Below are positions 1-64,000 of a stretch of DNA of 64,000 bases, piece after piece. Source of the stretch: Abditibacterium sp. (GTDB taxonomy: Bacteria > Armatimonadota > Abditibacteriia > Abditibacteriales > Abditibacteriaceae). Location: the NCBI GenBank assembly GCA_965246885.1, contig OZ251992.1, positions 2,112,001-2,176,000 on the forward strand, read 5' to 3'. The position numbers and the translations under genes are program-made. Under the pieces are notes generated by a model. That model did no database searches and was not told where the DNA came from. It saw only the letters and a list, made by a program, of their open reading frames with translations. Every line of letters begins with the position of its first letter. Position 1 is the first letter of the stretch.

Positions 1-1
1 G

Positions 2-934
2 AAAGTTAACTCCGAACAAAACGCCGTTGTCTTATCGGCACCGCCCGCAGTGCTCAACAAGTTCCGCGCGGACATCGCGGGATTTGATATTCCCTCCTCG
101 CAAATCGTGGTGGACTTGCTGTTAGTGGAGTTGACCGACACGGGATTGGATCAACTTAATCTGAACCTGAACTACAACAACGGCGGAAATGGTCTCGCCA
201 TCTCTCCAACGCAGGGCAACGTCACTTACTCGGCGCTAACGACGCTTCCCAACCAGTTCTTTGCCACGCTTTCGGCGTTGCAACAAAGTGGACGTGCGCG
301 GGTGCGGGCCAACCCGCGCATAGCCACCATTTCAGGGCGGCACGCTTCCATCTTCGTGGGGCGCCAGCGCTACATCGTGACGCCCATTGACACAGGATAC
401 GGGCAACGGAACTTCATAGACGCGGGCGTGCGCCTCGATATTACGCCCTACACCGGCGGCGAGAAGCAGATACTCATAGACGCCAACGCGGAAGTTTCGA
501 CGCTCAGCGCGGTTGACCCGACAACGCGCTTACCCGAAAAATCAACGCGCACCGCCAACACGCGGGTGCGGGTGAACGACGGACAAACCATCATCATCGG
601 CGGCCTGCGCCAGCAGGAAACCAGCCGCGTGACGACGCGCGTGCCTCTGCTTGGCAACCTGCCGATTTTAGGGCCACTGCTGTTCCGCTCGCACAATAAC
701 CGCACGACGAACTCGGAGTTGGTGCTGTTCATCACGCCGCGCATCCTGTCGGACACGGGGCACTTGCCTTCTGCCGAGGAGAAAGCCCTCAAAGACCGCT
801 TCCTCAAACCCGACCTCCGCGCCCCGCTTCCTCCGCCCAATTTCGACGTGCCCCAAGTGAAAGGGTCGTTCGATGACGGCACGCCCTCGCTGCTTTACCC
901 GCCCAAGGCGCCCGATAAAAGGAAGGGGCCGTGA
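2..934 (+). CDS. Secretin (GspD/PilQ-like outer-membrane channel), 5'-truncated by window edge; copy 1 of 3
   Basis: Frame is open from base 2 (KVNSEQNAVVLSAP, N3-like). Secretin C-domain motifs: ANPRIAT, GVRLDITP, DGQTIIIGGL, VPLLGNLPILGPLLF, ELVLFITPRI. Confidence 0.9.
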   Translation, partial: KVNSEQNAVVLSAPPAVLNKFRADIAGFDIPSSQIVVDLLLVELTDTGLDQLNLNLNYNNGGNGLAISPTQGNVTYSALTTLPNQFFATLSALQQSGRARVRANPRIATISGRHASIFVGRQRYIVTPIDTGYGQRNFIDAGVRLDITPYTGGEKQILIDANAEVSTLSAVDPTTRLPEKSTRTANTRVRVNDGQTIIIGGLRQQETSRVTTRVPLLGNLPILGPLLFRSHNNRTTNSELVLFITPRILSDTGHLPSAEEKALKDRFLKPDLRAPLPPPNFDVPQVKGSFDDGTPSLLYPPKAPDKRKGP

Positions 935-2679
935 GGCGGCTCACCATTTCCTTGTGGGCGTTGTTGTTACTGTTCGTCCCACCTGCCGCCCATGCGCAGT
1001 TGGCGACCTCGTTTGGAACGCTCACGGCCATCAAAGTCAAGCGGCTTCCTAATGCTGTTGTCGTGCGCATCGAGACCGATGGCACCATCCGCTTTGGCGT
1101 TGACCAGCACGACTTCATAGATTTTAGCAACGGGTATAACCCCCTCCCGACGCAATCCATCCGCCTCCGCTTGGTGCAAACGCGCTCAAAATTGCCCGCG
1201 TATGTTCCCTTGGACGCCTACCCAATTGATGGCGCGGCCATTTCCTTGGGTCGAACCAACTTTTCCAATCCCTATTTTACCGATGGCGGTTGGGGCCAGC
1301 CGCAGCCCTTGGTGGATGTCGAGTTACGCTTTGCCACGCCTATCACCATCCGGCGCCTAACCGTTCAGCCCTATCGTAGTATCGATTTCGGCGGCGTGTT
1401 GGGGCCGCGCGAAGCGTCCATCGAGCTTTCCAACGACCGCCGCGCCATTGTCATCACCCTCGTGCCCGACCGAGCCGACCTGCAAGGGGTAGAACGCTTG
1501 AACCGCTCGCCCGTCGCGGATCACAAACACCGCCTCGCCGTTTCCGTGTTGAGCGGCGGCGCTTTGCGGGTTGAGGCGCTTCATACGCCGCTCCGCGACC
1601 TGCTTGCGGCCCTCTCCGACGCTTCTGGCACGCGCTTCGTCGCACGTCCCGAAGTGGCCGACCTCGATATTTCGCTTCAATTGCCGCGCACCTCGCCCCT
1701 CGAACTCATGACGACACTCGCCCGCACCGCCAACGTCGCCACCCGCGAAGAGGAGGGCGCGCTTGTCTTAGGGCGGGGTGACGAGTTCTTCGCGTCGCGT
1801 TCGCTACCCTTGCGCAACCTGTCGCCCGACGCCGCGCGGCTGTTGTTTCCTGACTTTCTGCTGCCGTTTTTGCGCGCTGACCGCGAGAACAACGCGCTTT
1901 TGGCGGTGCAAACGCCTTTGGTGCTGGACAAAATCGAAGCGCAGTTGCGCTCCCTTGATACTCCGCGCGCCCAGTTCGAGGTTTCGGCGCAGTTTTGGGA
2001 ACTGTCCGCGACGCGCTCCGACGACGCGGCGCTGCGGTTAGTGCGCACCCTTGGCGGCGATTCCGAGTCGCTGAACTTCGAGACCGGCGAAGCGGTCGTC
2101 AACATCGCTCCCAAGCTGACGCGCCAACTGAGCGCGACATTGCGCTTATTGCAAGAGCGCGGGCGGGCGCGCTTGGCCGGCAACCCGCGCGTCACCGTGT
2201 TGTCCGGCGCGAGCGGAACGCTGTTTTCGGGCCAGACGCGCTACATCGAGGTCGTTCAGAACGACTACTTCGGCTCTTCAGTCATCGCCCTGCCGCTTCA
2301 AATCGGCGCGCAGTTGGATGTTTCGCCGCGCGGCTCCAATACCCCCGGCGACCCCATCCGGCTCGACATCGCGCCGCACCTTTCCACCATAGACGCCATC
2401 GAAGCGGGAACCGGCCTGCCCACCGTCGGCTTGCGTGACCTGTCCGGCACCCTCACCGTTGGCGAGGGCGACACCATCGCCTTCGCGGGCTTGGAATTCG
2501 CGTCCGATTTCAGCACCCGGCGCCGTGCTCTGGGCGTCGTTCGTTCCGGCACGAGAGAGAAAGAGCAACGCGCCTTGCTGGTGTTAGTCACTGCCCGCCG
2601 CACCGCGTGGCGCGAAGCGCGTCTCGCGCCTGATGGCTCCACTAAATATCGCGGTATCGCGCTCAACGACCAGCCGTAA
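931..2679 (+). CDS. Secretin-like protein, divergent copy 2 of 3
   Basis: Signal peptide (AHA-Q), N-terminal domain, STN/N3-like segment (LRADRENNALL), GNPRVTVLSG, IGAQLDVSP, EGDTIAFAGL. GTGA overlap with the upstream stop. Confidence 0.8.
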   Translation: MRRLTISLWALLLLFVPPAAHAQLATSFGTLTAIKVKRLPNAVVVRIETDGTIRFGVDQHDFIDFSNGYNPLPTQSIRLRLVQTRSKLPAYVPLDAYPIDGAAISLGRTNFSNPYFTDGGWGQPQPLVDVELRFATPITIRRLTVQPYRSIDFGGVLGPREASIELSNDRRAIVITLVPDRADLQGVERLNRSPVADHKHRLAVSVLSGGALRVEALHTPLRDLLAALSDASGTRFVARPEVADLDISLQLPRTSPLELMTTLARTANVATREEEGALVLGRGDEFFASRSLPLRNLSPDAARLLFPDFLLPFLRADRENNALLAVQTPLVLDKIEAQLRSLDTPRAQFEVSAQFWELSATRSDDAALRLVRTLGGDSESLNFETGEAVVNIAPKLTRQLSATLRLLQERGRARLAGNPRVTVLSGASGTLFSGQTRYIEVVQNDYFGSSVIALPLQIGAQLDVSPRGSNTPGDPIRLDIAPHLSTIDAIEAGTGLPTVGLRDLSGTLTVGEGDTIAFAGLEFASDFSTRRRALGVVRSGTREKEQRALLVLVTARRTAWREARLAPDGSTKYRGIALNDQP

Positions 2680-2688
2680 CCACCAATC

Positions 2689-4287
2689 ATGAAACGTCTT
2701 TTTCTGATCATCCTTCTTCTTTGTGTCGCCGCCGTTCCCCCTGAAGTGCGCGCCCAAAGCCGCGCGTTCACGACCATCAAGTCCGTGACGGCGACGGCGC
2801 TTTCCAACGGCGTTCAAATCACGGTCACGGCGGACGGCCTCTTGCAATACCAAAACGAGGACACCTACGGCAAGCAAATGGGCGTTCTCTTCCCCGACGC
2901 GCGCAACGGGACGGGCAAGAACTTCATTACCCTCGACCAATACCCCGTTTCGCACATCCAACTGCTCACCCCGCAAGGCGCGCAAAACGGGATAGGCGTG
3001 CAACTCAACATCTTCAACCTCGCCGACACTTCCGGCTCGGTCGCGCGCACCCCCGACGGGCAGGGCGTGTTATTCACTATCCAGAGCAATCGCACTTTGC
3101 CCGGTGGCAAGGGCGGCGCGGGCGCAGGCGATACCTCTGTCAAAGCAGACGGTGCCGATGACGGGTTGGGCGTCTCTTATAAGGATGGGCGCGTCTCGAT
3201 TCGCGCGGTCAAGGCCGATATTCACCAACTCATCGGCGCCATCGCGCGCAAGTCGGGCGTCGCCGTCGCGGTTGACGATGCCGTTGACCGCAAGGTCAGC
3301 CTCAACCTGCAAGATACCGACCCCGAAACCGCCATCCGCACGGTTGCTACCGCCTATGGCCTCGCGCTTGCGCCCATCAACGGCGTGTTGATGCTCTCCG
3401 AAGGCGTGCCTTCCGACTTGGCCACCTACCGCGCTTCGACCACACAGAGCTTTCGCATCCAGAATTCGCAAGCCGACACCATCTCCGGCCTGTTGCCCAA
3501 CTTCCTGTCGCAATACGTCAAGACCAACGCCGAGCAAAACGCGGTCGTCGTCACCGCTCCCTCGCAGATTCTCTCCAAAATCGGAGCGGATTTAAAGCGT
3601 GTGGACACGCCCTCGCCGCAAATCGCCATCGAAGCCATCGCCGTCGAATTGTCCGACACGTCCGACCTCAACATCGGCCTGCGTTTGGGCGACCCCAATG
3701 CAGGCGACTTCGGCTCCCTCGACGTTGGCGGCGGGAGTCTGAGCTACAACACCATCGGCAAATTGCCGCGCCAGTTCAACGCCAGCCTGACGGCGCTCGA
3801 ACTTAAAGGCCGCGCGCGCGTGCGGGCACGTCCCCAGATGGTCGTCGTCAACGGCGGCACCGCGAACCTGTTTATCGGCTCGCAGCGCTTCATCCTCACG
3901 CAAACCAACGGCGGCGGCCAAACCCAAAACCGCATCCAGCCGGTGGATGTCGGCGTAAAACTGTCCGTCACTCCACTTACCGGCGGCAACGGCGAAATCA
4001 CCGCGCGCGTGGCGCCCGAAGTCTCGAACATCACCGAACTCGACCTGCAAAGCGGCCTACCCGTTCTGTCCACCCGCCGCAGCGAAACAACCGTGCGCGT
4101 CAAGGACGGCGAAACCATCGCCATCGGCGGCCTCAGCCTCGACCAAGAACAAACCACGCGTGGGCGCATCCCCTTCTTCGGCAACCTCCCCCTCATCGGC
4201 CCGTTGTTCCGCACGAAGAAGAATACGTCGGTCAAGACGGAGTTGGTCGTTTTCGTGACCCCCCGCATCGTGAAAGCGGGAGGATAA
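2689..4287 (+). CDS. Secretin, copy 3 of 3 (signal peptide, AMIN-like, STN, N3 and secretin domains)
   Basis: ARPQMVVVNG, VGVKLSVTP, VKDGETIAIGGL, IPFFGNLPLIGPLFR, ELVVFVTPRIV. Confidence 0.9.
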   Translation: MKRLFLIILLLCVAAVPPEVRAQSRAFTTIKSVTATALSNGVQITVTADGLLQYQNEDTYGKQMGVLFPDARNGTGKNFITLDQYPVSHIQLLTPQGAQNGIGVQLNIFNLADTSGSVARTPDGQGVLFTIQSNRTLPGGKGGAGAGDTSVKADGADDGLGVSYKDGRVSIRAVKADIHQLIGAIARKSGVAVAVDDAVDRKVSLNLQDTDPETAIRTVATAYGLALAPINGVLMLSEGVPSDLATYRASTTQSFRIQNSQADTISGLLPNFLSQYVKTNAEQNAVVVTAPSQILSKIGADLKRVDTPSPQIAIEAIAVELSDTSDLNIGLRLGDPNAGDFGSLDVGGGSLSYNTIGKLPRQFNASLTALELKGRARVRARPQMVVVNGGTANLFIGSQRFILTQTNGGGQTQNRIQPVDVGVKLSVTPLTGGNGEITARVAPEVSNITELDLQSGLPVLSTRRSETTVRVKDGETIAIGGLSLDQEQTTRGRIPFFGNLPLIGPLFRTKKNTSVKTELVVFVTPRIVKAGG

Positions 4288-4340
4288 GGCTGCAACGGGG
4301 GCACAATGCACTACTTTGCCTCACCCATTGTGGACGTGGT

Positions 4341-4451
4341 GTCCGGCAGGACACTTGGCGAAGCCGGATGCCGGTGGTTTTATACCACCGATTCAGGCTG
4401 AGTTCGGGGATATGAAATCCTCGGCATCCGGGCGCAAGCGCCCTGCCGGAC
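4341..4451. repeat. Nested palindromic REP-like element, copy 1
   Basis: Terminal inverted repeat gtccggcagg...cctgccggac enclosing two small hairpins; near-identical copy at 10585-10698; lies between convergent genes. Confidence 0.8.
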
Positions 4452-4471
4452 GCGGCATTAACAAATGTTTT

Positions 4472-5878
4472 CTACTTCGCGCGTCCCATCGTGTGCGTCG
4501 CTTCGCCGTAGACGGTTTCGGCGGCTTCCATCACGGTCTCACTCAACGTCGGGTGGGCGTGGATGGTGAAGCGCACGTCATCGGCGACGGCGCCCATTTC
4601 GATGGCGAGGGTGCCTTCGGCGATCATTTCGCCCGCGCCGCTTCCGGCGATGCCAACGCCGAGGATGCGGTTGGTTTCGGGGTCAAGCAGCAGTTTCGTG
4701 AGGCCATCGGTGCGGTCAAGTGTGACGGCGCGGCCACTGGCGGCCCAAGGAAACTTGGCAACTTTGACCTTTTTACCCAACTTCTCGGCCTGCGTTTCGG
4801 TCAGGCCCGTCCACGCGATTTCGGGGTCGGTGAAGATCACGGCGGGGATGGCGGCTGGCTCCCACGCGACTTTGTGGCCCGCAATGACTTCGACCGCCAT
4901 GCGCCCTTCGTGACTGGCTTTGTGCGCGAGCATCGGGTCGCCCGCCACGTCGCCAATGGCGTAAATCTTCGGCTCTTGCGTTTGGCGCTGCCCGTTGACG
5001 GGAATAAAGCCGCGCTTGTCGAGTTCGATCTTCGTGTTTTCCAAGCCCAATCCTTCCCCGTTTGGGCGCCGCCCGACGGCGACGAGCAGCTTGTCGAACT
5101 TCTCCTGCCCTGCGTGTTTGCCCTCGAAAGTAACGGTGATTCCGTCGCTTTCTTCCTTCAAGGCGACGACTTTGGTGTCGAGGCGTATCTCCTTAAAGGC
5201 GGCCTCAAGGCGCTTCTGCAAGATAGCAACGAGGTCGCGGTCGGCGCCGGGAAGCAGTCCGGGCGTCGCTTCGACAACAGTGATTTCCGACCCCAGCGCC
5301 GCGTAAACCGAGCCGAGTTCCATGCCGATATAGCCGCCGCCGACAACGAGCAACTTCTTCGGCACATCTTCGAGGAGCAAGGCGCGCGTCGAGTCCATGA
5401 TGCGCTCGCTGCCAATGTCAAAGACTGGGAACGACGCGGGACGGCTGCCCGTTGCGATGATGGCGTGGTCGAAGGTGAGGGATTCGCTCGCGCCGTCGGT
5501 GCGTTGGATGGAGATTTCGCCGCCCGATACAAACGTCGCGCGGCCTTGAATGTAATTGACCTTGCGCGCCTTGGCGAGTTGGCCGGTGCCCGAAGTCAGC
5601 TTCTGCACAACGCCCAACTCAAAGCCGCGCAGTTTGTCGAGGTCAATGGTCGGTTCGCCGAAAGTGAGGCCATAGTGCGCCGCTTCGCGCGCTTCGGAAA
5701 TGACTTTGGCGGCGTGAAGTAGCGTTTTCGAGGGAATGCACCCGCGATACAAGCAAACGCCGCCGGGGTTGACTTCCAAATCCACGAGCGTGACATGCAT
5801 CTTCAGGTCTGCCGCCAAAAAAGCGGCGGCGTAACCACCGGGGCCGCCGCCGATAACAACTAATTGAGTGTGTGCCAT
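4472..5878 (-). CDS. lpdA: Dihydrolipoamide dehydrogenase (E3)
   Basis: GGGPGG FAD motif, [13 protein letters not shown] redox disulfide, GGGYIG NAD motif, HAHPTLSE. Confidence 0.97.
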
Positions 5879-5883
5879 AGTCT

Positions 5884-5943
5884 GGGGTTTGGGGTTGAGG
5901 GTTTGGGGTTAGTTCAAATCCTCAACCCCGAACCCTCAACCCG
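5884..5943. repeat. Heptamer (GGGGTTT-like) tandem repeats in inverted arrangement
   Basis: ggggttt ggggttg agggttt ggggtta followed by complementary cctcaac cccgaac cctcaac, between aceF and lpdA. Confidence 0.75.
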
Positions 5944-5946
5944 CGC

Positions 5947-7299
5947 TTAACCTTGAAGCGCGATCAGGTTCGGGTCTTCCAATGCCGCCGCGATGAAGCG
6001 GGTGAACCGTGCGCCGTCGGCGCCGTTGATGACGCGGTGGTCGTAGCTCAGACAGAGCGGCATCATCATGCGCGGCTCGAAAGTTCCACTCTCGGCGTTC
6101 CACACTGGCTCCATGCTCCCGCGCGCAATGCCCAAGATGGCGACTTCGGGGGTGTTGACGATGGGCGTGAACGCCGTGCCGCCGATGCCGCCAAGGTTGG
6201 TGAGTGTGAACGTGCCGCCCGCCATTTGTTCGGCTTTGAGCTTGCCTTCGCGCGCAACGGCGGCGATTTCGCCCAACTCGACGGCGAGTTCGATGATGCT
6301 TTTCGATTCGACGTTTTGAATGACCGGCACGACCAAACCGCGCGGCGTGTCAACGGCGACGCCGATGTTGTAATACCGCTTCTGCACGACTTCCATCGCC
6401 GCGAAGTCAATCGAGGCGTTGAAGTTCGGGAATTTTTTGAGCGCGCCCACGACGATCTTCAGCAAAATCGCGGTAGGCGTGAGTTTGCCGCCCGCTTTCT
6501 CGGCGAGCGGCGCGTATTTCTTGCGGAAAATCTCGAAGTCCGTCGTGTCCGCTTTATCGAATTGGGTGACGTGCGGGATTGTCCACGCGCGCTCCATTTG
6601 GTTCGAGGTCGCCTTGCCGATGCCGGACATCGCCACGCGGTTGACCTCGCCGAACTTGGAAAAGTCGGGCAGGGCGGGGAGGGAAACGCCGCCCGATTGA
6701 ACCGGTGCCGCGACGGGCGCGGGCTTGCCAACCGAGTGAATATCGTCCTCGGTGATGCGCCCGCCAACGCCCGTCCCGTGAATCGCGTAGATGTCCACGC
6801 CCGCCTCGCGCGCCATGCGGCGAATCGAAGGCGCGGCGGCGACGGGTTCGCGCGGAGCGTCGGGCGCGGGCGTCGAAACGGCAAGCGGCGCGGGAGAGGT
6901 CGTGGAATAGCCGTCGTTTTTGACCGCCGTCGCTTTGGGCGCGGTCATGTCGGCGGGCGGCGTCGGCAACTTCGCTTCCGAAGCGGCGGTTTGTTCGGGC
7001 GCGGCGCTGTCGCGTTCGATGCTCCCGTTTTTCGCCGCGCCGTTGGAATGGGCGGAGGCGCTCCCGCCCTCGCCATACGAGAAAATGGGTTGAGAAACCG
7101 AGACCGTGTCGCCCTGTTTGACGAGGATGTTTTGAATCGTGCCCGCGACGGTCGAAGGCACTTCCAACACCGCTTTATCGGTTTCGAGTTCGAGAATGGG
7201 CTGGTCTTGGGCAACGGTGTCGCCCGCACCCACCAGCACTTTGGCAACAACCCCGCTCGTCGCGGTCTCGCCCAAGGTCGGCAAAAGAAATTCGGCCAT
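5947..7299 (-). CDS. aceF: Dihydrolipoamide acetyltransferase (PDH E2), single lipoyl domain
   Basis: LETDKA lipoyl-lysine motif, E3-binding domain (AAPSIRRMARE...GTGVGGRI), DHRVING catalytic motif. Start moved to ATG 7299 after an AAGGGGG RBS. Confidence 0.93.
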   Translation of the reverse strand: MAEFLLPTLGETATSGVVAKVLVGAGDTVAQDQPILELETDKAVLEVPSTVAGTIQNILVKQGDTVSVSQPIFSYGEGGSASAHSNGAAKNGSIERDSAAPEQTAASEAKLPTPPADMTAPKATAVKNDGYSTTSPAPLAVSTPAPDAPREPVAAAPSIRRMAREAGVDIYAIHGTGVGGRITEDDIHSVGKPAPVAAPVQSGGVSLPALPDFSKFGEVNRVAMSGIGKATSNQMERAWTIPHVTQFDKADTTDFEIFRKKYAPLAEKAGGKLTPTAILLKIVVGALKKFPNFNASIDFAAMEVVQKRYYNIGVAVDTPRGLVVPVIQNVESKSIIELAVELGEIAAVAREGKLKAEQMAGGTFTLTNLGGIGGTAFTPIVNTPEVAILGIARGSMEPVWNAESGTFEPRMMMPLCLSYDHRVINGADGARFTRFIAAALEDPNLIALQG

Positions 7300-7396
7300 G
7301 ATGTTCCCCCTTAATTTAGCAAACGCCGTGCGCCATTTTCGCACCCCCGCCATTCTTCTCGCAGGCCGATTCCGTTTTCAGCGCATCGAAATGGGC

Positions 7397-7564
7397 GAAA
7401 AGTTGACCGAAACAGGCGGAAAGACGACCGTAACACGCGGAAACGTAATAGCAATACGCGAAAAGTTGACCGTGTCGCGTGAAAAGTTGACCGTGACACG
7501 CGGAAACATAATAGCAATATGCGAAAAGTTGACCGTGCCGTGCCGAAAGATGACTGAATCGGCG
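7397..7564. repeat. 21-bp-period degenerate tandem array A (8 units)
   Basis: Units such as gaaaagttgaccgtgacacgc and ggaaacataatagcaatatgc at exact 21-bp spacing, with a 63-bp higher-order duplication. Confidence 0.9.
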
Positions 7565-7567
7565 GCT

Positions 7568-7600
7568 TTCACGCTCAAAGCGCGCCCGTGAGGGCGCTTT
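7568..7600. repeat. 33-bp direct repeat, left of the TA module
   Basis: ttcacgctcaaagcgcgcccgtgagggcgcttt; 32/33 identical to 8233-8265; contains a hairpin. Confidence 0.9.
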
Positions 7601-7630
7601 GATGTCGCAATATCCGGTAAAATCTCTCGC

Positions 7631-7837
7631 ATGAATACAGTCATGGTCTCGCCAGAGTTTCAAGTAGTCATACCGCTTGAGGTTCGCCTATCGCTCGGCA
7701 TCGAGCCGGGGCAGAAAGTGCAGGTCATTCAATACAATAATCGTGTTGAACTCATCCCCGTGCGCCCCATAGAGCAAGCGCGCGGAATGTTGAGGGGGAT
7801 TGACACCCACATCGAGCGGGAAGGCGACAGAAGATGA
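7631..7837 (+). CDS. AbrB/MazE/SpoVT-family antitoxin
   Basis: VSPEFQVVIPLEVRLSLGIEPGQKV swapped-hairpin signature; ATGA overlap with the PIN gene. Confidence 0.9.
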   Translation: MNTVMVSPEFQVVIPLEVRLSLGIEPGQKVQVIQYNNRVELIPVRPIEQARGMLRGIDTHIEREGDRR

Positions 7838-8208
7838 ATGTCGTGGATTCTTCTGGCTGGCTGGAATACTTCGCCGACGGCCCAAACGCGGATTTCTTCG
7901 CGGGCGCAATTGAGAATACGCAAGAACTGGTTGTTCCCAGCATCAGCGTTTACGAAGTGTTCAAGCGAGTCCTTCAACAGCGAGATGAAGAGGCCGCACT
8001 TCAGGTAGTGGCGCTCATGGCGCAAGGCCAAGTTGTGGATTTAGACCAGACGTTGGCGTTGAGTGCGGCTAAAATCTCCAGCGATTTGAAGATACCGATG
8101 GCTGACAGCATCATTCTGGCGACGGCTCGCGCTCACAAAGCGATTTTATGGACGCAAGACATAGACTTGGCGGGCATCGAGAACGTCCGCTATATCGCTA
8201 AAAAGTGA
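7834..8208 (+). CDS. vapC: VapC-family PIN-domain toxin
   Basis: VVDSSGWLEY, YEV, ADSIILATA, LWTQD acidic PIN residues. Confidence 0.92.
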   Translation: MNVVDSSGWLEYFADGPNADFFAGAIENTQELVVPSISVYEVFKRVLQQRDEEAALQVVALMAQGQVVDLDQTLALSAAKISSDLKIPMADSIILATARAHKAILWTQDIDLAGIENVRYIAKK

Positions 8209-8232
8209 CCAACACCGCCCTAATCATCGGAC

Positions 8233-8265
8233 TTCACGCTCAAAGTGCGCCCGTGAGGGCGCTTT
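8233..8265. repeat. 33-bp direct repeat, right of the TA module
   Basis: ttcacgctcaaagtgcgcccgtgagggcgcttt. Confidence 0.9.
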
Positions 8266-8467
8266 TTCGCCATAAATTGTGCCCTAACAAGCATCGTGAG
8301 TGGGAGAATGTCGCAGTCGGCAGAGGCTGCCAATGTGCGCTATACTTCCTCGCCCAACCCGTCGTTATGCCGCAAAAGCGGGTGAATTGACGGCATAACC
8401 CATTGTTGTGTTTATAAGCGCCGCATTGATGGGCACCATACTTGACGCAATCCGGCAACCACTGATA

Positions 8468-9577
8468 ATGAACGAAGATATGATTAACCAAAAGTTATTT
8501 GTGTGTCAGTTCAAAAAACTGAGTCCGATTGCCACTCTATTGATTTTTGCAGCAAAGCCTTTGCACGGTCAATCACAGGCTCTTATACCGGATGCCACCG
8601 TGCTTTCTGTCGCTTTTTCTCCAGATGGAAAAGTGCTGGCGGCTGGTCAGGATGAAGTAAGTCGTGAAGTAAGAGGGAGATATTACTTCAAGCGAGGGCA
8701 ACTACATCTATGGAACTTGCAAACCTTGAAGCTGGGGTGGATACGTACTGACTTGCCGTTCACTGCGGTTAATCTCGCCTTTTCACCGGATAGCCGAACA
8801 ATAGTCGCTGGCAATCTACATGATATGAGATTATGGAATGTGCAAACGGGCGAATTGGTGAGTCACTTGTTTGGGTTACAATCAGCTAAGCCAATGGATG
8901 AAGTCAATACAGTGGCTTTCTGGCCTGATAGCAAGACAATCGCTTTTGGGGGTCTGAGCTACGGCCCTACCACTACATCTCAAGTGTTTTTATATAACGC
9001 TTCGACGGGTCGGCTCCAGCGAAAGCTTCAATACAGATTCATAACCCTCAATCGAGCAGTCTGGGCAACTGCATTATCTCCAAATGGCAGAATGGTAGCT
9101 ACCAGCGTGTCAAGACCCGGCTCGGAATCAGAAGGGAGGGATCCTAACTTGTCCCGCTCTTTGCCTAAAGATGCTGAAGTGTGGGTTTGGAATACCTCCG
9201 GGCAACTAAAGCACGTTTTCAAGAGCCAACAGCGCAGCACGTCCATTTTACTCTTCTCGCCCGATAGCCAGATGTTGGCTGGCACAGACTACGGTGCAAA
9301 AACCATCCACATATGGAACGTGCAGACGGGGAAGTTGTTGCGCACTCTCACAGATACGTGTACAGTGCAGACTGTGGCCTTCTCACCTGACGGAAGAACA
9401 CTCGCCAGTGGAAGTTCTGAGTTTGGTGGTAAGCCAAAACTCTGGAACATTCAAACCGGTAATGTTTTGCGGACTCTAAATTATAGCGATTGGGTGATTT
9501 CATTGGCTTTTTCGCCGAACGGTCGCACGCTGGCAATTGGGGGTTACGAAGGCGTGAAGTTGCTGCGGCTAAAGTAG
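8468..9577 (+). CDS. WD40-repeat beta-propeller protein, probably exported; start uncertain
   Basis: Repeated (SV)AFSPDG..LA.G...(L/I)WN..TG motifs; visibly lower GC than the flanks. Confidence 0.88.
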   Translation: MNEDMINQKLFVCQFKKLSPIATLLIFAAKPLHGQSQALIPDATVLSVAFSPDGKVLAAGQDEVSREVRGRYYFKRGQLHLWNLQTLKLGWIRTDLPFTAVNLAFSPDSRTIVAGNLHDMRLWNVQTGELVSHLFGLQSAKPMDEVNTVAFWPDSKTIAFGGLSYGPTTTSQVFLYNASTGRLQRKLQYRFITLNRAVWATALSPNGRMVATSVSRPGSESEGRDPNLSRSLPKDAEVWVWNTSGQLKHVFKSQQRSTSILLFSPDSQMLAGTDYGAKTIHIWNVQTGKLLRTLTDTCTVQTVAFSPDGRTLASGSSEFGGKPKLWNIQTGNVLRTLNYSDWVISLAFSPNGRTLAIGGYEGVKLLRLK

Positions 9578-9767
9578 TTCAGCTTGTGAAGTGTCAAACA
9601 GCGACACAACAAAGCGTCGCCGCACCCCCTGCTTTCCGCTCGTTGCTCGCTTCGGTTGTCGCTGTTCAGCGATAAGGACTTTGCGGCGCCGTTTGGCCAT
9701 TTCATCGCTTCTTTTCCCAAACGGCGCAGCTTTATTTATTCCACCGCGCCGCCAAGGAGCCAAAACT

Positions 9768-10574
9768 ATGAACGCAGGACAGCAGCGCCGCGTGGCGCTT
9801 TTGGGGCGGGTGAACCAGTTCTCACTCAGCCACCCAAGCGGTTTTCCCGACGGGAGTCAGGCCAAGACCTACATTGACGAAGTGAACAATTGCCTTTATG
9901 TCGCGGGCAAGTTTGGCACGCAGCAAACATCGGGCAGCCATCAAGCCAAAGCCGCGACCGCGCAAAAGAAGATGGGGGCAAAGCAACTGCGCGCGAACCT
10001 CGCGCAACTGGTGCAAACGGCGCAGCAAGCCTTCAAAGGACAGCCGCAAATCGAAAAGCGGTTTCGGATGCCGCAAGGCGGAACGCACAAGCTGTTTAAC
10101 GCCGCCAACGCCCTCGTCGCGTTATGCACCCAATACCGACCGCAACTCTCGGCCTACAACCTGCCGCCCGACATGGAAGCGCGCATCAACAACAGCCTGA
10201 ACGTGATGCAAACCGCGATGAACACGCAAAGCGCGGGCGGCCAAACTCGTTCGGGCGGCACCAAGACGCTCGAAATGTGTCTACGAAAGGGCTTGTCCAG
10301 TGTGCGCTCGCTCGACCCGATCATCAAGAACGCTTTCGCGGGCCAAACCGACATCTTGGCGCAGTGGGCCACCGCCTCGCGCCTCCAAGCCGCGCCCAAA
10401 CGCCAGCCCAAGCCCATCCCGCCCGTGCCCGTGTTTACGATGCTCCCCACCGCGCCGCAACCCGAACCCGCGCGCGTCGAGACGCCCAAACCCGCGCCAT
10501 CTCTGGTTGACCACACCCCGCTCATCCTCGGCGCCAACGGTGTGGCGCTGAATGGCGTGAATGGGCATCGGTAA
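9768..10574 (+). CDS. Hypothetical alpha-helical protein with Pro-rich tail
   Basis: AAGGAG RBS before ATG 9768; normal codon bias; no recognisable catalytic motif. Confidence 0.8.
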   Translation: MNAGQQRRVALLGRVNQFSLSHPSGFPDGSQAKTYIDEVNNCLYVAGKFGTQQTSGSHQAKAATAQKKMGAKQLRANLAQLVQTAQQAFKGQPQIEKRFRMPQGGTHKLFNAANALVALCTQYRPQLSAYNLPPDMEARINNSLNVMQTAMNTQSAGGQTRSGGTKTLEMCLRKGLSSVRSLDPIIKNAFAGQTDILAQWATASRLQAAPKRQPKPIPPVPVFTMLPTAPQPEPARVETPKPAPSLVDHTPLILGANGVALNGVNGHR

Positions 10575-10584
10575 GAAGCATCGT

Positions 10585-10698
10585 GTCCGGCAGGACACTT
10601 GGCGAAGCCGGATGCCGGGGATTTTATATCCCCGAATACAATCTCCAATACAGATTCATCGGGGATATGAAATCCCCGGCATCCGGGCGCAAGCGCCC
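10585..10698. repeat. Nested palindromic REP-like element, copy 2
   Basis: Matches 4341-4443 except for the central spacer and covarying hairpin bases; lies between convergent genes. Confidence 0.8.
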
Positions 10699-10743
10699 AA
10701 GCGTTCTCCGAACGCGCTACCGAAAGTCCGCACTCCGAGCGGT

Positions 10744-11430
10744 TTACTCCCGCCAGCCCGCGTAAACCGCGAACAATCCTCGCTTATACACGCACTCGAC
10801 TTCTCCAAATCCGGCGTCCCGCAGCGCGGCGAGTTGCGTTTCGAGCGGGGCGTGTCGGTCTATTTGGCGGCGCTCGATGGCGGTTTGGAGTTCCTCTTCG
10901 CTCGACCCCATGCGGCGGGCGTTAGCGCGCCACTGCGCCTCGAACTGCTCGGCGATGCGCGGCGAAGTGCCGAGGGTCTGGTCGGCGTTGACGAAAACGC
11001 CGCCCGCGCGGAGGGCGCCGTGAATGCGCCCGAAAAGCGGGGCTAATTCCGCCCATTCGAGATGGTGAATCGCCAAGCACGAAACGACCGCGTCGAAGGT
11101 GTCGGGGATGGCGTCGCGCGCGAAATCGTGCGTCAGATATTCAAAGCGCCCGTCGTCGCCGAAGCGTTCGCGGGCGACTTCCAACATTTGCGGCGCGCCA
11201 TCGGCAAGGGTGAAGCGAGCGTTCGGGAAACGTGCGGCCAATTGCGAAGAAAGCAACCCCGTCCCGGCGCCCAAATCGAGGACGCGAAAGTGGGCGTCGG
11301 GCGGGTAATCGAACGCCAATACGTCGCCGACCGCGCCATAAAACCCATCGAAATCGGGCACCAAGCGGCGGCGCGGGGCATCGTAGTCGCGGGCATAAGC
11401 ATCGAACAACTGCGGAGCGGAAGTATTCAT
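10744..11430 (-). CDS. Class I SAM-dependent methyltransferase
   Basis: VLDLGAGTG motif I, FDAVVSCLAIHHL, LRAGGVFVNAD. Start set at ATG 11430. Confidence 0.9.
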   Translation of the reverse strand: MNTSAPQLFDAYARDYDAPRRRLVPDFDGFYGAVGDVLAFDYPPDAHFRVLDLGAGTGLLSSQLAARFPNARFTLADGAPQMLEVARERFGDDGRFEYLTHDFARDAIPDTFDAVVSCLAIHHLEWAELAPLFGRIHGALRAGGVFVNADQTLGTSPRIAEQFEAQWRANARRMGSSEEELQTAIERRQIDRHAPLETQLAALRDAGFGEVECVYKRGLFAVYAGWRE

Positions 11431-11459
11431 CGCCCGAAAGTCTGATGCGGGCGGACGAG

Positions 11460-11606
11460 AGAGGTATTTCTTCGGGCGAGCGACGGAAATCAGCGAGGGA
11501 AACACCGGAACTACCGGCAGAAATCGGTAAATCTTCCGGTGGTTTACCTATTTCTTCGGCTGATTTACGGATATCACCCGGTGACAGAGGTAATTCTACC
11601 GCCGCT
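11460..11606. repeat. 21-bp-period degenerate tandem array B (7 units)
   Basis: agaggtatttcttcgggcgag / atcggtaaatcttccggtggt / ttacctatttcttcggctgat / agaggtaattctaccgccgct in 21-bp register; between divergent genes. Confidence 0.75.
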
Positions 11607-11715
11607 TCACCCCGGCCAAACGCTGCGCGCCGCCCGCTTTTCGTTGGATGGGCGCTGTCAAAATTCCCACTTTTCTGCTGTGTGTTGCGGGCACTTTGTC
11701 GCCCGAATCCACACC

Positions 11716-12315
11716 ATGTTACCCGTCATTGACCTCGATTTCGCCGCCTTGTGCGGCATGGACGGCGCCGACTTCTTCGGCGCCGACCGCGCGCGAATTG
11801 TCGCGCACACGCACGTTTTCGATGCCGACCAACTGCCGCCCGTTGGCACCGTTGATTATCATTTGCGGCGCCAACTCGCGCGCGGCTTTGCGCGGCGCCC
11901 GCTCAAATCGCCGATTCTGATTTGCTACGCCGCGACGACAAGTGCCGTGCTACTCCATGTCTGTGGGCGCCGTGCCGCCCGCTTGAGTTGGCTGGCCACT
12001 TCCCCCGGCTGGCTGGAAAGTGGCGCCTCGCGCGTCACGCCCGGAGCGGCGCCGTATGCGTGGTGGAACGGGGCGACGTTAACGCGCCTGCACCCGTTGC
12101 CCAATGGCGAGTCGCGCCGCGCGCCGCGCGTCGAAGATTTCGGCAACCCCTTCGGCCTCGTGTCCGAACGGGTGACGCGCGCCGAGTGGAACCGCCTGCG
12201 CGCAGACATCTGGCAAACCGATTATTCGCCCGTCCCGATGGAAGAAACCGAAACCTTTTCTGACGGCCTGTCGCTCAAACACGCTTATTTTCGAGTGGCG
12301 GGGGAGGCGTGGTAA
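11716..12315 (+). CDS. Hypothetical protein
   Basis: ORF with genome-like codon usage from ATG 11716; no recognised motif. Confidence 0.6.
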   Translation: MLPVIDLDFAALCGMDGADFFGADRARIVAHTHVFDADQLPPVGTVDYHLRRQLARGFARRPLKSPILICYAATTSAVLLHVCGRRAARLSWLATSPGWLESGASRVTPGAAPYAWWNGATLTRLHPLPNGESRRAPRVEDFGNPFGLVSERVTRAEWNRLRADIWQTDYSPVPMEETETFSDGLSLKHAYFRVAGEAW

Positions 12316-12336
12316 ATTATCGGAAGGAGCTATGAA

Positions 12337-13140
12337 ATGAAAACTTATTTACTGACTTGGATTCCCAAGTATCACGCTTGGCAGGAGCTTCCTCAGATGG
12401 CCGAAGGTGTCAAAAACGAAGAAGACATTCGCAAGCGGTGGAGTTGTCAGAACGAAGATGCTGCGATTGGAGACCGCGTGTTCTTGCTCAAGCAGGGGGA
12501 TGGAACGCGAGGCGTGTTTGCCAGTGGAACTGTGAGGGAGATCGTTGGTCTCGCTCCGCATTTCGACCCTGAGAAAGCTTGTCAAGGAAAGATGAAACAC
12601 TATGTCATCGTCCAGTTCGATGCGCTCCTGCAACCAGAGGTCGAACCTATCCTGCCATACCTCGTTGTTCAGAGACTTTTTGCTAAAGAAGCAACTGCAT
12701 TTCTTCGGCGCCAGTCTGGAACGGAGATTAAGAGCAAACTCGCCGCTCAGTTGGATTCTGTTTGGAAGTCGCATCTTCAATGTGTCGAGTTGGATTTTGA
12801 GTTGGCTGCCTTTGAGGGTGCTCAGCGCCACCTCTTCGTCATCCACCGACAGCGAGAGCGTGCGCTGCGAGAGTTGAAGATCGCGCAAGTCAAACAGGCC
12901 GAAGGTGGACGTCTGCCTTGCGCGGTTCGCAACTGTAACTTCGATTTTCAATCTGCCTACGGACGCTTAGGCAAAGACTACGCGCAAGTTCATCACCTCA
13001 AGCCATTATCCAAACTGAAAGGCCCTCAGCAGATGACGTTGGATGACTTGATCGTGGTTTGCGCGAATTGCCACGCGATGATCCATCGCAATGGCGAGTG
13101 TCGAAACCCCAAAAGCCTTATCAAGCGCCGCGCGAAGTGA
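12337..13140 (+). CDS. HNH endonuclease with N-terminal EVE/PUA-like domain (McrA-like, putative modification-dependent restriction)
   Basis: N-terminus YLLTW...RWSC...IGDRVFLLKQG..RGVFASG; C-terminus EG..H..RER, C..C.FDF...YG, QVHHLKPLS, VCANCHAMIH. Lower GC. Confidence 0.85.
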   Translation: MKTYLLTWIPKYHAWQELPQMAEGVKNEEDIRKRWSCQNEDAAIGDRVFLLKQGDGTRGVFASGTVREIVGLAPHFDPEKACQGKMKHYVIVQFDALLQPEVEPILPYLVVQRLFAKEATAFLRRQSGTEIKSKLAAQLDSVWKSHLQCVELDFELAAFEGAQRHLFVIHRQRERALRELKIAQVKQAEGGRLPCAVRNCNFDFQSAYGRLGKDYAQVHHLKPLSKLKGPQQMTLDDLIVVCANCHAMIHRNGECRNPKSLIKRRAK

Positions 13141-13202
13141 TGCCGCTTTTCACCTGTGGCGCGGGAGGCGGCTGAAACGGGCTTTATACTGCTCCCCGAT
13201 CC

Positions 13203-14123
13203 ATGCCCTCCGCGACGACTGATTTTCATTTAACCCACTTGCGCGAACTCGAATCGGAAGCGATTTTTGTGTTGCGCGAAACGGCGGCGCAGTTCGAGAA
13301 TCCGGGGCTGCTTTTTTCGGGCGGCAAAGATTCCATCGTGATGGCGCACCTCGCACGCAAGGCGTTTTTCCCGGCGCTGTTGCCGTTTCCACTTGTTCAT
13401 GTGGACACGGGCCACAACTTTCCCGAAACCCTCGAATACCGCGACCGCTTTGTCCACGACTACGGCGCGCGGTTGGTTGTGGGCTACGTTCAAGATTCCA
13501 TTGACCGGGGCACCGCCGTCGAGGAAACAGGGCCGACGGCTTCGCGCAACTCGATTCAAACGGTGACGCTGCTCGAAACCATCGAGGAAAACGGCTTTGA
13601 CGCGATGCTGGGCGGCGGGCGGCGCGACGAGGAAAAGGCGCGCGCCAAGGAGCGGTTCTTCTCGCACCGCGACGCTTTCGGGCAGTGGGAGCCGAAGAAT
13701 CAGCGCCCCGAACTGTGGAACATTTTCAACGGGCGCAAAGCGTTCGGCGAACATTTCCGCGTTTTTCCGCTTTCCAACTGGACGGAAATGGACGTGTGGC
13801 AATACATCCGGCAAGAGCAGATTCCGCTACCGAGCCTGTATTTCTCGCATCGCCGCCAAGTGTTTCTGCGGGGCCGCGCGTGGCTCGATGTCGAAACTGG
13901 CTTCATCGCCCCGCAACCGGGCGAACACGTCGAAGAAAAAGTCATCCGCTTCCGCACCATCGGCGACGTGACTTGCACCGGAGCCGTCGAAAGCCGCGCC
14001 GATAACTTGGACGACATCATCGCCGAAGTCGCCGCCGCGAGACAAACCGAACGCGGCACGCGCGCCGACGACCAACGTAGCGAAACGGCGATGGAAGACC
14101 GGAAGCGGGAGGGATATTTTTAG
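13203..14123 (+). CDS. cysD: Sulfate adenylyltransferase subunit 2
   Basis: LFSGGKDS PP-loop, GGGRRDEEKARAKER, NQRPELW, MEDRKREGYF. Confidence 0.97.
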   Translation: MPSATTDFHLTHLRELESEAIFVLRETAAQFENPGLLFSGGKDSIVMAHLARKAFFPALLPFPLVHVDTGHNFPETLEYRDRFVHDYGARLVVGYVQDSIDRGTAVEETGPTASRNSIQTVTLLETIEENGFDAMLGGGRRDEEKARAKERFFSHRDAFGQWEPKNQRPELWNIFNGRKAFGEHFRVFPLSNWTEMDVWQYIRQEQIPLPSLYFSHRRQVFLRGRAWLDVETGFIAPQPGEHVEEKVIRFRTIGDVTCTGAVESRADNLDDIIAEVAAARQTERGTRADDQRSETAMEDRKREGYF

Positions 14124-14196
14124 CCACAGATGAACACGGATGTACACGGATAAAATCCAAAAACATCCGTGTCCATCTGCGTTCATCTGTGGCTAA
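14120..14196. repeat. Palindromic intergenic element built from 10-bp units
   Basis: ttagccacagatgaacacggatgtacacggat...atccgtgtccatctgcgttcatctgtggctaa, a long near-perfect hairpin between cysD and cysN. Confidence 0.85.
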
Positions 14197-14205
14197 TTGA
14201 ACACT

Positions 14206-15450
14206 ATGGACTTACTACGTTTTTCTACCTGTGGTTCTGTTGACGACGGCAAATCAACCCTTATTGGCCGCTTACTCTATGATTCTAAATCCATCTTCGA
14301 AGATCAACTCGAAGCGATGGAAACTTCCTCGCGCAAACGCGGCGATGAACATGTCAACCTCGCGTTGCTTACGGATGGACTCAAAGCCGAGCGCGAACAG
14401 GGCATCACTATTGATGTCGCTTACCGCTACTTTGCAACGCCTAAGCGAAAGTTCATTATCGCCGACACGCCCGGTCATGTGCAATACACGCGCAACATGG
14501 TGACGGGCGCTTCGACTTCGCAGTTGGCGATTGTTTTGATAGACGCGCGTAAAGGCGTCATCGAACAAACGCGGCGCCACTCGTTCTTGGTGAATCTGCT
14601 TCGCATCAACCATATCGTGTTGGCGATTAACAAGATGGACTTGGTGGATTTCGATGAAGCGACTTTCCATCGTATCGAAGCCGAATACCGCGCGTTCGCG
14701 TCGGGGTTGGAGAACCCGATGGAGATAACTGCCATTCCCCTCGCGGCTTTGCACGGCGATAATATCGTGGACGCGAGCGACAACATGGATTGGTATTCCG
14801 GCCCGACTTTGTTGCAACACTTGGAGGCCGTCGAAGTTAGCGAGACCGAGAACCGGGCCGACGCGCGCTTTCCGGTTCAGTGGGTCATTCGCCCGCAGTC
14901 CGACGCTTATCCCGACTATCGCGCCTTCGCGGGCCGCGTTGCGGGCGGGGTGTTCAGGCCGGGACAACGGGTGACCGCCTTGCCGAGCGGGTTTGAAAGT
15001 CGCATCAAGGCCATTCACACCATCGAAGGCGACTTGGACGAGGCGTTCGCGCCCTTGTCAGTCTCGATTTCGCTTGAAGACGAGATAGACATTTCGCGCG
15101 GCGACATGATCGTGGCGTCGGACGATGTGCCGGAACACCGCCAAGACCTGACCGCCACCATCTGTTGGTTCTCGGAAAAGAAGCTCATCCCGCGCGGCAA
15201 ATACTATCTGCGCCATACCACGCGGGAAGTGCAAGCCATCGTATCCGCCCTCAACTTTAAAGTGGACATCAACACCTTGGAGCGCGACGAGGACACCGCC
15301 AACTTCGGCCTCAACGACATCGGCGGCATCCGTATCCGCACCAGTGCCCCGCTCTTCTACGACGCCTACAAGGTCAACCGCAACACCGGCAGCTTCATCC
15401 TCATAGACGCCGGAACCAACGAAACCGTCGCGGCGGGGATGATTGACTGA
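14206..15450 (+). CDS. cysN: Sulfate adenylyltransferase subunit 1 (GTPase), no APS-kinase fusion
   Basis: GSVDDGKSTLIGRLL, EREQGITIDVAYRYF, DTPGH, NKMD. Confidence 0.97.
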   Translation: MDLLRFSTCGSVDDGKSTLIGRLLYDSKSIFEDQLEAMETSSRKRGDEHVNLALLTDGLKAEREQGITIDVAYRYFATPKRKFIIADTPGHVQYTRNMVTGASTSQLAIVLIDARKGVIEQTRRHSFLVNLLRINHIVLAINKMDLVDFDEATFHRIEAEYRAFASGLENPMEITAIPLAALHGDNIVDASDNMDWYSGPTLLQHLEAVEVSETENRADARFPVQWVIRPQSDAYPDYRAFAGRVAGGVFRPGQRVTALPSGFESRIKAIHTIEGDLDEAFAPLSVSISLEDEIDISRGDMIVASDDVPEHRQDLTATICWFSEKKLIPRGKYYLRHTTREVQAIVSALNFKVDINTLERDEDTANFGLNDIGGIRIRTSAPLFYDAYKVNRNTGSFILIDAGTNETVAAGMID

Positions 15451-15474
15451 TTCCGGGTAAAATAGCCAAGTGAA

Positions 15475-16131
15475 ATGTCTCCCGAACCCTTGAAGGTGCA
15501 CCGCCGTCCGCGCCGCCTTTTACCCGTCTTCCTGTTGACGACCATCTTGCTGGGCGGCGGTCTCGGTTATAGACATTGGGTTTCGACGCCGCAATACTCG
15601 TTGCTCCAAGCCAAAGACGCTTTCGAGGCGCGCGATTTGGGGCGGTTCGAGAAGTATGTTGCGCTCGATTCGTGCGCCGATTCCCTCACCGACGACCTCA
15701 TGACGCAGGCGACGCGCAAGATGCAGGGGGCGCCCCTTGCGTCCAGCCCGCTTGGTCAAATCGGACAGGGGGCCGTGCAAGGGATAATGGCGCTCCTCAA
15801 ACCCACGCTCAGCAAGGCGATGACGCACGCGGCGCGCGAGTTCGTTTCGACGGGGCAACTCGCGTCACTCCCCGGAAGCGGAGGTAAATCGCCCCTCGAT
15901 GTCGGGCAAATCAAGGACAATCTCGCGCGGCGCGGCGTGCATTTCGACGGCGTCGGCGATGTTTCCGAGAACGGCGACTTGGCGACGGTTGACCTGCGCT
16001 TTGCGGACAAGAGCGGCGCGCGGGAGTTGCCGGTGCAATTGGAAATGCGGCGCGTCGAAGGCTATTGGCAAGTCTCGAAGTGGAAGCACGCCCCAGCGTG
16101 GATGGAGAGGGAACTTCCCCATGTGCCGTAG
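15475..16131 (+). CDS. Membrane-anchored protein, DUF2939-like
   Basis: N-terminal TM segment then TPQYSL...D...FEKYV; C-terminal YWQV. Confidence 0.7.
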   Translation: MSPEPLKVHRRPRRLLPVFLLTTILLGGGLGYRHWVSTPQYSLLQAKDAFEARDLGRFEKYVALDSCADSLTDDLMTQATRKMQGAPLASSPLGQIGQGAVQGIMALLKPTLSKAMTHAAREFVSTGQLASLPGSGGKSPLDVGQIKDNLARRGVHFDGVGDVSENGDLATVDLRFADKSGARELPVQLEMRRVEGYWQVSKWKHAPAWMERELPHVP

Positions 16132-16136
16132 CGTCC

Positions 16137-17396
16137 CTACGCGAACTTGAGTCGCGTATATTCGCCGCCCAAGACGGGGGTGGGGTCGGCGTTCATCCAG
16201 TTGCTCAAAACGGTGGCATAAACTGAGCGAAAGTCGGTGGTCATTTTGAGGTCGCCGTCGTCGAGGTCTTCGAGCGAGGGGTAATCGGTTGTGACGCCGC
16301 CTTTGACGGCCCCGCCCGCGATGAACATCACGCTCGCGCTGCCGTGATCCGTGCCGCCCGACCCGTTTTCTTTGACGCGGCGTCCAAACTCGGAAAAGGT
16401 CATCGTTAGCACGTCTTTGTCGCGGCCCTGCAAGCGCAAATCTTCCTGAAAGGCGGCGAGCGCGTCGCCCAACTGCTGCATGAGTTGGCCGTGTTGGTAG
16501 GCTTGGTTGGAATGGGTGTCGAAGCCGCCCATCGAGACGTAATAGACGCGCGTCGCAAGACCGCCCGCGATGAGTTTGGCGACGGTGTGCAGACCCTCGG
16601 CGACGCCGTTGTTGTTCGGGTAGTTCGCCTTTTGGCCCGCCGCGACATCATAGGAGTGAAGGGCAGCTTTGATGGCGTCGGTTGAAGCGTAGACTTCGCG
16701 CCCGACGTTCGAGAGGAACATTCGCGCGTTGCCCGCGACCGTCGCGCCGCTTAGGTCGGAGGTGTTGTAGAGCGTCTTCAGCGTTTCCAACTGCGCCGCG
16801 CCGTCGTTGCCGTGCGGCTCGAAGCCGAAGTTGGAGCCGTTGCCAATCACGGACGCGGCGCTCTTTTCGCTCCACAACGCCAAGGGAAGCGAGCCGCCTG
16901 TCGCTATCATCGAAAGCGATCTCTGGTCGCCGACGTAGTGGCCCTGCTCATCGAAGCGCGCCAGCCAGCCGGAGCGTTCGCGCGCATCTATCTCCACGTT
17001 GGCGCTCTGCCAGATGTCCATCGAGGCAAAGTGCGAGCGGTTAGGATGCGGATAGCCGACGCCGTTGACAATCGCCAAATTGCCGCGTTCGTATAGAGAC
17101 TTGAGGCCAGTGAGTTTGGGATGCAGGAACAGGTCGCGGTCAACGGCGAGAGCGTCAGACTCTTTGAAACCAAGTCCGGGGCGGTTGGAGGCGTAGAGTT
17201 TGTCCCGGAGCGGCGAAACGGTGTTGAGGCCGTCGTTGCCGCCCGCCATTTCGATGACGACGAGGATTTTCCCGTTTTGGCGCGCGGGCTTGTCGGCGGC
17301 AAAAGCGCGCGTGGCGTCCAAGAGCGTCGTCGGCATGGCCAAACCGAGGGAAACCAGTCCCAGTCCGTTGCGGATGAATTCGCGGCGTGATTGCAT
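16137..17396 (-). CDS. DUF1501-family protein with Tat signal
   Basis: SRREFI twin-arginine motif, GGNDGLN, NRSHF, GGFDTH, SEFGRR..ENGSGGTDHG. Confidence 0.92.
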   Translation of the reverse strand: MQSRREFIRNGLGLVSLGLAMPTTLLDATRAFAADKPARQNGKILVVIEMAGGNDGLNTVSPLRDKLYASNRPGLGFKESDALAVDRDLFLHPKLTGLKSLYERGNLAIVNGVGYPHPNRSHFASMDIWQSANVEIDARERSGWLARFDEQGHYVGDQRSLSMIATGGSLPLALWSEKSAASVIGNGSNFGFEPHGNDGAAQLETLKTLYNTSDLSGATVAGNARMFLSNVGREVYASTDAIKAALHSYDVAAGQKANYPNNNGVAEGLHTVAKLIAGGLATRVYYVSMGGFDTHSNQAYQHGQLMQQLGDALAAFQEDLRLQGRDKDVLTMTFSEFGRRVKENGSGGTDHGSASVMFIAGGAVKGGVTTDYPSLEDLDDGDLKMTTDFRSVYATVLSNWMNADPTPVLGGEYTRLKFA

Positions 17397-17407
17397 GGTA
17401 TGTCTTC

Positions 17408-18922
17408 CTAACACAGCTGATACTCCGGGAGGGACACCATCAGATTGATGAGGCCCTGCACCTTGCCCGTTGGCAGTTGTTTCTCCGGCTTGTCGCCGTT
17501 CGCGTATTGCAGGAGGAGCGCGCGCGTTGCGGCGGGCATCTCCATCCCGCGAAAGAGCGCGTTCCACAGCAGGTCTATCGCCTCGTCGGGTGTCGCGGCG
17601 CCGGAGCGCCCGGTCGCGCCAGTCATTCCCCCGGTTGCGCTCATGGTCGGCGCAGCCGCGCCAGTCATTGGCGCGGTCGCGCCAGTCATGGACGGAGCCG
17701 CGCCCATTGTTGACATCGTTGCGCCAGTCATTGACGGGGCCGCGCCCATCATCGGCGCGGTCGGGGCAGCGTTTGCCGCACTCGTGGCGGGTGAGGCGAG
17801 GCCGCGCAGCGTGTCAAGAAGGGAGACGCGGCGGCTCATTTCTTCGGTCAGGCGCGAGGCGAAGTTGACGCGGGCGAGCAGGGTGCGCGAGTTGATCCAG
17901 TCCCGGCCCTCGTTCCAGCCTTTGACGTTGGGCGGGTTGAACAGGTCTTGACCCATGAGGGCAAGCGCGCCGGAGGCTTCGCGCGCGCTGGTCATCGGGG
18001 CGCCGAGGGTCTTGAGCGTCATGACGGTGAACTCCGTCGGGCTTTTGATTTTGGCGAAGCGCGCGGCGGGCGCGTGGAACGCTTCGGATGTCAGCAACAC
18101 TTGCAACACGGAGCGGATGTCGTAGTCGGACGCAAAATAAGCGTCAATCAAGCGTTTGGAGTCAGCATCGGATGGCTCGCCGCCGACGAAGAAGCGGTAG
18201 AGCTTGGTGGTGATGCGCTTGGCGGTCGAAGGGTGACGCGCGAGAATGTCCACCATGTCGTCGGCGTGCCAGTTGCCGGTTTCGCCCAAGACGGTCTTTT
18301 CGCCGTCGTCGTGCAAGCCCGGCTCATACAGGAAGCCCGAAGGCGTGTTCGCGCCGCGCCAGCCGGTGAAAGAGCGCGCGGCTTCTTTGACATCGGTTTC
18401 GGTGTAACCGCCGCCGCGTCCGAGGGTGAAAAGCTCCATCACCTCGCGCGCGAAGTTCTCGTTGGGCGCCCCAGCGTGGTTCTGCGCGCCGTCGAGCCAG
18501 ATGAGCATCGCCGGATCGCGCGCGACTTGTTGGAGCAAGGTGCGGAAACTGCCCAGTCCGAAGCGGCGAAAGGTCTCGTTCTGGTGCCACATCCGCTTGG
18601 CGTCGTAGACCTTGTAGGCTGCCGTTGCGAAGTGGTTGTGCCAGAAGAGCGTCATTTTTTCTTCGAGCGGGCGCGGCGAGTGGGTCATCCGGTAAAGCCA
18701 CCAATTGCGGATGGAGTTGAAATCCTCAAAGTCCACGAAATCGCCGCCGATCTCGCGCTGCATGCGGCCCATCGTGTCCTCGGCGCGTTCGGGGTGGAGC
18801 AGGACGTCGGTCGCCCCGGCGAGGCCCAAGCGCGAGTAAGCCTCCCACTCGGCGGGCGAGGCGCCAAACCCGGCACGGCGCAGGAGGTGGGCGATCTGTG
18901 AATCTTCGGCGGAAAGTGCCAT
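17408..18922 (-). CDS. DUF1800-family protein with a Met/Ala/Thr heptad-repeat insertion
   Basis: HLLRRAGFG, EKMTLFWHNHF, PNENFAREVMELFTLG, PPNVKGW, PEYQLC; usual partner of DUF1501. Confidence 0.92.
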   Translation of the reverse strand: MALSAEDSQIAHLLRRAGFGASPAEWEAYSRLGLAGATDVLLHPERAEDTMGRMQREIGGDFVDFEDFNSIRNWWLYRMTHSPRPLEEKMTLFWHNHFATAAYKVYDAKRMWHQNETFRRFGLGSFRTLLQQVARDPAMLIWLDGAQNHAGAPNENFAREVMELFTLGRGGGYTETDVKEAARSFTGWRGANTPSGFLYEPGLHDDGEKTVLGETGNWHADDMVDILARHPSTAKRITTKLYRFFVGGEPSDADSKRLIDAYFASDYDIRSVLQVLLTSEAFHAPAARFAKIKSPTEFTVMTLKTLGAPMTSAREASGALALMGQDLFNPPNVKGWNEGRDWINSRTLLARVNFASRLTEEMSRRVSLLDTLRGLASPATSAANAAPTAPMMGAAPSMTGATMSTMGAAPSMTGATAPMTGAAAPTMSATGGMTGATGRSGAATPDEAIDLLWNALFRGMEMPAATRALLLQYANGDKPEKQLPTGKVQGLINLMVSLPEYQLC

Positions 18923-18976
18923 AAAACCCCAACAACAAATATCTTTGCCAATAGTCTAAAGTTATAAGAGAACCTT

Positions 18977-20074
18977 ATGCGCCCCTTGTTTCTGGGAATA
19001 TGGCTGGTTTTGGCCTTCTTGTCACCCGTGCACGCCGCCTCGAAGGTCGCGGCGGGCGACCTGTTCTCGCTCGCCGTGCAAAGCGACGGAACTGTGAAAG
19101 CATGGGGCCGCGTACCGATTGGCAAGGGTGGCGACAGCGCGCCGCGCACGGGCGCCATGACCCCTATCGCCGGATTGTCCGGCGTGGCCAGCGTCGCGGC
19201 GGGCCGCGCTTTCGCTCTCTTTTGCAAAACCGATGGAACCGTGTGGGCGATGGGCCGCAACGACTATGGGCAACTGGGCGACGGCACGCGAACCAACCGC
19301 GCCGAGCCGGTGCGCGTCCGCAATTTGGACGGTATCACCGACGTTGCCTGCGGCGCCGCGTTTTGTCTCGCGCTTTCCAAAGACGGGACGCTGTATTCGT
19401 GGGGACAGAACGACGCGGGGCAGTTAGGCGACGGCACGACGCGCGACTCTTCGGTGCCCGTCCGGGTACGCGGGCTACGTGAAGTCACCGCCATTGGGTG
19501 CGGCGCGCGGCACGCTTTGGCCATTAGCAAGGGCGGCGCGCTCTGGGCGTGGGGCGAGAACGGGGATGGGCAATTGGGCGACGGCACCCTCGACAATCGC
19601 GCGACACCCGCGCCCGTTGCGGGGCTAACGGGCGCCGTGTCCGTCGCGGGCGGATGGGGCCACAGCGCGTGCGCTGACCGCGAGGGGAAGGTGTGGGCAT
19701 GGGGCGCCAACACCCTTGGCCAAAGCGGGCAGGGCGACGACAACGACGTGCTCTTCCCGCAACCCATCCCCGGCATCGAGGGCGCGACATCCGTGTCGTG
19801 CGGTCATTGGCACACCCTCGTGCTCCAAAAGGACGGCACCGTGCGCGCATGGGGCGGCGGCGGTTCGGGGCAGATGGGCGATGGTGGCAAAGGCGACAAG
19901 CGCGAGGCCGTCGCCGTCAAAGGCTTGGCCGATGCTGTCGCCGTCGCGGGCGGCGGCTGGCACAGCCTCGCGCTCCAGAAAGACGGCACCATCGAAAACT
20001 GGGGCAACAACACCAACGCCCAATTAGCCGATGGGAGCCTCCAAGAGCGCGACGCGCCCGTTGTTGCCAAGTAA
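18977..20074 (+). CDS. Secreted RCC1-repeat (BLIP-II-like) beta-propeller
   Basis: Signal peptide; repeated DGTVW.WG.N..GQLGDG units. Confidence 0.92.
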   Translation: MRPLFLGIWLVLAFLSPVHAASKVAAGDLFSLAVQSDGTVKAWGRVPIGKGGDSAPRTGAMTPIAGLSGVASVAAGRAFALFCKTDGTVWAMGRNDYGQLGDGTRTNRAEPVRVRNLDGITDVACGAAFCLALSKDGTLYSWGQNDAGQLGDGTTRDSSVPVRVRGLREVTAIGCGARHALAISKGGALWAWGENGDGQLGDGTLDNRATPAPVAGLTGAVSVAGGWGHSACADREGKVWAWGANTLGQSGQGDDNDVLFPQPIPGIEGATSVSCGHWHTLVLQKDGTVRAWGGGGSGQMGDGGKGDKREAVAVKGLADAVAVAGGGWHSLALQKDGTIENWGNNTNAQLADGSLQERDAPVVAK

Positions 20075-20080
20075 ACAGGC

Positions 20081-20278
20081 TTAGCCGCCGGATTTGTTGG
20101 CGCTGGAACGGATGGGCTTGGGGCCGCCTTGGGCGCCTGCGGTGCCGCCTGCTTTGCCGCCTTCGGGATCGGGCGTTTTGTTCTTGGCGGCGCGGTTGCG
20201 CGCTTGCTCGGCTTGGCGCGCTTTGACGCGCTCCAAGGGGGACATCGGTTTCGGGTCGGGATTCTGTTGGTCGCTCAT
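20081..20278 (-). CDS. Small basic hypothetical protein (65 aa)
   Basis: Fills the gap between genes; ATG 20278; Lys/Gly-rich. Confidence 0.55.
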   Translation of the reverse strand: MSDQQNPDPKPMSPLERVKARQAEQARNRAAKNKTPDPEGGKAGGTAGAQGGPKPIRSSANKSGG

Positions 20279-20408
20279 TTCAGGGAAAGTATGAAAGGCT
20301 CCGCTCTCGCGCGTTGCGCGGCTCCTCCGGCGCGCCTTATTTAAAACCTTGGCGTGACAGCCCCTTGATTTTCTCGCGGAGTTGGCCACACTTGGGGGAG
20401 CTACCGTT

Positions 20409-21851
20409 ATGGAACAAACGCCCTTCGACCCTTTCAAAGACGCCGCCTCCGCTTCCACCTCGGCGCCCGACGCTTCCCCGACGCGCTACGCGCCCTTTGA
20501 TCCGACGGTGCGCGTGGATGCCCTCTTGCCGCCCTCGCGCCCGCAACGGGGGCGCAACCCCGCGCTGTGGGCGGTTCCGCTCGTGGCTCTTCTCGTCGTG
20601 GGCGGAATCGGGTTCTCCGTTTGGCAACGCGGGAAAGAAGAGCGCGCCCGCGAGGACAAGCTGGCCGCTCTGCGCGCCGACATCAAGAAAATCGTCTTGC
20701 AAGACAACGCCCTCATTATGGAACTGCTCGATGACGGCGCCCTCGAACATATCACTTACGCCGAGTTCTTCAAGCGCGCCGACAAGAACAAAGAGCAACG
20801 CGATGAGTTGGTGCGCAACCTGCGCGCGACCGAGACCGGGCCTTATGGCGAAGCCGTCGGGCACTACATCGAATTGCTCGAAACCGAGAACAAATGGGTG
20901 CGCGCCGAAGAAGCCGTTTCCAACGCTTCCCTCGACGCTTCGACGAAGTGGGATACCTACCGCCGCGCCCTTCGCCAAACCGACGATGTAAGCGGGCAAG
21001 TTCAGTCGAGCTACCAAGCGTATCTCGCCGCCCCTTACGGCTACGACTTCGGGGCCAAGATGAACTACGACGCGGCCCGCGCCTCGCTCCAAAACACGAG
21101 CGACGAGGTGCGCGCCAATTTCGCCGCTTGGTCGGACTCGCAAAGCAACTGGAACGACAAAAAACGCGCCGCTTCGGTCGTCATCGCCGACTGGCTGCGC
21201 AACGAGCCGCTTCAATACCTCGGCTGGGCGCCCAAACGGGACGTGGCCCGCTTGCTTATCACCCGCAAAGCCGACTACGCGAGCGCCCCTGCGGTCGGCA
21301 ACGCGTCGCCAAAAGCAAGCGCGAAGATCGTTCCCGTTGAAGCGAAAGACGCCCCCACCGATGCGGGCGCCCTTTCGCCCACCCGCATTCGCGCCGCCAA
21401 ACCACTCGATGGCGAACGCTTCTCCGCCACGCGCATGGAAGACTTGGGGGAGGACTACGCGTCCAACCTGAGCGACGCCGATTTGCGCTACGCCATCAAC
21501 GAAATGTACGCCCGCTACGGCCTCACCTTCCACGATAAGTCGCTGCAATCCCGGTTTGAAACGACGACGTGGTATCACCCCAACGACAAATGGACTATCG
21601 GACAAGTCAAAGCCGCCTTCTCGAAGCGCGAGCGCGACAACCTCGACGCGTTGGTGTCCGAACGCGACTCGCGCCGCGACAAGAATGACGAGAGCAGTAA
21701 CGACAACTCCAACGACAACGCTTCCGACAACGCTTCAAGTGATAATTCGGACGGGAGCGACAACTCAAGCGCCGACGGCAACGAGTCAAGTGACAGTAGC
21801 AACGACGGAAGTAGGGGTGCCGGTGGAAGAACTGTGGAATCCGGCGAGTGA
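20409..21851 (+). CDS. Membrane-anchored YARHG-domain protein with D/S/N-rich tail
   Basis: TM helix, helical region, DLRYAINEMYARYGLTF...WY.P motif; GGGGAG RBS. Confidence 0.85.
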   Translation: MEQTPFDPFKDAASASTSAPDASPTRYAPFDPTVRVDALLPPSRPQRGRNPALWAVPLVALLVVGGIGFSVWQRGKEERAREDKLAALRADIKKIVLQDNALIMELLDDGALEHITYAEFFKRADKNKEQRDELVRNLRATETGPYGEAVGHYIELLETENKWVRAEEAVSNASLDASTKWDTYRRALRQTDDVSGQVQSSYQAYLAAPYGYDFGAKMNYDAARASLQNTSDEVRANFAAWSDSQSNWNDKKRAASVVIADWLRNEPLQYLGWAPKRDVARLLITRKADYASAPAVGNASPKASAKIVPVEAKDAPTDAGALSPTRIRAAKPLDGERFSATRMEDLGEDYASNLSDADLRYAINEMYARYGLTFHDKSLQSRFETTTWYHPNDKWTIGQVKAAFSKRERDNLDALVSERDSRRDKNDESSNDNSNDNASDNASSDNSDGSDNSSADGNESSDSSNDGSRGAGGRTVESGE

Positions 21852-21871
21852 GTTACGTGTGTGGGCGCCTC

Positions 21872-24151
21872 CTACAAGCGTTTCCACCATCCAAGGAGGC
21901 GCGTCAATGCCGAAACGGGTTGCCTCGGAGGAACCGCGAGGGCGGGGAAGAGGTCGCGCGGCAGGGGCGTTTCGGGCAAGGGCGCGGGAATTTCGTCGGC
22001 GTGCAAGCGAATGAACGCTTCGACCACAGCCGGGTCGAAGTGCGTTCCCGCCCCGGCGCGGATGTGCTCCAGCACGCGCTCGATGGGCCAGCCCTGACGG
22101 TAGGGGCGGTCGGAACGCAGCGCGTCCCACACGTCTACTACCGCGAAGAGCCGCGCCGCAAGCGGGATTTGCTCGCCCTTCAAACCGCGCGGATACCCGC
22201 TTCCGTCCCACTTTTCGTGGTGGCAATAAGGGATGTCCAGCGCGGGGCGCAGGTAGTGTGTCGGCGCCAGCAGTTCGAGCGCATACACCGGGTGCTTTTT
22301 CATCACGCCCCACTCCTCGTCAGACAAAGGGCCGGGTTTGAGCAGAATCGCGTCGGGCACGCCCATCTTGCCGATGTCGTGCAACAGCGCGCCTCGTCGA
22401 ATGTGCACCAATTCGCCGTCGGCCAAGCCCATTTCGCGCGCCAAGCGCAGCGTTTCTTGGGTGACGCGTTGCGTATGGCCTTCGGTTTCCTTGTCGCGCA
22501 GGTCGAGGGCGCGCGACCAGCCCGCGAGCGTCGAATCGTAAGCGAGCACCAACTCGTCGTTGGAGCGCTGCAAGTCGCGGAACAGTTCGGCGTTGTCTAC
22601 GGCGATGGCGGCCTGCCCCGCGAGCGTTTCGAGGAAGTCCAACTCCTCTTCGGCGAGGGAAAGCGGCGCGCGATGCCACATTTCCAACACTCCTTTTATC
22701 TGCCCATTGGCGATGAGCGGCACCCCGTAATACGCGACAAACCCCTCGTTGAGATGGATGCCCGTGCGCCGCTTCGGGTCGGCGGGCGCAAGGGACAGGG
22801 CGTCCTCGACACCCATAGCCGCCGACGCGGTTTGGGCTTTGGGCAACTTCAAATCGGGCGCGGCGAAGTTCGCCGCGATGAGTTCGGGCTTGGCCAAGTC
22901 GGGGATGTAGACTACGCGCCGCTCCAACGCGGCGCGTCCAGCCAAGCCCTCGCCCAGTTGCCAATCGGTGCGGCGTGGCGTTTGGGTGCGAAAGCCGCGC
23001 CCCGCCGCATAGCGTAGCGTGCGGGTGTGCGGATCAAGTAGGAGCGCGCTGGCAGCATCGGCGCCCAGTCGCGTCACTACCTGCTCCAGCACGACCCCCA
23101 GCGCGATGCCCACGTCGCTCGACCCCAGAATCGCTTTGTCTATCGCTCGCAGCGCGCCGATGTTCGCCAGCCGTTGCTCCGACTGCGCCAACAAGCGCGC
23201 GTTGGCGATGGCAGGCGCCGCCAAATCCGCCAATCCCTGCAAAAATTTCAACTCATCGGGCGTGAACGTGCGCGATTCCCCGAACGAATACACCTTGAGT
23301 AGCCCCAACACCTCGCCGTCGCGGATGAGCGACGCAATGCCAATGGTGCGCATGTTCACCTCTTGATAAAGCGCGTGGTTGGGCAAGTCGGGCGTCGCCT
23401 GCGCGTCGGTGAACAAGAACAGCGTCCCCATTTCGGCGACGTGCCGGTCGTAGATGGAGCGCAGCGTCGGGATATAGCGCTTGTCGTAGTCGAGCGGCAT
23501 CCCCGAAAGCGCAGTGGGCACGAATGCATCGCGCGCTTTGCTGAACAGCATCACTGCCGAGGGCGCTTTGAGTGTGCGCGCCGCCTCTTTGCAAATGGCC
23601 TCGCAGACTTCTTGCATGTCGAGTTGCGCGTTCAAGTGCGCCGCCGCACGGAGCAACGCTTGCGCCCGTGATTCGAGCGCGTCGGCACCCGGTTCGTCCA
23701 CCTCAGACGCTTCGGGCGCGGGCGCTTCGATGCACGGAACGAGCGTGCCCCACAACGCAACGATTTGCCCTTCCCGGTCGCGCTCGAAATGCCCCTCGTG
23801 CATCCAGTGCGAGATGGTTCCATCGGGCGCGAGCGTGCGGCAAGGAAAGCAATACGCTTCGCCCGTCGCGCCGTGCGCTTCGAGAGCGCCCAGAACGCGC
23901 TCGCGGTCGTCGGGGTGAATGGCGCCGATGAACCCGGTGAGCGTGCGCGGAAAAGCGTGCGGCGCTCGGCCAAAGGCCGCGTCCACTTCGCCCCACCAGC
24001 GCAAACAGTCGTCGGCGCAATGTGCATCCAACCGCCAAGCAAAAGCTAACTCAAACGACGCTGGAGCCGTGCTTTCGGGGAAAAGAGGAGGAGAGAAAAA
24101 GGGCTGACCAAGCGGAGCGTCCGTTTGGAACTGTGGGAGAGGGGGTCTCAT
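21872..24151 (-). CDS. PAS-GAF-GAF-HD-GYP phosphodiesterase (likely c-di-GMP)
   Basis: IHPDDRERV (PAS), two GAF domains, LLHDIGK, HHEKWDGSGYP, DRPYR. Confidence 0.93.
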   Translation of the reverse strand: MRPPLPQFQTDAPLGQPFFSPPLFPESTAPASFELAFAWRLDAHCADDCLRWWGEVDAAFGRAPHAFPRTLTGFIGAIHPDDRERVLGALEAHGATGEAYCFPCRTLAPDGTISHWMHEGHFERDREGQIVALWGTLVPCIEAPAPEASEVDEPGADALESRAQALLRAAAHLNAQLDMQEVCEAICKEAARTLKAPSAVMLFSKARDAFVPTALSGMPLDYDKRYIPTLRSIYDRHVAEMGTLFLFTDAQATPDLPNHALYQEVNMRTIGIASLIRDGEVLGLLKVYSFGESRTFTPDELKFLQGLADLAAPAIANARLLAQSEQRLANIGALRAIDKAILGSSDVGIALGVVLEQVVTRLGADAASALLLDPHTRTLRYAAGRGFRTQTPRRTDWQLGEGLAGRAALERRVVYIPDLAKPELIAANFAAPDLKLPKAQTASAAMGVEDALSLAPADPKRRTGIHLNEGFVAYYGVPLIANGQIKGVLEMWHRAPLSLAEEELDFLETLAGQAAIAVDNAELFRDLQRSNDELVLAYDSTLAGWSRALDLRDKETEGHTQRVTQETLRLAREMGLADGELVHIRRGALLHDIGKMGVPDAILLKPGPLSDEEWGVMKKHPVYALELLAPTHYLRPALDIPYCHHEKWDGSGYPRGLKGEQIPLAARLFAVVDVWDALRSDRPYRQGWPIERVLEHIRAGAGTHFDPAVVEAFIRLHADEIPAPLPETPLPRDLFPALAVPPRQPVSALTRLLGWWKRL

Positions 24152-24236
24152 ATGGCCAAAACAATTGCACCCCTCTTAGCACATTTTTCGCCCTCCTCTT
24201 TCAATGTCTTCAGGCGGCGACTCCACCGCGTACGTC

Positions 24237-24383
24237 CGCGAACCAATGGCCGATGTGTGTCAGACGGTGACGTGCATGAGGCGCTGTTCGACGCGCATGC
24301 GGCGCTGTTCGACGCGCATGCGCCACTGCCCGACACACGCCTGTCAGCGCGCGACAGACATCGGCCATTGGTTCGCCGCTGCC
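24237..24383. repeat. 21-bp-period array C with 24-bp inverted repeats near its ends
   Basis: (a/c)ggcgctgttcgacgcgcatg twice plus degenerate units; 24238-24261 is the reverse complement of 24353-24376 at 23/24 positions. Confidence 0.88.
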
Positions 24384-24400
24384 AGTCGCGTTTCGCACTC

Positions 24401-24745
24401 TTACTCTTCGAGCCGCGCTCCCGCTTGTTCCAATTGCAACGGCTCCCCTAAGGGCGTTCCCGGTGCGTGTCGCAGTTCCGCACACCATTCGAGATAATCG
24501 TCCGCCGAATCGCGGAAAGCGGCCTCGGTTTCGACGGGCGTATCGCCCTGAAAAGTAATCAGGTCGCGCAGATGCAGAACGTCGCCATGAAACAGCTGTG
24601 CGTCGTCGTCCCACTGCGCCTGTCCAATGTAGCCTTTGTAGATCATGTTTCGTCCTCTCAGCGATTCGACATCATCCCATTGGACGTTGGCCCGCATCGG
24701 CTCCTCAAACACGGGAGAAAGCGTCTTTTTCTGACGAGAGTTCAT
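24401..24745 (-). pseudogene. hicB: Collapsed hicA-hicB locus: HicA N-terminal fragment in frame with a short HicB (HicB ATG at 24646)
   Basis: MNSRQKKTL..VFEEP.RANVQWDDVESL is HicA-like; MIYKGYIG...DDDAQLFHGDV..LRDLITFQG...AFRDS.DDYLEWC is HicB-like; GAGAGG RBS before 24646. Confidence 0.78.
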
Positions 24746-24788
24746 GGCGAAGAAAGGCCCGACTCTTTCGAGCCGGGCCTTCGGGTTT

Positions 24789-27626
24789 CTACGCGATGTG
24801 GGGGTTCAGCTTGTCCGCGTTGATGCCCATGTCTTGCATGGCGGCTTGGACAACAGGCCATTCCATTTTGCCTTGCTTGGCCAGTTCGCTGAGCGCCGCG
24901 AGAGTAACGTAGCGGGCGTCCACCTCGAAGAAGTCGCGCAGGGCGCCGCGTCCGTCGCTTCTTCCAAAGCCATCCGTGCCAAGGCACGCCATCGGGAGTG
25001 GGACGTATTGGGCGATGCTTTCGGGCAAGGCTTTGACGTAATCGCTCGCGGCCACCACTACGTCCCCGCGTCCCTCCAAGTTTCGTGCGACGAAACTGAG
25101 TTTAGCGTCGTCGCCGGGATGAAGCAGGTTGTGCCGCGCGGTCTGCATGGCGTCGCGGTAGAGTTGCTGGTAGCTCGTCACGCTCCACACATCGGCCTCG
25201 ACGCCGTATTTGAGGAGCATGCCCTGCGCTTTGACGACTTCGTTGAGGATGGTGCCCGATCCGAAAAGTTGCGCGCGCAGTTTGGGGGCTTGGGCGGGCG
25301 CAGAGGCGGGCGCGGCCTTTTGGGTGGCGGCGCGCTTGTTTTTGGACTCGCTCGACACGCCGTCGCCTCCGGTGCCCTCACCGGCTTGCACCATCGCGTC
25401 GGGGGCCTCGGTCGCCCCGGTGCCACCGCCGACGGCTTCGGATGCAGTACGGAAGAGATACATCCCCTTGATGACGCCCTCGCGGATGCCCTCGCGCTCC
25501 GGCATCGGCGGCATGGCGTACTGCTCATTCATGAGGGTGACGTAGTAGAACTCGGAGTGGCCCTCGTGGAACATGCGCTTGATGCCTTCTTGGACGACGA
25601 TGGCCAGTTCAAAAGCGTAGGCGGGGTCGTAGGCTTTCATGTTCGGCACCGCGAAGGCGTTGAGGTGCGAGTGCCCGTCTTGGTGTTGCAATCCCTCGCC
25701 GTTGAGGGTCGTGCGCCCCGCCGTGCCGCCGAGCAAAAAGCCCTTGGCGCGCTGGTCGCCCGCGAGCCAGACCTGATCGCCCACGCGCTGCATCCCGAAC
25801 ATCGAGTAGTAGATGTAAAGCGGAATCATGGGGAGAGAATGCGTCGCGTAGGCGGTGCCCGCCGCGATGAAACTCGCCATCGAACCGGCCTCGTTGATGC
25901 CCTCTTCGAGGATTTGCCCGTTGGTCGCCTCCTTATAATACATGACGTTCTGGCGGTCTACCGGCTCATACAGTTGCCCGATGTGCGAGTAGATGCCAAA
26001 GCGCCCGATTAGCCCTTCCATGCCGAAGGTGCGCGCTTCGTCGGGCACAATGGGAACGATCCATTTGCCCAACTGCGAGTCGCGCAACAGGTTTTGCATG
26101 ATGGTGACCATGACCTGCGTGGTGGAAGGCTGCTTGTCGGATTTGGGGTCGGTGCCGATGAGGAACTGCTTGAAGATTTCATCCGAGGGCGCGGGCAGCA
26201 TAGGCGCGTCTTCGCGGCGTAGCGGGATAGGGCCGCCCAAGGCTTCGCGCCGCTTGCGGACGTACTGGACTTCGGGCGAGTCGTCGGCGGGGCGGTAGAA
26301 CGGCGCCTTTTCGACGGCCTCTTCGCTGATGGGGATTTGGAAGCGGTCGCGGAATTGGCGCAGTTCGGCCTCGTTCATCTTCTTGGCGTTGTGCGCGACG
26401 TTTTTCCCTTCGCCCGCTTCGCCCATGCCGTAGCCCTTGATGGTTTTGGCGAGAATGACCGTCGGGCGCCCCTTGGTTTTGGTGGCGGCGTCGTAAGCCG
26501 CGAAGACCTTGACTGGGTCGTGCCCGCCGCGCCGGATGGTGCGAATTTGCTCGTCGGTCAGTTGCTCGGCCAGCTTGCGCGTGTGTTCGGTCGCGCCGAA
26601 GAAGTGCTCGCGGACGTATTCGCCGGTCGAGACGGTGTATTTCTGGTATTGCCCGTCCACGACGCGGCCCATCTGCTCGACCAAATCGCCGTTGTCGGCT
26701 TCAAGAATCGGATCCCAGTCGCTGCCCCAAATGACCTTGATGACGTTCCAGCCCGCGCCACGAAAGAGGGTTTCTAATTCCTGAATGATCTTCCCGTTGC
26801 CGCGCACCGGGCCGTCCAAGCGTTGCAAGTTGCAGTTGACGACCCAGCAAAGGTTGTCCAGTTTTTCGCGCGCCGCGAGGGTGATGGCGCCGGTTGTTTC
26901 TGGTTCGTCGGTCTCGCCGTCGCCGATAAAGCACCATACGCGCTGCTTGCTCGTGTCCTTGAAGCCCCGGTCTTGCAGGTAGCGGTTGAAGCGCGCCTGA
27001 TAGATGGAGCCAATCGGCCCCAAGCCCATCGAAACCGTCGGGAACTCCCAGAAGTCGGGCATCAGAAATGGGTGCGGATACGACGACAGACCGAAAGTAT
27101 CGCCGCGCAGTTCTTGGCGGAAGTTGGTCAGGTTCGCTTCGGACAAGCGGCCTTCGAGAAAGGCGCGACTATACATTCCGGGCGAGGCGTGGCCTTGGAA
27201 ATAGATTTGGTCGCCGCCGTCGGGATGGTCTTTGCCCTTGAAGAAGTGGTTGAAGCCGACATCATACAGCGTCGCGGACGAGGCGAAGGTCGAGATGTGG
27301 CCGCCGATGGAGTCGTTGAACTTGTTGGCGCGCGCCACCATCGCCATCGCGTTCCAGCGCACGATGTTGAGGATGCGCTTTTCCATTTCCAAATCGCCGG
27401 GAAAGTCGGGCTGCTGGTCGGGCGGAATGGTGTTGACGTAGGGCGTGTTGAACGTGAAGGGAATCTGCACGCCCTTCTTGGCGGCGTGCGCTTCGAGTCG
27501 CTCCAACAGTTCGCCCGCGCGCTCTGGCCCCGCGCTGTGCAAAACATAGTCGAGCGAATCGAGCCATTCCTGATTCTCGATGGCATGAAGGTCGGCGGAA
27601 GCGCCGGGAAGTGCGGAGTTGCTCAT
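24789..27626 (-). CDS. aceE: Pyruvate dehydrogenase E1, homodimeric type
   Basis: GGHISTFAS, FQGHASPG, FPTVSMGLG, GDGETDE TPP motif, NCNLQRLDGPV, GEGLQHQDGHS. Confidence 0.97.
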   Translation of the reverse strand: MSNSALPGASADLHAIENQEWLDSLDYVLHSAGPERAGELLERLEAHAAKKGVQIPFTFNTPYVNTIPPDQQPDFPGDLEMEKRILNIVRWNAMAMVARANKFNDSIGGHISTFASSATLYDVGFNHFFKGKDHPDGGDQIYFQGHASPGMYSRAFLEGRLSEANLTNFRQELRGDTFGLSSYPHPFLMPDFWEFPTVSMGLGPIGSIYQARFNRYLQDRGFKDTSKQRVWCFIGDGETDEPETTGAITLAAREKLDNLCWVVNCNLQRLDGPVRGNGKIIQELETLFRGAGWNVIKVIWGSDWDPILEADNGDLVEQMGRVVDGQYQKYTVSTGEYVREHFFGATEHTRKLAEQLTDEQIRTIRRGGHDPVKVFAAYDAATKTKGRPTVILAKTIKGYGMGEAGEGKNVAHNAKKMNEAELRQFRDRFQIPISEEAVEKAPFYRPADDSPEVQYVRKRREALGGPIPLRREDAPMLPAPSDEIFKQFLIGTDPKSDKQPSTTQVMVTIMQNLLRDSQLGKWIVPIVPDEARTFGMEGLIGRFGIYSHIGQLYEPVDRQNVMYYKEATNGQILEEGINEAGSMASFIAAGTAYATHSLPMIPLYIYYSMFGMQRVGDQVWLAGDQRAKGFLLGGTAGRTTLNGEGLQHQDGHSHLNAFAVPNMKAYDPAYAFELAIVVQEGIKRMFHEGHSEFYYVTLMNEQYAMPPMPEREGIREGVIKGMYLFRTASEAVGGGTGATEAPDAMVQAGEGTGGDGVSSESKNKRAATQKAAPASAPAQAPKLRAQLFGSGTILNEVVKAQGMLLKYGVEADVWSVTSYQQLYRDAMQTARHNLLHPGDDAKLSFVARNLEGRGDVVVAASDYVKALPESIAQYVPLPMACLGTDGFGRSDGRGALRDFFEVDARYVTLAALSELAKQGKMEWPVVQAAMQDMGINADKLNPHIA

Positions 27627-27663
27627 GTTGTCTATAGAATTTTACCAAGCGGCGGGCGGCGGG

Positions 27664-28485
27664 TTAACAGCATTGTGCTATGAGCCATGTTTGCGCGAAG
27701 TCGTGCTTTGCGAGGTCGTCGCGGTGCATGAGGTAGAACATCGCTCCCGCGTCGCCCCACATGAAGTCAATCTCATCGTCGGTGTCCACTTGAAGCAGTA
27801 AATTCCAATCGTGAAGCGTGCCGCGCCCCGTCGTGTTAGCCGCTTCAAGGCGTGCGTCGTCTTGGATGGTCGTTGGATAACCCCACATGAGATGGAGAGG
27901 ATGCTTCGGCAACGCCTCTTCAAACGCCGTCCACTGCTCCCGTTCCTCTTCGGATAACTCCGAGAGTTGCTCGCCTGTCACATAGTAGGGATGTCTGGGA
28001 ACATCAGGCGCGACGTCAAAGCGAATCGAAGCCGTGCGAATCGGCATACTTCCGCCAGAGCCTTCGGGAATTTCGATGCGTTGAAGCTCGGACGCAAAGT
28101 GAAAAACCCGGTAGCCGTCTTTGTCCTCTTCGTCGCCATACGGCCAGTCGCCGTCGCCGAAGTAGTAGAAAAACGCCAACACTCCGCTTCGCGGCAAGAC
28201 GCCCTCGACATCGAAGGGCGCGACTTCTTCGAGGTTGATCTGCGCCAAAAAGCCGAGCGGCTCGCCGTTCCACGTTGGCCACTCGAAACCTGCGGTCACG
28301 TCGGGGGCGCCGCCGAATTTGCTGGCGCCGAGGGGAATGAGTGCGTCGTCGGCGCGCGTCGCGGACAGGGCGATGGCGGGGCGAAGCAGGGCGATGAGTG
28401 GCTCTTGCAAACGCACGGGCGCGTGCTGGCGGATGAGCGTTTCCGCGTCGGCGCGCTTATGGGCGTAGGATTCGGTGGGTGTCAT
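27664..28485 (-). CDS. YwqG/DUF1963-family protein
   Basis: SKFGGAPD, PLGFLAQINL, GYP..IQ, LLLQVD.D....MWGDAG, DF.......QC. Confidence 0.9.
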   Translation of the reverse strand: MTPTESYAHKRADAETLIRQHAPVRLQEPLIALLRPAIALSATRADDALIPLGASKFGGAPDVTAGFEWPTWNGEPLGFLAQINLEEVAPFDVEGVLPRSGVLAFFYYFGDGDWPYGDEEDKDGYRVFHFASELQRIEIPEGSGGSMPIRTASIRFDVAPDVPRHPYYVTGEQLSELSEEEREQWTAFEEALPKHPLHLMWGYPTTIQDDARLEAANTTGRGTLHDWNLLLQVDTDDEIDFMWGDAGAMFYLMHRDDLAKHDFAQTWLIAQCC

Positions 28486-28545
28486 AGCGATTCGTGGAGT
28501 GGTTTCTTACTGGCAGTTTAGAGGCGGCTTCGTTGTCACACATGC

Positions 28546-28591
28546 AAAAACACCAAAGCCGCGCCGAGGAAACTCCGGCGCGGCTTTGGTG
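28546..28591 (-). terminator. Rho-independent terminator of the pilin-like gene
   Basis: caccaaagccgcgccg / cggcgcggctttggtg stem followed by a U-tract on the minus strand. Confidence 0.85.
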
Positions 28592-28614
28592 GATATAGGG
28601 CTGGGCAGTTGGAG

Positions 28615-29379
28615 CTATTTCACACGGTCGTCCCCTGGGCGCATGGGGATTTGGAACTGGTCAACGGGAAGGGGTTGGGCGCCGCGCGCTGGGTCTTGAA
28701 TCATACGACCTTGCTGTAGGAACTTCACGTGCCCATCGGCAAAAGCGATGTTCGAGCCGCCCAAATGACGATCGGCTCCAACGATAATGGCAGAGCCGCC
28801 ATCGAACCAGTTAGTCAAAGGCACCGGGTTGTTGGCGTTAACGATGCGCCAAGGCTCCGACCAAACCAAACCAGTAGAATCGGCAATCATCGGTAAAAGA
28901 GCCGACGATCCAATCGAAGCCAAAGCCAAACCGCCGGGGTTAGTGCTTGTTGCCGTGCCTGACGACATAATCCACTCGTTGGCCCCATAGTTGAAGTGAC
29001 TGGGCAATTTTTTGGCGCCTGTCCCATCGTCTAAGAAAATGTCGCTGTCTCCCTTGGCCGAACTGGGACAACGAAAAATCTGGATGCTTTTCGTATACGG
29101 CTGTAGACGAAGCATCCATTCGCCAAACTGGGGCGACTGGCCGAAAGTGGCATAAGCGCCGGTATTGTTGAGTGGGAACCTCTCGTCGTAGTCTTGCACG
29201 TATTGCATAACGCCCAAGCCGATTTGCTTGAGGTTAGACTGGCACGAAGAGCGGCGCGCATTCTCGCGGGCGCGGGCAAAAGCCGGGAACAAGATAGCGG
29301 CGAGAATAGCGATGATAGCGATAACTACCAATAATTCTATTAAAGTAAACGCAGATTTGCGCAAAGTAAAAGTTTTCAT
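28615..29379 (-). CDS. Prepilin-type N-methylation / DUF1559 / H-X9-DG protein
   Basis: [53 protein letters not shown]. Confidence 0.93.
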
Positions 29380-29390
29380 GATGATGCACA

Positions 29391-29453
29391 TGTATGACTA
29401 CACAAACAAGTCGCCTTGTGGCTTGACGTCGGTCACATGGAAGTAGTTCTACA
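29391..29453. promoter_or_regulatory. Candidate operator pair upstream of the pilin-like gene
   Basis: tgtatgactaca (29391) and agtagttctaca (29442); similar to tatatgagtata (30799) and agtactcatgca (30890). Confidence 0.45.
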
Positions 29454-29506
29454 ATTTAGCGATGCTACTTCCTTGAAAGCGGCGCTTTCGTTCCTTGCGA
29501 GGGTTC

Positions 29507-30724
29507 TCAAAAAAGAACTTTAGGGGGTTTGAATTTGTTTTTGAGTTCGGATAGCGGGGCGTGTTGGCCATCGAAAAGTTGTGATTCAAAAGCCCATAAC
29601 AGCGAAGTGAAACCGTATTGCCGCGCGCGTTTAAAGCTCAACGCGAGTGCGATCGTGTCGCCGTTACCGGTGTTTTCGCCAGAAACTGCGAGCAGTGGGC
29701 GATGGGACGCGCCGAGCGATGAGAGAAAATGAGCGGGCGACCAGCGCGAGCGATCAAAGCTGTATTCGTCGCTGTAGTTTTCGTTCGAGTCAATCCACGT
29801 CGTATGAAGAGTGACTTTCGGGTCAGAAATACCGTTCACCATGCGCTCGAACTCGACTCCCTGCCCTAACTCGCCGTTAATGTGTTGAGTTTCGGCGTTT
29901 AAATCGAGCGCAACTGCGGCGTTTAGTTGGTCGGGACGGATGCCCCACCCCGGATACAGCATCGAAAGCTCGCCCGCGAAACTCCGTCGCACCGTTGTTA
30001 TTTGCCAATCGTGGTAGTTCTTGAGGGAATTCATGTACCAGTTCGCAAATAATGCAGCTTTTTGGTGAGACGGGGAAGCATCCCCCGGTTTCCAACCCGC
30101 AACGGGACAAGGCGCGACTCCGACGGGCAAGCCAACTTTGCGCCCCTGCGCGAGAGCATCAAAGCCCCAGTAGCAATTGGTTTGGGTGTTCCACGTGTTC
30201 GGTGGGTAGTTCAGTTCGTTGTACCAACCCCAACCCAGCCGCACGGCGCGAAAATTGTTGCCCAGATCGGCGAAAACTCGCGCCACATAAGCCGCTTGTC
30301 GCGCCCGGACGGCTTGGTTGAACACGGCATTGGGGATGTTTTTCCCCGGCGCCTGCTCCACGAAAGCCACACCGAATTGGTTGACATAACGCGCATCAGG
30401 CAGTTGCAGCACATCGGCAGGCGGATACTGCATCCCCAAATCGAGCACAATTTGTTGGCCTGCCGAGCGAAAAGCCGCAATCTTGGCTTTAAGCTGATTC
30501 AAGTAGACAGCGTTATATTGCCCCTGCTGCGGCTCGAATCCGTCCCAAGCGATTTCCACTGTGGCAACTGATGCCCCCGCCTCACGCAGTTGTTGTGCTT
30601 TTTGCGGGTCGCTTTGCAGTGTCCCGACCACCAAAGGCGCGCTCTGTGCGGGTGCCCCCTTCTTGATTGTCGCACACAGCATGGCCAAGACCAGCCAGCC
30701 ACGTGCACTTCTAAATAGCGTCAT
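29507..30724 (-). CDS. Exported TIM-barrel glycoside hydrolase, GH14 (beta-amylase)/GH42-like
   Basis: Signal-like N-terminus; VEIAWDGFEP, LGWGWYNELNYP and SGEN resemble GH14 GLGPAGELRYP and GENAL catalytic segments; AAGGAG RBS. Confidence 0.7.
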   Translation of the reverse strand: MTLFRSARGWLVLAMLCATIKKGAPAQSAPLVVGTLQSDPQKAQQLREAGASVATVEIAWDGFEPQQGQYNAVYLNQLKAKIAAFRSAGQQIVLDLGMQYPPADVLQLPDARYVNQFGVAFVEQAPGKNIPNAVFNQAVRARQAAYVARVFADLGNNFRAVRLGWGWYNELNYPPNTWNTQTNCYWGFDALAQGRKVGLPVGVAPCPVAGWKPGDASPSHQKAALFANWYMNSLKNYHDWQITTVRRSFAGELSMLYPGWGIRPDQLNAAVALDLNAETQHINGELGQGVEFERMVNGISDPKVTLHTTWIDSNENYSDEYSFDRSRWSPAHFLSSLGASHRPLLAVSGENTGNGDTIALALSFKRARQYGFTSLLWAFESQLFDGQHAPLSELKNKFKPPKVLF

Positions 30725-30798
30725 CAAAGCTCCTTGTTTATCCCGATAGATTTCGCCCGGCGCCCCCGTGAAGGGGAACGTTGAGCACGATTAGGATG

Positions 30799-30901
30799 TA
30801 TATGAGTATACCCACCGCCAAAGCACTTTAAACAGACGTGCCTTTTATTTTTCCAGATGTCCACCACATTCGTATACTCTTGCCATATAAGTACTCATGC
30901 A
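30799..30901. promoter_or_regulatory. Candidate operators in the divergent hydrolase/regulator promoter
   Basis: tatatgagtata at 30799-30810 and the reverse copy agtactcatgca at 30890-30901 overlapping the regulator start. Confidence 0.45.
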
Positions 30902-32000
30902 CCATTCCTCTACCAACAGCAACACGACCCCGCTCTACAAGCGGATCGAAGATGACCTGCGTGCCCAAATCGCAACGGGACAATTACGCCCCGGAGACCG
31001 CTTGCCGACCATTCAGCAATTGCGCGTGCAATGGGGGGGCGTAAACCATCTAACGGTACGGCGCGCGCTTTCGGCATTGATAAGCGAAGGCTTGCTGCGC
31101 TCCGAGCAAGGGCGCGGCAGCTTCGTTCAAGCGCGCGCACCACTTGTGCGCCGCGTGGCATTGATTGTGCCCAACCTCGAAGACGCGCTCTTCTCAAGCA
31201 TTGCGCGCGGAGTGCAGCGTGTGTTGGCAGAAAGTGGCGTCAAAGCCGTTATCCTCGACTCGCGTGGAACGGATGAGGAACAAGCCGACAATTTTGCTCA
31301 CCTCGAAAGCATGGGGTTAGAAGCCGCTATCTTGTTTCCTGTGATCGAAAGCGACATTGCGGAACGCATTTGCTCTCTCAAAGAGCGCAATTTCCCGATG
31401 GTTTTGGTTGATCGCACCCTTGAAGGCATCCGAGTGCCTTCTGTTGTGGCTGATAATTTCGACGGCGGCCTAAAAATCGCGCGTCACTTGTTGGAGTGCG
31501 GGCACACCCGCATCGCGTGGTTGGGCGAGACAACTTCAAGCGCCGCGAGCGCCCGATTTTCTGGACTGCGCGATGGTTGGAACGATGTTGGCTTGGTTTT
31601 GCCGCGTTCAATGGTGCGCCCAGTTCGCTTTCACGACGTTATCAACCCCGCAACGCAACGCGCCCAACTCACTCGCGGCGTGCGCGAAATCATCGGCGAG
31701 TTGTGGGCTTTAAAAGAGCGCCCAACCGCCTTGGCGTGTGTTAACGATCAGACTGCACTTGTAGCACTCGAAGCTTTGGCGCGCATCGGCGTGCGGGTGC
31801 CGACCGAGTGTGCAGTTACAGGTTTCGACGATGGCCCTGAAGCCGCGCGGTCGTTGCCACCTCTTTCCACTGTCAGACAACCAACTGAAAAGATGGGAGA
31901 GGAGGCCGCACGGTTGCTGATTGAGCGCCTCAATGCCCCCAATGCGCCCATCCAGAACGTCATTTTGCCTGTTGAGTTCGTGCGCCGAGCCAGCACATAA
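30897..32000 (+). CDS. GntR-HTH + LacI-type sensor transcriptional regulator (AraR-like)
   Basis: PLYKRI...PGDRLPT...TVRRAL...QGRGSFV; ACVND..A, VTGFDD, LSTVRQP, VRRAST. Confidence 0.93.
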   Translation: MHHSSTNSNTTPLYKRIEDDLRAQIATGQLRPGDRLPTIQQLRVQWGGVNHLTVRRALSALISEGLLRSEQGRGSFVQARAPLVRRVALIVPNLEDALFSSIARGVQRVLAESGVKAVILDSRGTDEEQADNFAHLESMGLEAAILFPVIESDIAERICSLKERNFPMVLVDRTLEGIRVPSVVADNFDGGLKIARHLLECGHTRIAWLGETTSSAASARFSGLRDGWNDVGLVLPRSMVRPVRFHDVINPATQRAQLTRGVREIIGELWALKERPTALACVNDQTALVALEALARIGVRVPTECAVTGFDDGPEAARSLPPLSTVRQPTEKMGEEAARLLIERLNAPNAPIQNVILPVEFVRRAST

Positions 32001-32123
32001 CGAGGACATGAGTCCAGAAAGCGAGAGTATCTGGGCTTGCAAACATGTGGGCGTTTGTTGTGGAGTTAAGCTCTCCAGACCTCTACCCTCTATTACGTTT
32101 ACTTGGCCGCGAGCGCTTAGAGG

Positions 32124-33560
32124 TTACGCCGTCCGGCCCAGCAAGTTCGCCAGTTCTAAGGGGCCGCGCGCGTCACTTCTGACGGTGGTGTGGAGGCGGG
32201 CGCTCAGGGTGTCGAGGGTGATGTCGTCGAGCATTCGGCGCTGTTTGTCTACGGCGTCGGCGGGAAGGAAGAGCATTTCGCCGAGGTCTTGGTTCTTCAG
32301 TTGGGCGACGAGTTCCGTGCCCATGATAAGCCCCGCGCAACTCACGTTGCCGCCCCAGTAGGTGTTGCGGATTTGCGCGACGTGGGCGTCGGCGATGTTC
32401 TTGGCGCGGAGCACGTCGGCGAGCAGGCGCAGCGACGGGGCGGCGAGGGCACCGGTAGCGAGAGTGATTTTCGGGGCGCGGCCCGCTTTGACGGGGCGCT
32501 TGTCGAGCTTCTTTACCTCGTCGGCGAAGGCGCGGATCATGCCGACGCCGTTGGCGTATTGCGGGAAGCCGTCGTAAAAGGCGGCGCGGGGCACTTCTTC
32601 GCCAGCGAGGAGGTAGAGTTCGTCGGAGCCATACACGAACTGCACGCCGAAGCGCTTTTTGGCCTCTCGCTGGAACGGCTCCAATTGGCGCAAGGCGCGG
32701 CGCGCTTCGTCGGGGGTAGTGGCGCGCAGTCCGCGCGCGGGCGGGAGGAATTTGGTGAGGCCCGCAGGGACGACCGCCATAGATTCGACGCCGGGGAAAC
32801 GCGCCATGAGTTCCTCGACGGATTTATCCAACACGTCGCCGTCGTTGACGCCGGGGCAGAGGACAATCTGCGTGTTGACGGTGATGCCGTTGGCAATGAG
32901 GTAGTCCAAGCGGTCGAGAATCTCGCCGCCTTTGGCGTTGCCGACCATGAAGCGGCGCACGTCGGGGTCGGTCGCGTGAACCGACACGCACATGGGCGAC
33001 AACTTTTCCTCAATGATGCGCGCGTAGTCGGCGTCCGCGAGGTTCGTGAGCGTGATGTAGTGGCCGTGCAGGAAGGAGAGGCGGAAGTCGTCGTCGCGCA
33101 CATACAGCGTGCGGCGCAGGTTGGCGCCGCCCTTGACGCGCGGCGGGAGTTGATCTACAAAGCAGAACGGGCACTTGTTGGTGCAGCGCGTCACTCCGTC
33201 GAAAAGTTCGGACTGCACGCCGATGCCGATGTTCTCAGAGATGTCTTTTTCGATGTCGAAGCGCGTCAGTTCGCCGCTCGCTTGCAATACCGTCAGGGCG
33301 AGGGTTTCGCCCAAGTCGGCGCGCTTGAGTTGGAGGATGTCGCGGGCGCGCTCGCCGTTGATTTCAAGCAAACGGTCGCCACTTTGCAACCCCAACTCTT
33401 CGGCGATAGAGCCGCCTTCGACGTCGGAAATCTCCACGCCCTGCCGCTTCAAATCGAGCGCGCCGCCCGCCCCGCGCGAGCGGTCGTTGCGCTCCAAGCG
33501 GAACTCTTCGTTCTCCTCGACTTCGTTTTTGTAGATTTTTCCGGACACGGCAGAAGACAT
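32124..33560 (-). CDS. PDZ + radical-SAM-like DUF512 protein
   Basis: PDZ-like GSIAEELGLQSGDRLLEING; CTNKCPFC cluster motif; DDFRLSFLHG, VLCPGVNDG, FPQYANGVG. Confidence 0.9.
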   Translation of the reverse strand: MSSAVSGKIYKNEVEENEEFRLERNDRSRGAGGALDLKRQGVEISDVEGGSIAEELGLQSGDRLLEINGERARDILQLKRADLGETLALTVLQASGELTRFDIEKDISENIGIGVQSELFDGVTRCTNKCPFCFVDQLPPRVKGGANLRRTLYVRDDDFRLSFLHGHYITLTNLADADYARIIEEKLSPMCVSVHATDPDVRRFMVGNAKGGEILDRLDYLIANGITVNTQIVLCPGVNDGDVLDKSVEELMARFPGVESMAVVPAGLTKFLPPARGLRATTPDEARRALRQLEPFQREAKKRFGVQFVYGSDELYLLAGEEVPRAAFYDGFPQYANGVGMIRAFADEVKKLDKRPVKAGRAPKITLATGALAAPSLRLLADVLRAKNIADAHVAQIRNTYWGGNVSCAGLIMGTELVAQLKNQDLGEMLFLPADAVDKQRRMLDDITLDTLSARLHTTVRSDARGPLELANLLGRTA

Positions 33561-33683
33561 AGCGGGGGTATCCCGACGCTTGGAAGAGCAGAAGGCGCCG
33601 ATTTTCTCGCAAATTGCCGCGCACTTTCCGGCACCATCGGAGCGCGGGCGGCGTCCAAGAAGGCGACTTTCGCGGGTTTCCTT

Positions 33684-34463
33684 ATGCAACGCACGTTCTC
33701 CGATGGTGCCAATCGCCTATGGCGCTATTCCTCTAACCCCTTCACCAACACGCTCATCGCAGCGATGGTGATCTTGTTTCTCTGCGAATGGATGCGCTTG
33801 CCCGTTGTAGAGTGGCTCTTTTGCCAGTTGCCGCATGACTGGGTGCAGCCTTGGCGCATTTTCACCGTTACGCTCATTCCGGGAGGCATCATTGGTCTTT
33901 TATTCAGTGGCTTTATGTTGTGGTGGGCCGGTGGTTCACTCGAACGCAGTTGGGGGAGTCGAACTTTCGCCGCTTTCTATAGTGCGTTATGCCTGATCAC
34001 GGCGCTCGCGTTCACTGGCATCTCTTTGTTGTTCGAGAAGGGCATGGTCGTCGTTCCAGTGGGCGTGCTGACAGGAATTTTAGTGACGTGGTGCGTGTTG
34101 AACCCCGATGAAACCGTCTTTGAGTTGGGCACTTTTATCCTTAAGTCGCGCTGGCTCGCCGTCGGGATATGTGTCATTCAATTCTTCTCCTATGGCTGGA
34201 ACAACCCCATTGTCGGCCTGATGTCTTTGGCTGCACCGGGGTTTGGCGTGTGGTGGGTGCGGCAAGGCTGGCAATATGGCTTTGGCACCCTGTTACCCAA
34301 CGTGGCGCGGCACACCATCAAGCGGCCCAACTTGCGCGTTGTGCATCCCAAGGCGCCCAAGCCCAAAGATGACCGCTTTTCTCCCCGCGACCTCAACCCG
34401 TTGGAATGGGTCGCCAAGCGCAAGCGGCGCAAGCAGTTCGAGAGATTGATGAAGGATGACTGA
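33684..34463 (+). CDS. Rhomboid-like multi-pass membrane protein
   Basis: QPWRIFT, GGSLERSWGSRTF, several TM helices, basic C-terminal tail. True start ATG 33684; no GxSG catalytic motif seen. Confidence 0.75.
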   Translation: MQRTFSDGANRLWRYSSNPFTNTLIAAMVILFLCEWMRLPVVEWLFCQLPHDWVQPWRIFTVTLIPGGIIGLLFSGFMLWWAGGSLERSWGSRTFAAFYSALCLITALAFTGISLLFEKGMVVVPVGVLTGILVTWCVLNPDETVFELGTFILKSRWLAVGICVIQFFSYGWNNPIVGLMSLAAPGFGVWWVRQGWQYGFGTLLPNVARHTIKRPNLRVVHPKAPKPKDDRFSPRDLNPLEWVAKRKRRKQFERLMKDD

Positions 34464-34589
34464 ACCGCCCATCCCCTTTGGCCCGCCTCATGCGCGGGCC
34501 GAAACTATTTTGAGGGATATAGGGGCCTGTAATTCATTGACGGGAGGATGTATACCCCTGACACTACAAGGGTCAGAAGAGTAAGGATC

Positions 34590-37307
34590 ATGCGCGAAAA
34601 GCTTTTCGAGGACGCGAGCGACGTTCACGCGCCGCAGCAACTCGCGCTGTGGCTGTCCGACATTGAAGGTTCCACGCGCCTGCTCGAAGCGCACGGCGAA
34701 GATTACATCGCGGCTTTGCAATCGCATCGCTCGCAGGCCCGGCGCGCGTGTCAAACGCACGGCGGACGCTTGGTCGAAACGCGCGGCGATTCGCTGTTCG
34801 CTGTGTTTCCCGGTGCGTCCGCCGCACTGGCTTGCACGCGGGAATTGCGCGACCATTGGGAAGATGATCCAGTCGGCAATATCGCCCTGCGCGTGCGTTT
34901 TGGTTTGCACTTTGGCGAACTGGTGCCGTTGGAAAGCGGGTTCGCCGGACTCGACTTGCACCTCGCGGCGCGTGTGTGCGACGCGGCGCATGGCGGGCAG
35001 ATTTTGGCGAGTGCCGCGTTTGTGGAAGCCTTGAACGGCGACGGAGCGCCGTTTCGCTCGCTCGGCCAGTTTGCGTTGCGGGGCTTAAACGCGCCCTGCC
35101 ACTTGATGGAACTACCGTCTGAGCGCACTCCGACGTTTCCCCCGCCGCGCACGCTCGATACCCACGCCGGAACGCTGCGCTCGCCCATTGATGCTTTCGT
35201 TGGGCGCCGCCACGAACTGGAGCGCCTTGACGCCCTGCTCCGGGGCGGGACGCGCCTCGTGTCGGTGTGCGGCGCCGGTGGCGTCGGCAAGTCGCGCTTA
35301 GCTTTGCAGTGGGCGCGTGGACAGCGCGGCGAGTTCCCCGATGGCGCTTATTGGGTGGATTTGGCGACCATTGAAGGCACGCCCGATCCAGACGAAGCCG
35401 CGCGCCGCATCGCCCTCGCAGTGCTCGCTGAAATCGGCTTGCCCGACGATTCGGGCGCTCCTGCCGAGCGTGTCGGCGCGTGGCTTCAAGCGTGGCGGGT
35501 GCTGCTCTTGCTGGACAACTGTGAACATCTGCTCGAAGGGGTTCCCGTCGTCGCGGGTTGGCTGGAAGGCGCGCCGGGGCTGTGCGTGGTCGCCACTTCG
35601 CGCGAGACGCTCCACTTGCGCGGCGAAAGCGTGTTGCGCCTCGAACCGCTCGCGCCGCCCACCGACGATTCCCCCGCTGCCCTCGAAACAAGTGACGCCG
35701 CGCGCTTGCTGCTGGGCCGCGTGTCCGAGAACGATGGCGATTGGCATCTTTCTCCCACCGAACTGCCTTTTGTCGCGCGCCTGTGCCGCCGCTTAGATGG
35801 TTTGCCGCTCGCGTTGGAACTTGTCGCCCCCCACTTGCGCGAGTGGGGCGCGACGGCGACCTTGGAAGAACTTGAACGGGGCGGCGCCCTCGCTTTCTCC
35901 GGCCCGCGCGACGCCCACCCGCGCCACCGCACCCTCGCCGAAGTCGTGCGCTGGAGCTATGGCGGTTTGTCTGACGCTGCCAAAGCGACCTTTCGCGCGC
36001 TCGGCACGTTTGCAGGTGGCGCGGCGCGCGAGGCGCTACTCGCCGTTTCCGGCCAGCCACCCGCGACGCTGGGCGCGCTCACCGACCGCTACTTGGCGCA
36101 CGGTGGGCGTGACGGACGTTTGCACTTGCTCGAAACGCTGCGCGAGTTCGCGCTCCATGAAGCGAGCGCCGATGGCGAGGGAGATTGGTGGCGCCGCCGT
36201 CACGCCGAATACTTCGCGGCTTACGTGGAGCGCGAGGATACCGCCGCGCTCGCGCAGGGCAACGACGAAGCCAACTTCCGTCTGGCGCTGGAGTTCTGGC
36301 GTGACCACGACGCACGCCGCATGGCGCGGATGGTCGTGCGCCTCACTTCGATGTGGGAATGGCGCGCGCTGTTCCGCGAAGGCCGCGCTTGGATCGAGAC
36401 TGCTCTGTTCCTTTTACCCGCCGATGACGACTTGCGCTTGCCCCTCCATGCGGCTTTGGGCGAAATGGCGTTCTTGTTGGCCGACTTCTCGACGGTCGAA
36501 AGCGCCGTCAAACTGGTCATGGGCGCCTCGCCCCAAGGCGTCGCGGGCGCAGAGATGCTCGCCACTACCCGACTATCACGTGGCTTTGTGCGCTTGTATC
36601 GGCAGGACTATGAGCACTCCGAGCGCGATTTCCATGCTGCGGCGGCGCTGTTCGATGCCCTTGGCGATGATGCGGGCGTCGCGGCGGCGGTCGGCGCACT
36701 CGGTGTGGTGCGCCTCAACCGGAATAGTGATTTGGAGGGTGCGCTCGACTTGTATCACCGCGCCATCGCGCGTGCCCACGACCATGCCGACACCCTCGCC
36801 ATCAGCACGTTTTACGTGGGCGATGCGCTCGGCCCATGCGCCGGACGCTGGGAGGAAGCGCGCCCCTTTTTCGACCGCGCCCTCGAACTGGCCCGCGCCG
36901 CGCGCCATCCCACTTTTGAAGGCTACGCCCTCTGGGGCTTGGGCGGGACGGAACGCGAAGCGGGGCGCCTCGATTTGGTGCGCGGTTACAACGCCCGCGT
37001 CGCCCGCTTCATTCTCGAATACGGGCACGGTTGGGCCGCGCCCTATTTTATCGAAGCGTGCGCCCACTTGGCCATTGTGGAAGGCGACGCGGAGAACGCC
37101 GCCACTCTTTTGGGCGCTGCCCACGCCATCCGCGAGGCTATCGAAGTGCCGCTCTCGCTCGAATACTGCGCGCTTTACAACAGGATGGAAACGCGCATGG
37201 CCGAACTCGCGGACGCGGCCACCCTCGCCGCCGCCCGCGATCGCGGCGCGGAGTTAGAGTTCACGCACGCGCTCCAACTCGCTGTGAGCGTCGGAACCGA
37301 TCTGTAA
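34590..37307 (+). CDS. Class III nucleotide cyclase + STAND NTPase + TPR-like protein
   Basis: SDIEGSTRL, GDSLFAVF, RFGLHFG, AARV..AAHGGQIL; GAGGVGKSRLA Walker A, LLLLDNCEHL, LDGLPLALEL; helical C-terminus. Confidence 0.9.
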   Translation: MREKLFEDASDVHAPQQLALWLSDIEGSTRLLEAHGEDYIAALQSHRSQARRACQTHGGRLVETRGDSLFAVFPGASAALACTRELRDHWEDDPVGNIALRVRFGLHFGELVPLESGFAGLDLHLAARVCDAAHGGQILASAAFVEALNGDGAPFRSLGQFALRGLNAPCHLMELPSERTPTFPPPRTLDTHAGTLRSPIDAFVGRRHELERLDALLRGGTRLVSVCGAGGVGKSRLALQWARGQRGEFPDGAYWVDLATIEGTPDPDEAARRIALAVLAEIGLPDDSGAPAERVGAWLQAWRVLLLLDNCEHLLEGVPVVAGWLEGAPGLCVVATSRETLHLRGESVLRLEPLAPPTDDSPAALETSDAARLLLGRVSENDGDWHLSPTELPFVARLCRRLDGLPLALELVAPHLREWGATATLEELERGGALAFSGPRDAHPRHRTLAEVVRWSYGGLSDAAKATFRALGTFAGGAAREALLAVSGQPPATLGALTDRYLAHGGRDGRLHLLETLREFALHEASADGEGDWWRRRHAEYFAAYVEREDTAALAQGNDEANFRLALEFWRDHDARRMARMVVRLTSMWEWRALFREGRAWIETALFLLPADDDLRLPLHAALGEMAFLLADFSTVESAVKLVMGASPQGVAGAEMLATTRLSRGFVRLYRQDYEHSERDFHAAAALFDALGDDAGVAAAVGALGVVRLNRNSDLEGALDLYHRAIARAHDHADTLAISTFYVGDALGPCAGRWEEARPFFDRALELARAARHPTFEGYALWGLGGTEREAGRLDLVRGYNARVARFILEYGHGWAAPYFIEACAHLAIVEGDAENAATLLGAAHAIREAIEVPLSLEYCALYNRMETRMAELADAATLAAARDRGAELEFTHALQLAVSVGTDL

Positions 37308-37318
37308 GCCGCTCCGTC

Positions 37319-38641
37319 CTACAAAGCGGCGCGCCGCGTTGCCGCCGCGTGCGCGGGCAAGTCTTCCAACAGCGCGATGGTCTCCAAGTCCTCCGCCAAC
37401 AGCGACACCGCTCCGCGCGGCGCCGACACGAGCGAGGTGCGCTTCAAAAACGTGTCCACCCCCACGCCCGATGCGAAGCGCGCTGTTCCCCCGGTGGGAA
37501 GCGTATGCGAGGGGCCGATGATGTAATCGCCCAACGGCACGGGCGTGTTTAAAAACAACGCGCCCGCGTTGGGAACAAGCGCCGCCCACTGCCGCGCCTC
37601 GTCGCTCCACACTTCGACGTGTTCAAGCGCCGCATCGCTCGCCAACGCGCACGCTTCCTCCATCGAATCCACTTGGCAGATGAGCGAGTGCTCCAACGCT
37701 TCGAAGGCGAACCGCGCACGGGGGGAGTCGCGCGTTTGTTCAGAGAGTTCCCGCGCGACGGCATCGCACACCGCGTGCGAGGGAGAGACGAACACGACGA
37801 ACGAATCGCCGCCGTGCTCGGCTTGCGCGAGTAAATCCGCCGCTAACTGCGCGGCGTTGCCTGCTTGCGCGGCGTCCGCCACGATGCCGACTTCCGAGGG
37901 GCCATACAACCCGTCCACCCCCACACCCCCAAAGACGTGCTTCTTGGCGAGGGTAAAGTAAATCGAACCCGGCCCGGCGATTTTGTCCACACGCTTGATG
38001 CGCTCCGTGCCATACGCGAAAGCGCCCACCGCCGCCGCGCCGCCCATCTTCCAGATTTCGGCGATGCCCGCGACGTGCGCCGCCGCCAGAATCACCGGAT
38101 GTGCCGCCCCATCCTTTCCGGCGGGCGTAGCCATCACGATTTCGCGCACCCCCGCGACGCGCGCGGGAACTGCGAGCATCAGGACGGTCGAGGGATAGGC
38201 CGCGCGGCCATTGGGCGCGTAAATTCCGGCCCGCGCGACTGGCAAGTAGCGCGCGCCCAGCGTTGCGCCTTCGGGCGAGGTGAACTCGAAGTCGCGCGGC
38301 TTCGCTTGCTCGTGGTACGCCTCGATGTTGCGCGCCGCCCGCTCCAACGCGCGCTTGGCGGCGTCGGGCAACTCACTCCACGCCGTTTCTATCTCGTCGC
38401 TCGTCACGCGCAGACCGTCCAGCGTCAGTGACTCGCAGTCGAAGCGCCGCCCTGATTCGAGCACCGCCGCATCGCCCCGCGCCCGCACATCCTCGCACAG
38501 TTTGCGCACCGCGCTTTCCAGTTCCGGCGCCGCGCCGAATTCGCGCTTTGCTTGCGCTTCGCGCACGGCTCGGAGTGAAGCCGCGAACCCCTCGAATGAT
38601 TGCATGCTCGTAGTTTGGAAGCGCGCCGCCGCGCGCGTCAC
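37319..38641 (-). CDS. hisD: Histidinol dehydrogenase
   Basis: GIYAPNGRAAYPST.LM, VDKIAGPG, GPSE, DLLAQAEH, EH.E, GDY..GPSHTLPT. Start GTG 38641 (coupled) or ATG 38605. Confidence 0.95.
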   Translation of the reverse strand: MTRAAARFQTTSMQSFEGFAASLRAVREAQAKREFGAAPELESAVRKLCEDVRARGDAAVLESGRRFDCESLTLDGLRVTSDEIETAWSELPDAAKRALERAARNIEAYHEQAKPRDFEFTSPEGATLGARYLPVARAGIYAPNGRAAYPSTVLMLAVPARVAGVREIVMATPAGKDGAAHPVILAAAHVAGIAEIWKMGGAAAVGAFAYGTERIKRVDKIAGPGSIYFTLAKKHVFGGVGVDGLYGPSEVGIVADAAQAGNAAQLAADLLAQAEHGGDSFVVFVSPSHAVCDAVARELSEQTRDSPRARFAFEALEHSLICQVDSMEEACALASDAALEHVEVWSDEARQWAALVPNAGALFLNTPVPLGDYIIGPSHTLPTGGTARFASGVGVDTFLKRTSLVSAPRGAVSLLAEDLETIALLEDLPAHAAATRRAAL

Positions 38642-39657
38642 GTCTCGCGTAGAAGCGCCTCGATTTCTTCCGGCGCCGCCTTGTCGCTCAGCCAGTCGCG
38701 CAGTTGCATCAACGCTTCTATGCGCTCGTGTTGAGTAGGGCGTTCCACCCTCGCCGATACACGCATCTCGGTCTGGCTCCATTGTCGCGCGGCGGTGCAA
38801 TGCCCCACGAAATCAACGTCCAACGACGGCTCGAAATACCGAAGCATCCAAGAACACAGCCGCTCAAATTCGAGGAAAAACGGTGTTCGGCCAGCAGGAT
38901 AACCCCGCTTCAAAGAGAGGCGACAAACCAAATAGACGTAAGCCATAAGCCAATTGTGGGACGTGTCGTTCCACCATGCCAAGCGGCTCTGGCCATACAA
39001 ATGAAGAACCCATCGCCACTCCTCGTAATTCCCGCGTGCCAATGGACGACAAAGGAGGTTGCGCTCCTCGTGCGGCAAATCGTCCCACTTCAGGGCGCGC
39101 GCTGGGTCGCTTTCGGGCTGACGGCGCATGAGAGATACGAAGTGAGCGAGCAAATCGAGCGGCGCCAAGAGCGCCAATTGGTGCGCCTCTTCGCGCGATG
39201 CCCACACGAAGGGACTGCCCATTCGCGGGAAGAACTGCTCATGTCGCCACTCGCCGCCGCCATCTTGAGACAGAAAAAGGCGCCGCTTGCCCTTCTCTGG
39301 AGGCGCTACTTCCAAGTTCTCATCTAAAAAGAAGATTCGGCCCCAACTATGGGCGCACTCGCTCGCCAGCTTCGTCGCGGCATCCGACATCGGCGACAGG
39401 AAACGCGGATCAAACGCTAAAGGCTTCGGCAGACGCGGACTGCGACGCGGCGGCGTCCACGCGCTCACAAAGTTGCCGCGCTCCGGCTCATCAGCCAGAC
39501 AGAAGAAGATGAGTTCACCCAGTTCGGCCTGAGTTTCCAAGCCCATGAATTGCCGCTCGCGCCCTTCCCATTGCGTGCGAAAGGTGAAAGGCTTCGTGTA
39601 AGAAGAAGCGCCCGGCGCCATCTCGTGCGGCGCTAAGATAAGTTGAGGTTCAGCCAT
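38638..39657 (-). CDS. Hypothetical protein (Trp-rich)
   Basis: 339-aa ORF overlapping both neighbours in an operon-like way. Confidence 0.7.
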   Translation of the reverse strand: MAEPQLILAPHEMAPGASSYTKPFTFRTQWEGRERQFMGLETQAELGELIFFCLADEPERGNFVSAWTPPRRSPRLPKPLAFDPRFLSPMSDAATKLASECAHSWGRIFFLDENLEVAPPEKGKRRLFLSQDGGGEWRHEQFFPRMGSPFVWASREEAHQLALLAPLDLLAHFVSLMRRQPESDPARALKWDDLPHEERNLLCRPLARGNYEEWRWVLHLYGQSRLAWWNDTSHNWLMAYVYLVCRLSLKRGYPAGRTPFFLEFERLCSWMLRYFEPSLDVDFVGHCTAARQWSQTEMRVSARVERPTQHERIEALMQLRDWLSDKAAPEEIEALLRET

Positions 39658-40318
39658 CGCGGGAGTAGAATGGGAATTGCTTGGCCGTCAGGTTTTGGAC
39701 GTGGCCGTCGGCGAAGAGGCCGTTGAGTAACTCTTGACCTGCGCTCAGGTGCCACAAGTCGCCGTCGAACATCAGGAGGGATTGGGACGGTTCTTCGAGG
39801 TCATCGGCGCGGTTTTGGGCGAAGCCGAACTTGGTGAACACGTAGTACGAGGTGCCGTACTTGCCGAACGACGACGGATGGACATTCTGGAACGCCGAGT
39901 CGTGGAGCGTGGGCAAGCGCGATTGAGTCCAGCCGGTATCGGCAGGGCAGTGGAAGGTTTCGGGCGAGTGGACGTAGGGGCGGAGCAGGACGTGCTGAAA
40001 GGGCGCGTGTTTGGCGAGGTCGAAGAACGCGCCGTTGTAGTTGCCCCAGCCATGACTGGCCCAGATTTGAGGGTTGTAGTGGTCTTCCGGGTCAACGCCG
40101 GGCGGGATTTTGCCGTCGTAGTCGCGCGCATAGAGGGCGTAGGCCCGCGAGATTTGGCTGAGGTTGTCCAAGCACGTCGCCGTTTCGCCGTCCACCCCGC
40201 CCGCGAGCGTGAGGCGCGGCGGCACGGGCCGCGTCAGCCACAACACGCACAAGAAGACACCGCACAGCAGCAGCGGCAACGCCCGCAGTAGCGGCGACTT
40301 GGGCGGCTCGTAACGCAT
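39650..40318 (-). CDS. DUF1559/H-X9-DG-like protein lacking the prepilin cleavage motif
   Basis: CLDNLSQI....LYARDYDG, FHCPAD, WH...NGLFADGHV; N-terminal TM without FTLIE. Confidence 0.8.
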   Translation of the reverse strand: MRYEPPKSPLLRALPLLLCGVFLCVLWLTRPVPPRLTLAGGVDGETATCLDNLSQISRAYALYARDYDGKIPPGVDPEDHYNPQIWASHGWGNYNGAFFDLAKHAPFQHVLLRPYVHSPETFHCPADTGWTQSRLPTLHDSAFQNVHPSSFGKYGTSYYVFTKFGFAQNRADDLEEPSQSLLMFDGDLWHLSAGQELLNGLFADGHVQNLTAKQFPFYSRDG

Positions 40319-40372
40319 GCTTTAAGTGTGAGCCGCGCCGAAGCGCCCGGTTCCCGCGAAGTGAAGAGACCC

Positions 40373-40942
40373 TTACTTCCAGCGATACATCACGTCGGTG
40401 CGCAGGACATACTTGCGACCAGCGAGGACGGTCGCGCCCTCGTGGAGTTGAGGATGCCAAAAGACGAGCGCTTGGCCGCGCACGGGCTTCACGCAGTGGA
40501 GGCAGTCGCCTTGGTCGTTGAAGAAGTTGGTGTGGCCACCTTCAAACCCGTCGTTGAGATACACCATAAAGGTGAACTGGCTTTGCTCGTCGCTCCCCTC
40601 GCGGTAAAAGGCGCCATCGGCGTGGGTGTGGAAGGTCTGCCCTGCTTCGTAACGGTAGAAGCGGAACCGCTCGTTGAGCGCGAGCACATCCCAGCCCAAC
40701 CACTCGGCGGTTAGAAAGGGCCGGGCGCGCTCGTAAAGCCGCGCGGCCAGTTCCTCATCATCCACGATGACGCGCGTGTTGTTGCGGATGTCTTGGCGCA
40801 TGACGAAGCCGCCGGGTGTGGTGAGTGGCGCGTCCGTGAAGCCGTCGGCCTCGGTTTGCCCGATGAACTCGTCGCACTCGGCGGGCGACAGGAAGTCGTG
40901 AATGAGAAAGAGTTTCTGACCGGCCAAGAGTTCTTTATGCAT
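40373..40942 (-). CDS. 2OG-Fe(II) oxygenase, prolyl-4-hydroxylase-like
   Basis: FLSPAEC, RFYRY, HAD, YLND..EGG.T.F, HEG, KYVLRTDVMY. Confidence 0.92.
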   Translation of the reverse strand: MHKELLAGQKLFLIHDFLSPAECDEFIGQTEADGFTDAPLTTPGGFVMRQDIRNNTRVIVDDEELAARLYERARPFLTAEWLGWDVLALNERFRFYRYEAGQTFHTHADGAFYREGSDEQSQFTFMVYLNDGFEGGHTNFFNDQGDCLHCVKPVRGQALVFWHPQLHEGATVLAGRKYVLRTDVMYRWK

Positions 40943-40956
40943 GTGCACAGTTTAGA

Positions 40957-42060
40957 TTAAAGCGCCGCCCGCAACCCCGCCGCGACTTCTTCGACTTCCT
41001 CTTCGCGCAATTCGGGGAAGATGGGAAGCGAGAGCACCTCTTCGCACGCGCGTTCGGCGACGGGCAGGAAGCCGGGTTTGTATCCCAAACGCGCGAAGAC
41101 GGGCTGCAAGTGGAGGGGGTGGGGGTAATAAATGGCGTGGCCGATGCCGCGCTCGGCGAGGGTTTGCATCACGCGCTCGCGGCCAACGGAAGCCGGGACG
41201 CGGAGGGTGTATTGGTGATAGACGTGGCACGCGCCGGGGGTTTCGACGGGCAGGGTAAAGGGGGTGCCTTCGAGCAGATGCGCGTAGTGGGCAGCATGAC
41301 GGCGGCGGGCTGCGTTCCACTCGCGGGCATGCGGGAGTTTGACCGTGAGGATAGTCGCTTGAAGCGTGTGCAAGCGCGAGTTGTAGCCGATTTCGTCGTA
41401 GAAGTAGCGGCGGGATTGGCCGTGAACGCGCAATTGGCGGCACTTTTCCGCTACGGCGGTGGAGTCGGTGGAGATGAGACCGCCCTCGCCGCACGCGCCG
41501 AGGTTCTTGGTCGGGAAAAACGAGAACGTGCCCGCATCGGCGAGCGACCCCGCCGCGCGTCCGTCCAAGGTGGCGCCCCACGCTTGCGCGCAATCCTCGA
41601 CGACGAACAAGTCGTGCTTGGCGGCGACCGCGCGCAACGCGTCCATATTACAGGGCAAGCCGAAGAGGTGGACGGGAATGAGGGCGCGCGTGCGCGGCGT
41701 GATGGCGGCTTCGACCGCGCGCGGGCAGATATTGAAAGTGTCGGGTTCAATGTCCACAAAAACCGGGACGGCGCCCAATTCGGCGACGACTTCGGCGGCG
41801 CTGTAAAACGAGAACGGCGTGGTTATCACTTCGTCGCCCGCTTGCAATCCCAAGGCGCGCAGCGATATTTGCAGGGCGTCCGTTCCGTTGGCGACCCCGA
41901 CGGTGTGGGCAACGCCCAACTCGCGCGCACACAATTCCTCGAATGCTTCGACGACCGGCCCCAACACATACCCGCCCGATTCGAGTTGCCTAAGCACGGC
42001 TGGCTCCAGTTCGGGTTTGAGGGTTTGGTATTGGCGGGTTAGGTCGAAAAGCGGAACCAT
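40957..42060 (-). CDS. DegT/DnrJ/EryC1/StrS PLP-dependent aminotransferase
   Basis: NGTDAL, PVHLFG, EDCAQA, SFFPTKNLG, GYNSRL, LSLPIFP. Start ATG 42060. Confidence 0.95.
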   Translation of the reverse strand: MVPLFDLTRQYQTLKPELEPAVLRQLESGGYVLGPVVEAFEELCARELGVAHTVGVANGTDALQISLRALGLQAGDEVITTPFSFYSAAEVVAELGAVPVFVDIEPDTFNICPRAVEAAITPRTRALIPVHLFGLPCNMDALRAVAAKHDLFVVEDCAQAWGATLDGRAAGSLADAGTFSFFPTKNLGACGEGGLISTDSTAVAEKCRQLRVHGQSRRYFYDEIGYNSRLHTLQATILTVKLPHAREWNAARRRHAAHYAHLLEGTPFTLPVETPGACHVYHQYTLRVPASVGRERVMQTLAERGIGHAIYYPHPLHLQPVFARLGYKPGFLPVAERACEEVLSLPIFPELREEEVEEVAAGLRAAL

Positions 42061-42110
42061 TGCGGGGAAGTTTAGAAAGCGCGCGAGGGCCAGAGTAACG
42101 ACGCTTCCCG

Positions 42111-42150
42111 AAAAACAAAAAGCGCGAATGAACGGGAAGTTCATTCGCGC
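42111..42150 (-). terminator. Terminator after the tRNA operon
   Basis: gcgcgaatgaac / gttcattcgcgc stem with U-tract on the minus strand. Confidence 0.85.
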
Positions 42151-42158
42151 CGCGAGAG

Positions 42159-42231
42159 TGCCTGGGGACGGAATCGAACCGCCGACACATGGATTTTCAG
42201 TCCATTGCTCTACCGACTGAGCTACCCAGGC
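42159..42231 (-). tRNA. tRNA-Phe (GAA)
   Basis: GCCTGGG acceptor, TGGAC-TGAAAA-TCCA anticodon arm, GGTTCGATT; no encoded CCA. Confidence 0.96.
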
Positions 42232-42271
42232 TTTTGAGCGCGGAAGTTGCAACTCTTCCGCACCTCTAAAG

Positions 42272-42345
42272 CGCACCCGACCGGATTCGAACCGGCGATC
42301 TCTTCCGTGACAGGGAAGCATGTTGGGCCTCTACACCACGGGTGC
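42272..42345 (-). tRNA. tRNA-Asp (GTC)
   Basis: GCACCCG/CGGGTGC acceptor, CTTCC-CTGTCAC-GGAAG, GGTTCGAAT, G discriminator. Confidence 0.96.
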
Positions 42346-42382
42346 AAATTATACTTCTACCGATTTCCCGCAGGGGAAACCT

Positions 42383-42455
42383 TGGGCAAGGAGGGACTCG
42401 AACCCCCGGTAGACACGGTGTAAACGTGTTGCTTTAGCCACTAAGCTACTCGCCC
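42383..42455 (-). tRNA. tRNA-Val (TAC)
   Basis: GGGCGAG/CTTGCCC acceptor, ACACG-TTTACAC-CGTGT, GGTTCGAGT. Confidence 0.94.
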
Positions 42456-42487
42456 TTGTGCGAGACGCCAGCGCGTCGGCCCGAAAC

Positions 42488-42516
42488 AATTTACAAGCAT
42501 CTCCGGCCCGCGTCAA
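42488..42516 (-). promoter_or_regulatory. Sigma70-type promoter of the Val-Asp-Phe tRNA operon
   Basis: TTGACG-17 bp-TAAATT on the minus strand. Confidence 0.75.
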
Positions 42517-42537
42517 GCGGAAATTTAAAAGCGCCCC

Positions 42538-42566
42538 TTGCAAAGGGGCCGATGGTCGGTTAAATT
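42538..42566 (+). promoter_or_regulatory. Sigma70-type promoter of tRNA-Val(GAC)
   Basis: TTGCAA-17 bp-TAAATT. Confidence 0.7.
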
Positions 42567-42581
42567 CTCTCTTCGCCTTTG

Positions 42582-42653
42582 GCGCGATTAGCTCAGTGGT
42601 AGAGCATCACCTTGACACGGTGGGGGTCAGAAGTTCGACTCTTCTATCGCGCA
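42582..42653 (+). tRNA. tRNA-Val (GAC)
   Basis: GCGCGAT/ATCGCGC acceptor, CACC-TTGACAC-GGTG, AGTTCGACT. Confidence 0.95.
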
Positions 42654-42662
42654 ACCCATCAC

Positions 42663-42701
42663 CGAACCCCGCGTTTCCCCGTGAAGCGCGGGGTTCGTTT
42701 T
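42663..42701 (+). terminator. Terminator between tRNA-Val and the convergent amylase gene
   Basis: cgaaccccgcg / cgcggggttcg stem followed by ttttt. Confidence 0.85.
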
Positions 42702-45465
42702 ACTTGCTGTTCTCCACCAAGACGCGATAACCCCAAGGTGCCAATTGTAGCGTGGGAGAGGCGTTCAGACGGATGCCCGCGCCGGTGAAGCCGTCGCGGT
42801 AGTTACCCGCGAGTGTATTGGCGCCCAACTTTACGGTTTGGGCGCTCTCGCTCAAGTTGACGGCGACGAAGACGCGGTTGGCGCCGCGCGTGCGGGTGAA
42901 GACGTAGATTTTGTCGTCGTGGTTGGAGGGGATACGGGCGAAGTCGCCCGCCGCGAGTGCGGGCTGGTTTCGATAAAGCGTGAGGAGGGAACGGTAAAAC
43001 GGGTAAACCGGCGACTTAGCGGCGGCGACGGCGTCCGGCGACGGATCAGTTTTGGCGAAGCCGAACTCTTGGCCGTTATACAAGAGCGGCTTGCCGGGGA
43101 GCGTGGCGCACAAAACCATGAGCGGCGCGACTTGCGGCATTCCGGGTTTGGCTTCGACGGCGGGGCCGTCGCCCCACCCCCAATCGGCGTGCGGGTGCCA
43201 GTCGTGGTTATCCAAGAAGCGCATGGGAATCGCGCCGTCGGGTAGGGCGCGCGCTTCGTCACGTAGCGCCTCATCTATGACAGTCGCGGGTTTGCGTCCG
43301 GCGCATACGTCCCACAGAATCGGCGGCAATTTCCAACTATATGTCATGTCGAACGCGGGGTGAACTTCGGCATTGTCGGCCTCGGCGAGCATGAAGATGG
43401 GCTTGACCGCGTCCAATTGCGGGCGAAGCCAGTTCCAGAACTCGACGGGCACGCGCCCGTTGCTGCCGGCCACGTCGCAGCGAAAGCCGTCCACGTCGCA
43501 GTCGCGCACCCACCCCACCATGTTGTCGCGCATCGTGTTCCAAAGCGGGCGGTTCCATTTGCCGCCCTGCCCATAATCCAACTGCGCGGTGTCGGCCCAT
43601 GTGTAAGCCTGCGCAATTTGGCCGTTGCCGTCGTGAACGTAGAATTCGGGATGGGCCTCGATCATCGGATTATCCCACGCCGTGTGGTTGGGCACGAAAT
43701 CCATAATGACACGCAATCCCAGCCCATGCGCCGTAGCGACGAGGTGTTTGAAATCGGCTTTGGTGCCCAGATAAGGGTTGATGGCGGTGTAATCGCTCAC
43801 CGCATACGGGCTTCCGAAGCCTTTCTTGTAGCCGCGCGGGGTAAGCGGCATGAACCACACGATGCCAACTCCCATCGCTTTCAAACCCGGCAAGTGCTTC
43901 TCATATTCGCGGAGCGCCTGTCCTTTGGGGAACTTGTAAAGGTCGAGATTGACTTCATAGATGGGTTGATTCGCGGCCCACGTCGGCCCCGCGACGGCGC
44001 GCGTAGTTAAGGGGCCGTTCATCTTTAGTGGGAGAGAAGCGTCAGTCAAGAGATAAGGTTGGAAACTACGGGCGGCTATTTGGAAGGGGCGGGCGTTGGG
44101 GTGGAGGCCATCGGCGCCGAACTGCTCGGTGCGCGGGCCGTCTCGCAGTTCAAACACGTAGGTTAGGTCTTCCTTGCGGTTCCAAGGGAGGTCGGCGCTA
44201 TAGTAGGCATACAGCCCCTCGCCCTTGACCAACTTCAGGGGGTATTTGGAATGAGAAGACCTGAGCGAAATGTCGCTCAGGTCGTTGGGGCGCGCTCGCA
44301 GGGAAAGGGTAACTCGCCCCCCATCGTAACTGATATCCCTCACGCCGTGCGGGTGGAACAGGGCGCTCGCCGCCGTGATGCCATCGTCGGGACTGGCGGG
44401 GATTTCGTAGCCGACGGGAGTCACTACAAGCAGAGAGTTCACGTTAACTTTGTCCGTCTCGTCGCGCGGCGCGTTCGGGTCGGGAACCCATTTTTCTTCG
44501 TTGTTCGGCCCGAACTGGGCGAACTTATACACGTAGCGGCCCGGCTCAAGCGGCAAACTCAAACGCCACGTCAGGCCGTCGGCATCGGCAACCATCGGGT
44601 TCGCGGTCTTGTTCCAGCCGTTGAAGCTGCCCACGAGAGCCACACCCTTCCACTTCTGGTCGGCCTTGAAGACGAACGGATGTCCGGCGCCATTCGCCAC
44701 AGCAGGCGCGGCGCCATCTGGGGCGGCGACGACGAGCAGGGAGTTATCGTGCGCCTTGTCCGTTTCATCGCGCGGCGCGTTCGGATCAGGAATCCACGTC
44801 TGCTCGTCCGGGGCGAAGGGCGCGAACTTGTAGTCATAACGCCCCTGCGCGAGTGGCACTTCCAAGCGCCACGTCAAGCCGTCCGCATCGGCGACCATCG
44901 AGTTGGCCGTCTTATTCCATCCGTTGAAACTGCCGACTAAAGCGACGGCCTTGAGCTTTTTGTCCGCCTTGTAAACGATGGATTGGGGCACGAGGGTGAG
45001 GAGGGAGTTGTCGTGCGCTTTGTCGGTTTCGTCGCGCGGGGCGGTAGGGTCGGGCACCCACGTTCCTTCTTCCGGGCCAAAGGGCGCGAACTTGTAATCG
45101 TAGCGCCCCGGCGCGAGCGGCAACGCGAGTCGCCAAGTGAGGCCATCGGCGTCGGCGGTCATCGGGTTGGCCGTCTTGTCCCACTTGTTGAAACTGCCCA
45201 CCAAACGCACGGACTTCAGCTTTTTGTCGGCTTTGAAGACGAACGGGTGGGAAACCATACCCTGCGTCGGGGACGTTCCCCACGCGGGCGCTTGTCCTTG
45301 GGCGGGCGTATCGGCGACGGTTTGGAAGTGGCCGCGTTGTCCCGGCGCGGTTTGCGCGAGGGCGGGCGCGGCGGCATCGGGAGAATGATTGCAACCGGTG
45401 GCTCCCAATACCGCCAGCGTGAGAAGCCATGTGCCGATGCGTATTTTGCAGGTGTGTGTGTTCAT
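42700..45465 (-). CDS. Probable lipoprotein GH13 alpha-amylase-family enzyme with three tandem CBM48-like domains
   Basis: Lipobox-like ATGC; three LVGSFN.W...M..DADGLTW.L...L..GRY.YKF...W.PDP repeats; DFVPNH, DGFRCDVA, LAEAD, FLDNHD catalytic regions. Confidence 0.93.
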   Translation of the reverse strand: MNTHTCKIRIGTWLLTLAVLGATGCNHSPDAAAPALAQTAPGQRGHFQTVADTPAQGQAPAWGTSPTQGMVSHPFVFKADKKLKSVRLVGSFNKWDKTANPMTADADGLTWRLALPLAPGRYDYKFAPFGPEEGTWVPDPTAPRDETDKAHDNSLLTLVPQSIVYKADKKLKAVALVGSFNGWNKTANSMVADADGLTWRLEVPLAQGRYDYKFAPFAPDEQTWIPDPNAPRDETDKAHDNSLLVVAAPDGAAPAVANGAGHPFVFKADQKWKGVALVGSFNGWNKTANPMVADADGLTWRLSLPLEPGRYVYKFAQFGPNNEEKWVPDPNAPRDETDKVNVNSLLVVTPVGYEIPASPDDGITAASALFHPHGVRDISYDGGRVTLSLRARPNDLSDISLRSSHSKYPLKLVKGEGLYAYYSADLPWNRKEDLTYVFELRDGPRTEQFGADGLHPNARPFQIAARSFQPYLLTDASLPLKMNGPLTTRAVAGPTWAANQPIYEVNLDLYKFPKGQALREYEKHLPGLKAMGVGIVWFMPLTPRGYKKGFGSPYAVSDYTAINPYLGTKADFKHLVATAHGLGLRVIMDFVPNHTAWDNPMIEAHPEFYVHDGNGQIAQAYTWADTAQLDYGQGGKWNRPLWNTMRDNMVGWVRDCDVDGFRCDVAGSNGRVPVEFWNWLRPQLDAVKPIFMLAEADNAEVHPAFDMTYSWKLPPILWDVCAGRKPATVIDEALRDEARALPDGAIPMRFLDNHDWHPHADWGWGDGPAVEAKPGMPQVAPLMVLCATLPGKPLLYNGQEFGFAKTDPSPDAVAAAKSPVYPFYRSLLTLYRNQPALAAGDFARIPSNHDDKIYVFTRTRGANRVFVAVNLSESAQTVKLGANTLAGNYRDGFTGAGIRLNASPTLQLAPWGYRVLVENSK

Positions 45466-45495
45466 GTGGAGTTTGAAGCTGTTTCCCTCAAGCGG

Positions 45496-45530
45496 AAGCG
45501 GAGCGCGAAAATCGTTTTCGCGCTCCGCTT
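45496..45530. terminator. Hairpin between the pilin-like and amylase genes (attenuator or mRNA stabiliser)
   Basis: aagcggagcgcgaaaa / ttttcgcgctccgctt perfect 16-bp stem; no long U-tract. Confidence 0.65.
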
Positions 45531-45564
45531 AGAGACCTTTTACATCTTGCCGGACGAAGTAGTG

Positions 45565-46329
45565 TTACTGCAACTTGGTCTGCTGAATTCCCAAATTGGT
45601 CTGCAGAACGGTGGGAACTGCATTGTTGGCCGGGTCAATTGTCCACTCATTGACGCCGCCAGCGATGGTGTTCAAGGGCTTGAGCGACTTGACATGACCA
45701 TCAGCGAAGAGGAAGTTGGTCGTTGTCAAGTGGTTTTGCAGGTCTGAGTCGGTGCCATCAAGGTTGGCGACTTTATACAAATCCGGGTTGCCAGAAACGC
45801 CCGCTTGATCAAGAACCAAAATCGTCTGTGACACGGAGACTATCTGAGATAGTGCTGCACCACCATGAGTTTGGTAGTCGCTACCAGCGGGGAAGGCAGC
45901 AGCGCGCTCCATTGGCCTTTGCCCACCAAAGCCGGAATCGCCAGTGACACCAGAGTAAGGGCCGCCGCCATTAGCCATGTAGGAAGCCGATGCCGCAGAA
46001 GCGTTGGTCACGGTGTTGGTCTTCGTATAAGACGGGCAGGTAAATAGCTGCCAGCTTTTGATGTAGGGCTGAACGGTGTAGTGCCAAGGGTAGGCGCCGT
46101 TGTCGTAGCACGCGAAGGGCAACCTCTCATCGTAGTCCTGCGCGTATTGCATGAGGCCCAAGCCGATCTGTTTGAGGTTAGACTGACAGGAAGCACGGCG
46201 GGCGTTCTCCCTCGCACGGGCGAAAGCGGGGAACAAGATAGCTGCCAAAATAGCGATGATGGCGATAACTACGAGCAATTCTATGAGGGTGAACGCAGGA
46301 CGGCTCTTGCCGCCATTGGTGTTTAACAT
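45565..46329 (-). CDS. Prepilin-type N-methylation / DUF1559 / H-X9-DG protein
   Basis: [53 protein letters not shown]. Confidence 0.93.
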
Positions 46330-46437
46330 GGTGTGGTCGCATGGTGAGCTACTTCATGCACTGGATTGGCTCGGTTAGGCGCCCCTTGCGGGGCGCAAAC
46401 TGCAAGTTGGTTCCCCAACAGACGCGCTTGACAAAAC

Positions 46438-47550
46438 TTAGTGCGTCAGGGAGAGTGCGGGCCACTTTTCGCGGCAGGATAAGCGCGGAATGAGGCGCAT
46501 GGGGACGGCGCGGTGTTGGGGTTGCGGCGGCAACTGGCCCAAGATGCGGCTGGACAGAAGGTCGGCGGCCTCGCGGCCCACTTCGTCCCAAGGCAGGTGG
46601 AGCGAAGTGATGTTGTGGCGGCGCGCGGCCTCGGAGTTGTCGAAAGCCACGATGGTGGGCCACTCGTCGCGCGGTCGTCCCGCTTCGCGCAGCGCCTCCA
46701 TCAGCCCCATCGCCACTGCGTCGTTGACAGCCACCACGCCCCGGACATCGCCGCGCAACAACATCCGGTGCCCCGCGTTTTTGCCGATTCGGGTGGCGCC
46801 TTGGGTGTCGTCCTCCTCTTCTTGCGGCCCGAAAGCCAAGCCGTGAAAGGGAAGCCCCCCCTCGTGCAACGCGCGGCGCCAGCCCGCCTCGCGTTCGATT
46901 GACCACTCTTTGGCGCTCTGTTCTCCGGTCGAAGCGTGAACGCCCAAAAACGCGATGCTTTTGCAGCCGCGCTCGATCAGGTGTCGCGTCGCCCGAAAAC
47001 CGCCGTCTTCGTTGTCGAACGACACTAAGTCGGCGCGCTCTCCATCACGCCAGTGGCTTCCGATGCGGGCGAAGGGCACGTCCGCCGCGAAATTGGCGCG
47101 CGGTGAAACGGCGTCGAGCCGCTCCTCGCGCACCATCAGGAACACCCCGCCGACCGGTAACTCGCGCCACGCAGGGGAAACCTCCGACATTTCGAGCGAC
47201 ACCGCGCTGCCTTGGCGGGCGGCGACGCGCGAATCGAAGCCGATTTGGATCTCGGCGCGGTAGGGGTGCGGCGAAACGTCATCGGTCAAGAACACATGGG
47301 AGGGCGCGGCGCCGTTGCCGCCGAAGGTGCCCGCGAACGAGCCGACTTTGGGAACAGCGCGGAACAACCCCTCGCCTTCGACGGCCTGCAACGCTTGGTG
47401 AGCGATGTAGCGCGAAACTTGGTGGGTTTGCGCGATCTCGCTCACGGACGGAAGCATGGCCCCTTGCACCAAGGCGCCGTTAGAAATGAGGGCGCGAAGC
47501 GACTGCTCCACTCCCCGTTGCTGCTCTCGTGTTTCTCGACGGCTGGCCAT
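46438..47550 (-). CDS. GntR-HTH + LacI-type sensor transcriptional regulator
   Basis: GAMLPSVSEIA..HQVSR, VSFDNEDGG..AT.HL, AVNDAVA, IVAFDN, LIPRLS. Start ATG 47550. Confidence 0.9.
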   Translation of the reverse strand: MASRRETREQQRGVEQSLRALISNGALVQGAMLPSVSEIAQTHQVSRYIAHQALQAVEGEGLFRAVPKVGSFAGTFGGNGAAPSHVFLTDDVSPHPYRAEIQIGFDSRVAARQGSAVSLEMSEVSPAWRELPVGGVFLMVREERLDAVSPRANFAADVPFARIGSHWRDGERADLVSFDNEDGGFRATRHLIERGCKSIAFLGVHASTGEQSAKEWSIEREAGWRRALHEGGLPFHGLAFGPQEEEDDTQGATRIGKNAGHRMLLRGDVRGVVAVNDAVAMGLMEALREAGRPRDEWPTIVAFDNSEAARRHNITSLHLPWDEVGREAADLLSSRILGQLPPQPQHRAVPMRLIPRLSCREKWPALSLTH

Positions 47551-47671
47551 GACATATCCAATATACCCAATTTCAGATAGTTTCAAACACTTTTTGCAAA
47601 AATTTTTTCTGGCGTCCGCTTTCGTCCCGAAAACCGGGCCTCTTCGCGCTCCGCCGAGCCAAACTAAGCGG

Positions 47672-48538
47672 GTGATTTTCTTCCCGACCGATGCATGGCG
47701 TGCGCGCGCCCAACGCGAGGCGGCGCGAGTGGCACCGTTTGTCGAAGAGCACATGGCGCGGCGCCAGCGCGGGGAGAAACATCCCGTGTGGGATTTTCTG
47801 TTTGAGTATTATCCCTTCAAAGCGTCGCTTCCGCTCCGGTTTTCGCCGGGGGTGGGCGTGGAACTGGAAGGGGCGGGGGAGTTTGTGGGGCGCACCGGGT
47901 GGAGCGCGACGCCGCGCGGGGCGAGGGTGGATGCGGCGAAGTTTCCCGTCGCGCGCTTGGACGAAGCGCGGCGCTCATTGGAACTGCTGGAAGCCACGCA
48001 AAGCCGGGCAGCGCGGTTCGACTGCTTTGGATGGCACGAGTGGGCGATGGTTTATCGCTCGGACGCGACACGGCACGCCTTGCCACTTCGGTTAAACGGG
48101 TCAGCTATTGGGGAGCTGCTGGAAGCCCAAACGCTGCGTTGCTCGCACTTCGACGCGGTGCGCTTTTGGACGCCCGACGCGCTTCCGCTCCAAACCCTGC
48201 GCCCCGCCGCGCATGACCGCGCGGCGTGGGAGCAACCGGGGTGCGTGCATGCGAACATGGATTTGTATAAGTTCGCCGCCCGCTTCGCGCCTTGGCTTGC
48301 CTCATCTTTGGTGGTTGAGGCGTTTCTGCTGGCCCGCGATGCCCGCGAGTTGGACATGCGCGCTTCGCCGTATGACCTCGCGCCGCTTGGCTTTGCGCCG
48401 ATTCTGCTGGAAACGCCCGACGGTCGCCGCGAATACGCTGCTTTACAGCGACAGATCGCCGAACGCGCCGCACCGCTGCGCGCCCGCCTTATCGAAGGAT
48501 ATGGCAGCTTGTTGGAAAAGGCGGCGGTGGATATTTGA
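47672..48538 (+). CDS. Conserved protein of the family often annotated '3-methyladenine DNA glycosylase'; function unverified
   Basis: KHPVWDFLFEYY, CFGWHEWAMVYR, CSHFDA.RF, EQPGC.HANMDLYK, DMRASPYDL. Start GTG 47672 is tentative. Confidence 0.75.
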   Translation: MIFFPTDAWRARAQREAARVAPFVEEHMARRQRGEKHPVWDFLFEYYPFKASLPLRFSPGVGVELEGAGEFVGRTGWSATPRGARVDAAKFPVARLDEARRSLELLEATQSRAARFDCFGWHEWAMVYRSDATRHALPLRLNGSAIGELLEAQTLRCSHFDAVRFWTPDALPLQTLRPAAHDRAAWEQPGCVHANMDLYKFAARFAPWLASSLVVEAFLLARDARELDMRASPYDLAPLGFAPILLETPDGRREYAALQRQIAERAAPLRARLIEGYGSLLEKAAVDI

Positions 48539-48554
48539 GGCCGCGCCAAGCATC

Positions 48555-48680
48555 GGCGCAGTTAATTCTTCCGTTGGCGCGTGCGCGTCATTCGGTGGCG
48601 CGGCTAATTCTTTTGTCGGCGCGTGCGCGTCACTCACCGGCGCGACCCGGCGACTCGTCGGCGCGGCCCGGTGGATGCTC
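48555..48680. repeat. 21-bp-period array D (6 units, 42-bp alternation)
   Basis: Each unit starts ggcgc; ggcgcgtgcgcgtca and taattctt units alternate; reverse complement matches array E units. Confidence 0.88.
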
Positions 48681-48748
48681 CGCCCGTACGAGTCGAGCGG
48701 AGCCAGAAGCAGGAAAATGGCGGCGCGTGGTTAAACTTCTCCTCTCTC

Positions 48749-49363
48749 ATGCAACCGTTCACCTCTTTGTCGGGCATCGCGGCGCCCCTTGACCGCGCCA
48801 ATGTGGACACCGATCAAATCATCCCCAAGCAGTTCCTCAAGCGCATCGAGCGCACCGGTTTTGGCGAATACCTCTTCTTCGATTGGCGCTACCTCGAAGA
48901 CGGCAAGACCCCCAACCCCGACTTTATCCTCAACGATTCGCGCTTGAAGGGCGCGCAGATTCTGGTCGCCGCGCGCAATTTTGGCAGTGGCTCCAGCCGC
49001 GAGCACGCGCCTTGGGCCTTAGACCAATACGGCTTTCGGTGCGTCATCGCCCCCTCTTTTGCCGACATTTTCTACAACAACTGCTTTCAAAACGGCCTGC
49101 TGCCGGTGATTTTGCCGGAAGACTCCGTCGCTATTTTGCTCGCCCGCATCGAGGCCAACCTCGGCATGACGCTGACCGTTGACCTTGAATCGCAAACCGT
49201 GCGCGGCGACGGCTTCGAGGCGGATTTCCAAGTAGACCAGTTCCGTAAGCACCGCATGCTCTTGGGATTAGACGACATTGGCATGACTATGCAGCACGAG
49301 GGCGACATTACCCAGTTCGAGGCGCACCGCCCCGCTTGGATGGCGTCGCTCGCGTCGGTTTAA
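48749..49363 (+). CDS. leuD: 3-isopropylmalate dehydratase small subunit
   Basis: [43 protein letters not shown]. Confidence 0.96.
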
Positions 49364-49366
49364 GCC

Positions 49367-50596
49367 TTAGACCAACAAATCGCGCGCGAACTCCAAGGCG
49401 CGGATGAAAACATCCACGTCCTCGCGGGTGTTGTAAGCGGCGAAACTGGCGCGGCAGGTGGCGGGAACTCCGAAGCGGCGCATGAGCGGCTCGGCGCAGT
49501 GGTGGCCGGTGCGGATGGCGACGCCCTGAGTGTCCACCAAGTGCCCGATGTCGTTCGGGTGGGCGCCGTCCAAAACGAAGCTCAAAACGCCCGCTTTGTG
49601 CGCCGCTTCGCCGATAATGCGGATGCCGGGAACCTCGCGGATGCGCGTGGTGGCATAGGCCAGCAGGTCAGCCTCGTGCGCGGCTATGTCGTCCATCGAG
49701 ATGGACGACACCCAGTCAATGGCGGTTCCAAAACCGGTCGCGCCCGCCATGTTGGGCGTGCCCGCCTCGAACTTATAGGGCAGTTCGTTCCACGTCGTCT
49801 CGCCCCACGACACGCTGGAAATCATGTCGCCGCCGAACTGATAGGGCGGCATCGCTTGGAGCAGTTCGCGCTTGCCGTGCAGGATGCCGATGCCCGTCGG
49901 CCCATAGATTTTGTGCGAGCTAAAGGTGAAAAAGTCGGCGTCGAGGGCGCCCAAATCAACGGGGCCATGCGGGACGGACTGCGCGCCATCCACGAGGATG
50001 GTGGTGCCATTGGCGTGCGCCATTTCGACTAACTCGGCGACGGGGTTAATGGTGCCGAGGGCATTGGACACATGAACGATGGACGCCAACTTCGTGCGCG
50101 GCGACAGCAAGCGTTGCCACTCCTCGACCATCAGTTCGCCCGCGTCGTTGACCGGCGCCACGACGAGCTTGGCGCTTCTTTCGCGGGCGAGCATTTGCCA
50201 AGGGACGATGTTGGAGTGATGCTCCATTTCCGACAGCAGAATCTCGTCGCCCGCCCCAATGTTGGCGCGTCCCCACGTCGCGGCGACGAGGTTGATGGAC
50301 TCGGTGCAACCGCGCGTGAAGATGAGTTCATGCGCGTCGGCGACATGAAGAAAGCGGGCGATTTTGACGCGCGCTTCCTCGTAGCGCCGCGTGGCGACTT
50401 CGCTCAGGTGATGCGTGGCGCGGTGCAGGTTAGCGTTTTCGGTCTCGTAGAACTCGCTCGTGCGGTCGATGACCGCGCGCGGCTTTTGCGTGGTGTTGGC
50501 GTTGTCGAGATAAACGAGCGGTTTGCCATGCACCTTGGTGGCGAGGATGGGGAACTGCGCGCGGACGGCGGCGACATCGAGGGTGGTGGTGGGCAT
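49367..50596 (-). CDS. sufS: Cysteine desulfurase, group II
   Basis: YLDNA.TTQKP, EHHSN, DGAQ, SSHK, RTGHHCA. Confidence 0.95.
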   Translation of the reverse strand: MPTTTLDVAAVRAQFPILATKVHGKPLVYLDNANTTQKPRAVIDRTSEFYETENANLHRATHHLSEVATRRYEEARVKIARFLHVADAHELIFTRGCTESINLVAATWGRANIGAGDEILLSEMEHHSNIVPWQMLARERSAKLVVAPVNDAGELMVEEWQRLLSPRTKLASIVHVSNALGTINPVAELVEMAHANGTTILVDGAQSVPHGPVDLGALDADFFTFSSHKIYGPTGIGILHGKRELLQAMPPYQFGGDMISSVSWGETTWNELPYKFEAGTPNMAGATGFGTAIDWVSSISMDDIAAHEADLLAYATTRIREVPGIRIIGEAAHKAGVLSFVLDGAHPNDIGHLVDTQGVAIRTGHHCAEPLMRRFGVPATCRASFAAYNTREDVDVFIRALEFARDLLV

Positions 50597-50626
50597 GAGT
50601 GGGTTCCTGCTGGCAACTATGGCTTC

Positions 50627-50696
50627 CGTAGGGACGCAGCTTGCCGCGTCCGTCGGGTCACGATTTGGAACGGACGCGGCAAGCAGCGTCCCTACG
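50627..50696. repeat. Inverted pair of GTAG-type REP sequences (REPIN-like)
   Basis: cgtagggacgcagcttgccgcgtccg ... cggacgcggcaagcagcgtccctacg between sufD and sufS. Confidence 0.85.
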
Positions 50697-50701
50697 TTGG
50701 T

Positions 50702-52018
50702 TTACAGCGCCGCCGACAAACGCGCTTCCATTTCGTCGCGCACGGTCTCGGAGGAGATGTTTCCGAGCGCCTCGCCCGCGAAAGCGCGGATGAGGATGGC
50801 GCGCGCTTCCCTTGCCGGGACGCCGCGCGACTGGAGGTAGAACTGCGCGGCCTCGTCGAGTTGGCCAATCGTCGCGCCGTGCGTGCACCGCACGTCATCG
50901 GCGAGGATTTCCAATTGCGGCTTGGCGTTGATGGTCGCGTCGGGCGACAGCAAAATGGTGCGGTTGGACTGCTTCGCGTCGGTCTTTTGCGCGTCCAGAC
51001 GCACGAAGATTTTGCCGTTGAAAACGCCGACGGACTTGCCGTTCAAGACGTGCGCGTAGTGCTCATGGCTGGCGCAATGCGGCACGGCGTGATCCATCGT
51101 GGTGTGGTTGTCTATGTGCTGCTCGCCATCGGCGACGACTAAGCCGTCGAGGGTGATTTCGGCGCCCTCGCCCTGCATAACCGCCGTCGCGTTGTTGCGA
51201 ACGATGCGCCCGCCGAGGTTAAGCGTCGTCGAGCGCAGGTTCGCACCCCGCGCCGCGCCTAATTGCACGCTCCCAATATGGAAGGCGCGCGGCGATTCGA
51301 GTTGCACCTTGAGATGCTCTAACTGCGCGCCCGCGCCCGATTCGACTTCGGTCACCGCATTGGTGAAGTAGGCGCCGTCACCGGAGGAGCAGTAACTCTC
51401 AATGAGGGTGAGTTTCGCGTTCGCGCCTAAGAGGACGAGGTTGCGCGGGTGGGAGACGGTCGCCGCGTCGCCGATGGAAACGAAGACCAAGTGCACGGGC
51501 GCCGCAAGTTCGACGTTAGCGGGCACGAACACGAACGCGCCGTCCTGCGCGAAGGCGGTGTTGAGCGCGACGAAGGTTTCCTCGCCGTCAACCGAGCGCC
51601 CGAACGCTTGCTGCACGCGCTCCGAATCGGCGGCGATGGCTTCGCTCAGGGCGCGCACTTCGACGCCTGCGGGGAGTTCGCCGATGCGCGAGAACATGGG
51701 TTCAAAGTGGCCGTTGACGAAGACCAAGCGCGGCCCGTCCAATCCCACGAACGGCAGCGAACCCAAATTGTCCTCGCTGTCGGCTGCTTCAAAGCGGAAG
51801 ATGGGCGTCGCCACGAGGTTAGCGACGGGCGTCACGTCGGTGTATTTCCACTCCTCGTCGCGCACGGTGGGGAAGCCCAAGCGCGCGAAGGTCGCCATCG
51901 CGTCGCGGCGGCGCGCGGCGAGCCAATGCGGGGCGGGATGTTCGCGCTCGAACTGCTCGAAGGCGCCTTGGTAACGCGCGACGGCACCGGCGGTGGGGTT
52001 GGTTAGGATTCGGGACAT
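50702..52018 (-). CDS. sufD: Fe-S cluster assembly protein SufD
   Basis: EEWKYT, VFNGKI.V..DAQKT, KPQLEI.ADDV.C.HGAT, FYLQSRG. Confidence 0.95.
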   Translation of the reverse strand: MSRILTNPTAGAVARYQGAFEQFEREHPAPHWLAARRRDAMATFARLGFPTVRDEEWKYTDVTPVANLVATPIFRFEAADSEDNLGSLPFVGLDGPRLVFVNGHFEPMFSRIGELPAGVEVRALSEAIAADSERVQQAFGRSVDGEETFVALNTAFAQDGAFVFVPANVELAAPVHLVFVSIGDAATVSHPRNLVLLGANAKLTLIESYCSSGDGAYFTNAVTEVESGAGAQLEHLKVQLESPRAFHIGSVQLGAARGANLRSTTLNLGGRIVRNNATAVMQGEGAEITLDGLVVADGEQHIDNHTTMDHAVPHCASHEHYAHVLNGKSVGVFNGKIFVRLDAQKTDAKQSNRTILLSPDATINAKPQLEILADDVRCTHGATIGQLDEAAQFYLQSRGVPAREARAILIRAFAGEALGNISSETVRDEMEARLSAAL

Positions 52019-52777
52019 TTAAACCTCCGCGAACTGCGCCTTGATGGGGTCGTAGCCGCCCGCTTCCAATTCGAGCGCCAGTTCTTTGCCGCCACTGCGC
52101 ACGATTTGGCCGCGATACAGAATGTGCACGAAGTCCGGCACGATGTAGTCGAGCAGGCGCTGATAGTGCGTGATGACGACGGTCGCCGTCGTGGGCGACT
52201 TTAACGCGTTGACGCCGCCCGCCACCACTTTCAAGGCGTCTATATCCAGCCCGGAGTCCGTCTCGTCCAGCACTGACAGGAGCGGCTCCAAGAGCGCCAT
52301 TTGGAAAATCTCCGACTTCTTCTTTTCCCCGCCTGAAAAGCCCTCGTTCACCGACCGCTTGAGGAACTGCTCGTCCAAGTTCACCAACTTCGACTTCGCC
52401 TTGACCAGCTTGAGGAACGACAGGGCGTCCAACTCCGGCAGCCCCTTGTATTTGCGAATCCCGTTGAGCGCCGCGCGCAGAAAGACCTGCGTGTTGACGC
52501 CCGGTATCTCGATGGGATACTGAAAGGCGAGGAACAACCCTTCCGCCGCGCGCTCTTCGGGCGCCAGATCAAAGAGGTTCTGGCCGTTGAACAGCACCTC
52601 GCCGTCCGTTATCTCGTAGTCGTCGCGCCCCGCCAAGACCGACGCGAGCGTGGATTTGCCCGACCCGTTCGGCCCCATGACCGCGTGCACTTCGCCTGCG
52701 CCGACCGATAAATTGATGCCGCGCAGGATTTCTTTGTCCTCGATGCGCGCGTGTAGGTTCTTAATTTCTAAAAGCAT
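52019..52777 (-). CDS. sufC: Fe-S cluster assembly ATPase SufC
   Basis: MGPNGSGKSTL, FQYP.EIPGV, NEGFSGGEKK, LDETDSGLDIDAL, ITHYQRLL. Confidence 0.97.
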   Translation of the reverse strand: MLLEIKNLHARIEDKEILRGINLSVGAGEVHAVMGPNGSGKSTLASVLAGRDDYEITDGEVLFNGQNLFDLAPEERAAEGLFLAFQYPIEIPGVNTQVFLRAALNGIRKYKGLPELDALSFLKLVKAKSKLVNLDEQFLKRSVNEGFSGGEKKKSEIFQMALLEPLLSVLDETDSGLDIDALKVVAGGVNALKSPTTATVVITHYQRLLDYIVPDFVHILYRGQIVRSGGKELALELEAGGYDPIKAQFAEV

Positions 52778-52795
52778 GATGGGTGGTTCCGACGT

Positions 52796-54241
52796 TTAGC
52801 CGACGCTCCCTTCCAACGAGATGCCCAATAACTTCTGCGCTTCGACGGCGAACTCCATTGGTAGCTCGCGGAAGACCTCTTTGCAAAAGCCGTTGACGAT
52901 CATCGAAACGGCGTCTTCCGTCGAGATGCCGCGCTGATTGCAATAGAAGATTTGGTCTTCCCCGACTTTCGAGGTGGACGCTTCGTGCTCCACTTTCGCC
53001 GTCGGGTTGCGCACCTCGATATACGGGAAGGTATGGGCGCCGCACCGGTCGCCAATGAGGAGCGAGTCGCACTGCGAGAAGTTGCGCGCGTTGTCGGCGC
53101 CCTTGAGCACCTTGACCAGCCCGCGATACGAGTTCTGGCCGCGCCCCGCCGAAATGCCCTTGGAAACAATCGTCGAGCGCGTGTTCTTGCCGATGTGAAT
53201 CATCTTCGTCCCTGTATCGGCCAACTGCGCGTTATTGGTAACGGCGACCGAGTAGAACTCGCCGACGGAGTTATCGCCTTGCAAGATGACGCCGGGATAC
53301 TTCCACGTGATCGCGCTCCCCGTCTCGACCTGCGTCCACGAAATCTTGCTGGACTCGCCCCGGCAGGCGCCGCGCTTGGTGACGAAGTTATAGATACCGC
53401 CTTTGCCGTTCGCGTCGCCGGGATACCAGTTCTGGACGGTGGAATACTTGATGCTCGCCCGCTCCAGCGCGACCAACTCCACGACCGCCGCATGCAGTTG
53501 GTTGGTGTCGAACTTGGGCGCGGTGCAACCTTCGAGGTAGGACACCTGCGCGTCGTCCTCGCAGACAATGAGCGTCCTCTCGAACTGCCCGGAATCCTGC
53601 GTGTTGATGCGGAAGTACGTCGAGAGTTCCATCGGGCACTTCACGCCTTTGGGAATGAACACGAACGAGCCATCCGAAAACACGGCGGAGTTGAGCGCCG
53701 TGAAGTAGTTGTCGGTATGAGGAACGACCGACCCCAAATACTGCCGCACGAGTTCGGGATGCTCGCGCACGGCATCGGAGAACGAGCAAAAGATGATGCC
53801 CAGTTCCGACAGCTTCGCTTTAAACGTCGTCGTAACCGAAACCGAATCGAACACGACATCCACCGCGACGTTAGCAAGGAGCTTCTGCTCTTCCAAGGGG
53901 ATGCCCAGCTTGTTGAAGGTTTCGACGAGCTTCGGGTCTACCTCGTCCATCGAGGCCAACTTGGGCTTTTCTTTGGGCGCGGAGTAGTAGATAATGTTCT
54001 GGTAGTCCAGTTCGGGGTAGTGCGCGTTGAGCCAGTGCGGTTCTGCGAGCGTCGTCCAATGGCGGTAGGCTTTGAGGCGCCAGTCGAGAAGCCACGCCGG
54101 TTCGCCCTTTTTCAGCGAGATGGCGCGCACCACGTCCTCGGACAGGCCGCGCGCAAAGGAATCGGACTCGATGTCGGTAACAAATCCGGCGGTGTATTCT
54201 TGCGAAGCGAGCGCTTCGATGGTCGGTGTTTCGGTGCTCAT
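52796..54241 (-). CDS. sufB: Fe-S cluster assembly protein SufB
   Basis: [52 protein letters not shown]. Start ATG 54241. Confidence 0.97.
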
Positions 54242-54445
54242 AACGACTCGATGGGCTTTGGGAAGCTGCACACAGAGGTTTCCCAAACGGTGCCTTACAC
54301 CCGACACAAACGAAGCGAGACGGTTCCCGCGCCGCCCACAATTCTCCTATTCATTTCGTCGGAATTGACTCTAAAGATGAAACTGCGCCGCTCAAAGACG
54401 GCAGAAGCCGGAACAGAATGTTCCGGCTTCCAACAAACCAAACGC

Positions 54446-54820
54446 TTACGCTGCCTTTGCTTCCAAATGGCGCTCCTGCCGCTCCAAGTCGTGCACCAGC
54501 ACCTCATGGAGGTGCGTTACGTCAATGGGTTTGGGCATGAAGTGCTCGGCGATGCCGTCGGCGATATCGAGGTCGAGGGCGCTGGTTAAAATAACAAGCG
54601 GCGCGTGCGGCATTTTGCGGGCGCGCGCGGCCAGTTCGACGCCGCTCATGCCGGGCATGCGCACGTCGGAAATCAAAAACGCGAACTCCTCGCGCCGCAA
54701 CAAAGAAAGCGCCTGCCACCCGCTCTGAGCTACCGTCACGGTATGGCCTTGACGTCGAAGAGCGATCGCCAACGTCAGCAAAACGTTGGTGTCGTCATCT
54801 ACTAAAAGGATTTGGGCCAT
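54446..54820 (-). CDS. Single-domain response regulator (REC)
   Basis: ILLVDDD, ISDVRMPGMSG, ILTS, KP. Confidence 0.9.
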   Translation of the reverse strand: MAQILLVDDDTNVLLTLAIALRRQGHTVTVAQSGWQALSLLRREEFAFLISDVRMPGMSGVELAARARKMPHAPLVILTSALDLDIADGIAEHFMPKPIDVTHLHEVLVHDLERQERHLEAKAA

Positions 54821-54909
54821 TGCAAATATCACCGCGCACCCGGTCGGTACGCTATGAGAGGCAACGCAAATCAAGTGCCGAGCCGTATCCAAAGTTTCCG
54901 CAGCTACTT

Positions 54910-55449
54910 TTAAGTCCAAAAGCGGCGCCATAAGCGTTGCCATCGGAGGGGCTGGCACCCAGTCGCGCGGCGCTGGCGATTCCATAAACGCACCTGCGCC
55001 CGCAGTTGCGGTTTCATCGGCAGGCCCGCGTAGACCGCATGAACATGTTCGGCACCTTTCCAATGCGGCCCTGTGCGAAACCACGCTATAAAGCCCGCGT
55101 GCGCCAAATCTTCGAGAAACTCGGCGCGCTTACGGGGTGTCAGGTCGTCCACTCCCAAGTCCACCGCCGCACTGTAATCCTCGCCGCCAACCGTGCCGTC
55201 ACGCAGGTGGTACCCCTTTGAACGCGGGTTATTCCCAAGCGTCTGGCCAATGCGAATCGGGCTAATGCCCGCCGCAAAACACGCCCCCCTGAACGCCCGC
55301 CATGCGACGGGCGCCATCCCTGTGGGCCGCTCAAACGGACGCGCGAGGTGGCGCGGCGGCAGAAGTACCCCGACGCGGTAACTGCGCCACCCCCAAAACG
55401 CCACGAGTGCGGCCAGAAGCAGGCAGGAAAAGAGCAAAAAGCGGCGCAC
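54910..55449 (-). CDS. Membrane-anchored hypothetical protein, possible Zn-peptidase (M15/Hedgehog-like fold); start uncertain
   Basis: N-terminal TM segment; GYH...AAVDL and EHVHAVY resemble Zn-ligand motifs. Confidence 0.55.
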   Translation of the reverse strand: MRRFLLFSCLLLAALVAFWGWRSYRVGVLLPPRHLARPFERPTGMAPVAWRAFRGACFAAGISPIRIGQTLGNNPRSKGYHLRDGTVGGEDYSAAVDLGVDDLTPRKRAEFLEDLAHAGFIAWFRTGPHWKGAEHVHAVYAGLPMKPQLRAQVRLWNRQRRATGCQPLRWQRLWRRFWT

Positions 55450-55495
55450 CCGAACAGTTAGACCGCGCGGCGTAAACTGCGACAACCTAATCGCC

Positions 55496-56749
55496 ATGAA
55501 ATTAACCCCAGTCGGCAAATTCGCCCTCTTCCTGCTTCTGCTCGGCGCGCTCGCGGGCGGCCTGCGCTTCTTTGCGCACAAGGCGGGCACCCCCACCACC
55601 GTCACGCAAAACGGCGGCGGCTCGAACGCGGGCACCGGTAGCGGCAATGGTGGCGGCTCGCAAACGGGCACCAATCCAAACGGTGGCGGCACCGGTGGCG
55701 GCGACACTGGCACGGGTCAAGCAGGTGGCGTTGCGGCGACGGTGGGCGCGAACGAGTTGCAAATCGTGACCAGCGCTTCCAAGCGCGGTTGGCTCAACGA
55801 GCAAATAGACAAGTTCAACGCGCAGTCCGACGTGAAGCTCGTGCCCAAACTCGTCGAAACGCGCGAAGCGATGCAGCAGATTTTGTCGGGCCGCCTCAAG
55901 CCCGCGCTGTGGAGTCCCTCGTCCGTCATCTGGGCCGACCGTTTGGCCGAAGTTCTCAACCAGCGCACTGGCTCGTCGCCGCTCGATACCGGCGATCCGA
56001 ACTCCTACCGCTCCGTGCTCAAAACGCCCATCGTCTTTCTGACCACGAAAGAGAACGCCAAGATTCTGCGCCCGCTCCTCAGTTCCGCCGAGTGCTGGCC
56101 CAACGTCCAGAAACTCTCCAAGGGCGACACCCCATTCCCCGGCGGCTTCAAGTGGGCGCACGCCGACCCGCTCAACGCCAACTCCGGCATGCTGACGCTC
56201 GCGCTTATCATCAACGACTACGCCAACCGGACGGGGCAGACCGGCTCGATTCAAAACGTCGCCACATCGGGCGCCTTTCTGGACTATCTGAAGTCGCTGG
56301 AATCGAAAATCGTCTACAACACCGCCGTTCAAAAAGGCTCGTCCGCGCTCGTCAAGTCGTTCACCGAAGACCCGTCGCGCTATTCGTTCATCACCGCCTA
56401 CGAAGCGGCGGCAGTGGAAGCCATCGCGCAAAACCCTGACCTCGCGGTTATCTACCCCAACCCGACCGTCAACGCCGAAAACGCCGTTGCTTTCCTCAAC
56501 TGGCCCGATTTGAACTCACAGCAAAAAGCGGCGGGCCTCGCGTTTCTCAAGTTCGTTGGCACGCCCGCCTCGATGCAAGACGGCCTCAAAGAACACTTCC
56601 GCCCTCTCAAGGGCGCGGGCAACGACCCGCAGCTGGCGGCACTGTCGGGCAACGGCATCGAAACCAGCTACTCGGCCATCGAACTGCCGCCGTACTCGGT
56701 TCTCAACGGCGTGGCGTTCAAGTGGCGCACCGAAATCGCGGGCAAGTAG
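55496..56749 (+). CDS. Membrane-anchored periplasmic-binding-fold protein with Gly/Thr linker
   Basis: TM anchor; PALWSPSS, TPIVF, HADP..ANSG, YE...V, AVIYP resemble the binding domains of vWA-associated solute-binding proteins; no vWA domain here. Confidence 0.75.
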   Translation: MKLTPVGKFALFLLLLGALAGGLRFFAHKAGTPTTVTQNGGGSNAGTGSGNGGGSQTGTNPNGGGTGGGDTGTGQAGGVAATVGANELQIVTSASKRGWLNEQIDKFNAQSDVKLVPKLVETREAMQQILSGRLKPALWSPSSVIWADRLAEVLNQRTGSSPLDTGDPNSYRSVLKTPIVFLTTKENAKILRPLLSSAECWPNVQKLSKGDTPFPGGFKWAHADPLNANSGMLTLALIINDYANRTGQTGSIQNVATSGAFLDYLKSLESKIVYNTAVQKGSSALVKSFTEDPSRYSFITAYEAAAVEAIAQNPDLAVIYPNPTVNAENAVAFLNWPDLNSQQKAAGLAFLKFVGTPASMQDGLKEHFRPLKGAGNDPQLAALSGNGIETSYSAIELPPYSVLNGVAFKWRTEIAGK

Positions 56750-56760
56750 AATCCCCGGCC

Positions 56761-56921
56761 CGCCGTCGTCTGTCGCCGAGCGCCAGACGGGCGCCAACGA
56801 GTGACAGACATGCGCCACTCGCCGCCAGCCGTGCGCCAACCAGTGACAGACGTGCGCCACTCGCCCACACAGGCGCGCCGACGAGTGACGCGCGTCTGTC
56901 GGCCATTGGCGGACGACGGCG
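56761..56921. repeat. 21-bp-period array E (7 units) with short terminal inverted repeats
   Basis: cgccaacgagtgacagacatg / cgccactcgcc.. alternating units; cgccgtcgtc...gacgacggcg ends. Confidence 0.9.
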
Positions 56922-57214
56922 CTCGCGTGGGCGACCTCCCCCAGTCATCCCTCGAATTCGCCATTCCGCAAAAAGGAGAATTTGTGCCAATTTTAATGAG
57001 AATCGGTTAGAGCAGTAGTGCGCGGATTCGCCGGAAAACGTCCGCAAAAGTAGTAAGATGATGAATGTCCTTCCACGCAGGCGACCGCAAAGAACTACCC
57101 CCGGCAAGGCCGGAGGCACGGCGACACAGGGAAGGGGCCGCCGCTCGAAACGATGCGCAAAGCAACGCGCCGTCTGGTGGAGCGTGGCCAAGGTAATGAA
57201 AGGACAAAACTCTC

Positions 57215-59035
57215 ATGAAACTGACTCCTGTTGGAAAAGTCGTCGCCCTCATCCTCGTGGCGGGCGGCGCGGTAGGCGTGTGGAAAAGCTGGAGCAAAAT
57301 TGCGCCCAGTGCGGCCACCAAACCCTCCGTTGGCGTGGGCAAGGTGGAACTGCCTGCGGGCAAAGTGGATTCGGGGGCAAGCGGCGACATCCAACCCGTC
57401 GCGGTTGCGCTGGGCGACACCTCGCCCGGATGTCCCGGCGACCCTGAAGTGCGCTTGCAGGGCTACGCTTGGAACGCGCAGCAAGGCATGCTCCTCGCCG
57501 TTGGCGGCACGCAAGCGACGGCGGGAAGCCTGATGTGCCAGAACGGAATTAACTTCAAGTGGAGCCGCCAAGACGACAACTCCAAGCTGCAAGAAGCGCT
57601 CGTTGCGTTCGCTACGCGGCTCAAAGCGGGCGACCAGAACCCGACGGCGGGCGCGCATTTCGTCACCATCATGGGCGATGGCGGCGCCGCGTTCCTCACG
57701 CCTCTCAACGAGACGCTGCGCAAAATCGGGCCAGAGTATCAAGCGAAGATTATAGATGTTACGGGTTACTCGCACGGCGAGGACAAGCTGATGGGGCCGG
57801 TCGCGTGGCGCGACACCCCCGCCGCGTCCAAGGGGGGCGTGGTGGCGGGTGTTATCCGCGATGGCGACTGGAACATCGCCCAAAAGTGGCTGGGCGACAA
57901 CGGACTCAAGACCAACCCCGACGAGAAAACCTACGACCCCGACGCCCTCAACTGGATCAACGCGAGCGACTATATAGACGCGGGCGAGAAATACGTCGCG
58001 GGCTACACCGAAACCCGCCCCGTCGTGCGCAATGGCGTCAAGACCGGCGAAACCAAGCAGATCAAGGTGGACGGCGTGGTGACGTGGACGCCCGGCGATG
58101 TCAACGTCGCCACCAAAAAGGGCGGCCTCGTGTCCATCGTTTCGACGCGCGAATACTCCTCGCAAATGCCGTGCGTCGTGATTGGCATAGACAAATGGTG
58201 CAAAGCCAACCGCCCCCTCGTCCAAAAGATGATCGCCGCCATCGGTGAGGGCGGGCGCCAAATCCAATCCAACCCGGCGGCGCTCGACCGCGCCTCGCAG
58301 ATTGCCGCTCTCGCCTTCAACGAAAAGGGCGCCGACGCGTCCTACTGGAAGAAGTACTTTACCGGCGTCACGCAAAACGATAAGACCGGTCAGCCCGTCG
58401 CGCTTGGCGGCTCGTCGGTCAGCAACCTCGGCGACTCGCTCAACGAGATGGGCTTGGTGCCCGGCTCGGCGAACTTGGTGGGCGCAACGTACACCGTGTT
58501 CGGGCAAATCGTTTCGGCGCAATATCCCGAATTGCTCCGCTCTGTCCCGCCCGAAGCGAGCGTGATAGACACGTCGTATCTGAGCGCGCTGGCGAAAGGC
58601 GGCGCATCGGGTGGCCCGCGCATTGTTCCGGTCAAAGCGCCGGTTTACGCAAAGCCCAAACCCGGCGTCAAACCGCTACCGGTGGTGTCCACAACGCAAT
58701 TGAACATTCAGTTCAACGCGAGCAAGGACACCTTTACGCCGCAAGCCAAAGCGCAACTGCTGCAACTCGCGCGCAGCCTACTGATTGCGGGCGGCACGAC
58801 CATCGAAGTTCACGGCCATACCGACAACGCGGGTGACCCGCGCAAGTCCATGCCTTTGTCCGAAGCGCGCGCTTTCGCCGTGAAAAATTATCTGGAGCAT
58901 TTGTCGCCCAGGAACTTTCCTGAAGGCCGTATCCAAACCTTCGCGCACGGCGAAACGCAGCCGCTCGTGCCGAACTCCTCGCCCGAAAACCGCGCGAAGA
59001 ACCGGCGAGTGACCATTATTCTGCGCGCGGCGTGA
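57215..59035 (+). CDS. ABC substrate-binding protein (NMT1/TauA-like) fused to C-terminal OmpA-like peptidoglycan-binding domain
   Basis: TM anchor; binding domain (SHGEDK, VTWTP); EVHGHTDN.G....LSEARAFAV...GETQP...KNRRV. Confidence 0.88.
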   Translation: MKLTPVGKVVALILVAGGAVGVWKSWSKIAPSAATKPSVGVGKVELPAGKVDSGASGDIQPVAVALGDTSPGCPGDPEVRLQGYAWNAQQGMLLAVGGTQATAGSLMCQNGINFKWSRQDDNSKLQEALVAFATRLKAGDQNPTAGAHFVTIMGDGGAAFLTPLNETLRKIGPEYQAKIIDVTGYSHGEDKLMGPVAWRDTPAASKGGVVAGVIRDGDWNIAQKWLGDNGLKTNPDEKTYDPDALNWINASDYIDAGEKYVAGYTETRPVVRNGVKTGETKQIKVDGVVTWTPGDVNVATKKGGLVSIVSTREYSSQMPCVVIGIDKWCKANRPLVQKMIAAIGEGGRQIQSNPAALDRASQIAALAFNEKGADASYWKKYFTGVTQNDKTGQPVALGGSSVSNLGDSLNEMGLVPGSANLVGATYTVFGQIVSAQYPELLRSVPPEASVIDTSYLSALAKGGASGGPRIVPVKAPVYAKPKPGVKPLPVVSTTQLNIQFNASKDTFTPQAKAQLLQLARSLLIAGGTTIEVHGHTDNAGDPRKSMPLSEARAFAVKNYLEHLSPRNFPEGRIQTFAHGETQPLVPNSSPENRAKNRRVTIILRAA

Positions 59036-59044
59036 GGCATCATT

Positions 59045-59926
59045 ATGAACTCCACTCCCACCGACGGGGCGCCCGCCGTCATTGCGGGCGCGCATTCATC
59101 TGCCGCCTTGCATGTGGGCGACCGCAAGCCGCGAAAGACGGATGGGCCGCTCGCGCTGTTTCTGCCCAACCGCCGCGTTTCGATGTCGGCTTTGCTCCTC
59201 GCGGGGTTGGTCGAGGCGGGGCTGTTCCTCGTTTTGTGGCTACTCAGTCCGTTTGATGTCCTCCCCAAGCCGCTTGAAGTCGTGTCGGCGTTGGGCCGCT
59301 TGTGGACGACGCAGGGCATGGGACAGGAGTTGGCGACTTCGTTCGGCCTCAACTTGCAAGCCCTGCTATGGTCGAGCCTCATCTCGTTGGGGCTGGCGTA
59401 TCTCACGGTGCTCCCGGTGTTTCGCCCGTTTGTGGCGGCGTTTTCCAAGGGGCGCTTTCTGTCTCTGGCGGGCTTCACCTTCATCTTTACGCTCGTTGTG
59501 GGCGGCGGGCGACCGCTTCAAATCTCCCTGCTGACGTTCGCCATCACCGTGTTTTACGTCACTTCGATGGCATCGGTCATTGCCGCCATTCCCAGAGCGG
59601 AGTTTGAGCATGCGCGCACGCTTCGCATGAGCGAGGGGCGCATCGTGTGGGAAGTGGTGATTTTGGGAACGGCGGACAAGGCTTTTGAAGTGCTGCGCCA
59701 AAACGCGGCGATGGGCTGGATGATGCTGTCGCTCATTGAAGGGATAGTGCGCTCCGGTGGCGGCATCGGCGCGATGCTTCTCGCAGAGTCGCACCATTTT
59801 ATGCTGGCCGAAGTGTTCGCTATCCAACTGGTGATTTTAGTTGTGGGGATGATGCAGGACTTCGCCATCGAGTGGCTGCGCCGCCTCTTGTGCCCGTATT
59901 CCGCCCTGACGCTGGAGCGCCCATGA
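59045..59926 (+). CDS. ABC transporter permease (TauC/SsuC-like)
   Basis: LPKPLEV, several TM helices, EAA-like EHARTLRMS, GGIGAML. Confidence 0.9.
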   Translation: MNSTPTDGAPAVIAGAHSSAALHVGDRKPRKTDGPLALFLPNRRVSMSALLLAGLVEAGLFLVLWLLSPFDVLPKPLEVVSALGRLWTTQGMGQELATSFGLNLQALLWSSLISLGLAYLTVLPVFRPFVAAFSKGRFLSLAGFTFIFTLVVGGGRPLQISLLTFAITVFYVTSMASVIAAIPRAEFEHARTLRMSEGRIVWEVVILGTADKAFEVLRQNAAMGWMMLSLIEGIVRSGGGIGAMLLAESHHFMLAEVFAIQLVILVVGMMQDFAIEWLRRLLCPYSALTLERP

Positions 59927-60750
59927 CCGATTATTCCTACCAATTGCGCGAAACGCTCGTTCACCTCGAAGGCGTTTCCAAGAGCTACGACGGCGTGCCC
60001 GTCCTACGCGACGTGAACATCGAAGTGAAGAACCTCGTGCGCCCCGAATGTCAGCAGGGGCAAGTCGTGGCGCTTCTGGGGCCGTCCGGCATGGGCAAGA
60101 CCACGCTGTTCCGCATCTTGGCCGGATTGGAGGTGCCCGATGCCGGACAGGTGCTGGTTGGCGCCGAGCAGAAACCCGTCCGGCGTGGGCAAATCGGCGT
60201 CGTGGCGCAGAACTACCCGCTTTTTGCGCACCGCACCGTCATGGGCAACCTCATGGTCGCGGGCGCGCAGGTCGGCTTGCGCGGAAGTGACGCCAAGGCC
60301 AAGGCCAGCGACTTGCTCGCGCGCTTTGGCATGGACGGGCAGGGGAGTAAATACCCCTCGCAACTGTCGGGCGGGCAAAAGCAGCGCGCCGCCATCGCGC
60401 AGCAGTTCATGTGCTCCGACGCTTTCTTGCTGATGGACGAGCCGTTTTCCGGCCTCGACATTCTCGCGCAGGAAACGCTCATCCGCTTTATCCGCGACAT
60501 CGCCGCCCACGACGAACTGATGACGTTCATTCTCATTACGCACGACATCTCCGCCGCGCTCCAAATCGCCGATACCGTGTGGGTCTTGGGCCGCGACCGC
60601 GATGAAGCGGGCCGCCCTGTTTCCGGCGCGCGCGTGCAAGCGAGCTTCAACCTCATCGAGCGCGGCTTGGCGTGGCACGAGGACATTGCCGCACTGCCGG
60701 AGTTCGCCCTCTTGCGGCGGGAAATCCGCGACTCCTTCGCGCGCTTGTAA
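59923..60750 (+). CDS. ABC transporter ATP-binding protein (TauB/SsuB-like)
   Basis: GPSGMGKT, LSGGQ, LLMDEPFSGLD, ITHD; ATGA coupling at 59923. Confidence 0.95.
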   Translation: MTDYSYQLRETLVHLEGVSKSYDGVPVLRDVNIEVKNLVRPECQQGQVVALLGPSGMGKTTLFRILAGLEVPDAGQVLVGAEQKPVRRGQIGVVAQNYPLFAHRTVMGNLMVAGAQVGLRGSDAKAKASDLLARFGMDGQGSKYPSQLSGGQKQRAAIAQQFMCSDAFLLMDEPFSGLDILAQETLIRFIRDIAAHDELMTFILITHDISAALQIADTVWVLGRDRDEAGRPVSGARVQASFNLIERGLAWHEDIAALPEFALLRREIRDSFARL

Positions 60751-60783
60751 GGGCACGCGGTTCGCTTAACTACAGGAAAGACT

Positions 60784-61623
60784 ATGAAGAACCGTTACTT
60801 GGCCGCCTTGCAGGAAAACGCTAACCTCATCGGCATGGCGTCGGTGGTGGCGCTGTCGGCGGCGACGGGCGCGTGGGTGTTGCTCCTTGCGGGTGTGGTC
60901 GCCGAGGCCGCGTATCTCATCTTCGTGCCCGACTCCAAGTGGTTCGAGAAGCGGTTGTCGGCGCAGCACGACGCCGAAATCGAAGCGCACCGCCAGAAAA
61001 TCAAGCTCGAAACCCTGCCGCGCCTGCGCCCCAGCCTACGCGCGCGCTTCGAGAAGTTGGAAACCGCGCGCGCCGGAATCGAGCGCCAAGCCGCGCCGGA
61101 CAAGAAGTGGATGCGCGAAGTGCTGCGCAAGCTCGACTTCCTGCTCGAAAAGTTTCTCCAATTCGCCTTGAAGGATCAGCAATTCCGCAATTACCTTTTC
61201 GAGGCGCAGCAGGAAATCCACCCCACGCCCACTCCGCGCGGCGCCGACCCGCTCGAACTCAACGACAAATGGACGCGCGACTGCGTGCAGTTTTTGCAAG
61301 CCTCCTACACGCGCGACCTCGACCAATTGCAAGCCCAGCGCGACGACGAGACGGACGACTCCACCAAAGCCATCCTCGAAAAGCGCCTCGAAGTGCTGGG
61401 CAGGCGCCGTGACTTCATTGCCCGCATCGGGAAAATTGTCGCCAACCTCACGCAGCAGTTGGCGCTGTTGGAGGACACCTTCGGCCTCATTTCCGACGAA
61501 CTGCTCGCCCGCGCGCCCGAACAAGTGCTCGGCGACATAGACGACGTGGTGAGCCAAACCAACGCCATGACGCAGGTCTTGGAAGAACTCGCTCCTTTTG
61601 AAAGGATGCTGTCGAACGTGTAA
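60784..61623 (+). CDS. Hypothetical protein: two N-terminal TM helices + coiled coil
   Basis: Hydrophobic hairpin followed by heptad-rich helices; AGGA RBS. Confidence 0.8.
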   Translation: MKNRYLAALQENANLIGMASVVALSAATGAWVLLLAGVVAEAAYLIFVPDSKWFEKRLSAQHDAEIEAHRQKIKLETLPRLRPSLRARFEKLETARAGIERQAAPDKKWMREVLRKLDFLLEKFLQFALKDQQFRNYLFEAQQEIHPTPTPRGADPLELNDKWTRDCVQFLQASYTRDLDQLQAQRDDETDDSTKAILEKRLEVLGRRRDFIARIGKIVANLTQQLALLEDTFGLISDELLARAPEQVLGDIDDVVSQTNAMTQVLEELAPFERMLSNV

Positions 61624-61659
61624 TGGGCAAGCGTCCTCACCCCATAAACTCCCCCTCCA

Positions 61660-62370
61660 ATGAGCCTTCTTTCCAAAGCCATGTCGCTGTTAGTCGAGCA
61701 AGCGCCCAAGCCCAATATTTCCAGCTTGCGCTCGGACGACATCACCACCGACGACATCCCGCTCCCCGCCGACGCGCGCTTGAGCTACGAGATGGACACG
61801 CCGCGCCCTAAGTCTGTCGCCGACATCGCGCGCGAAACCGACGGCCCCGACCTCGACAAGGTTCAGGTAGACGGCGCCGCCGTGCCCGCAACCAGCGCCG
61901 ATAAGCCGCTCGACTTTCCCGCCATCTACCGCGCCGCCAAACTGCCCGAAGCCGAAGTGGGCGCGGAGAAGATACTGGAAATGCTCGCCTCGCTCCCGCA
62001 AGAGTTGCCGCTCGAAACCAAGCGCGCCACCGTCAAAGCGATGCTGTCCACCTTCGCCAAGACGACCGGCGCCACGCCGGAAACCCTCGTCGCCGACGCT
62101 TCGCGCAAACTCGCCGCGCTCCAGTCGTTCTCGACGTTCATGGAAAAGAAGACGACCGACACCATCACGGCAGGCGAAGCCGCCATCAACGACCTGCAAG
62201 CCCAAATCGAAGCCAAACGCACCGAACTTCTGCAAGCCCGCACGGAACTGGCGCGCGTGCAGCAGTCCTGCGAGAGCGAGGCCCACCGCCTCGACGACGT
62301 GCTGGAGTTCTTCTCCCTCGACCAAGGCGCCTCCAAATACGCGCCGGGAAGCGCGGGCGCCGCCGCGTGA
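61660..62370 (+). CDS. Hypothetical cytoplasmic coiled-coil protein
   Basis: Genome-typical codon usage; C-terminal coiled coil. Confidence 0.8.
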   Translation: MSLLSKAMSLLVEQAPKPNISSLRSDDITTDDIPLPADARLSYEMDTPRPKSVADIARETDGPDLDKVQVDGAAVPATSADKPLDFPAIYRAAKLPEAEVGAEKILEMLASLPQELPLETKRATVKAMLSTFAKTTGATPETLVADASRKLAALQSFSTFMEKKTTDTITAGEAAINDLQAQIEAKRTELLQARTELARVQQSCESEAHRLDDVLEFFSLDQGASKYAPGSAGAAA

Positions 62371-62723
62371 AAGACGGCGCGGCCCCGCCCGAGGACACCT
62401 TTTACTGTGCCCGTTGCCAGACCGTGTTCGCCGACAGGCCGCTCTTTTGCCCGAACTGCGACTCGCTCAAGAAACAGCGCGCCCAATCGAAAGGAACAAG
62501 CGGCTCCTTGTTTCGCTACCTCTGCCTGCTTTTCCTTGTGCCGGGTCTGCTGTCGGCTGTGGTGGGGATAGTTTTCTGGCCGTTCCTCTTCTTCGCTATC
62601 CCGTTCCTTCTGCTGTTTGCCGTGTTCGGAGCAATGGCGGGAGTGCCCGCGCTGTGGGAAGATGTGCGCGATTTAGAGGGGCAATTCAGAGGGTGGCAAT
62701 GCCGAGTGGAAGAGGACGACTAA
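62367..62723 (+). CDS. Small Zn-ribbon + two-TM protein
   Basis: CARC...CPNC, two hydrophobic helices; GTGA overlap. Confidence 0.65.
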   Translation: MKDGAAPPEDTFYCARCQTVFADRPLFCPNCDSLKKQRAQSKGTSGSLFRYLCLLFLVPGLLSAVVGIVFWPFLFFAIPFLLLFAVFGAMAGVPALWEDVRDLEGQFRGWQCRVEEDD

Positions 62724-62810
62724 CTGGCGCCCGCGCCCTGTGCGCCCGCACGCCCCGTTGTGGCTAAAATAGTTCTGGTGTAAATCCGTCCGTCCCGCGT
62801 CTTTTCAATC

Positions 62811-63569
62811 ATGCTCAAACGCATTTCTAACGTCTTCAAAGCTATCCTCAATATGTTCGTGTCCGGCGCCGAGCGCGCCAACCCGAAGATGATGCTGGAG
62901 CAGGAGAAAGAGAACCTGCGCGTCCAAATCGCGCACTACAATCAGGGCCTCGCCACGCACGCCGGGTTGTGCGAGCGCTTGATGAGCAACGTCAAGCGCC
63001 TCGAAGCGCAGGAAAAGGACGAACGCGCCAAAGCGGGAGCCAACCTGCGCGCCGGAAACCGCGAATTGGCGGGCCAATACGCCCTCCAACTCCAAGCCAC
63101 GACCGGGCGTTTGGCCGAAGAGCGCGCGCAATTGGAAGGCGCCGAAAAGACCTACCGCGACCTCGTCAAGACGCGCGACATCACCGTCGCCGACGCCAAA
63201 AAGAAGATCGAGGACTTGAAGTACGCCATCGGTGACCTCGAAGTCAAGCGCGCCACCGCCGAAATGATGGAAATGGCGGGCGGCATGATTTCTTCAATTG
63301 GCGGGTCGGGCGACACGCTCAACCGCCTCGAAGAAATGGTCGGCGAGGAGCGCGAAAAAGCCGGAGGCCGCGCCCGCGTCGCCAAAGACTCGCTCAACAC
63401 CACCGACTTCCAAGCCAAAGAATCGGAACACGCCGCCCTCGCCGACCAAGCCCTCGCCGACTTCGCCGCCGCCGAAGGCATGGCCCTCGACCCCGCCATG
63501 CCCTCCGATTCGGGCACCCCCGGCGCCGCTAAGAAAATGGGACAACAGGGGCAGAGCGCGAGTGGGTGA
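62811..63569 (+). CDS. pspA: PspA/IM30-family protein
   Basis: MLKRISNVFKA amphipathic helix, NP.MMLEQ, A.A.LRAGNRELA, long coiled coil, LNRLEEMV. Confidence 0.88.
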   Translation: MLKRISNVFKAILNMFVSGAERANPKMMLEQEKENLRVQIAHYNQGLATHAGLCERLMSNVKRLEAQEKDERAKAGANLRAGNRELAGQYALQLQATTGRLAEERAQLEGAEKTYRDLVKTRDITVADAKKKIEDLKYAIGDLEVKRATAEMMEMAGGMISSIGGSGDTLNRLEEMVGEEREKAGGRARVAKDSLNTTDFQAKESEHAALADQALADFAAAEGMALDPAMPSDSGTPGAAKKMGQQGQSASG

Positions 63570-63585
63570 TTCTTCCGCGCAAGCG

Positions 63586-63619
63586 CAAACCCCGCAACTC
63601 GATGGAGACGCGGGGTTTG
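63586..63619. terminator. Hairpin terminator after pspA
   Basis: caaaccccgc / gcggggtttg stem between convergent genes. Confidence 0.75.
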
Positions 63620-63621
63620 GT

Positions 63622-63999
63622 TTAGCTGGTTGTCTTGATGGGATAACCGAGGACGGCGGTGTCCACCGTGATAATCGTCAAATCGTGTTGCAGCGCCTGA
63701 CAAATCAAGATGCGGTCGAACGGATCACGATGCAGGGATAGCAAGGTCGGCAAGTAAGAAACGGTCTGTTCGTCAATAGCCAGCGTTGCGATTCGGTGCT
63801 TTTGTCGTTGTTCGGGAATGAATATCTCTGGCGATGCGGGCAAAGGCAACTTGCCGATTTGATGCTTGACGACAATCTCCCACACCGACGCCGCACTCAG
63901 ATAAACCTCGTTTTGCGGGTCGCGGATAAGAGACGAGGTCGCATTGGATAGCTGCCTATCGCTCGTGATGAACCACAGAAAGATATGAGTGTCGAGGAG
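63622..63999 (-). CDS. vapC: VapC-family PIN toxin, 5' end beyond the window
   Basis: Frame extends to LLDTHIFLW; SAASVWEI..K, HRDPFDRILICQA, ITVD. Confidence 0.92.
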   Translation of the reverse strand, partial: LLDTHIFLWFITSDRQLSNATSSLIRDPQNEVYLSAASVWEIVVKHQIGKLPLPASPEIFIPEQRQKHRIATLAIDEQTVSYLPTLLSLHRDPFDRILICQALQHDLTIITVDTAVLGYPIKTTS

Positions 64000-64000
64000 G

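Follow-up and report, generated by a model that had tools for sequence, protein, structure and literature searches.

Constant-size bacterial satellites with repeats of 20-23 nt form a known class, in which 21 nt are taken as two helical turns, a polymerising or nucleoid protein is proposed and transcription is reported for 52-nt arrays (Subirana and Messeguer: PMC8161180, PMC6749651, PMC8625621). Satellites of this kind have so far been described without evidence separating function from junk. HIP1 and DNA uptake sequences, which are spaced non-randomly, have been argued to play a part in chromosome architecture or in DNA transfer (PMC5861425, PMC2397512, PMC1939737); SDR5 elements are mentioned in the first of these sources (PMC5861425). 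Mu cis-immunity shows a slow rise to 2 kb, a sharp rise near 5 kb and bulk values at 7 kb (PMC7350765). The stretch of Abditibacterium DNA analysed here (64 kb, hereafter the window) contains arrays that agree with the satellite class, as far as the accessible text of its descriptions goes, in a constant repeat length of 21 nt, variable sequence, several species-specific families per genome, a mostly non-coding position, a short shared signal and a patchy taxonomy.

Arrays in the window and across the genome

The sequence-only reading listed five intergenic copies, A to E. The window possesses in addition a sixth array inside a gene (F) and a weak seventh (G):

Array A, 7391..7558, no strand: 8 units in the intergenic region upstream of the gene for dihydrolipoyl acetyltransferase, with a 63-bp higher order
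Array B, 11468..11593, no strand: 6 units between two divergent genes, one of a small symmetric subfamily
Array F, 17593..17781: 9 units, in frame within the DUF1800 gene 17408-18922(-), missed by the sequence-only reading
Array G, 21752..21856, no strand: weak or decaying, 5 units, 3' end of the YARHG gene
Array C, 24234..24380, no strand: 7 units between genes, downstream of aceE; belongs to the main family
Array D, 48562..48687, no strand: 6 units between genes, upstream of leuD; belongs to the main family and has a 42-bp higher order
Array E, 56768..56914, no strand: 7 units, intergenic, main family, begins about 20 bp past a stop codon

The initial observation is confirmed in part. Arrays A to E lie where they had been placed, with identities of 0.51-0.59 at lag 21 against 0.16-0.31 at lags 20 and 22, and they share a common register: A and B, which stand outside the training set of the final profile, outscore 500/500 shuffles, as do C, D and E, themselves training members. 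Array A belongs to a polar subfamily of 5 copies. Array F corresponds to about residues 380-443 of the DUF1800 protein, in place of an Ala/Met/Pro linker. Array G remains under the catalogue threshold (top-5 profile score 0.5) and also outscores 500/500 shuffles. Short-read contigs cross arrays A, B, C, E and F without a single difference; A and C are covered in both runs X1 (which may be the source sample) and X2, B in X2 (contig 10801-11704) and E in X1 (contig 54770-57946). Promoter or terminator signals at array E do not exceed shuffles, and an Rfam search of the window returns four tRNAs and nothing else.

The five arrays are members of a genome-wide family, with 297 arrays on the 3.48-Mb contig, 42 of them within genes. 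A genome-wide lag scan, as the sequence-only reading had proposed, yields 276 segments at lag 21 and 0-30 at each other lag from 4 to 41; segments scoring at least 20 number 285 at lag 21, 33 at lag 18, 22 at lag 24 and 1-3 at lags 19, 20, 22 and 23. The claimed lack of indels is borne out: 126 intergenic arrays (20,651 bp) contain 2 indels, and planted indels were recovered in 40/40 cases. The phase is held without a reading frame while unit sequence changes fast. There are 749 distinct heptamers among 2,946 half-units. Array length is narrow (5-95%: 111-214 bp). Certain arrays contain long stretches of exact copies, and exact sequence common to different loci is mostly under 22 bp.

K-mer sharing joins 227/302 arrays in one component (1,490 edges overall, 47 in matched intergenic controls; 16 communities of two or more arrays), so that independent local VNTRs do not account for them, as the sequence-only reading had held. 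CRISPR arrays, with identical repeats and unique spacers, were also rightly set aside: spacers are lacking here, and the CRISPR repeat of this genome, with about 217 copies, forms a family of its own. Translated heptads, which would be coding, in one frame and with a wobble pattern, do not fit either: 213/285 arrays are intergenic, in-gene copies occur in all three frames (8/4/11), and open frames over arrays are similar to controls (3.13 vs 2.96). Intergenic gaps are occupied equally whatever the gene arrangement (co-directional 153/790, divergent 63/300, convergent 34/146), with a preference for positions just past stop codons; for co-directional gaps the median distance is 16-29 bp.

No arrays occur in the sampled DNA of 12 congeners, and the profile has 0 matches in 1.03 Mb of relatives vs 245 in the genome studied. 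Among 150 genomes of the phylum (30 candidates scored in each), 4 single weak loci and no family member were found. G053, from another genus of the same family, has its own, sequence-unrelated arrays with a weak hint of exclusion (see below), likewise seen in one published Bacillus set; B. weihaiensis, with 21 positions, is too sparse (1 gap <4 kb, 0.9 expected). G168 shows no clear array within 60 kb. Metagenome and GTDB scans for close relatives returned relatives at 49-68% only, and run X3 (~85-91% alike) has no alignment over A, F and E. The patchy occurrence suggests a protein-site pair that lineages can do without and that they acquire or lose separately. The taxonomic family offers two carriers among many non-carriers for gene finding.

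Unit symmetry and arrays inside genes

The main unit is two-fold symmetric, with a 10-bp arm, a central C/G and the inverted arm; several minor subfamilies are polar instead. The unit proposed from the letters, YGYS-N7-GAH, has a real register, but its 4-base and 3-base boxes are one half-site on opposite strands. A shared orientation relative to gene starts had likewise been claimed; this is void given the two-fold symmetry, as the profile of 115 co-directional arrays oriented by transcription equals its own mirror image and arrays have no strand polarity. The positions least variable between adjacent units are a G six bases left and a C six bases right of the centre (0.23-0.24 vs 0.33-0.55 elsewhere). 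Adjacent arms are perfectly complementary in just 17/1473 and 19/1269 cases, and hairpin potential is modest (57/70 below column-permuted controls). Folding remains the same after shuffling of units or half-units, and no conserved stem-loop unit was found. Linkage between positions gives blocks of 7+5+7+2 but no sharp cut site, contrary to fixed recombination breakpoints. In three near-identical strain pairs array length is kept while units have changed.

In-gene arrays are present in UvrA, PrmA, RecG and FtsK. PrmA is enlarged by exactly 5x21 bp (+35 aa), and its homolog P0027 carries +56 aa of a different 7-residue repeat. Similarly, a urea carboxylase sister (97.7% identity) carries another 7-residue array in the corresponding position; array sites are hence retained between sister lineages as their sequence is replaced. 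A RecG sister at 97.3% identity lacks the array, which indicates recent births. Protein resemblance at PrmA and RecG suggested that arrays may be seeded from host sequence already fitting the profile; at 15 empty orthologous sites the profile fit of host sequence lies at percentiles 0.09-0.92. By writing new 7-residue repeats into UvrA, PrmA, RecG and other core proteins, the arrays can quickly give rise to protein insertions. Palindromic inserts that likewise land in frame in tolerant loops of conserved genes are the Rickettsia RPE and cyanobacterial SDR elements (21-27 nt). Those are discrete elements, in contrast to the remixing tandem array found here, with no solitary units above background. 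MITEs and SDRs have defined ends, terminal inverted repeats, target duplications and solitary copies, none of which was found at the arrays.

Mutual exclusion of arrays below 4-5 kb

Arrays exclude one another below 4-5 kb independently of their sequence. The coefficient of variation (CV) of gaps is 0.515, compared with a null minimum of 0.78 (3 nulls x 2000), and 0.56 for intergenic members (n=252), compared with a minimum of 0.77 across 6 stricter nulls. Only 12 gaps are shorter than 4 kb, with 78.9 expected and a minimum of 57 in 5000 jitters. Of the long intergenic regions less than 4 kb from another array 3-6% are occupied, and of those 10-20 kb away 74%. Pair correlation is 0.12 at 0-4 kb, 0.63 at 4-6 kb and about 1 beyond, flat past 6 kb, with no long-range lattice or periodicity. 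Among minor-subfamily arrays 10/57 have a main array within 4 kb, vs 52% of random points, so exclusion is not homology-driven. REP-like loci (158, CV 1.20) and strong hairpins (204, CV 1.03), taken as controls, lack exclusion. Arrays with better profile fit tend to be farther from their neighbours (rho 0.27, n=252).

Weak intergenic matches are not enriched close to strong arrays, and recently amplified arrays are not nearer to neighbours (23 vs 229, p=0.58); both fit blocking at birth and purging alike. Regions with little intergenic room show no excess of in-gene arrays, which, with the missing long-range order, gives no support for selection for coverage. Such sharp, sequence-independent exclusion means that arrays sense one another over kilobases, which requires either a factor acting in trans or selection operating at chromosomal-domain scale. 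The distance of 4-5 kb, with bulk values by 6-7 kb, is a figure that can be checked in any complete carrier genome.

Explanations and comparison with known systems

The interpretation offered with the first observation, a helically phased protein-binding or DNA-architecture element or else a non-autonomous element, is supported in part: the arrays are best read as elements at the DNA level on which a protein acts, a view strengthened by the chromosome-scale spacing, and the common orientation to gene starts falls away. We consider it an even call whether the arrays are docking tracks for a putative dimeric DNA-binding protein acting over ~5 kb on each side. The candidate protein would form polymers over 5-10 two-fold-symmetric units and influence ~5 kb of chromosome to each side, where a second array would be neither founded nor kept. 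It would set the period and the two weakly conserved positions, and the exclusion distance may mirror a looped or supercoiled domain. Growth and remixing of arrays would come from in-register duplication, from deletion and from strand-switch conversion, in short patches. Exclusion, 2 indels per 20.6 kb, DNA-level behaviour, kept sites and the lack of element ends count for docking tracks; the lack of a binder, of long-range order and of arrays in the sampled DNA of congeners, recent births and polar minor subfamilies count against them. The binder search found one ParB and one HU, the same as in array-less congeners, no histone fold among 27 family genomes and no candidate among paralog expansions; small basic proteins sorted by codon bias were uninformative. 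Extended to constant-period satellites at large, it is possible, and here put forward tentatively, that these are a general sequence-flexible punctuation: a protein would read period and symmetry and occupy some 5 kb to either side, tiling the chromosome with one anchor per topological domain and arrays pushed even into essential genes, and exclusion would be found in unrelated carriers (the second Abditibacteriota genus, Bacillus 52-nt satellites).

Rather unlikely, in our view, is a selfish element with target immunity, in which arrays would be founded and lengthened by an enzyme, and each occupied array would keep others from being seeded within about 5 kb, at no benefit to the host. The exclusion profile resembles Mu cis-immunity as described in the available part of PMC7350765, and the absence of long-range order, the patchy distribution, insertions in UvrA, PrmA, RecG and FtsK and the lack of excess relics beside strong arrays would all agree; however, a Mu-type transposase domain and IS110 were not found in the genome, and the reverse transcriptase (RT), rejected as mobiliser, is common to 8/12 array-less congeners. 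Ends, target duplications and solitary units are equally missing, exact sharing between loci stays mostly under 22 bp, and the strain pairs hold array length though units change. Three tyrosine recombinases, present in the genome, were further mobiliser candidates; no mobiliser candidate was seen to track the arrays. Loss of SbcD was discarded as a cause, SbcD being present.

Transfer drive, with arrays as uptake or packaging signals needed once per ~5-10 kb fragment like neisserial DUS, appears improbable. It needs no long-range order, ComEC is present, and in the sources as accessible DUS spacing matches conversion-fragment size (PMC2397512) and uptake sequences are reported as evenly spaced (PMC1939737). 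Yet ComEC occurs in 13/13 genomes of the genus and so does not track arrays, a portal gene for a transfer agent was not found in the genome, arrays are present in the comM island region too, and DUS are short, fixed and non-tandem, whereas the arrays keep phase alone.

Neutral satellites arising by slippage, with close pairs purged because of recombination or supercoiling competition, or RNA-level elements, are a very doubtful alternative. Long exact-copy runs and the modest hairpin potential speak for them, but slippage would not yield one single period, and repulsion is seen between unrelated subfamilies but not among REPs, which are far more alike. Hairpin loci keep no distance from arrays (64% vs 58% within 4 kb), which also rejects cruciform competition, shuffling leaves folding unchanged, and divergent gaps are occupied as often as others; period and controls thus contradict this reading. 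A miniature BIME, a mosaic of alternately inverted half-sites made by RAYT-type HUH enzymes, is largely refuted and scarcely credible: BIMEs have a symmetry like that of the arrays, which tend to sit past stop codons, and the genome has four RAYT-like genes, but each of these is flanked by its own hairpin family and by no array, Y1 genes occur in 11/12 array-less congeners (rejecting a RAYT-like Y1 as mobiliser), arms are seldom perfect complements and REP-like loci are randomly spaced. True REP-type families also exist in this genome.

Among known systems, and as far as the sources were accessible, the arrays resemble REP/BIME/REPIN elements with RAYT (PMC3733652) in being dispersed, symmetric and often right after stop codons, and differ in lacking a stable hairpin unit or conserved stem-loop, a tagged end and a linked or flanking cognate RAYT, and in strict period and non-random spacing. 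HIP1 and uptake sequences are likewise genome-wide motifs with non-random kilobase-scale spacing (PMC5861425, PMC2397512, PMC1939737), but they are fixed 8-10-mers, unlike arrays without fixed sequence, and HIP1 has an 18-94-kb periodicity (PMC5861425) in contrast to short-range exclusion without periodicity. Mu shares exclusion of ~5 kb with bulk near 7 kb, but no Mu-type ends, transposase domain or target duplication was found at arrays. Compared with the satellites of Subirana and Messeguer, array number is high, at ~85 per Mb under looser criteria against a maximum of 36 21-nt arrays per genome in their list of 20-21-nt species, the methods being different. No spacing analysis of such satellites was found in the literature searched; the J Bacteriol 2020 satellite paper may contain one. 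The family belongs with the constant-size satellite class and is set apart from the published descriptions, in their accessible parts, by units with two axes of symmetry, in-frame growth by exactly 21n within housekeeping genes and mutual exclusion over 4-5 kb.

Anatomy of the 21-bp arrays

The window covers C1:2112001-2176000 of the genome under study (3.56 Mb, contigs C1 and C2, 62.5% G+C compared to about 50-60% in congener loci), and the names of its homologs indicate Abditibacteriota. The genome possesses one 16S gene and 3,096 genes called with a purpose-built dicodon model, for which reason gene boundaries are approximate. A phage portal gene is absent, but present in 8 of 12 congeners. 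The lag scan returns 276 segments at lag 21, 213 at lag 42 and 156 at lag 63, against 0-30 at every other lag from 4 to 41; the signal at lags 64-67 is a CRISPR array. Lag-21 arrays scoring at least 20 number 285, of which 213 are intergenic. All five arrays (A-E) that the sequence-only reading reported for the window are found, with the exact 21-bp period claimed for them. Short-read contigs match the sequences of A, B, C, E and F (an in-frame array inside a DUF1800 gene) with 0 differences. One run, X1, may be the source sample; run X2 differs elsewhere by a 3-base insertion.

The unit is two-fold symmetric. With the register set for each array from its own inverted matches, i.e. independently of other arrays, 131 of 290 arrays have a strong symmetry axis (34 of 290 column-permuted controls). 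In the pooled profile, two mutually inverted 10-base arms enclose a central C or G (0.90). For 114 of 132 strong cases, the same cases that built it, the profile selects the axis found from the array itself, and it does so for 55 of the 158 weak ones, where chance would give 1 in 21; 204 of 290 arrays pass its threshold. Linkage divides the unit into blocks of 7+5+7+2 bases, and conservation is highest (0.76) at a G and a C placed six bases to the left and to the right of the centre, respectively. Arms are drawn from a big common vocabulary, and neighbouring arms are seldom exact complements. Since the unit is symmetric, orientation is meaningless for arrays B-E, and the shared orientation relative to a gene start proposed earlier is void: the motif behind it is a single-strand view of the unit, and 115 arrays oriented by transcription yield a profile that is its own mirror image.

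Minor subfamilies with other unit sequences, several of them polar and array A's among them, are also present; 4 of 7 tested clearly prefer the main register. Arrays are 111-214 bp long (5-95%; median 163) and locked in phase, with two indels in 20,651 bp. Solitary units are no more frequent than with control profiles, and repeats at the array ends or in their flanks were not found. Exact sequence shared between main-family loci is mostly shorter than 22 bp; minor subfamilies have a few longer inter-locus matches of up to 123 bp.

Mutual exclusion along the chromosome

The catalogue combines profile hits, periodic arrays between genes and members of the subfamilies, with those within 400 bp joined into one. 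It has 297 members on C1, with a mean gap of 11.7 kb and a gap CV of 0.515; none of 6,000 null draws falls below 0.78. Gaps below 4 kb number 12 of 296, compared to 26-29% in the nulls, and just one among the 240 profile-only hits. Six stricter nulls with 252 intergenic members have the same outcome, and 40-kb jitter predicts 78.9 such gaps where 12 are observed. C2 carries six arrays in 72 kb. Long intergenic regions are occupied in 3-6% of cases less than 4 kb from another array and in 18-19% at 4-6 kb, then in 45%, 60% and 74% at 10-20 kb. The pair correlation is 0.12 at 0-4 kb, 0.63 at 4-6 kb and about 1 thereafter, without oscillation to 60 kb; the spacing is a short-range hole, not a lattice, and slightly more regular in bases (CV 0.52) than in genes (0.58). 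The 57 arrays failing the main profile, some of which may be false members, likewise keep away from the main arrays: 10 lie less than 4 kb from one, compared to 52% of random points. Control elements of the same genome show no exclusion: 158 REP-like loci have a CV of 1.20 with 26% of gaps below 4 kb, and 204 strong hairpins a CV of 1.03.

The window holds one exception, the weak five-unit array G, 2.5 kb from C. Another is the lysE-anmK intergenic region (C1:1501574-1502371), with four 21-bp arrays of different subfamilies in 800 bp. As a single observation, the dnaN-recF-parAB region (C1:460068-486179) is devoid of arrays for 26 kb although seven of its intergenic regions are long; beside dnaN, no dnaA was recognised. 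Five other large array-free gaps inspected are gene-dense.

Arrays in genes, in relatives and beside other repeats

Of the 204 profile-passing arrays, 28 lie for more than half in a called gene; in the wider catalogue, 42 arrays are located in genes. Pfam identifies UvrA, PrmA, RecG, FtsK, DnaX, a CheA-like kinase, urea carboxylase and DUF1800 among 21 host genes. PrmA is a clean case of in-gene growth: the segment comprises 86 residues compared to 51 in 5 of 5 congeners, the additional 35 equalling 5×21 bp. Of 19 further homologs hand-chosen from 120 listed, 13 have a segment of 61 residues and the others one of 60-63, against 96 here; in homolog P0027 it has 117 (+56 = 8×7), the insert being a different 7-residue repeat. 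In UvrA, RecG and DUF1800 the array replaces or lengthens an existing linker, with net changes that are not multiples of 7.

The sequence-only reading had suggested comparing filled and empty orthologous sites. Among near-relative proteins, a RecG (97.3% identity) lacks the array (69 vs 91 residues), and a near-relative urea carboxylase (97.7%) carries another 7-residue array, shorter by 7 residues. In three further near-relative proteins (98.8-100% identity outside the array) the array is of equal length but different inside, the difference in two of them resembling a shift by whole units. The turnover of arrays is therefore much faster than that of the sequence around them, whereas their sites and phase are retained.

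The genome has 245 profile loci, compared to 0 in 1.03 Mb of relatives' loci (12 of 12 congeners, some thinly sampled; the closest congener contributes 147 kb, overlaps counted). A search model from 20 array stretches did not single out an array-rich genome in a set of 150 from the phylum, with 30 candidates scored in each. A sequence-free lag scan of 61 of about 410 contigs of G053 (same family, other genus, 51% G+C) detects 28 arrays in 677 kb, 13 of them with a strong symmetry axis (14% in controls) and none matching the profile. Close pairs are scarce there (one below 6 kb vs 5.0 expected, p=0.04; below 4 kb p=0.10) in a test biased toward exclusion, as contig ends frequently lie close to arrays. 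For the 51-53-nt arrays that the PMC8161180 supplement gives for assembly LFJO01, the rows used (81 on six contigs; those of other repeat sizes and from contigs 9-10 onward excluded) yield 75 gaps. Of these, 3 are below 4 kb, where jitter predicts 8.5 (p=0.016) and a uniform null 7.2 (p=0.057). Both are hints of exclusion.

Degenerate arrays with a 7-bp period, frequently with inverted halves, occur between genes in G053 (L362, L376-L435; 19 in 677 kb, spacing apparently random), two other genomes, G168 (L436-L438) and G131 (L361), and metagenome loci L075, L116, L122, L142 and L148. Isolated 21-bp-period arrays occur in unrelated bacteria (L127:7212-7289, L131:5031-5132, L312:6399-6458), the last with a single match within its own genome.

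Four short Y1/RAYT-like genes on C1 are each bordered by a different family of hairpin repeats, and some of these families number 20-60 dispersed copies:

C1:10546-10974, Y1/RAYT-like gene
C1:567.4-567.8 kb, Y1/RAYT-like gene
C1:1335092-1335535, Y1/RAYT-like gene
C1:1930464-1930880, Y1/RAYT-like gene

A fifth, weaker Y1 (C1:1381397-1382014) is situated between the mod and res genes of type III restriction. At C1:1313165-1320183, a 479-aa reverse transcriptase forms an apparent operon with two large proteins (584 and 1252 aa, no Pfam hits) and adjoins vWA and FHA genes; it looks like a conserved system, since 6 of 12 congeners have orthologs of the reverse transcriptase (66-76%). Inside the window, an alpha-amylase-family gene contains a 264-bp tandem duplication (44734-45242; 1.9 copies, 78%), and aceE (24789-27626) a variable insert of roughly 50 residues near residue 730-780 that is not a 21-bp array, the protein being of the same length in congeners.

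Possible mechanisms and known satellites

Period, symmetry, phase lock, size range, turnover, in-frame growth and exclusion are established by the data; we infer in addition that a trans-acting factor recognises the arrays and has a reach of about 5 kb. In the reading we favour, at about even chances, a putative dimeric protein would polymerise along the array and claim the local chromosome domain. We favour it because arrays in non-coding DNA keep their phase, their length and two positions with otherwise free sequence, sister lineages retain the sites, empty zones are bigger around better-fitting arrays, and neither element ends nor an enzyme were found. Against it count the absence of long-range order, in-gene arrays that do not fill gaps, congeners that live without arrays, and the lack of a candidate binding protein in the searches made. 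A selfish system with target immunity, to which we give perhaps half that credence, fits the exclusion distance as well: Mu cis-immunity acts on the same scale, according to the available portion of PMC7350765, though this match may reflect only that both follow chromosomal loop size. Transfer drive fits worse and is improbable, neutral or RNA-level readings slightly more so, and mosaics made by RAYT proteins, which also fit worse, are the least plausible.

In the literature, no report was found of such arrays excluding one another, nor of 21-bp arrays in Abditibacteriota, two points on which the 2020 J Bacteriol satellite paper and the SDR paper could bear. As far as the available portions of PMC8161180, PMC6749651 and PMC8625621 describe them, the constant-size 20-23-nt satellites of Subirana and Messeguer share with the present family those defining features that were tested, and a polymerising nucleoid protein has already been proposed for them there. 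The arrays belong to a known but unexplained kind, to which a measurable property is now added.
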